A DNA stretch of 27,348 nucleotides from a virus. Its lineage: Duplodnaviria > Caudoviricetes. A model generated the notes under the pieces. The model did no database searches. It was not told the DNA's origin and saw only the letters and a list, made by a program, of their open reading frames with translations. The DNA is taken from IMG/VR virus record IMGVR_UViG_3300029823_000012, positions 1-27,348 of that record; one strand, 5' to 3'. Below are positions 1 to 27,348 of the stretch, one piece after another. Position 1 is the stretch's first letter. Each line of letters begins with the position of its first letter. The position numbers and the translations under genes were made by a program.

Positions 1-2
1 AA

Positions 3-59
3 CCAGTATTTTTAACAGACGGAGAAAACATAGCAGTTATTTTGCCTATAAGATATTAA
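3..59 (+). CDS. 3' end of a hypothetical protein (partial)
   Basis: Frame 3 is open from the window edge: PVFLTDGENIAVILPIRY*. Confidence 0.5.
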   Translation, partial: PVFLTDGENIAVILPIRY

Positions 60-98
60 TTTCAAAATAATATGATTATAAAACGTGAAAATATTATA

Positions 99-137
99 CT
101 TGATTCTTTGGATATTGTAATAGAGCAAAGAATCAAG
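99..137. terminator. Hairpin, possible terminator
   Basis: Perfect 12-bp inverted repeat CTTGATTCTTTG-N15-CAAAGAATCAAG in intergenic DNA; no clear U-tract. Confidence 0.4.
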
Positions 138-227
138 AAAATGTCATACTGATTGTTTGGGTTTATTCCTTTATACATAAAAATGAAATTATTGATGGAG
201 AATATGAACAAGAATGAGGGTTAAATT

Positions 228-422
228 ATGAGCGATTATCAAAGAGGTCAAAATCATATGCGTGATACTGTGATAGCTATGTGCATTGGCTTTCAGAATG
301 CCCTTACAGTAGATGATAATGAAAATACATATAAGGCATATCAGAACGTAATTGACACACTAGAGAGCAGATACGGTGAGTTTATGAGTAAAGGAAGGGT
401 GATGAACTATGACGAGGAATGA
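228..422 (+). CDS. Hypothetical phage protein
   Basis: 64-aa ORF, GAGGG RBS upstream. Confidence 0.7.
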   Translation: MSDYQRGQNHMRDTVIAMCIGFQNALTVDDNENTYKAYQNVIDTLESRYGEFMSKGRVMNYDEE

Positions 423-642
423 GGTCTTCTATTGTGTGCTGAATGGTAAAAAGTATAACGGTGCTCCGGTATATATGGCATGGTATAAGACAGCCACAGA
501 TAGTAAAGAAAGATTGAAATTATTCCATACTTTGCGTGAGGTGAAACCGTGGATTATTTTACACCCTGATTATATATTGACGGCAGGCAGTTATAAAATT
601 CTTGGAATCTATGAACAGCAAGGAGAGTGTTTAAAATGGTAG
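409..642 (+). CDS. Hypothetical phage protein
   Basis: 77-aa ORF overlapping the upstream gene, purine-rich RBS. Confidence 0.65.
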   Translation: MTRNEVFYCVLNGKKYNGAPVYMAWYKTATDSKERLKLFHTLREVKPWIILHPDYILTAGSYKILGIYEQQGECLKW

Positions 643-755
643 AAATTATTACACTAATTGTATGTGCAGTATATGAAACTATTTATCATTATAATAAAGA
701 AAAGAAACGTGATCATTACGGTATTGACATTATGCATTGGGATTCAAGGTTGTGA
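636..755 (+). CDS. Small hypothetical protein (39 aa), not in ORF track
   Basis: AAGGAG RBS, ATG at 636, MVEIITLIVCAVYETIYHYNKEKKRDHYGIDIMHWDSRL*. Confidence 0.5.
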   Translation: MVEIITLIVCAVYETIYHYNKEKKRDHYGIDIMHWDSRL

Positions 756-756
756 C

Positions 757-785
757 TTGACAAACTGATATGGTAAGAAGATAAT
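757..785 (+). promoter_or_regulatory. sigmaA-type promoter for the ParB-like gene
   Basis: TTGACA-17-GATAAT. Confidence 0.6.
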
Positions 786-811
786 TGAAACATGAAAAGG
801 AGAGATAATTA

Positions 812-1618
812 ATGGAGAGTAGTAAATTTATTGAAGTTGGAAGAATTATGGAAACTAATGATTTGAGCTTTTTCAAACCAAGTATATTAAATAGAAATAT
901 CAGTAAATCACAAATAAACAAACTTAAAAAATCTATACAGAATTTTGGGCAACAAGATGAAATTAAAATCAAGCCAGACGGAACAATTATTGATGGGCAT
1001 CATAGATATTATGCCATTAAGGAATTGAATGAACAAGAAAATGCTGATTTAATGCTAAAATACACAGTAATCGAAGCCGAAGATGAAATTAATCTTATTA
1101 TAACTATGAATTCCACTCATCAAGATTGGGGAACAGCAGATTACATAAATATCTATGCTAAAAATAATAATAAGCAATATCAAAAAATAATTGAAATAGC
1201 TAAAAAATATAAGCAAACAACAACATCTGTTTTATCAACGATTTGTTTTGGTTCAGATATTAAAAGATTTAGAGAAAAAATAAAGAACGGGGAAGTGCTA
1301 GATTTTGCAAATTGGGATTTATTAGAAGAATATTATCAATATCTTGATACTTTGAAGCCATTCATTGTAATCAAAGAGAAGGTTAAGCAAATGTTGTTTA
1401 GACTATATACCCTTAAAGCATTTAATCCGGTTTCATTTTATAAAAATGTTTATAAAGAGTATGTAGAGACAAACAGGAAAATAAGTTTTAGTTTGTCTCA
1501 AAACGCTTGTAAAGAACAGTTACTATGGATTTATAATAAGGGAAAAAACAAAAATAGCAAAAGCTTTATTAATTTTCATAAGGATTCAGACGATAAAATA
1601 ATTATTGATGCAAAATAA
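812..1618 (+). CDS. ParB/Srx-like N-terminal domain protein
   Basis: NRNISKSQINKLKKSI...IIDGHHRY motif typical of the ParB/Srx fold; AAGGAG RBS. Confidence 0.8.
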   Translation: MESSKFIEVGRIMETNDLSFFKPSILNRNISKSQINKLKKSIQNFGQQDEIKIKPDGTIIDGHHRYYAIKELNEQENADLMLKYTVIEAEDEINLIITMNSTHQDWGTADYINIYAKNNNKQYQKIIEIAKKYKQTTTSVLSTICFGSDIKRFREKIKNGEVLDFANWDLLEEYYQYLDTLKPFIVIKEKVKQMLFRLYTLKAFNPVSFYKNVYKEYVETNRKISFSLSQNACKEQLLWIYNKGKNKNSKSFINFHKDSDDKIIIDAK

Positions 1619-1763
1619 TTGAGGTAGTCAAGAAATTATGATGAAAGTATTAGGAATGATGATGGATATTCTCTGGAAGAAATTGAGTGTGGTAATGATG
1701 TAACAGACGCATTCTGTGAGAATTTTGAAAAGAGATTTGGCAACACTAAGGAGAAAATTTGAA

Positions 1764-2009
1764 ATGATTATTGATGTGTGTTTATGGTCAGCAAACAAAT
1801 AGCAACTTGAGATGAATACAGAACGGTATCATAAAGAGTTTTCAGAGGATAAACGCTTGGAAGCTTTTAAAGATTTAGTTTCATATACTATTGGATGGGA
1901 TGAGTTGTATGATGTTGTTGTTACATATGATGATGGGCACGAAGATTATTATGCGGGATTAGCGTTTGAGCTAATGGTTAAAAATATGATTAGGAGTAGC
2001 AATAACTAA
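1764..2009 (+). pseudogene. Hypothetical protein with internal TAG at 1800-1802 (ORF track start 1812)
   Basis: AAGGAG RBS precedes ATG 1764, which is in frame with the 1812 ORF; 1812 lacks a good RBS. Confidence 0.5.
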
Positions 2010-2012
2010 AAT

Positions 2013-2474
2013 ATGAACATTGTTATTTTAGATTTGAATCAACGACTAAATGCCCAGTATTACTGTGATAAACACGTTGTTAAGCAGATTACAGAGTTTA
2101 ATCAGCTTTTATCGTCTGTTTATTATTTTATTGGCAATGTTCCAGAGATAGCATACAAGTTATATGGTAAGAATCATCCATGTGCAAAGTGGACGCGAGA
2201 ATCGCTTGCTAACTGGCTTTGGTTGCGTGATATGACGCTTGAATTGTGTAAGGAATATACTTACCGGTACGGCAAGATTCACAAGGGAGAGAGCGTGTGT
2301 AAGTCGTTACCATTGCCGTACATTAAAGATATTGGATTTACACCATTTGTACAGGTTATGCCAGAACAATATCGAGATAAGGATGTAGTGACAGCATATC
2401 GGAAATATTATAACAGAGATAAACGGAAACTGTTTCAGTGGACTAAACGTGATAAACCGGATTGGGTTATATGA
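2013..2474 (+). CDS. Pyrimidine-dimer DNA glycosylase / endonuclease V-related protein
   Basis: MNI..LD...AQYYCDKHVVK..E..QLLS, NHPCAKW.RES..NW.WL, EYTYRYGKIH and AYRKYY signature blocks. Confidence 0.8.
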   Translation: MNIVILDLNQRLNAQYYCDKHVVKQITEFNQLLSSVYYFIGNVPEIAYKLYGKNHPCAKWTRESLANWLWLRDMTLELCKEYTYRYGKIHKGESVCKSLPLPYIKDIGFTPFVQVMPEQYRDKDVVTAYRKYYNRDKRKLFQWTKRDKPDWVI

Positions 2475-2487
2475 GGGTTTTCTATTC

Positions 2488-2551
2488 CGCGAACAGCAAG
2501 GCATTTTAGTTGCAAGCAAATTCGCGAACAGAAATCAAGTTGAGTTGCAAG
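2488..2551 (+). repeat. Two-unit direct repeat CGCGAACAG-N11-AGTTGCAAG, period 35
   Basis: Blocks at 2488/2523 and 2508/2543 are exact 9-mers. Confidence 0.75.
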
Positions 2552-2563
2552 GGGTAATAAAAT

Positions 2564-2764
2564 ATGAAAAGTCAAGTTACGATTTATGATAAACACGATA
2601 ATAACTGCACAGAATATTTGAATTCAACGCCATTTGATGCATTGAATATTATATGTAAAATAAAAGGAGTTGTTGTGAACCGTCAGAGATTATTCAAAGT
2701 GAACAATGGGTATGAGATGAGTATGCCAAATGGAACAGTTTATAGTGCGTACTCATGTAAATAA
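2564..2764 (+). CDS. Hypothetical protein
   Basis: 66-aa ORF, AAGGGG RBS. Confidence 0.65.
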   Translation: MKSQVTIYDKHDNNCTEYLNSTPFDALNIICKIKGVVVNRQRLFKVNNGYEMSMPNGTVYSAYSCK

Positions 2765-2974
2765 AGTGCAAACATAATTATTATATCATAATTAACATAG
2801 GAAATATATTGAAAAATTAGATGTAGAATTAGTAGATAATTCATATAAATTGCCGAAATTGAAAGAAAATGTATAATTCCGCCAAAGCGGGAAAATAAGT
2901 GATATAATTTATTGTATAAATTACCAAGTATATTAATAATGATAACATACAACCTATATTTAGGTGATGATGTT

Positions 2975-3166
2975 ATGAAAGTATATCTAAAAGAAGTTAG
3001 GAAACAAAAGAAAATGACGCTAATGCAGCTAGAAGACCTATCGGGAGTTAGCAATTCTGAAATTAGGGATATTGAGAACGGCATTAAAACCCCGAGAATC
3101 AGTACGTTATATGTGCTAGCAAAAGCATTACAAATTCCGATAACGGCTTTATTTAGTTGTGATTAA
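2975..3166 (+). CDS. XRE-family helix-turn-helix regulator
   Basis: LKEVRKQKKMTLMQLEDLSGVSNSEIRDIENGIKTPRISTLYVLAKAL; AGGTGA RBS supports ATG 2975 rather than 2912. Confidence 0.9.
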   Translation: MKVYLKEVRKQKKMTLMQLEDLSGVSNSEIRDIENGIKTPRISTLYVLAKALQIPITALFSCD

Positions 3167-3171
3167 TGACC

Positions 3172-3193
3172 AAATGTGTCTTACGGCACATTT
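3172..3193 (+). terminator. Hairpin after the XRE gene
   Basis: AAATGTGTC-TTAC-GGCACATTT. Confidence 0.55.
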
Positions 3194-3214
3194 ACATAAA
3201 ATTTACATAGCCAG

Positions 3215-3243
3215 TTGACAAATAAAGTCATTTCGGTTATAAT
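3215..3243 (+). promoter_or_regulatory. Consensus sigmaA promoter
   Basis: TTGACA-17-TATAAT. Confidence 0.85.
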
Positions 3244-3251
3244 AGCATATA

Positions 3252-3263
3252 GAACATGAGTTC
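3252..3263. promoter_or_regulatory. Firmicutes LexA (SOS/Cheo) box
   Basis: GAAC-ATGA-GTTC immediately downstream of the -10 element. Confidence 0.75.
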
Positions 3264-3316
3264 GTTCCAATATAGGCTGTATTTGCAATTATGTTTGATG
3301 CATAGGAGGTATGAAA

Positions 3317-3706
3317 ATGAAAGAACTAATTATGGGGAATAAGAGTTTAGAAAATTTTATAATAGAACGTTTAAGTATTGAAAATTTACAAATTGAGCAA
3401 ATGAGTAGTGATGGGTATAATTTTGTGGTTCCAATTTGTAAAAAAGACAAAACAGATTTTGACTATAATTCATTAGTAAATTATATGTTATACAAATATC
3501 AAAAAGAGTCTGCCGAAAATATTAATGGACAGCCAAAAATTGAATTGCATTTTGAGGATGCAGGATATTACATAGCAGCATTTATTCCAATTGATAATTA
3601 CGGAGAAACAGAAACAGAATGTTATACTGAACCAATAAAATTGAGCAATATGTTTCAATCATTCTTTAACTGTTTAAATAACAATCGAGTGATTCGCAGG
3701 GTATAA
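3317..3706 (+). CDS. Hypothetical protein, probably SOS-inducible
   Basis: AGGAGG RBS (ATG 3317; ORF track 3311); monocistronic between the LexA-boxed promoter and a terminator. Confidence 0.75.
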   Translation: MKELIMGNKSLENFIIERLSIENLQIEQMSSDGYNFVVPICKKDKTDFDYNSLVNYMLYKYQKESAENINGQPKIELHFEDAGYYIAAFIPIDNYGETETECYTEPIKLSNMFQSFFNCLNNNRVIRRV

Positions 3707-3727
3707 TGGTAAATATAGGATATTATA

Positions 3728-3760
3728 TACACATAAGATTAAACCTTATATGTATTTTTT
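3728..3760 (+). terminator. Intrinsic terminator
   Basis: TACACATAAG-N7-CTTATATGTA followed by T6. Confidence 0.65.
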
Positions 3761-3789
3761 ATGCATATAAACAAAAGTATAAAATCCTA

Positions 3790-3818
3790 TTGACAATAAA
3801 ATATTAAAATGATATTAT
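3790..3818 (+). promoter_or_regulatory. sigmaA promoter of mazF with AAAATATTAAAA motif in the spacer
   Basis: TTGACA-17-TATTAT with extended TG; motif at 3798-3809 and again at 3833-3844. Confidence 0.7.
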
Positions 3819-3874
3819 AAATTCACAAACAAAAAATATTAAAAACAAAAATTAATTTGAGGAGATGCATTAAA

Positions 3875-4231
3875 ATGTTTGAAAATGTAATTACACCGAA
3901 GCGTGGAGAAATCTGGAATGTAATTTTTTCAAATGCTATTGGATGTCAGCAGGCAGGAGAGCGTCCAGCCGTTATTGTGTTAAATGATAAATCTAATATA
4001 TATAGTCCAATAGTTACAGTATGCCCTCTTACATCAAAAATGAAAAAGAATCCAGCTCATGTTTATTTGTCAGATTATGTTAATTGTGGGCTAAAAGAAC
4101 CAAGCACTATTCTTGTCGAACAAACGACAAGTATTAATAAATTTCAGATGAAACAGAGAATTGGAACTTTATCTGATAATAAACAGAGGTTACTTAACCG
4201 AAAGATTATGTTTCAACTTATTAAAAGTTGA
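3875..4231 (+). CDS. mazF: PemK/MazF-family endoribonuclease (no adjacent MazE)
   Basis: KRGEIW..GCQQAGERPAVIV.ND..N.YSPIVTVCPLTSK..P.HV..GLKEPSTILVEQ..SI.K; GAGGAG RBS supports ATG 3875. Confidence 0.92.
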   Translation: MFENVITPKRGEIWNVIFSNAIGCQQAGERPAVIVLNDKSNIYSPIVTVCPLTSKMKKNPAHVYLSDYVNCGLKEPSTILVEQTTSINKFQMKQRIGTLSDNKQRLLNRKIMFQLIKS

Positions 4232-4232
4232 C

Positions 4233-4267
4233 TTGACATATTTATACTGTTGTAGTAGTATAAATAT
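4233..4267 (+). promoter_or_regulatory. Promoter overlapped by a perfect 11-8-11 inverted repeat
   Basis: TTGACA-17-TAGTAT; ATATTTATACT-GTTGTAGT-AGTATAAATAT at 4238-4267. Confidence 0.65.
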
Positions 4268-4294
4268 ATAAATGTTAAATTAGAGGTGCTATGT

Positions 4295-5344
4295 ATGATA
4301 GACAATTTTTTTATTAATAAATGTGCCGCAGATTTTGAAATTCCACTTCAAACTATACAAAAAATGTATAATCCAGAGATAAAAGCTCATTTTATTTATG
4401 ATGAATATCAAGATAATGAGCCAGAAACGATTAGTGCGGTTGTAAACTTTTTTACCCTTATTGCGGATTATGAAGAAAAAGAAAGCAAAGATTTGATGAA
4501 TTTTGACATGGCAGCAATAGAAGGTGTATTCAAATATTTAAGAGTTGCTACAACTGCAACGTTTTATAATCGCAAGGCACTAATTAAAAAATATTTGATG
4601 TGGTGTATTGATAAAAGATACGTTAAAATAGATATATTAAAATACTTTGATGATTTAACATATGATAAGATTATAACAAAAGATAATATCCGGTTGAAAT
4701 TTTTTAAAGATATTGATGATTTATTGGCGTGTATTAATGCAATTGTGGAAAAATATAATCCTTATGATATTCATCAATATGATATAGTAATCACAACATT
4801 ATTGTTGAACTGGTGTGGTCTTGAATTGAAAGAAATTGTTAAATTACCTATATCTTCACTCAATTTTGATAAAAATGAAATTGTTCTGAAAAATATGGTT
4901 TATAAAATGCCAGAAAAGGTATCAAAATTTATCAAAAATTATTTAGATGAATCTGATTATACAGTATCTGTTGGTTCTAGAAATCATTTTAACAAATATT
5001 GGAAAAACACTGGATTGGTATTAAGAGCAACGAATTCAATGCAAAGTGATTATTATTCTATGAGTGGATTACAATCTAAAATTTCTCTATGGTTTAGAAC
5101 AAAAGTTGTAGAATTAGATAATAGTAATTATTATAAATATCATTCATTGTATTTGGTTGATATTCAACGGTCGGGGCAGTTTGATAGACTATATAAATAT
5201 GAACAAAAATACTCTGTAAGTATTGATGATATAAAAAAAGAAATATTTTTGAAAATTGTATGTAAAAAAACTCTTGATAATAATACTATGTTAAAAATTA
5301 AGGCAGATTATAAGAATTGGCGTAGAGTATTTTATGGTATTTAA
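4295..5344 (+). CDS. Degenerate tyrosine-recombinase-fold protein, MrpR/YopR-like phage repressor
   Basis: SAM-like N-domain (IKKYLMWCI); box I LLNWCGLELKEIVKL lacks the catalytic Arg; box II DIQRSG lacks the His of HxxR; C-terminal DYKNW; similarity to SPbeta MrpR inferred by eye. Confidence 0.7.
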   Translation: MIDNFFINKCAADFEIPLQTIQKMYNPEIKAHFIYDEYQDNEPETISAVVNFFTLIADYEEKESKDLMNFDMAAIEGVFKYLRVATTATFYNRKALIKKYLMWCIDKRYVKIDILKYFDDLTYDKIITKDNIRLKFFKDIDDLLACINAIVEKYNPYDIHQYDIVITTLLLNWCGLELKEIVKLPISSLNFDKNEIVLKNMVYKMPEKVSKFIKNYLDESDYTVSVGSRNHFNKYWKNTGLVLRATNSMQSDYYSMSGLQSKISLWFRTKVVELDNSNYYKYHSLYLVDIQRSGQFDRLYKYEQKYSVSIDDIKKEIFLKIVCKKTLDNNTMLKIKADYKNWRRVFYGI

Positions 5345-5368
5345 ATCAAATATATTAAAATTTAATTC

Positions 5369-5405
5369 AAAGGTTAATGGCTATGTATAAATGGCCATAC
5401 CTTTT
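5369..5405 (+). terminator. Intrinsic terminator
   Basis: AAAGGT..ATGGC-loop-GCCATACCTTTT hairpin. Confidence 0.6.
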
Positions 5406-5443
5406 ACATATAAAATAAAATATTAAAAATAGGTAATTTACTA

Positions 5444-5472
5444 TTGACTTTTGAATTAAGTTTTATTATAAT
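5444..5472 (+). promoter_or_regulatory. sigmaA promoter
   Basis: TTGACT-17-TATAAT; AAAATATTAAAA at 5417-5428 upstream. Confidence 0.75.
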
Positions 5473-5502
5473 GTAAATATAATTAAAAGAAGGTGTATAT
5501 CA

Positions 5503-6756
5503 ATGGCAGATGATGTAAAGCAAGAAGATAAAACAATAGTACAGAAAACTAAAGAAAACAAGATAGCTCCGCAAATTATTGCAGAAAGAAAAACTGTTGA
5601 ATTTAGATCATTAATACAACAAATCAATACACAGCAGATGACTGTTGGTGTAACATTACAAGGATTTTTACGTCAAAAAATCGAAAAGGAAGGTAAAAAA
5701 TTTCAACCTGAGCCTTTTATGAGAGTTCAACGTGGATATACTTGGAATAGGACAATGGCATCTAATTTTGTTTTTGCAATGATGTGTTTAACTGATATTG
5801 ATGAACCAATCAGATTTTATCATGAAGACATGACAAGCATACCTTTAAAATGCTTAAATGGGCAACAACGTCTTACAACTATATGGAAATTTGTAAACGA
5901 TTTGTTAATATTGGATATGCGAAAAATAGGATATAGTAAATTTATATATGATAATAAAATTCATAATGTGTCAGAAATTGATGGTAAAAAATTTTCTGAG
6001 ATACCAGAAGAATGGCAAGATAGGTTATTAAACAAAGGTCAAGATATTGTAATTTTGCATAATTGCACAGAGAAACAAGCTTGTGAGTTTTATAAACGAA
6101 TGAGCACTACTAATAAACCATTGCGCCCAATTGAAATTAGGCGTGCTGATATGAGTGATACAATGTATGAATTAGTCTATGAAAATTTCTTAAACAATTC
6201 TTGGACACGTCACGTTATGACAGCGAATTCAATTGTTGCGGCTTATGGATTGGATTTATCTACACAATTTCTTTCATTGGTAGCAAAAAATGAAGCAATG
6301 GAAATGTCTAGAGATAATATAGATAATATTATTCATGAGTTAAGTAATTTTGGAATAGACAAACGTATTAGAGGGGTAATATTAAATACAGCTTCATATT
6401 TAAATGAAACAACTCAGATAATGACTGATAATAAAAAATTGCAAGATAAAGAAAACCAAGAGAAGAAGAAAGGTGGTAGAAGAATTAGAAATTACAACAC
6501 ATATCGTTTTAAGATGTTTAAGAATAAAACAATATCATTGTCTTTTCTTTTAGCGGCTTGGTATGCACAAGAAAGGAAAGTAACTCCAGAAGTGTTTGCA
6601 AATTGGGCACCAAAATTCTTTGAGAATCCATCAGAGAAATATAAATCTTCTTTGGGAACTAACTCAACAAAAGTCGGCGATTTACCGAATGTTAGAATCA
6701 GGTTATCGGCATTGCAAGAGGAAATGGATAAATTGAAAAATAAATCGTCCAAATAA
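5503..6756 (+). CDS. DUF262 (GmrS-like, ParB/Srx superfamily) domain protein
   Basis: VQRGYTW, LNGQQRLTTI and FYKRMSTTNKPL match the DUF262 QR..W / DGQQR / F.R.N..G..L motifs; no HNH domain seen. Confidence 0.75.
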   Translation: MADDVKQEDKTIVQKTKENKIAPQIIAERKTVEFRSLIQQINTQQMTVGVTLQGFLRQKIEKEGKKFQPEPFMRVQRGYTWNRTMASNFVFAMMCLTDIDEPIRFYHEDMTSIPLKCLNGQQRLTTIWKFVNDLLILDMRKIGYSKFIYDNKIHNVSEIDGKKFSEIPEEWQDRLLNKGQDIVILHNCTEKQACEFYKRMSTTNKPLRPIEIRRADMSDTMYELVYENFLNNSWTRHVMTANSIVAAYGLDLSTQFLSLVAKNEAMEMSRDNIDNIIHELSNFGIDKRIRGVILNTASYLNETTQIMTDNKKLQDKENQEKKKGGRRIRNYNTYRFKMFKNKTISLSFLLAAWYAQERKVTPEVFANWAPKFFENPSEKYKSSLGTNSTKVGDLPNVRIRLSALQEEMDKLKNKSSK

Positions 6757-6760
6757 TTAT

Positions 6761-6786
6761 TAGGCAGATTGAAATATATGTGCCTA
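6761..6786 (+). terminator. Hairpin after the DUF262 gene
   Basis: TAGGCA...TGCCTA stem; weak U-tract. Confidence 0.4.
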
Positions 6787-6834
6787 TACATATATCCATA
6801 TCGTTAAAATATTAAAAATAATTTGAACTTTTTA

Positions 6835-6863
6835 TTGACAATTAAATTATCAAATGCTATAAT
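6835..6863 (+). promoter_or_regulatory. Strong sigmaA promoter of the tRNA operon
   Basis: TTGACA-17-TATAAT with extended TG; AAAATATTAAAA at 6806-6817. Confidence 0.85.
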
Positions 6864-6878
6864 ATAAATATAAAATAT

Positions 6879-6953
6879 TGGGTATTAGCGTAAGTGGTAG
6901 CGCACAGGATTTTGACTCCTGATGAAAAGGTTCGAGTCCTTTATACCCAGCCA
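6879..6953 (+). tRNA. tRNA-Gln (TTG)
   Basis: Acceptor TGGGTAT/ATACCCA, D-loop TGGTA, anticodon stem CAGGA/TCCTG with loop TT-TTG-AC, GGTTCGAGTCC T-arm, encoded CCA. Confidence 0.95.
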
Positions 6954-7151
6954 ACTCCAAATTATTTTCTTGATTTCTGATTGGAGTATAAATTTTAATA
7001 GAAAGCAAGATATTAAAATCACAGGAGCATAAAGACGAAATTCTCCAATACATATTTTAAGATTTACGGACTTTTGATTTGTGATTTAAATATGTAATCA
7101 TATTAGTTCATGTCTAATTAGTTACAAAATAATAAAGGAGTGTAATACATA

Positions 7152-7457
7152 ATGACAATTAACGTGGCAGAATTGAAATTTAATACAATGGAAGAAATGA
7201 AAGACTCAGCACATAACAATCTGTATAATGAAATTGGAGTGCAAACGATATTTGCTATTCCAAATATTGCAACGGCGACAATTTATTTTGTTTATACTCA
7301 AAATCTCATTGAATTTGAAATCGTATCAGATACACCTAACGGCGAAGATTTGTTATACGTAGAAGACGAATTAACAAAACAGGGATATAAAAATATTAAA
7401 AAGATTGTGACAGAAAAATATTATTCGATTATTAATTCGTTTACTGAAAAGGAGTGA
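7152..7457 (+). CDS. Hypothetical protein
   Basis: 101-aa ORF, AAGGAG RBS. Confidence 0.75.
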   Translation: MTINVAELKFNTMEEMKDSAHNNLYNEIGVQTIFAIPNIATATIYFVYTQNLIEFEIVSDTPNGEDLLYVEDELTKQGYKNIKKIVTEKYYSIINSFTEKE

Positions 7458-7460
7458 GTT

Positions 7461-7871
7461 ATGAACAGGCTTAAAAGATTGATAGAAGATAAAATTTACT
7501 ATTCAATTAAATATGGTTTTCAGCGAATGTTCAGAGGATATGATGACACAGAGGTCTTTGATTTTGATGTGGTTTTCATTAGAAAATTTACTAAAATCCT
7601 AACGAAGATTAAAGATAATAACGTATTAATATTCCGTAACGTAGACACGAATGAATATATGAGTGATGAAGAACAGGAGAAATTTTTAAACCATTGGATT
7701 GATTTACTTAAAAATTCAGATAAAGACGAATTGTATGAACAGAAATTTCTTAATAAGCAACATCATGGAGAAAGTTATCAAGAGTTTGTGTATTGTTCTA
7801 AGGCTGCGGAAAAGAACAGACATGAAGCACTTGAATTATTTGCAAAATATTTTGACCAACTATGGGAGTGA
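7461..7871 (+). CDS. Hypothetical phage protein
   Basis: 136-aa ORF, AAGGAG RBS. Confidence 0.75.
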   Translation: MNRLKRLIEDKIYYSIKYGFQRMFRGYDDTEVFDFDVVFIRKFTKILTKIKDNNVLIFRNVDTNEYMSDEEQEKFLNHWIDLLKNSDKDELYEQKFLNKQHHGESYQEFVYCSKAAEKNRHEALELFAKYFDQLWE

Positions 7872-7873
7872 AA

Positions 7874-7996
7874 CATGAATAATAAATTGAAATATTGGTG
7901 GGGAAATAAAGAACCTGAGTCAAACATGAAACTTTCAGATTCTATAGATACACCAGAGATTGAAAGACAGCAAGAAATTGCAGATATGATAAACTG
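7874..7996 (+). CDS. Small hypothetical protein (40 aa), not in ORF track
   Basis: GGGAG RBS, MNNKLKYWWGNKEPESNMKLSDSIDTPEIERQQEIADMIN*. Confidence 0.45.
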
Positions 7997-8026
7997 AATA
8001 AAAATTATCTTTATCAAAGAGAACCT

Positions 8027-8464
8027 ATGGAAAGAGGTAGCTATACCGATGTTTATTGGTGTAGAAACTGGACTTTTACAGTTCGTAAAACAGCAGACGG
8101 CGAAGCGTATATGTATGATACATATTTTAATAATTGGGATTCAGCCATTCGGGTAACAGATGATAATATTAATGATTTTGAAGTAGTGTTTGATTTTAGG
8201 AATGTTGAAAGAGTTCCCGATAGTTTCAGAAATGAATATGAAGATGATGACTTATATTATGTTGCCACTGATAGCGGTGGATATAGTTGTGGAGATTTGT
8301 ATTGGAAGGATAAAAATACTAAACCATCATTAAAAAAGCAAATTAATAAAAAACGTCAAGCTGTTAAAGATGCGGAATATGAATTAGAGTATGCAAAAAG
8401 AGATTTGAAAAGTTTTGTAACAGAAAATAATATTAATACAAATGATTATCCAGAAGAGTCATAA
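8027..8464 (+). CDS. Hypothetical phage protein (true start uncertain)
   Basis: 145-aa ORF; frame is open back to 7964 and no RBS precedes ATG 8027. Confidence 0.7.
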   Translation: MERGSYTDVYWCRNWTFTVRKTADGEAYMYDTYFNNWDSAIRVTDDNINDFEVVFDFRNVERVPDSFRNEYEDDDLYYVATDSGGYSCGDLYWKDKNTKPSLKKQINKKRQAVKDAEYELEYAKRDLKSFVTENNINTNDYPEES

Positions 8465-8468
8465 TAAG

Positions 8469-8486
8469 ATAGAATGAGAATTTGCT
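8469..8486 (+). repeat. Junction site S1
   Basis: TAAG-ATAGAA-TGAGAA-TTTGCT right after stop 8464. Confidence 0.6.
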
Positions 8487-8511
8487 TCGATATAGAAAGG
8501 AAATGATTTTT

Positions 8512-9249
8512 ATAAAATACGTTGGCAGTAAAAACAGAATTTCTAAAGAGATAGTACCTATTATTCAAAAATGTATTGATGAGCATGATATTCATACATA
8601 CTTTGAACCATTCGTTGGTGGTGCAAATATGATTGATAAGATTAAGTGCAATAGGTGTATTGGAAATGACATTAATGAGTATCTTATCGCATTACTGAAA
8701 GCAGTACAGAGTGGATGGAATCCATTAGAATCAGTTACTATGACAAAAGAGTTTTATAATAATGTTAAAGACAACAAGGATAAATATCCTAAAGAGATCC
8801 TCGGTTTGTGCGGATTGTGCGCTACATATAATGCAAAGTGGTTTGGTGGATACGCTGGAATCGTCCATACGAAAATTGATACATATAGGAATTACTATGA
8901 AGAAGCAGTAAAGAATCTTTTGAAACAGAAAGATGATATTAAAGATATTAAATTTATTTCAACTGATTATCTTACATTAAACGAAACAAAGATGAAAAAT
9001 TGGGTTATCTATTGTGATCCACCTTATCAAGATACCACCAAGTACAATAACATTGGATTTGAATATGATGTATTTTGGCAATGGGTTAGAGATACTTCTA
9101 AAAACAATTTCGTATTCGTGTCAGAATACAATGCACCTAAAGATTTTAAGTGCGTATGGAGCAAGGTATTAACTACAACACTTGACAAAAGTAGTCGTAG
9201 TACGGCTACAGAAAAGTTGTTTACATATAATTCTAATATGATGAAATAA
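8512..9249 (+). CDS. Dam/D12-class N6-adenine DNA methyltransferase (probable ATA start; ORF track 8482)
   Basis: KYVGSKNR, EPFVGGAN (motif I), YCDPPY (motif IV), VSEY, EKLF. Confidence 0.9.
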   Translation: MKYVGSKNRISKEIVPIIQKCIDEHDIHTYFEPFVGGANMIDKIKCNRCIGNDINEYLIALLKAVQSGWNPLESVTMTKEFYNNVKDNKDKYPKEILGLCGLCATYNAKWFGGYAGIVHTKIDTYRNYYEEAVKNLLKQKDDIKDIKFISTDYLTLNETKMKNWVIYCDPPYQDTTKYNNIGFEYDVFWQWVRDTSKNNFVFVSEYNAPKDFKCVWSKVLTTTLDKSSRSTATEKLFTYNSNMMK

Positions 9250-9258
9250 GAGTTTTAT
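9241..9258 (+). repeat. Junction site S2
   Basis: G-ATGAAA-TAAGAG-TTTTAT-C; contains the MTase stop codon. Confidence 0.7.
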
Positions 9259-9300
9259 CTCATTGCAGACAATATTAAATCGTAAAGGAGCTAGACAAAA

Positions 9301-10113
9301 ATATTAAAACTAAATAATTTTTATATAGATGAATCAGTTAATTTTATGAAAAACAATATTCCAGATAATTTTGTAGATTTAACTGTTACATCTCCACCAT
9401 ATGATAATTTACGTACATATAAAGGCTTTGTATTTGATTATCAATCAATGTTAAAAGAATTATATAGAATTACCAAAGATGGTGGAGTAGTAGTTTGGGT
9501 GGTAAACGATGCTACTATAAAAGGTTCAGAAACATTAACATCGTTTAAGCAAGCAATATATGCAAAAGAAGAATGTGGATTTAATGTTCATGATACAATG
9601 ATTTATGAAAAAATTAATTATATCCCATTGACACATAATAGATACGAGCAATGTTTTGAATACATGTTTGTGTTCAGTAAAGGGAAACCAAAAACATTTA
9701 ATCCTATAATGATAGACTGTAAAACTAAGGGGAATAATACAGATAAGAGAACATTTTATCAAACAAACAAACAAGATAAACCAACAATAGGACATAATAA
9801 TGTTTGCGTAAAGAATCAAAAACAAAATAAAAATATATGGGAATTATCTACAAATAGTGGTTACAAAGGTCATCCGGCACCTTTTCCAGAACAATTAGCA
9901 AAAGATCATATTCTTTCGTGGAGCAATGAAGGAGATATTGTTTTTGATCCAATGTGTGGTTCAGGAACAACATGTAAAGAAGCATATCTTTTACATAGAA
10001 ATTTTATTGGTGTTGATATGAGTGAAGAATATATAAATAATATTTGTATTCCACGACTTGAACAATATGGGTGGAATAACATCAATAATATAAGCAAACA
10101 AAATTCTATATAA
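9301..10113 (+). CDS. Beta-class N4-cytosine/N6-adenine DNA methyltransferase (probable ATA start; ORF track 9346)
   Basis: DLTVTSPPY, HPAPFP, DPMCGSGTT. Confidence 0.92.
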   Translation: MLKLNNFYIDESVNFMKNNIPDNFVDLTVTSPPYDNLRTYKGFVFDYQSMLKELYRITKDGGVVVWVVNDATIKGSETLTSFKQAIYAKEECGFNVHDTMIYEKINYIPLTHNRYEQCFEYMFVFSKGKPKTFNPIMIDCKTKGNNTDKRTFYQTNKQDKPTIGHNNVCVKNQKQNKNIWELSTNSGYKGHPAPFPEQLAKDHILSWSNEGDIVFDPMCGSGTTCKEAYLLHRNFIGVDMSEEYINNICIPRLEQYGWNNINNISKQNSI

Positions 10114-10122
10114 TCGAATAGT

Positions 10123-10140
10123 ATAAAAGAAGTATTTCAT
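10123..10140 (+). repeat. Junction site S3
   Basis: ATAAAA-GAAGTA-TTTCAT-T between stop 10113 and the next RBS. Confidence 0.7.
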
Positions 10141-10173
10141 TGTGAATTTATTAAACAAGGAGAATGATCTAAA

Positions 10174-10740
10174 ATAGACAAAATTATTGCAAGTAGAATT
10201 ACAGGTGGTAATTCTGAATATGGTAGAGTAAAAAGTGATTTTTATCCAACACCATCAGAGGCTACACAAGTGCTAATTGACTTTTTAAAAGATAAACAGC
10301 TTATTGACAATACAATGACTGTTTGGGAACCAGCTTGTGGAGAAGGACATATGGTTAATGTCTTTACTGAAAATAATATTAAATGTATTGGAACAGATGT
10401 ACAAACTGGTACAGATTTTTTACAAACCAATATAGTACCTTGTCAGTGGATTATAACAAATCCTCCGTTCTCGGTTTCAGAACAATTTATTGAACAATGT
10501 CTGAAATTTAATAAACCATTTGCACTGTTACTTAAAACGCAATACTGGAATGCAAAGAAAAGATTACCTCTATTTAGAAAACATCAACCGCTATATATTT
10601 TACCTTTAACTTGGAGACCAGACTTTTTATTTAAAACAAGGGGAAAAGGTTCTCCATTGATGGATGTTATGTGGGTAGTGTGGAGTAAAAACCCTGCTGA
10701 AAATACATATTTTTATCCTGTTGAAAAACCAGTAAGATAA
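10174..10740 (+). CDS. Small NPPF-type N6-adenine DNA methyltransferase (probable ATA start; ORF track 10270)
   Basis: DFYPTP upstream of the ORF-track start, WEPACGEG (motif I), ITNPPF (motif IV). Confidence 0.88.
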   Translation: MDKIIASRITGGNSEYGRVKSDFYPTPSEATQVLIDFLKDKQLIDNTMTVWEPACGEGHMVNVFTENNIKCIGTDVQTGTDFLQTNIVPCQWIITNPPFSVSEQFIEQCLKFNKPFALLLKTQYWNAKKRLPLFRKHQPLYILPLTWRPDFLFKTRGKGSPLMDVMWVVWSKNPAENTYFYPVEKPVR

Positions 10741-10754
10741 ATCACGCATTCTAT
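10737..10754 (+). repeat. Junction site S4
   Basis: TAAG-ATAAAT-CACGCA-TTCTAT-T; contains the MTase stop codon. Confidence 0.65.
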
Positions 10755-10759
10755 TGTAT

Positions 10760-10801
10760 AAAAAATATCTGCTTACTGAAAGACTAATTCAATAAGCAGA
10801 T
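10760..10801 (-). terminator. Terminator hairpin with U-tract on the minus strand (may be bidirectional)
   Basis: A6 then ATCTGCTTACTGAA-N7-TTCAATAAGCAGAT. Confidence 0.7.
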
Positions 10802-10902
10802 CGCCTAGAGATAAGCAGGATGAATAGTAATATATTATGAAATAACAAATCTGTTTATGCTAATAGTTTAAATAAAATATTAAAAAATAATAGTTAAATC
10901 AC

Positions 10903-10931
10903 TTGACTTTAATATTTTTATGATCTATAAT
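10903..10931 (+). promoter_or_regulatory. sigmaA promoter of the replication-region operon with paired motifs
   Basis: TTGACT-17-TATAAT; AAAATATTAAAA at 10874, inverted copy at 10907-10918, another at 11019. Confidence 0.8.
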
Positions 10932-11055
10932 AGAATACAGAAAGAGAGATGAGAAAATGAAATATTATAAACTTTTGTAAATCAGGTAGCTTTAGAAAAT
11001 AGAAAAAAATAAATGATAAAAATATTAAAAAAATTAAAAAAGGAGATTAGACAAA

Positions 11056-11385
11056 ATGTTTAAATGTGGAATTTGTGGTAAGGAATTTAATAGTGTAGAG
11101 GATCGTATGAAACATGAAAGTCATTGTGTAGCAGTACGTAAGGAAGCTGAAAGGCAACATAAACTCGAAGTACAGAAAGCTGAATCAGAACGTAAAAAAG
11201 AAATGGCTAAAGCCGATTCAGAGCGGATTCAAAATGAATGTAAACAGTTGATCAAAGATGTTAAACATCACAGAAACACATATGGTGAAAATGTAAAATT
11301 TGATATGAATAAGATGGAAAACATTGATAGTCCATTGTATCTTCATATGTTAGATCCATTTTGGGAATTTGAACATATTTTTTAA
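11056..11385 (+). CDS. Zinc-finger (CxxC...HxxHC) coiled-coil hypothetical protein
   Basis: FKCGICGKEF.....RMKHESHC; AAGGAG RBS. Confidence 0.75.
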   Translation: MFKCGICGKEFNSVEDRMKHESHCVAVRKEAERQHKLEVQKAESERKKEMAKADSERIQNECKQLIKDVKHHRNTYGENVKFDMNKMENIDSPLYLHMLDPFWEFEHIF

Positions 11386-11401
11386 AGGAGTATATTATAT
11401 A

Positions 11402-11566
11402 ATGACATATGAAACACTTTTTAAGAACATTGAGAAGATGACAAAGGAATATGGAGAGAATGTTTCTAAGTCATTGAAAGATGTTCTAACAACTCTTAAA
11501 AATGAAGGTAAGACAGCAGATGAAGCAGTGAATTGGATTGGTGATAAGCTGAAGGAGATGAAGTAA
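11402..11566 (+). CDS. Hypothetical protein
   Basis: AAGGAG RBS supports ATG 11402 (ORF track 11369). Confidence 0.65.
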   Translation: MTYETLFKNIEKMTKEYGENVSKSLKDVLTTLKNEGKTADEAVNWIGDKLKEMK

Positions 11567-11568
11567 TT

Positions 11569-11808
11569 ATGTTCAGTAAAGATGAAAGTGCATTAATGCG
11601 ACTATTGATTAAATATGATCTTCCGTGGATTGCACGAGATGAAGATGAAAATCTGTGGGTATTTGAAGATAAACCAGAGAGAAGCAAAAATTATTTTATG
11701 GCAACTGGTGATTTTGGACATTTGCCAGACGTACTTTTTCCACAAATCACATGGGATAATAGTCCAATCGACTGTAAAGCGTATTTAGAAAGCGAAAGTA
11801 AAAATTAA
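11569..11808 (+). CDS. Hypothetical phage protein
   Basis: 79 aa, WIARDEDENLWVFEDKP block, AAGGAG RBS. Confidence 0.75.
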   Translation: MFSKDESALMRLLIKYDLPWIARDEDENLWVFEDKPERSKNYFMATGDFGHLPDVLFPQITWDNSPIDCKAYLESESKN

Positions 11809-11867
11809 TATACCATATATAGTATTACAATAATTATTATTATGCTACATAATGTGCCAAAAACAAG

Positions 11868-11885
11868 ATGAAATTGGGATTTCAT
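11868..11885 (+). repeat. Junction site S5 (perfect arms)
   Basis: AAG-ATGAAA-TTGGGA-TTTCAT-T. Confidence 0.75.
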
Positions 11886-11911
11886 TCGACGATTGAAAGG
11901 AAGTGACTTAT

Positions 11912-12127
11912 ATGAATTGTCCGATTTGCAATCAAAGCGATGAGATGATCTGGGATAAGACTTTTGGTGTATGGCGTTGTGATAGATGCAATAAAAGATT
12001 TGTAAATAAAGCTATTAAGGGGAAAGGAGATACCGCAGAAACATTTATAATTTTAAGAGGACACATTTTTGCGTGGTTTCAGAAGTTAATCAATAAACTT
12101 AAATGGGATATCTATAATAAGGAGTGA
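11912..12127 (+). CDS. Zinc-ribbon hypothetical protein
   Basis: CPIC...CDRC; AAAGGA RBS supports ATG 11912. Confidence 0.7.
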   Translation: MNCPICNQSDEMIWDKTFGVWRCDRCNKRFVNKAIKGKGDTAETFIILRGHIFAWFQKLINKLKWDIYNKE

Positions 12128-12348
12128 TACTCACGAAACATTTTAAACGTTTTCTACATACTATATTTCCTAAAATGTGTACTGCTAATTATCGTTGGAA
12201 TAATGATTGGCTTGAATGTGAGTGCGGTCAGAAGTTAGGTTTCAAATATTCAATACCAGATTATGACCTTACATATGATACTGATGAAGAAACTATTGTT
12301 TGTAAAGACAAAGAACCAGAAGAAAGAATGTTTTATTTATTAACTTAA
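12124..12348 (+). CDS. Hypothetical protein (start uncertain)
   Basis: 74-aa ORF; the GTG overlaps the RBS itself. Confidence 0.6.
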   Translation: MILTKHFKRFLHTIFPKMCTANYRWNNDWLECECGQKLGFKYSIPDYDLTYDTDEETIVCKDKEPEERMFYLLT

Positions 12349-12393
12349 TTGTTAGTATATAAAATATTAAAATTTAAAGGAGTATGATATTAT

Positions 12394-13497
12394 TTGAGTA
12401 ATTATCGTAATACGTTTCATTTCACTGGTGAAGTAAGTTTTCCAAAAGAGGATTCAAAAAATCCATTTTATGCACCTGTTCAAACAGATAAAATAGATGC
12501 AGTCAAAATGAATTTTGGAATTAAAGAATCAGACCACAATATGGGATTCGTTGAAATCTTTGGTTCTAAACGTGAACCGATACATACTATGAACACAGAT
12601 AATGAAGCAATTGATGTGGCATGGGATGATAGATTTAAACCAGAAGTAGTTAAAGAAGTAGCTAATTATCGTAAATATACGGTTGATTTGGGTAAAGAAT
12701 GTGGTGGACGATATGATTTCATTACACAGTATGATATGATTGAATTTTTGCATAATTATTTGCCACAATTTAAAGGTCGAGTATATGTAACAGGTCAGTT
12801 TTCTCGTCAACCTTATAAGGATAAATATTATAATCATTTTAGTGTAGAAAATGTTTATGGACTATCAGATGATGATACTAAACATAAAAATCGTCTTGGA
12901 GTAATGACAGATATTTTTTATAATAATAAATCATTAGATATGACAGATGTTAAAAATACAGGTAAAGCATATTTAAGTGGTTATATTAGTCAGTATATTT
13001 CTGCTGATAAAAAGAATGAATTTGTTCCTATGGATTTTGTATTTAATACAAAAGCATATGATATGAGCAATGAACATCAGAAAAAAGTATATGAATATAA
13101 GATGAATAATTTAAAACCAAAAGAAACAAAGATAGTACATATTCCGTGGGAATTGGTTATGTTGAATGGGGCAGAAGAGCAACCATTTGACGAGTCTACC
13201 CTTACTAATGCGCAGAAAGAACAGATTGCTCTTGGCCTTAGTACTGTAGATGATTTTAAGCCGAAAGGTTCTATTTTTGGTAATAATGTAAAAGAGTTTC
13301 GTTTGTTTAAACCAATTCTAAAAGGTGATTTTGCAGGAGGTATTGTAAAGGCAGATTATTCAGACAAAGATTTTCAGGATGCTATTTATGTACCCGCAAA
13401 AGATGAAAGTATTGTAGATATCGAAAAGCCAGATGAGGAATCAAAGAAAGATTGGACAGAAGATATGTCCGATTTAGATGATGAAAATTTATTCTAA
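12394..13497 (+). CDS. Putative single-stranded DNA-binding/replication protein (YorF-position gene)
   Basis: Beta-rich N-terminus, acidic tail ending DLDDENLF, first gene of the replication cluster; TTG start with AAGGAG. Confidence 0.55.
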   Translation: MSNYRNTFHFTGEVSFPKEDSKNPFYAPVQTDKIDAVKMNFGIKESDHNMGFVEIFGSKREPIHTMNTDNEAIDVAWDDRFKPEVVKEVANYRKYTVDLGKECGGRYDFITQYDMIEFLHNYLPQFKGRVYVTGQFSRQPYKDKYYNHFSVENVYGLSDDDTKHKNRLGVMTDIFYNNKSLDMTDVKNTGKAYLSGYISQYISADKKNEFVPMDFVFNTKAYDMSNEHQKKVYEYKMNNLKPKETKIVHIPWELVMLNGAEEQPFDESTLTNAQKEQIALGLSTVDDFKPKGSIFGNNVKEFRLFKPILKGDFAGGIVKADYSDKDFQDAIYVPAKDESIVDIEKPDEESKKDWTEDMSDLDDENLF

Positions 13498-13543
13498 TTT
13501 TTGAATTATATAACAATTAATTATTAAAAGGAGAAATGTAATA

Positions 13544-14668
13544 TTGAGTAGAAAATATGGTAAAGAAATTGAAGTTTCAATCAATCCATTGAGTTATTCT
13601 CTTGGACTTATTGGTGAAAGTGGTATTGGCAAGACTACAATTATAAAAGAATATTGTGAGAAGCTTGCTGGGCATGATGGGTATATCATGTTGGATATCG
13701 GTAAAGAAGATGGGCATAGAGCTATTAATGGCATTGTTTCCGCAGAAATTCCAGATTGGGATACATTTATTGATTTTTGCGATGATGTTATTGAAAATAA
13801 GACTACCGATTATAAAGATTTGAAAGTTATAGGACTTGATACATATGACCAGTTGGTTGAATTAGCCGAAGCAGAAGTAATTCGTATGCATAATCGAGAT
13901 AATCCTGATAAACGTGCTAATTCTATCAATGCAGCTTTTGGCGGTTTTGGTAAGGGTTCAGACAAGGCAGATGAGATTATCCTTAATAAACTGTGGGAAT
14001 TAAAAAAAGTTGGAGTACAGTTTATTATGATTGGACACGTTAAAAATCGTGAAGTTAATGATGTTATTACAGGTGATTCATATAGTATCGTTACAACAAA
14101 TATGACAGAACGTCATTTTAATGCTATTAAAACTAAACTTCAATTTCTTGGTGTTGCTTATATTGATAGAAAGATTATCAAAGAAAAAACAGGAAAGAAA
14201 GATATCAAAAATCACAAAGATATTTTGAAAAATAAAGTTTCAGAAGAAGCAAGGCGTATCTCTTTCCGTGATGATAATTATAGTATTGATAGTAAGTCAC
14301 GTTTTGCAGATATTGTAGATAACATTCCAATGGATGTAGATGAACTTATTAAAGCTATTAATGATGCAATTCTGGCAGAACACAATAAAGGAACAAAAAC
14401 CCTTGAAGATACGAAAAAGGATGATGAAGATAAAGAAAAAGAGACGGCTAAATTTGCAGCTAAATACGCTGAAAAAAAGAAAGAAACCAAAGTTGATACA
14501 GATGTAAATAAAAAATTAATTGCTACTATTCAGAAAAAATTTACAGTACAGTCTGCTGATGTAAAAAAGCAAGTTAAAACTATTATGGTTGATAATGGAT
14601 TTAGTTCTTTCCGTGATGAAAATATTCCAACACAGGCACTCCAAAAAATTGTTGATATATTGAAGTAA
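13544..14668 (+). CDS. AAA_24 / Sak4-like P-loop ATPase (YorG-like)
   Basis: Walker A GESGIGKTT, Walker B IGLDT, FGGFGKG, IGHVK, SKSRF. Confidence 0.8.
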   Translation: MSRKYGKEIEVSINPLSYSLGLIGESGIGKTTIIKEYCEKLAGHDGYIMLDIGKEDGHRAINGIVSAEIPDWDTFIDFCDDVIENKTTDYKDLKVIGLDTYDQLVELAEAEVIRMHNRDNPDKRANSINAAFGGFGKGSDKADEIILNKLWELKKVGVQFIMIGHVKNREVNDVITGDSYSIVTTNMTERHFNAIKTKLQFLGVAYIDRKIIKEKTGKKDIKNHKDILKNKVSEEARRISFRDDNYSIDSKSRFADIVDNIPMDVDELIKAINDAILAEHNKGTKTLEDTKKDDEDKEKETAKFAAKYAEKKKETKVDTDVNKKLIATIQKKFTVQSADVKKQVKTIMVDNGFSSFRDENIPTQALQKIVDILK

Positions 14669-14748
14669 TTTAATAAATCAATAAGAAAGTAAGATGATGA
14701 TAAATATGCTTGTATTATAATTTAATTTGAATGAAAGGAGGATTTTAT

Positions 14749-15252
14749 ATGGCTCGTAAAGTGAAATGTCAAGTAACTGGTGAATATGGTACATCAGATA
14801 CATTTTATAAAGCGAGTAATGGACATTATTATAAAAGTAAGGAAATATACGAACAAGATAAAAAGGATAAAAAATATTATTCTTTAATTAAAGACACAAT
14901 TTGTTTTGAATTTTTAGGATATCAAAAAGGTCAAAAATTTCCCACTACCTTAACAAAAAAGTTAAAAGAATTATCTTTTTATCCTAATGAAGTGATTTAT
15001 AAAACAATTCAAGATCAAAAAGAAAATATTGAATATTGGATTTCACATAAAGATTTTTCATCTGATTATGGAAAAATTGCTTATATATTTGCTATTATTA
15101 CTAATAATATTAATGATGTATATAGGAATTGGAAAATAAATCAACATCAACAAAAAAAACAAGAACAGTGGCAAGATGAACCAATTGAAATAATTAAATC
15201 TAAACAACATAAAAGTATTGATATTAGTAAATGGTTAGACGGAGATGATTGA
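14749..15252 (+). CDS. Hypothetical replication protein (YorH-position gene)
   Basis: AAGGAGG RBS, MARKVKC start, YIFAIITNNIND block; directly upstream of the helicase. Confidence 0.65.
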   Translation: MARKVKCQVTGEYGTSDTFYKASNGHYYKSKEIYEQDKKDKKYYSLIKDTICFEFLGYQKGQKFPTTLTKKLKELSFYPNEVIYKTIQDQKENIEYWISHKDFSSDYGKIAYIFAIITNNINDVYRNWKINQHQQKKQEQWQDEPIEIIKSKQHKSIDISKWLDGDD

Positions 15253-16716
15253 TTGGAGTTAAAAGATTATCCCAAAAAGTTATTAGAAAATCGTAAAGAA
15301 ATTGAGTGTAACTTTATTTTTTGCCTTTGGAAAGAACCTGATTTAATTGATGATTATGCTAATGTTGTAAATGGAAAAGACATTTTAACTCAAGATGGCA
15401 TATTCTATTATGGATTAGCACAACAAATGAATAAAGCAGGATATAAAGTTTTTGATAATATGTCAGTTGTTACATTTTTAGCTGATAAACCTGTTTTACA
15501 AAAAGGATTTGAGGAACGTACAGGATTTGTACCAATTAAAGAAATCACAGAGTTGCTTAATTCTGAAAATATATCTACATATTATGAAGCTTTAGTTAAA
15601 TCCAATATGGTATTAAATTTATATAGTTCTGGATTTGATGTTTTAAAAGATTATGATAAAATACAAACAATGAATTCAGAGGAATTATATGATTATTATG
15701 ATTATAAATTAAATAATGTATGTGTTGGTAAAATTCAAAAGCTACAAGCAGTAGATTTAAAAACAGGTTATCAGCCATATGTTAAGAAATGGGATAGTGG
15801 TGAATCAGTAGGATTTAAGATAGGATATCCATTACTTAATTATACTCTTGCTGGAGTACATAGAAAAAATCTCTTGTTACATTTAGGTCATATTGGCAAA
15901 GGTAAAACAACAACAGCAATTAACATGTATATTCTTCCTGCTATAGAAGAAGGGGAAAATGTATGTATTATAGCAAACGAACAAGATGAGAATGAATGGA
16001 GACAAATGGTTTTGTCAACAGTAGTTTTCAATCACACAGAAAAGAATGGTGATAAACTTAATCGTCAAAGATTTATCTTAGGGAGTTTTACAGATGCAGA
16101 CAAAGAACGTATAAAAAAAGGCGAAGAATGGTTACAAAAACAAAAGGGAAAATTAATTTTTATTTCTCTAAATGATTATGCAATAAACCATGTAAAGAAA
16201 ATTATTAAAAAATATAGTAAGCGTGGATTTACAGAATTTATATTTGATACTATGAAACCAGAAAAAGAGAATTCAGATAAGGCATGGGCAGAATTTGATG
16301 AAGTAGCAAAACAGTTATTTTTACTTAGTAAAAAAGAAAATGTTGCAATTGTTGCCACAGCGCAACTTTCCTCTGAATCTATGAGCCGAAGATATCTTGA
16401 TTTAACTTGCACAGGTAAAGGTAGAGGTATTTCTGAAACTGCAAGTACCGTTATTATGTTTCGTGAGTTAACAACATATGAAAAAGAAAAATTACAAGCT
16501 TTTCAAAGAGTAAAAGATGAATCAGGTAAATACACCCATACAAAAAAGATGATACCACTTGATGTAAATAAAAATTATATTGTTGTATTTATTCCAAAAA
16601 ATAGATTTGGAACGACAGAAAATCAGATTCTCTATGAACGTAATTTATCATTTAATACAATGAAAGAAATTGGATATGTGGATATTCCATATGATGGATT
16701 TAATAAAAGAAAATAG
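15253..16716 (+). CDS. dnaB: DnaB-like replicative helicase
   Basis: Walker A GHIGKGKTT, ANEQ, FIFDTMK, ATAQL, KNRFG. Confidence 0.88.
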   Translation: MELKDYPKKLLENRKEIECNFIFCLWKEPDLIDDYANVVNGKDILTQDGIFYYGLAQQMNKAGYKVFDNMSVVTFLADKPVLQKGFEERTGFVPIKEITELLNSENISTYYEALVKSNMVLNLYSSGFDVLKDYDKIQTMNSEELYDYYDYKLNNVCVGKIQKLQAVDLKTGYQPYVKKWDSGESVGFKIGYPLLNYTLAGVHRKNLLLHLGHIGKGKTTTAINMYILPAIEEGENVCIIANEQDENEWRQMVLSTVVFNHTEKNGDKLNRQRFILGSFTDADKERIKKGEEWLQKQKGKLIFISLNDYAINHVKKIIKKYSKRGFTEFIFDTMKPEKENSDKAWAEFDEVAKQLFLLSKKENVAIVATAQLSSESMSRRYLDLTCTGKGRGISETASTVIMFRELTTYEKEKLQAFQRVKDESGKYTHTKKMIPLDVNKNYIVVFIPKNRFGTTENQILYERNLSFNTMKEIGYVDIPYDGFNKRK

Positions 16717-16732
16717 AAGAAGGTGACATAGT

Positions 16733-17764
16733 ATTGGTATTAACGTAAACCGTTTGACTGATTATTTAATTAATAATCATGATGCAGTTGAAACTATTTT
16801 AAACGATATTGGATTTACACATATTCGATATAATGCAGATAAACAAGAAATTCGTTTTAGTCGTAGAGAAGGTGGTAATCCAACTGCGGTTGTACTGTAT
16901 CTTAATACTATGTCATTTTATTGTTTTTCGACAAATCAACATGGAAATATTTATACATTGGTAATGCAACATAAAAATATTTCTTTCCCAATGTCATTAC
17001 AATATATTGCTAATGAATTAGGATTGTCACAACAGCAATTAGATTTAAAAACTCATTTACCATTTGGTGGATTTTATAAAAACATAATTAATTGCAATAT
17101 TGAACCTGAATGTCATTTAAAAACCTATGATAAATCAATTTTAAATCCTTATTTACATAAGTACAATATGATGTTTTTCAATGATGGTATTGATTTCCAA
17201 ACTCAAGAAGAATATCAAATAGGTTATGATCTCGATAGTGGCAGAATTACATTTCCTATATGGACATTAAATGGAGAATTATGTGGAATTATGGGACGTT
17301 TAAATGATACTAATTGTCCTAAAGAAAATCGTTGGTTACCTATTATTCCTTGTCAACGTAGTTTAACATTGAGTGCATATCATAGAAATTATAAATATAT
17401 ACAACAAAAAGGGTTAGCAATTATTTGTGAATCAGATAAAGCTCCTGCTCAAATGCATAGTTTTGGATGTAATATCGGAATAGGTACTTCTGGATGTCAT
17501 ATATCAAAAATTCAAGCTAAATATTTAAAAGGATTACGTGTCCCTCGTTTAGTAATAGCTTATGATGAGGGGTTAGAAGAAGAACAGGTAAGAGAAGAAA
17601 CTAAAAAATTAATTGTTAATACACCAATTTATAAAAATCATGTTGGATATGTATGGGATAGTGAAAATGAAATATTAAAAAAAGGAGAAAAACAATCTCC
17701 CACAGATGTTGGAAAAGAAAAATTTGCATATTTAATGAAAAAGAAAGTGAAGTGGTTATCATAG
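16733..17764 (+). CDS. DnaG-like primase (degenerate motifs; probable ATT start, ORF track 16754)
   Basis: RITFPIW..GELCGIMGR, TOPRIM-like IICESDK and IAYDEG, SPTDVG; follows the helicase. Confidence 0.75.
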   Translation: MGINVNRLTDYLINNHDAVETILNDIGFTHIRYNADKQEIRFSRREGGNPTAVVLYLNTMSFYCFSTNQHGNIYTLVMQHKNISFPMSLQYIANELGLSQQQLDLKTHLPFGGFYKNIINCNIEPECHLKTYDKSILNPYLHKYNMMFFNDGIDFQTQEEYQIGYDLDSGRITFPIWTLNGELCGIMGRLNDTNCPKENRWLPIIPCQRSLTLSAYHRNYKYIQQKGLAIICESDKAPAQMHSFGCNIGIGTSGCHISKIQAKYLKGLRVPRLVIAYDEGLEEEQVREETKKLIVNTPIYKNHVGYVWDSENEILKKGEKQSPTDVGKEKFAYLMKKKVKWLS

Positions 17765-18870
17765 GAAAACGTGTATTAGACTCAAGGTTAAAAGCTTTAT
17801 ATGATAAAGGGGCAAAGGTTTATAGCTTCAGCAAAGCTAATACAATTCATGATTGTTTATATTGTGCATATCTTACATACATTTTACATAATAAGGGAAC
17901 TCCTAATTGTTATTCAATTATGGGAACAAAAGTACATGATACATTACAAGCGCTTATGGAAAATAAGGCAACTGAAAAAGATTTATTACCTGCATTACAA
18001 AGTGAGCTTGATGATATAGATATGTTAAATATTACTTTTCCTAAAGATAGACATGGTAATGATTCAATTAAAGATAAATGGGTTGCTGATATGACGGATT
18101 TTTGTAAAACATTTAAAAAGCCAAAAGGTAAATTTCAAACGGAACAATTAGTATTATTGCCATTATCAAATAACCGATATTTACAGGGTTATATTGATCT
18201 AATCCAATTTCATAATGACAAAGAAATTTCTATTTATGATTGGAAAACATCAAGTCAATTTACTAATAAAAATGTAAAAGAGCATGGACGACAGCTTGTA
18301 CTCTATGCTATGGCAAAAGAATATGAAGGGTATAAAATACATAATGTTGGTTGGATAATGTTAAAATATATCACTGTGAAATATAATGGTAAAGCAAGAA
18401 TTAACTCAAAAAAAGAAACACTACAAACCAAAGTAATAGAACGTAGTCAAATCATATCTGTTTTATACGATGTAATTTATAACAAATTATTAAATGCTGG
18501 ATATGATAAAATAGAAGCTGAATATTATTTACAACAAGCAAGTCAGGCAAAATCCATAGAGATACTTCCAAACAATATTAAAAATCAATTTTCAATTAAA
18601 CCCTATATCAGGTATTATGAACTTACAGATGAAATAAAACAAGAAGCAATGGATTATATGAATCAGCAAGCTGATTTATTTGAATCTTTAGATAACAAAG
18701 AAGAGAATTGGAAACATAGAGATTTTACAAAGCAATTAAAAAGTGGGAAAGAAATAAACGATACATTTTTTTGTAATAATTTATGTAATTTCAAAAGTAG
18801 TTGTAAATATATTAAAGCATTTAATGATTTAAATAATATAGCTGATTTAGACGATTCACAACTTTTTTAA
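17761..18870 (+). CDS. PD-(D/E)XK nuclease (AddB/Cas4-like; probable ATA start, ORF track 17752)
   Basis: YSFSK..C, GTKVH, QGYIDLI, IYDWKTS, QLVLY, C-terminal CNNLC..C. Confidence 0.85.
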   Translation: MGKRVLDSRLKALYDKGAKVYSFSKANTIHDCLYCAYLTYILHNKGTPNCYSIMGTKVHDTLQALMENKATEKDLLPALQSELDDIDMLNITFPKDRHGNDSIKDKWVADMTDFCKTFKKPKGKFQTEQLVLLPLSNNRYLQGYIDLIQFHNDKEISIYDWKTSSQFTNKNVKEHGRQLVLYAMAKEYEGYKIHNVGWIMLKYITVKYNGKARINSKKETLQTKVIERSQIISVLYDVIYNKLLNAGYDKIEAEYYLQQASQAKSIEILPNNIKNQFSIKPYIRYYELTDEIKQEAMDYMNQQADLFESLDNKEENWKHRDFTKQLKSGKEINDTFFCNNLCNFKSSCKYIKAFNDLNNIADLDDSQLF

Positions 18871-18882
18871 AGGAGGGATTGC

Positions 18883-21800
18883 TTGCAAAATTATCACAAA
18901 CATACTTGTTATAGTAATATATATAATGCTGATTCTACGGCAACATATGAAGATTATATACATAGGTGTAAAGAATTAGGACATAAAGTAATAAGCAGTG
19001 TAGAACATGGTTGGCAATCAAATTACTATGTTCCTTTTACATTGGTTAAAGAGAATAACGATAAATATAAACAACTTTATGATGAACATAAAATTGATAA
19101 ACAGGAATATAAAAAGAATTTATTAAAGTTTGTTTTTGGGACAGAAGCATATTGGGTTAAAGATAGAGAAATAATTCAAAAGCATCAATATAGAACAAGT
19201 AAAGGGAAAATAGAAACAAAAGAATCAAAAGATAGAACAAACTGTCATATAGTTATTCTTGCAAAAAATGAAAACGGTAGAGAAGCAATTAATGATATAT
19301 TAGCAGAAGCAAATATATCAGGATATTATTTTAGACCACGTATTGATTTATCTTTAATTTTTAGTTTACCTAAAGATGATGTATTTATTACATCTGCATG
19401 TATTGCAGGATGGAAATACGATGATGCTGAAGATATATATTTGAAAATGCACAATTATTTTCAAGACAATTTTATGCTTGAAATTCAAAATCATAATACA
19501 GACGCACAAAAAATGTTAAATCAACGAATCAAAAACTTTGCCTATAAAAATGATATTCAAATGATTGTAGGATTAGATAGCCATTATATTTATCCAGAAC
19601 AAAGTGCAGATAGAGATTATTTGTTGGCGGCAAAAAATGTTCATTATGATGGCGAAGATAATTGGTATATGGATTATCCAGATGATAAAACAGTTATAAA
19701 ACGTTTTTTAGAACAAGGTGTTTTTAATGAACAAGAAATTTTAACAGCTATGAATAATACAGATATTTGTTTATCATTTGATGATTACTATGATAATAAA
19801 ATTTTTAAAAAAGATATTAAATTACCTACATTATATCCGGATAAAACACAAAAAGAAAAAAATGAAATTTATGGACGATTAATTACAAAGAAATTTAAAG
19901 AATATATGAAAAATGTTCCCAAAGAATACTATCAAGAATATTTTGATGGTGTACAGATGGAAGTTAATACTTATAAAGATACAGGTATGGTTGACTATCC
20001 ACTTATGGATTATCAAATTATGAAAAGAGGTAAAGAATTAGGAGGTGTTTTAACAAAAACAGGACGTGGATCAGCTCCTTCATATTTTACAAATACGTTG
20101 TGTGGATTTAGTTCTATTGATAGATTCCAATCACCTATTAAATTATATCCTGAACGTTTTATCAGTGAAAGCCGTATCAAAGAAACAAAGTCATTACCTG
20201 ATATTGATATGAATGTATCAGACCAAAGTATTTTTGAAGAAGCTCAAAAAGAAGTTTTAGGAGAAAATCATGCTTATCCTATGATTGCTTTTGGTACATT
20301 AAAAAAGAAAGCTGCTTTCAAGTTATATGCCAGAGCAAAAAATATGGATTTTGATTTAGCTAATAAAATTTCAGAGCAGTTAAGCCAATATGATGAAGCA
20401 TACAAATTTGCTTCAGATGATGAAAAAGAAAATATGAGTATCTATGATTATGTGGATAAACAATATCATGAATATCTCGATAAAAGCAAAAATTATTTGG
20501 GAATTGTCGTAGATAAGAAAAAAGCTCCTTGTAGCTATTTACTGTATAATGGTGATATTCGCAAAGAAATTGGTTTAATCAAATGTAAAAGTAGTTCAAC
20601 ACATAAAGAATATATTACGACAGTTATAGATGGAGCAGTAGCAGAAAATTATAAGTTTCTTAAAAATGACTTACTAAAAGTTGATGTTGTACTTCTTATA
20701 GACAAAATATGTAAACGAATTGGTATTAAGCAACCTACCGTGCCTGAACTAACAAAAATTATTGATGGTAATAAAAAAGTATGGGACATTTATGCTAATG
20801 GATATACTATGGGAATAAATCAATGTGAAAAAGAATCGGCAACTAAAAAACTTATGAAATACAAACCACAAAATATTTCAGAGTTAGCAGCATGGGTAGC
20901 AGCTATTAGACCTGCTTTTCGTTCTATGTATGGTAAATTTGCTAAACGAGAAAAATTTGAGTATGGAATTAAAGCATTTGATAAATTACTCCAAACACCT
21001 CAATTACCTTATTCGTTTATGCTTTATCAGGAACAAACTATGAATACTTTACACTATGCAGGATTTCCTATGGATCAATGTTATGGTATTATTAAAGCTA
21101 TTGCAAAAAAACATCCTGAAAAAGTAAAGCCATTAAAAGATACATTTATTAATGGTGATGAGCAGCAACATATCGTTGGATTTAAACAACGTATTATTGA
21201 AGACGATAAAGTATCACAAGAACAAGCATCTGAATATGCTAAAAAAGTATGGCAGATTATAGAGGATAATGCAGGGTATGGATTTAATTCAAGTCATAGT
21301 TATTCTGTAGCTCTTGATAGTTTATACGGAGCATGGTTAAAGGCATATTATCCATATGAATTTTACGAAGTTATGCTTCAGCACTATTCAGATAAAGGAC
21401 AAAAAGATAAGGTTTCGTTATTTAAACAAGAAATGACAAAAGCATTTGGAATAACAGAAGGAAAATATAAATTTGGCAATGATAATAGACAGTTTACATC
21501 TGATAAGAAAAATCATGTAATTAATCCATCATTAGTATCTATAAAAGCATTAAACCAACGTATTTCTAATGAACTTTATGATTTATCACAACAAAAGCAA
21601 TATTCTTCATTTTTTGATTTATTACAAGATATTAGTTCTAAAACTTCTGTTAATTCTAAACAGCTTGATATTTTAGTGAAATTAGATTATTTTTGTGATT
21701 TTGGACAGATAAATGAATTACTTGATAAAATTCAAATTTACAACAATTTAGCAAACAAAAAACAAATTAAACATGATGACTTGGTAAAGTACAATTTATC

Positions 21801-22242
21801 AGAAGAAGTTATGAAACAATTATCTACGAAAGTAACAGAAAAATTATATAAAGGATTTGATTGGAAACAGCTTGTACAATATCAGTGGAAAAATTTAAAA
21901 ATACGCCCAACAACTTTATTGGATAAGATTCATTATGAATTAGACTGTTTAGGATATGTTCAAACGATTGATAAAAATATAGCTCCTATATATGCTGTTG
22001 TAACAAATATAGATGGAAAGTATAAAAACAAAAAAGTAACTTTATATCGTATTCATGATGGTACAAATGATATAGTCAAGGTAAAAGCTAAGACATTGGA
22101 AACCGCACCATTAAATGTCGGTGATATGATTAAAACGATTGAAGTTAATGAAGAAAAGAAGTGGGGTAAAGATTCAGAGGGCAATTTTTATAGGAAAGAT
22201 GAAACAGAATTAGTATTAAAAAAATATTCATTTGTGAGGTGA
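18883..22242 (+). CDS. dnaE: DNA polymerase III alpha subunit, phage-type
   Basis: PHP domain (HKHTCYS, EHG, GTEAY, DSHY), GRGSA, PDIDMN, KNDLL, YQEQ, YGFNSSHS. Confidence 0.95.
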   Translation: MQNYHKHTCYSNIYNADSTATYEDYIHRCKELGHKVISSVEHGWQSNYYVPFTLVKENNDKYKQLYDEHKIDKQEYKKNLLKFVFGTEAYWVKDREIIQKHQYRTSKGKIETKESKDRTNCHIVILAKNENGREAINDILAEANISGYYFRPRIDLSLIFSLPKDDVFITSACIAGWKYDDAEDIYLKMHNYFQDNFMLEIQNHNTDAQKMLNQRIKNFAYKNDIQMIVGLDSHYIYPEQSADRDYLLAAKNVHYDGEDNWYMDYPDDKTVIKRFLEQGVFNEQEILTAMNNTDICLSFDDYYDNKIFKKDIKLPTLYPDKTQKEKNEIYGRLITKKFKEYMKNVPKEYYQEYFDGVQMEVNTYKDTGMVDYPLMDYQIMKRGKELGGVLTKTGRGSAPSYFTNTLCGFSSIDRFQSPIKLYPERFISESRIKETKSLPDIDMNVSDQSIFEEAQKEVLGENHAYPMIAFGTLKKKAAFKLYARAKNMDFDLANKISEQLSQYDEAYKFASDDEKENMSIYDYVDKQYHEYLDKSKNYLGIVVDKKKAPCSYLLYNGDIRKEIGLIKCKSSSTHKEYITTVIDGAVAENYKFLKNDLLKVDVVLLIDKICKRIGIKQPTVPELTKIIDGNKKVWDIYANGYTMGINQCEKESATKKLMKYKPQNISELAAWVAAIRPAFRSMYGKFAKREKFEYGIKAFDKLLQTPQLPYSFMLYQEQTMNTLHYAGFPMDQCYGIIKAIAKKHPEKVKPLKDTFINGDEQQHIVGFKQRIIEDDKVSQEQASEYAKKVWQIIEDNAGYGFNSSHSYSVALDSLYGAWLKAYYPYEFYEVMLQHYSDKGQKDKVSLFKQEMTKAFGITEGKYKFGNDNRQFTSDKKNHVINPSLVSIKALNQRISNELYDLSQQKQYSSFFDLLQDISSKTSVNSKQLDILVKLDYFCDFGQINELLDKIQIYNNLANKKQIKHDDLVKYNLSEEVMKQLSTKVTEKLYKGFDWKQLVQYQWKNLKIRPTTLLDKIHYELDCLGYVQTIDKNIAPIYAVVTNIDGKYKNKKVTLYRIHDGTNDIVKVKAKTLETAPLNVGDMIKTIEVNEEKKWGKDSEGNFYRKDETELVLKKYSFVR

Positions 22243-22247
22243 TTTTG

Positions 22248-22778
22248 ATTTTAGATTTATATAAATATACTGATACAGAAAAGAAACAATTAATAAAATC
22301 TATAGGAATATGGATAGACACACGCGAGAAAGTGAATCAGCATATTATAGACTGGTTTGATAGGCATAAAATTGAATATAAAACAAAAGCATTATCAAAT
22401 GGAGATTATTCTTTTTACATATCTGCTAACCCTGATTTAAATATAAATCGTTGTTTAGATTTTAGCCATAAAATTATGATTGAACGTAAAGCATCTTTAG
22501 ATGAATTAAGTGGTAACCTAACGCAGAATCGTGATAGGTTTGAAAAGGAAATGTCAATTTATCAAGGTAAAAAATATTTATTGATTGAAAATTCAAGTTA
22601 TGCAGATATTGTGAATCAAAATTATAAAACTAAATTTAATCCAAAGTCATATCTTGGTAGTTTACATAGTTTTAACCAAAAGTATAATCTTGAAATAGTT
22701 TTTATGCCAGACAACCAATATAGCGGTTTATGGATTTATGAAACGTTGGTACATTATTTTACAAATATAATAAGATGA
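22248..22778 (+). CDS. ERCC4/XPF-family nuclease (probable ATT start; ORF track 22239)
   Basis: IDTREK, GDYS, IERKASLDEL, LLIE. Confidence 0.88.
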   Translation: MLDLYKYTDTEKKQLIKSIGIWIDTREKVNQHIIDWFDRHKIEYKTKALSNGDYSFYISANPDLNINRCLDFSHKIMIERKASLDELSGNLTQNRDRFEKEMSIYQGKKYLLIENSSYADIVNQNYKTKFNPKSYLGSLHSFNQKYNLEIVFMPDNQYSGLWIYETLVHYFTNIIR

Positions 22779-22792
22779 AATATTGATTTAAT
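22775..22792 (+). repeat. Junction site S6
   Basis: TAAG-ATGAAA-TATTGA-TTTAAT-T; contains the ERCC4 stop codon. Confidence 0.7.
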
Positions 22793-22824
22793 TCAATAAT
22801 ATTAAAAATAAAGGAGTAATGATT

Positions 22825-23517
22825 ATACAATATTTTGGTGGAAAAGCTAAGATAGCTAAATATATAGTTTCTTTTCTTGAATCACATAGAAAAGAAAATC
22901 AAATATATATAGAACCATTTGTGGGTGGAGCAAATATTGTTTCTAAGATGACAGACAAACGGTATGCTTATGATTTGAACGAATACCTTATAGAGATGTA
23001 CAAAGGAGTACAAAATGGCTATGAGTTACCTGATACATTATCAGAAGAACAATATCAATATATAAAAAGTCATAAAAATGAGAATAAAGCACTTACAGGC
23101 TTCGTAGGATTTGGATGTAGTTTTTCAGGAAAATGGTTTGGTGGTTATGCAAGAGACCATAATGGAAGAAATTATTGTAAAAATGCTAAAAATTCAATAA
23201 TAAAACAGTTTCCATATATAAAAGATGTGATATTTGAATGTAAAGATTATAAAATATTAAATCCACATGATTGTTTGATTTATTGTGACCCACCGTATCA
23301 AGGTACTACAAAATATACAGGAGTTCCAGATTTTAATTCTGATGAATTTTGGGATGTTATGCGACGATGGTCAATAGATAATGATGTTTATATTTCAGAA
23401 TACAATGCGCCAAATGATTTTATAAGTGTTTTAACTATACCAACAAAAACAGATATTAGAGATACCAATAATAAAAATATTAAAAGAATTGAAAAGTTAT
23501 TTACATATAGCAAATGA
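22825..23517 (+). CDS. Dam/D12-class N6-adenine DNA methyltransferase, paralogue of 8512..9249 (probable ATA start; ORF track 22819)
   Basis: QYFGGK, EPFVGGAN, KWFGGYA, YCDPPY, ISEY, EKLF. Confidence 0.9.
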   Translation: MQYFGGKAKIAKYIVSFLESHRKENQIYIEPFVGGANIVSKMTDKRYAYDLNEYLIEMYKGVQNGYELPDTLSEEQYQYIKSHKNENKALTGFVGFGCSFSGKWFGGYARDHNGRNYCKNAKNSIIKQFPYIKDVIFECKDYKILNPHDCLIYCDPPYQGTTKYTGVPDFNSDEFWDVMRRWSIDNDVYISEYNAPNDFISVLTIPTKTDIRDTNNKNIKRIEKLFTYSK

Positions 23518-23531
23518 AACAGTTCTTTCAG
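23514..23531 (+). repeat. Junction site S7
   Basis: ATGAAA-CAGTTC-TTTCAG-T; contains the MTase stop codon. Confidence 0.65.
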
Positions 23532-23547
23532 TATAAAAGGAGAATTT

Positions 23548-23678
23548 ATGGACGAAAAGCAATTATTCATTGTGCGAATTGTAAGGTAAATTATGATATG
23601 TTGAAATTACTTCTTGGAGAAGAAAATTATAAGTGGTATATTGATAAATTCCAAATTAAGGAGAGTGACAAACATTAA
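23548..23678 (+). pseudogene. Small ORF, apparently frameshifted near codon 4
   Basis: AAGGAG + ATG gives 13 aa; the -1 frame reads AIIHCANCKVNYDMLKLLLGEENYKWYIDKFQIKESDKH* and ends on the ligase start. Confidence 0.35.
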
Positions 23679-24999
23679 TACTATTGAAAGTGTAAAATCG
23701 ATTTTTGATAAATTGCAGTCAACTAATTCAAAAAAAGGTAAAGAACAGATTCTCAAAGAAAACCAGAACAATGAACTGTTTACAGATATTCTAAAATTTT
23801 TACTTGATTCACATATTATTACAGGATTAAGCGAAAAGAAAATCAATAAGAATATAGGTGTTTTACCAAATGTTAATTATAGTGAAAAACTAAATAATGG
23901 CTATTCCACAACTGATATTCGTAATTTGTTTGAATATATCAAAAAGAATAATACAGGAAAAGATATTGATATTTCAGTTTGTGAAAGTTATTTTGCTAAT
24001 TTTGATGCAGAGACAAGATTCTTTATTAAAGATATTCTTACAAAGTCATTGAAATTAGGCATTGATACAAAGACAGTCAACAAAGTATATGGCAATAATT
24101 TTATTCCAACATGGGAAGTGCAGCAAGCATATAGTATTGATAAATATCCTTTGAAGAAAGGAGAATGGTTTTCGCTAAGTGAAAAGCTAAATGGTAATAG
24201 AGGTACATATTATAAGGGTAAAATTATTAGCAGACAAGGAAAAGAATTTACAGGATTAAATCACATTGTCAATGATATTAAAGTGTTACTTGGGGATAAA
24301 GCTGATAGCATTGTTCTTGACGGAGAACTTAGACGTAAAAATATTGATGGTATTTCAGATAATGAAAATTTTAGAATCGGTACTGGAATCCTAAATTCTG
24401 ATGACGCAGATAAATCTTGCATTAATTTCACTATGTATGACGTACTGTCTGTTGAAGAGTTTAATAAAGGTATTGGAACTATTAAATATTGTAAACGTAG
24501 GGAAATACTCAATAATATGCGAGATACTATTCGAGAAAAACATTTGAATAATATTGCAATTGTAGATATGTTTTATGAAGGCACAGATCAGACACAGATT
24601 TCAAAATATCTTGACAAGATGGTTTCAGAAGATAAAGAAGGTTGTATGCTCGATAAAGATGTGGTGTACAAATGTAAACGTCATAGTGGAATTCTGAAAG
24701 TAAAGAGATTTTATACTTGTGACCTGAAGATTCTAAGACTTGAAGAGGGGTCTGGTAGACTGTCTGGTACGCTAGGTGCATTTGTAGTAGATTATAAAGG
24801 CAATGAACTCAATGTAGGTAGCGGTATGTCAGATGAACAGCGTACAGAATTCTGGAATAAATGTGATGAATTAGTTGGCAGAGTCATTGAAGTAAAATAC
24901 AAAGAAGAGAGCAATGATAAAACTACAGGCAATGTGAGTTTACAATTTCCGATTTTTATTAGTCTCAGAGAAGTTGGAAAAGAAGTAAGTTACTCATAA
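23674..24999 (+). CDS. ATP-dependent DNA ligase (probable ATT start; ORF track 23614)
   Basis: SEKLNGNR (KxD/NG), VLDGEL, EGCM, ILKVK, VGSG, SLQFPIF. Confidence 0.92.
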   Translation: MNTIESVKSIFDKLQSTNSKKGKEQILKENQNNELFTDILKFLLDSHIITGLSEKKINKNIGVLPNVNYSEKLNNGYSTTDIRNLFEYIKKNNTGKDIDISVCESYFANFDAETRFFIKDILTKSLKLGIDTKTVNKVYGNNFIPTWEVQQAYSIDKYPLKKGEWFSLSEKLNGNRGTYYKGKIISRQGKEFTGLNHIVNDIKVLLGDKADSIVLDGELRRKNIDGISDNENFRIGTGILNSDDADKSCINFTMYDVLSVEEFNKGIGTIKYCKRREILNNMRDTIREKHLNNIAIVDMFYEGTDQTQISKYLDKMVSEDKEGCMLDKDVVYKCKRHSGILKVKRFYTCDLKILRLEEGSGRLSGTLGAFVVDYKGNELNVGSGMSDEQRTEFWNKCDELVGRVIEVKYKEESNDKTTGNVSLQFPIFISLREVGKEVSYS

Positions 25000-25028
25000 T
25001 ACAATACTAAAAATATTAAACACAGTAC

Positions 25029-25057
25029 TTGACTTTTAATATTTTAACAGCTATAAT
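25029..25057 (+). promoter_or_regulatory. sigmaA promoter with paired motifs, near copy of the 10903 promoter
   Basis: TTGACT-17-TATAAT; AAAATATTAAA at 25010, inverted TTTTAATATTTT at 25034-25045. Confidence 0.8.
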
Positions 25058-25081
25058 AGGATATAGAAAGTTGAGGGAAAT

Positions 25082-25627
25082 ATGAATACATATTTTATTA
25101 GCGATTTACATTTTGGTCATTACAATATTATTCGATTTGATAATAGGCCGTTCAAAACAATTGAAGAAATGGATAATACACTAATTACTAATTGGAACGA
25201 TATAATTAATAACGATGATACTGTTTATATCTTAGGTGATGTATCTTGGTATAATCCAGAACAAACTTATAATATTTTGAAACAGCTTAAAGGAAAGAAA
25301 ATTTTAATTAAAGGTAATCATGATAATATTGTTAAAGACAAAAGATGCAGAGAACAGTTTATTACAATTAAAGATTATGATGAAATTTATTTAAATAATC
25401 AGCTTATCATTTTGAGTCATTATCCTATTATGTATTGGAAAAATCAGTGGCATGGTACAATTCATTTATATGGTCACGTTCATGTAACAAGAGATTATGA
25501 CCATTTATTGAATTACATTCAGAACGAACATAAAATAGGAAATCCGTGTAAAATGTATAATGTTGGATGTATGATTGATTATATGAACTACAAACCAAGA
25601 ATGTTAGAAGAAATTATTAAAAACTAA
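25082..25627 (+). CDS. Calcineurin-like metallophosphoesterase
   Basis: SDLHFGH, LGD, GNHD, SHYP, GHVH motifs. Confidence 0.92.
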   Translation: MNTYFISDLHFGHYNIIRFDNRPFKTIEEMDNTLITNWNDIINNDDTVYILGDVSWYNPEQTYNILKQLKGKKILIKGNHDNIVKDKRCREQFITIKDYDEIYLNNQLIILSHYPIMYWKNQWHGTIHLYGHVHVTRDYDHLLNYIQNEHKIGNPCKMYNVGCMIDYMNYKPRMLEEIIKN

Positions 25628-25631
25628 TATA

Positions 25632-25649
25632 ATCAAACTGTGATTTTAT
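25632..25649 (+). repeat. Junction site S8
   Basis: ATCAAA-CTGTGA-TTTTAT-T right after stop 25627. Confidence 0.65.
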
Positions 25650-25666
25650 TCGATGAGGTGATTAAA

Positions 25667-25852
25667 ATAAAAATTGATATTACAGAACAGGAATTGAAAG
25701 CAATAAGCGATTGTATTTACATGGCTGCAAGGGAAGGATTTTATGCTTATTATGATGGTTCAAGAGATCAGATTGAAAATGTATTATCTGGATTTTATAA
25801 AAAGTTAGGATATAATGATAATACAATCAAAGATATTTGTGATGAGCAGTAA
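25667..25852 (+). CDS. Hypothetical protein (probable ATA start; ORF track 25640)
   Basis: GAGGTG RBS 6 nt before ATA; bracketed by S8 and S9. Confidence 0.65.
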   Translation: MKIDITEQELKAISDCIYMAAREGFYAYYDGSRDQIENVLSGFYKKLGYNDNTIKDICDEQ

Positions 25853-25853
25853 G

Positions 25854-25871
25854 ATAAATCGATTGTTTTAT
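25854..25871 (+). repeat. Junction site S9
   Basis: TAAG-ATAAAT-CGATTG-TTTTAT-T. Confidence 0.7.
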
Positions 25872-25985
25872 TGGAAAGGAATTTTATGTTTACAAATAAT
25901 GACTTATATGATTTAGATTCAGCACAATCTAAAGTTAATCAATAGTAATAATATTAAACTTAAATTAAAGGAGATGTATCTATTT

Positions 25986-26330
25986 ATGAGGTCAATTAGT
26001 CAAATGATTTGGAGTATCAATCATCGCCCATCTGGAACACATGGGTATATCAACATCAAAAATATTCGAGTGTCTAATGATTTTCTTGCAACCACACCTA
26101 AAGTATGGAAGGTCAGAGAATACTATCGACGTTATTTTCAGAATGGTTTTATTGATGAACCTGTTACAGTAAGAAGGATTAAGAATTCTAAGAACGTTGA
26201 ACTTGTAGATGGGTACATCAGATATCTAATCTGTATGACAAATATTTATAGGTTCCAAGAAGAATTCAATTGTACATACGGTCAAGTGCCAAGTCGGTTT
26301 AAGTACGTTCCAATTATGTGGGCAGAGTAA
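25986..26330 (+). CDS. Small ParB-like-fold hypothetical protein (ORF track start 25974)
   Basis: EPVTVR...LVDGYIRYL resembles the ParB/Srx DGxxR motif. Confidence 0.6.
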   Translation: MRSISQMIWSINHRPSGTHGYINIKNIRVSNDFLATTPKVWKVREYYRRYFQNGFIDEPVTVRRIKNSKNVELVDGYIRYLICMTNIYRFQEEFNCTYGQVPSRFKYVPIMWAE

Positions 26331-26342
26331 AGGAGCAGTAAA

Positions 26343-26483
26343 ATGGATAATCACTTTTTAGATTGTAAAACATGCAAAAATCAATGTTGTGATCATGGAT
26401 GTTTTTATGAAAGATCATTCTGTAGAACATTAATTTACGACATAAAGAAAAAGATTATGATTAAATTAGGTTATGATTATTAA
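26343..26483 (+). CDS. Small Cys-rich protein (46 aa), not in ORF track
   Basis: AAGGAG RBS, MDNHFLDCKTCKNQCCDHGCFYERSFCRTLIYDIKKKIMIKLGYDY*. Confidence 0.55.
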   Translation: MDNHFLDCKTCKNQCCDHGCFYERSFCRTLIYDIKKKIMIKLGYDY

Positions 26484-26541
26484 AATCGAAGCAAATGATA
26501 GCTCTATTCAATAATAATCAAATATTAAAAGGAAGATATAT

Positions 26542-26760
26542 ATGGAAAAGTTTAAGTCTAATTATAAGGTTTATGATAAAGATGGTAAAGAAGTAACTAA
26601 TTGTTTTGTACTTAGACCAGATATTGATGAAGTAGCATTGACTGCACTTAAAACATATGCAGGAGAAACGAATAATGATGAACTTGCTTATTCTTTAAAT
26701 AGTTGGCTTGATGATCTTGAATGGAATTTTGCACAAGAATATATTGGAGAAGATATTTAA
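26542..26760 (+). CDS. Hypothetical phage protein
   Basis: 72 aa, FVLRPD.D..A..AL..YA block, AAGGA RBS. Confidence 0.75.
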   Translation: MEKFKSNYKVYDKDGKEVTNCFVLRPDIDEVALTALKTYAGETNNDELAYSLNSWLDDLEWNFAQEYIGEDI

Positions 26761-26764
26761 TAAG

Positions 26765-26782
26765 ATAGAACCCGAATTTGAT
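26765..26782 (+). repeat. Junction site S10
   Basis: TAAG-ATAGAA-CCCGAA-TTTGAT-T. Confidence 0.65.
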
Positions 26783-26814
26783 TTAAATTTGATTCTATGG
26801 AAGAAGGAAATATT

Positions 26815-27117
26815 ATGACAGAAAAGAAACCATGTCCTCATTGTGGAAGTACAAACATTATATCATGGCATTGGTTATCTCCATATCACACAGATAAAAA
26901 ATCAGCATATAGTGGAAATTATATAAATCCATATGATCACAATAAAATGTATGCAGATATTGCATGTCATGATTGTCATTTTGGAAGCTCAAATGGAGAA
27001 TTTTCAGAAATAGCAATTAAAGAAAATAAAAATCAAACATGGAAAGAAGCAAGAGAAATTGCTGGATTAAAAGCAGAAGAAAAAGCTATTGAAGCATGGA
27101 ACAAAAGAATTCACTAA
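26815..27117 (+). CDS. Lar-family restriction alleviation protein
   Basis: KPCPHCGS...CHDC...AIEAWNKR; GAAGGA RBS supports ATG 26815. Confidence 0.8.
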   Translation: MTEKKPCPHCGSTNIISWHWLSPYHTDKKSAYSGNYINPYDHNKMYADIACHDCHFGSSNGEFSEIAIKENKNQTWKEAREIAGLKAEEKAIEAWNKRIH

Positions 27118-27118
27118 G

Positions 27119-27136
27119 ATAAAAGATGAGTTTTAT
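27119..27136 (+). repeat. Junction site S11 (perfect arms)
   Basis: TAAG-ATAAAA-GATGAG-TTTTAT-T. Confidence 0.75.
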
Positions 27137-27160
27137 TTTATAAAAAGGAGTGATATAATC

Positions 27161-27244
27161 ATAGATTATATAAATAAGATTTTTTGTATGGATAATCTTG
27201 AACTGATGGAACAATTACCTAAAGGTAAAATAGATTTAATTTAT
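27161..27244 (+). pseudogene. 5' fragment of a beta-class DNA methyltransferase, interrupted
   Basis: AAGGAG + ATA; (M)DYINKIFCMDNLELMEQLPKGKIDLIY matches a beta-MTase N-terminus and breaks just before motif IV. Confidence 0.7.
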
Positions 27245-27348
27245 GATGTAATGCGAGAACACCCGTGACTTTAGTCATGGGATGAATCGCTTACATATGT
27301 TGTTGAATATTTCAAATAAATGCTGATAAATAATTGACTTTTACAAGT
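27245..27348. mobile_element. End of an IS200/IS605-family element (partial)
   Basis: Subterminal hairpin CCCGTGAC-TTTA-GTCATGGG (27262-27281) within an outer ATGTAATGCGA/TCGCTTACAT stem, located where MTase similarity ends. Confidence 0.65.

Follow-up and report, generated by a model that had tools for sequence, protein, structure and literature searches.

In engineered cassette exchange with heterospecific lox or FRT sites, the identity of the spacer decides which sites pair, and the flanked segments are exchanged in register; Tn916-type exchange occurs between non-matching 6-bp overlaps. Phage mosaicism is usually ascribed to chance illegitimate joins followed by selection. The pdif sites of the dif modules on Acinetobacter plasmids, which are acted on by the host XerC and XerD, are present in many copies per replicon, have arms around a variable 6-bp centre and enclose accessory genes in varied contexts, with recombination across replicons (PMC6449649, in part). 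Xer/dif systems, including CodV/RipX of B. subtilis, have an 11-6-11 site with exchange in the 6-bp centre, there being one site per chromosome, used for dimer resolution (PMC5357621, in part). In T4-type phages, PeSLs are repeated junction elements (promoter plus terminator) of hyperplastic regions, which recombine with each other to give mini-circles and form breakpoints of gene exchange (PMC2839356, in part). The attC sites of integron arrays adjoin the stop codons of small accessory genes (PMC9024848, in part). Within the SPbeta group itself, SPBRE is a repeated, asymmetric box of 24-26 bp, located in promoters and bound by a catalytically dead monomer with a recombinase fold (PMC10516654; bioRxiv 2025.11.27.690993; both in part).

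The window analysed here, a stretch of 27,348 nucleotides, belongs to a temperate, SPbeta-like phage, of which it is the early region. It carries eleven copies of an imperfect 10-6-10 palindrome with the consensus A/T-T-R-AAA-N6-TTT-Y-A-A/T, an element found in 17-49 mutually different copies in Bacillus phage SPbeta, eleven relatives and phages of other genera, in contrast to the single dif site of a chromosome. The layout is that of pdif in the number of sites per replicon, the variable 6-bp centre and the accessory genes in between, but these sites are phage-borne, have near-symmetric A-tract arms (AAA-N6-TTT) rather than distinct XerC and XerD arms, each have a unique spacer in an order fixed across genera, and have a candidate enzyme that is phage-encoded. 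Conservation spans about 10-6-10, a geometry like the 11-6-11 of Xer/dif; pdif is a 28-bp site with two 11-bp arms and a 6-bp centre. The arms of the palindromes do not fit the distinct XerC/XerD arms of the dif consensus. Like attC sites, the palindromes adjoin stop codons, but there is no IntI, there are no R/L boxes and no reordering, and a spacer match appears to be required; like PeSLs, they mark breakpoints of gene exchange, but they are not promoters or hairpins, and sites of one genome avoid matching each other. With their spacer-decided pairing, they would be a natural, genome-wide version of the lox/FRT design. As judged by genome comparison, the sites fit spacer-matched crossover between whole phage genomes, not integron capture or Tn916-type tolerance. 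The initial annotation of this DNA did not recognise the system as one already described, and we found no description in the literature searched (largely without subscription papers), nor any paper there treating yomM together with SPbeta; the motif strings used as queries returned only an unrelated archaeal paper.

That annotation had listed eleven cores with their spacers, all of which were recovered in place, on the plus strand. The leftmost, at 8469..8486 (spacer TGAGAA), has a Dam-like methyltransferase downstream. The following two, at 9241..9258 (TAAGAG) and 10123..10140 (GAAGTA), bound a site-to-site module (9241..10140, plus strand) with an N6/N4 methyltransferase (gene 9346-10113), which shows 99% identity in the locus L006 as against 73% for the replication genes of L006. 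In the related genome G001, the core at 9241 is the same with both flanks unrelated, and the two spacers flank a TnpB-like gene; the right flank of the 10123 site differs among all three of window, L006 and G001. Contig depth is higher over the methyltransferase module than over the core, depth being no copy number. Behind the site at 10737..10754 (CACGCA) come a terminator-like hairpin and then a promoter-like site; the site at 11868..11885 (TTGGGA) lies 60 nt behind a stop codon. At 22775..22792 (TATTGA) the conserved replication block ends and relatives diverge; the weakest site, at 23514..23531 (CAGTTC), is still one inside which contigs break. The spacer at 25632..25649 (CTGTGA) reads CTGCGA in G001 and G002, that at 25854..25871 (CGATTG) is the same in G001 between unrelated flanks, the site at 26765..26782 (CCCGAA) has a Lar-like gene downstream, and the last site is at 27119..27136 (GATGAG). 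A further perfect copy, at 14731..14748 on the plus strand, occupies a junction inside the replication operon, contrary to the earlier statement that this operon contains no site; it may be a coincidence, because its spacer is the RBS GGAGGA, a spacer which is also present in G048.

The eleven sites are real, and they exceed chance as judged by matrix and shuffles. A matrix trained on 12 G001 sites whose spacers are absent from the window placed ten of the eleven in the top 12 of about 27,300 window positions (23514 ranked 66), and eleven window positions were above threshold, where 200 codon-block shuffles gave 0.7 on average and at most 4. The independence of this matrix is only partial, because a matrix built from the initially listed sites had served to find those of G001 in the first place. 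The spacer length of 6 is specific (39 matches in G001 versus 9-18 for spacers of 2-5 and 7-11), and the N6-specific peak recurs in the window family and 14 named phages, which upholds the proposed tyrosine-recombinase-like geometry of inverted arms around a fixed centre, 6-8 bp long in such core sites and 6 bp here. The gene-end placement proposed in the initial annotation also stands: ten sites start within -8 to +10 nt of the end of a stop codon (the exception being 11868), and an RBS-like word follows the core by 5-27 nt in ten of eleven. The AAG left flank was likewise confirmed in 7/11, but the orientation deduced from it stems in part from the TAA stop that overlaps the element, an imperfect palindrome. 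Less survives of the rest: the consensus put forward matches exactly in only 4/11 sites, and single genes are bracketed by six of the ten neighbouring pairs, the others enclosing 2, 3, 3 and 10 genes, with the ligase and promoter-like sites among what they enclose. The three best plus-strand promoter matches and the six terminator matches were considered as identities for the sites, and none coincides with one.

Each 6-bp spacer occurs once per genome and recurs in relatives, in the same order, beside unrelated genes. Seven of the eleven window spacers are found in G001 with their order kept (six exact, one altered at a single base); for three of them, the DNA on either side is unrelated. The 375 strict sites of 12 Spbetavirus genomes use 65 spacers, none twice within a genome; of the 34 commonest, 25 occur in at least two different left contexts and at least two right ones, and the order is kept without inversion in 11 of the 12 genomes. 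Between PBC2 and pW2, which belong to two genera and are 43% alignable at 72%, 8/23 spacers are identical (null 0.5), six of them with unrelated flanks, and SPbeta and phi3T have in common six such addresses that lack other homology. Pairs of near-identical spacers in one genome are fewer than expected (18 versus 38.8 over seven lineages), significantly so in only two of the seven lineages taken singly.

Breakpoints were called site-agnostically in the 12 Spbetavirus genomes, and 209 of 1,625 lie at core edges as against 6-29 in seven shifted control windows, although these counts, like those of exchange pairs, are not independent events because the 12 Bacillus genomes are related. The breakpoints peak at +17 to +19 and -1 to +1 of the core. 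Gene junctions with a site show a break in 188/228 cases and those without in 296/875; breaks on both sides are seen at 74/228 versus 49/875 junctions, and the excess at site junctions persists after gap-length matching. SPBRE repeats, though longer, are rarely breakpoints (6/63 versus 152/252). Spacers are identical in 130/147 shared-left and 119/145 shared-right exchange pairs (null 0.4%) and differ at two or more bases in only 9/147 and 9/145, which does not support the Tn916-like mismatch tolerance once invoked for the sites. The first arm base differs in 1/147 shared-left versus 30/145 shared-right pairs and the last in 41/147 versus 12/145; arm-base differences thus segregate with their own flank, which places the crossover between the arms. 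Genome comparison points to crossover inside the centre, with identity of the spacer. In the population to which the window belongs, contigs break at the window's sites. The interval 9241-10141 is exactly what contigs of two independent studies cover, and in four further runs 8/18 piece ends running into unrelated DNA lie inside a core, by a hand count over the 32 matches listed out of 158, with cores making up 2.6% of the stretch. The alignment of relatives, as proposed initially, thus locates breakpoints of gene exchange inside the cores and supports a role for the sites as exchange points. Most breakpoints (87% in Bacillus) are away from sites, as are seven block ends between the window and G001 (10872, 11582, 12114, 12337, 24945, 26494 and 27244).

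Since the spacers keep their order while neighbouring genes are replaced, the sites are likely labelled crossover points between phages. On balance, the palindromes are probably sites at which a phage tyrosine recombinase, possibly YomM, carries out spacer-matched crossover and so exchanges genes between related phages. As in Xer, each arm would be bound by one recombinase monomer and strand exchange would take place across the spacer, which would make spacer identity necessary; the uniqueness of each spacer would prevent deletions within a single genome. Where two co-resident phages cross over at a single address, the product would be a hybrid in register; where they do so at a pair of addresses, the intervening genes (methyltransferases, Lar-like and small unknown genes) would be swapped. 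More tentatively, and as a possibility that we would not yet call probable, YomM may act in SPbeta-like phages of Firmicutes on 20-50 orthogonal, ordered sites in a dedicated, genome-wide, in-register swapping of accessory genes between co-resident phages, with addresses conserved across genera. A large phage group including SPbeta, the model prophage of B. subtilis 168, would then have fixed, labelled joints, and the origin of mosaic boundaries becomes directly testable with a named candidate enzyme. If true, this would explain the quick turnover of methyltransferase and counter-defence genes, provide a natural supply of dozens of orthogonal recombination sites and amount to a site-specific form of phage sex.

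In keeping with the initial annotation, no active recombinase was found among the genes of the window, which is a fragment; a scan of 39 of its ORFs gave no integrase besides an MrpR/SroF-like repressor with a recombinase fold (4286..5344, plus strand; PF22822, E=4e-15; alignment with YopR/SroF). That protein is unlikely to be the enzyme, the catalytic Arg and HxxR motif being absent and its presence not following the motif; a PDB sequence search with it gave no hit. YopP was rejected as the enzyme, being present in all Spbetavirus genomes but without a match in the window or G001, where the sro-like operon is covered. With less force, the distribution of genes points to a YomM-type recombinase encoded outside the window as the candidate. 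A YomM-like gene is present in 12/12 Spbetavirus genomes and in phi116, Perkons, PBC2, pW2, BcoS-136 and FADO; aligned copies carry R-K-H-x-x-R/K-H/W-Y, with Lys in place of the second catalytic Arg in SPbeta YomM. It lies in the late (morphogenesis) operon, just upstream of the tape-measure gene; no copy was found in the window, nor in G001, a contig that stops short of that gene. Among 21 near-complete virus records, motif matches number 6-95 in the seven that have an intact YomM-like gene (only 6-8 in three of them) and 0-4 in the 14 that lack one, in a profile biased by the origin of 6/21 records in the motif scan, by the use of some in building the profile HMM, and by negative records that are GC-richer and from about five clades. 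One of the 14 has a frameshifted copy and no motif match; Lactococcus phage PMBT69, with an intact YomM-like gene and only 2 motif matches, is a clear exception. Mosaicism is also seen in clades that lack both YomM and sites (154 and 184 breakpoints).

The initial proposal of integron-like capture, in which single genes move out and in at the sites in circular form and change order, could draw on the six pairs that bracket one gene as site-RBS-ORF-stop-site and on two neighbouring sites of L005 with spacers one base apart and an identical right flank. It is nevertheless very improbable: insertion of a circle would duplicate the spacer, and none is duplicated among the 375 strict sites (a single relaxed duplicate occurs in phage L1), site order is fixed in 11/12 genomes, no attC boxes or hairpins occur near the sites (the one window match to the R''/R' pattern is at 4192-4280), and no site-to-site circle joint was seen among the matches listed, from contigs that drop rare forms. 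Hardly credible at all is the idea that the sites are operators of the repressor encoded in the window, or RNA hairpins. SPbeta MrpR binds SPBRE in promoters (PMC10516654, in part), a motif derived from 7/7 upstream regions and asymmetric, unlike the palindrome, and for SroF, binding is by a monomer (bioRxiv 2025.11.27.690993, in part); the published SPbeta ChAP-seq peaks of the repressor already point against an operator role. MrpR is moreover present in four records with at most 4 motif matches and gives no hit in G049, which has 95. Against hairpins, 5 position pairs compared over 31 sites show no covariation of the arms, and the folding energy of the DNA at the sites is that of the background.

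Two further explanations are less improbable. The arms may bind a non-catalytic dimeric protein, a transcription roadblock or DNA organiser, the 18-bp cores then serving, between unrelated genes, as the sole homology for Sak4/RecA annealing, a process that would likewise maintain matched, unique spacers. The window encodes a Sak4-like single-strand annealing protein (13544..14668, plus strand; phrog_124, E=5e-22), a roadblock would fit the placement of the sites between stop codon and RBS, and at sites with homologous DNA on both sides the conservation of the spacer barely exceeds that of the flanks (0.036 versus 0.036-0.074). Laboratory phi3T-SPbeta hybrids (4 genomes), which are not discriminating, cross over in identical tracts of 1.4-18 kb and in one case within a 39-bp interval without a site, an instance of exchange at short homology; PeSL shuffling in T4-type phages offers a precedent (PMC2839356, in part). 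We nonetheless consider this rather unlikely, as arm mismatches go with the flanks and leave as few as 12-15 AT-rich matching bases for annealing, the longer SPBRE repeats are not hotspots, exact spacers persist between genera despite unrelated flanks, and no candidate protein follows the motif better than a recombinase. Alternatively, the sites may be kept for sister genomes, YomM resolving or building multimers before packaging at any address that matches, and inter-phage swapping being a by-product; the chemistry would be that of spacer-matched crossover, with a different purpose. The location of YomM among morphogenesis genes agrees with this, as do sites in conserved late regions and within the replication operon and, in pW2 and in phi116 (each with P about 0.01), gaps between site clusters that are more even than chance would give. 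Yet the spacing is without significance in 5/7 genomes, resolution takes one site and not 20-50 crowded among small accessory genes, and many related phages lack both YomM and sites, so that we regard multimer handling as unlikely.

Beyond the genomes described above, a motif scan of viral genomes gave no new close kin among the matches listed, and scans by ligase and of metagenomes added no relative of use. Only two of 22 clades of distant relatives (L018-L103, loci >8 kb) were positive in a de novo palindrome search; both are Acutalibacteraceae clades, and they yielded TAAAA-N6-TTTTA.

Every one of the eleven 18-bp cores and 6-bp spacers reported in the window was found where the initial annotation had placed it. 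Its further observations on gene ends also stood, as ten of the eleven cores begin between -8 and +10 nt from the end of a stop codon, and an RBS-like word lies behind ten of them. A matrix built from 12 sites with other spacers in G001, a related phage genome (and partly independent of the sites first reported), places 10 of the 11 within the top 12 positions of the window, with 11 positions above threshold versus 0.7 in shuffles; the spacer length of exactly 6 is specific to the element. The claim that the core replication operon is free of sites has to be abandoned, a perfect copy having been overlooked at 14731-14748, with the RBS as its spacer (GGAGGA); a site of this kind also occurs in a distant phage (G048:C1:19004). 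Bracketing of single genes by adjacent sites applies to six of ten pairs and fails for the remaining four. Aligned, 29 sites from the window and G001 give T-A-A-G-A-T-V-R-A-W N6 T-T-T-B-A-T-T-Y-N-R, an imperfect 10-6-10 palindrome. Over the site sets as a whole, A is avoided as the first spacer base and T as the last (46/384, symmetrised), which leaves no ambiguity in how the A-tract arms are registered.

Comparison with the 70-kb G001, 97% identical to the window across the replication block, suggests exchange at these positions. Its approximately 22 sites lie almost all at accessory gene junctions, and 7 of the 11 window spacers recur there in conserved order, three of them (TAAGAG, GAAGTA and CGATTG) with both flanks unrelated between the two. 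The TAAGAG-GAAGTA interval holds a methyltransferase in the window and in its relative L006 (99% identical, versus 73% for the replication genes of the same pair) and a TnpB-like gene in G001, a difference to which an IS insertion may have contributed. A contig running exactly from site to site (9241-10141) was found in each of two independent studies. In four further runs, 8 of 18 piece ends continuing into unrelated DNA sit in a core, as counted by hand among 32 of 158 rows, and one contig of these runs holds 25631-25871, again site to site, in foreign surroundings. On the opposing side, seven block ends between the window and G001 lie within genes or at junctions that have no site.

The G001 set contains three TnpB-like genes, all on the minus strand (L013:3041-4252, L014 ~6030-7110 and L012:7708-8787), with no TnpA seen alongside. 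Two of them end in the same short hairpin immediately before a site, so that the site would occupy the position of the guide sequence. In a close relative, the tail-fibre genes are followed by a 354-aa frame (L409:9487-10548) that resembles a diversity-generating reverse transcriptase; G001 has no such frame there.

SPbeta itself carries ATAAAA-N6-TTTTAW at stop codons and ahead of RBSs. The idea that gene gain and loss in relatives should break at the sites finds support in 12 Spbetavirus genomes, where breakpoints called blind to the sites cluster at core edges (209 of 1,625, versus 6-29 in shifted windows), these genomes being kin and the counts not independent events. A break is present at 188 of 228 junctions with a site versus 296 of 875 without one, a difference that holds after matching for gap length. 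The 375 strict sites carry 65 spacers with zero repeats within any genome, the one duplicate, in phage L1, appearing under a relaxed match only; spacer order is constant in 11 of the 12. Where a pair of sites has one flank in common and the other different, the spacer is identical in 130/147 and 119/145 cases (null 0.4%) and arm variants go with their own flank, so that the switch in ancestry falls between the arms. Long tracts identical between SPbeta and phi3Ts have 26 ends, 7 of which lie at sites. At six addresses SPbeta and phi3T have nothing but the core in common (TGCATA, AGACTG, GATAGT, TATTCC, TTCAAT and GTTTTA). At the level of sequence comparison, then, spacers are unique, ordered and conserved, breakpoints lie within the cores, and spacers match on both sides.

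These patterns, together with the analogy to known recombinases, make it somewhat probable that related phages undergo spacer-matched crossover at the same address. On the pattern of Xer chemistry (PMC5357621), the arms would be occupied by monomers that swap strands across a 6-bp centre, and the two centres would have to match. Two related phages in the same cell would then recombine only at an identical address, crossovers at two addresses would replace the intervening genes, and unique spacers would guard the genome against self-deletion. In the main rival, a non-catalytic protein is bound and Sak4 or RecA anneals DNA through the 18-bp core; this seems to us unlikely but deserves weight. 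Crossovers in laboratory hybrids do not discriminate, falling in long identical tracts and once in 39 bp without a site; a preprint describes three such hybrids and reports one "nonhomologous" junction following yosA (bioRxiv 2020.05.06.055103), where SPbeta and phi3Ts have just a TATTCC core in common. That junction is predicted to fall within the TATTCC site, which lies at SPbeta 116414, some 90 bp past yosA. Where both flanks are homologous, there is no clear excess of spacer over flank conservation, which is neutral evidence.

Two observations would not follow if the spacer were a neutral gap within an operator. PBC2 and pW2 belong to two genera and can be aligned over 43% of their length at 72% identity, yet 8 of 23 spacers are the same in both (null 0.5), and at six of these the flanks are unrelated. 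Within genomes of seven lineages, spacer pairs differing by at most one base are depleted (18 observed versus 38.8 expected), individually significantly so in two of the seven. A further reading, slightly less likely again than annealing, keeps the chemistry of spacer-matched crossover and gives it the purpose of sister-genome resolution, thus overlapping with the preferred one. Perfect sites occur every ~6-12 kb across conserved regions of pW2, phi116 and PBC2, and in 2 of 7 genomes the sites are spaced more regularly than chance would give.

The sites are not the SPBRE, the operator of MrpR, which in 7/7 published peak regions (PMC10516654) is an asymmetric motif around AATATGTATA, differing from the palindrome; a break is present at 6 of 63 SPBRE copies versus 152 of 252 strict sites. 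MrpR was likewise rejected as the protein of the site, as its presence does not follow the motif across records. The window's own protein of recombinase fold, alignable with YopR/SroF, has neither the catalytic Arg nor the HxxR motif; SroF is described as a monomeric binder of an extended box (bioRxiv 2025.11.27.690993). Neither the window nor G001 contains a match to YopP.

YomM, a tyrosine recombinase encoded in the morphogenesis operon, is found in 12/12 Spbetavirus genomes and phi116 (residues R, K, H, K, H, Y), and its relatives carry the complete R-K-HxxR-H/W-Y set. Of 21 near-complete virus records, 7 contain an intact YomM-like gene, and in these the motif matches 6-95 times on both strands; in the other 14 it matches 0-4 times, in a sample biased by records partly found through the motif and by negatives that are GC-richer and from few clades. 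Gene and sites occur together in PBC2, pW2, BcoS-136 and FADO; Lactococcus phage PMBT69 is an exception, with the gene and only 2 matches. From these sequence associations the link between YomM and the sites is a lead rather than a result, and the idea that YomM drives a dedicated exchange system is a tentative proposal that we consider possible but doubtful. One of the 14 records, a 175-kb phage with zero motif matches, has a frameshifted YomM-like gene split across two frames (L403; G016:C1 ~118200-119300).

In their proposed way of working the sites resemble pdif modules (PMC6449649) and engineered heterospecific lox sites, and in marking breakpoints the PeSLs (PMC2839356); they differ from pdif in the arms and do not belong to the PeSLs. 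The integron likeness initially drawn did not hold, nor do the sites behave as Tn916 coupling sequences, whose tolerance of non-matching overlaps had been invoked. No description of the sites was found in the literature, covered mostly outside subscription papers, and the accessible part of a preprint on SPbeta relatives (bioRxiv 2021.11.22.469490) mentions neither YomM nor palindromes.

The window is a 27.3-kb phage fragment of 29% GC with every gene on the plus strand. At 3857-6756, genes for MazF-like, MrpR-like (PF22822, E=4e-15) and GmrSD_N proteins resemble the SPbeta repressor (sro) operon, but with a MazF of their own and no YopP match; a tRNA-Gln(TTG) lies at 6879-6953. Further on, the window encodes a Sak4-like recombinase, DnaB helicase, primase, exonuclease, PolIII alpha, ERCC4 nuclease and ligase; this block is flanked on its two sides by four methyltransferases, a Lar-like gene and small genes of unknown kind. 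The helicase retrieves SPbeta-like phages from Bacillus as well as from other Firmicutes; the phage is present in metagenomes from fermentation, landfill and manure (8 studies), its closest labelled relative being a contig from a Clostridiaceae MAG. What we take to be an IS200/IS605-like end, with a hairpin (27245-27348), disrupts a methyltransferase-like gene directly after TTTAT; the G001 frame is intact (313 aa). A second repeat, AATATTAAA, has 20 copies on the plus strand versus 2 on the minus (at 3800, 5419, 6808, 10876, 12363, 22798, 25012, 25950, 26521 and elsewhere), 13 of the 20 being intergenic although intergenic DNA makes up 13% of the window. It is a candidate operator of the MrpR-like protein, frequently lying directly 5' of promoter-like sites or RBSs and close to several breakpoints without a site.
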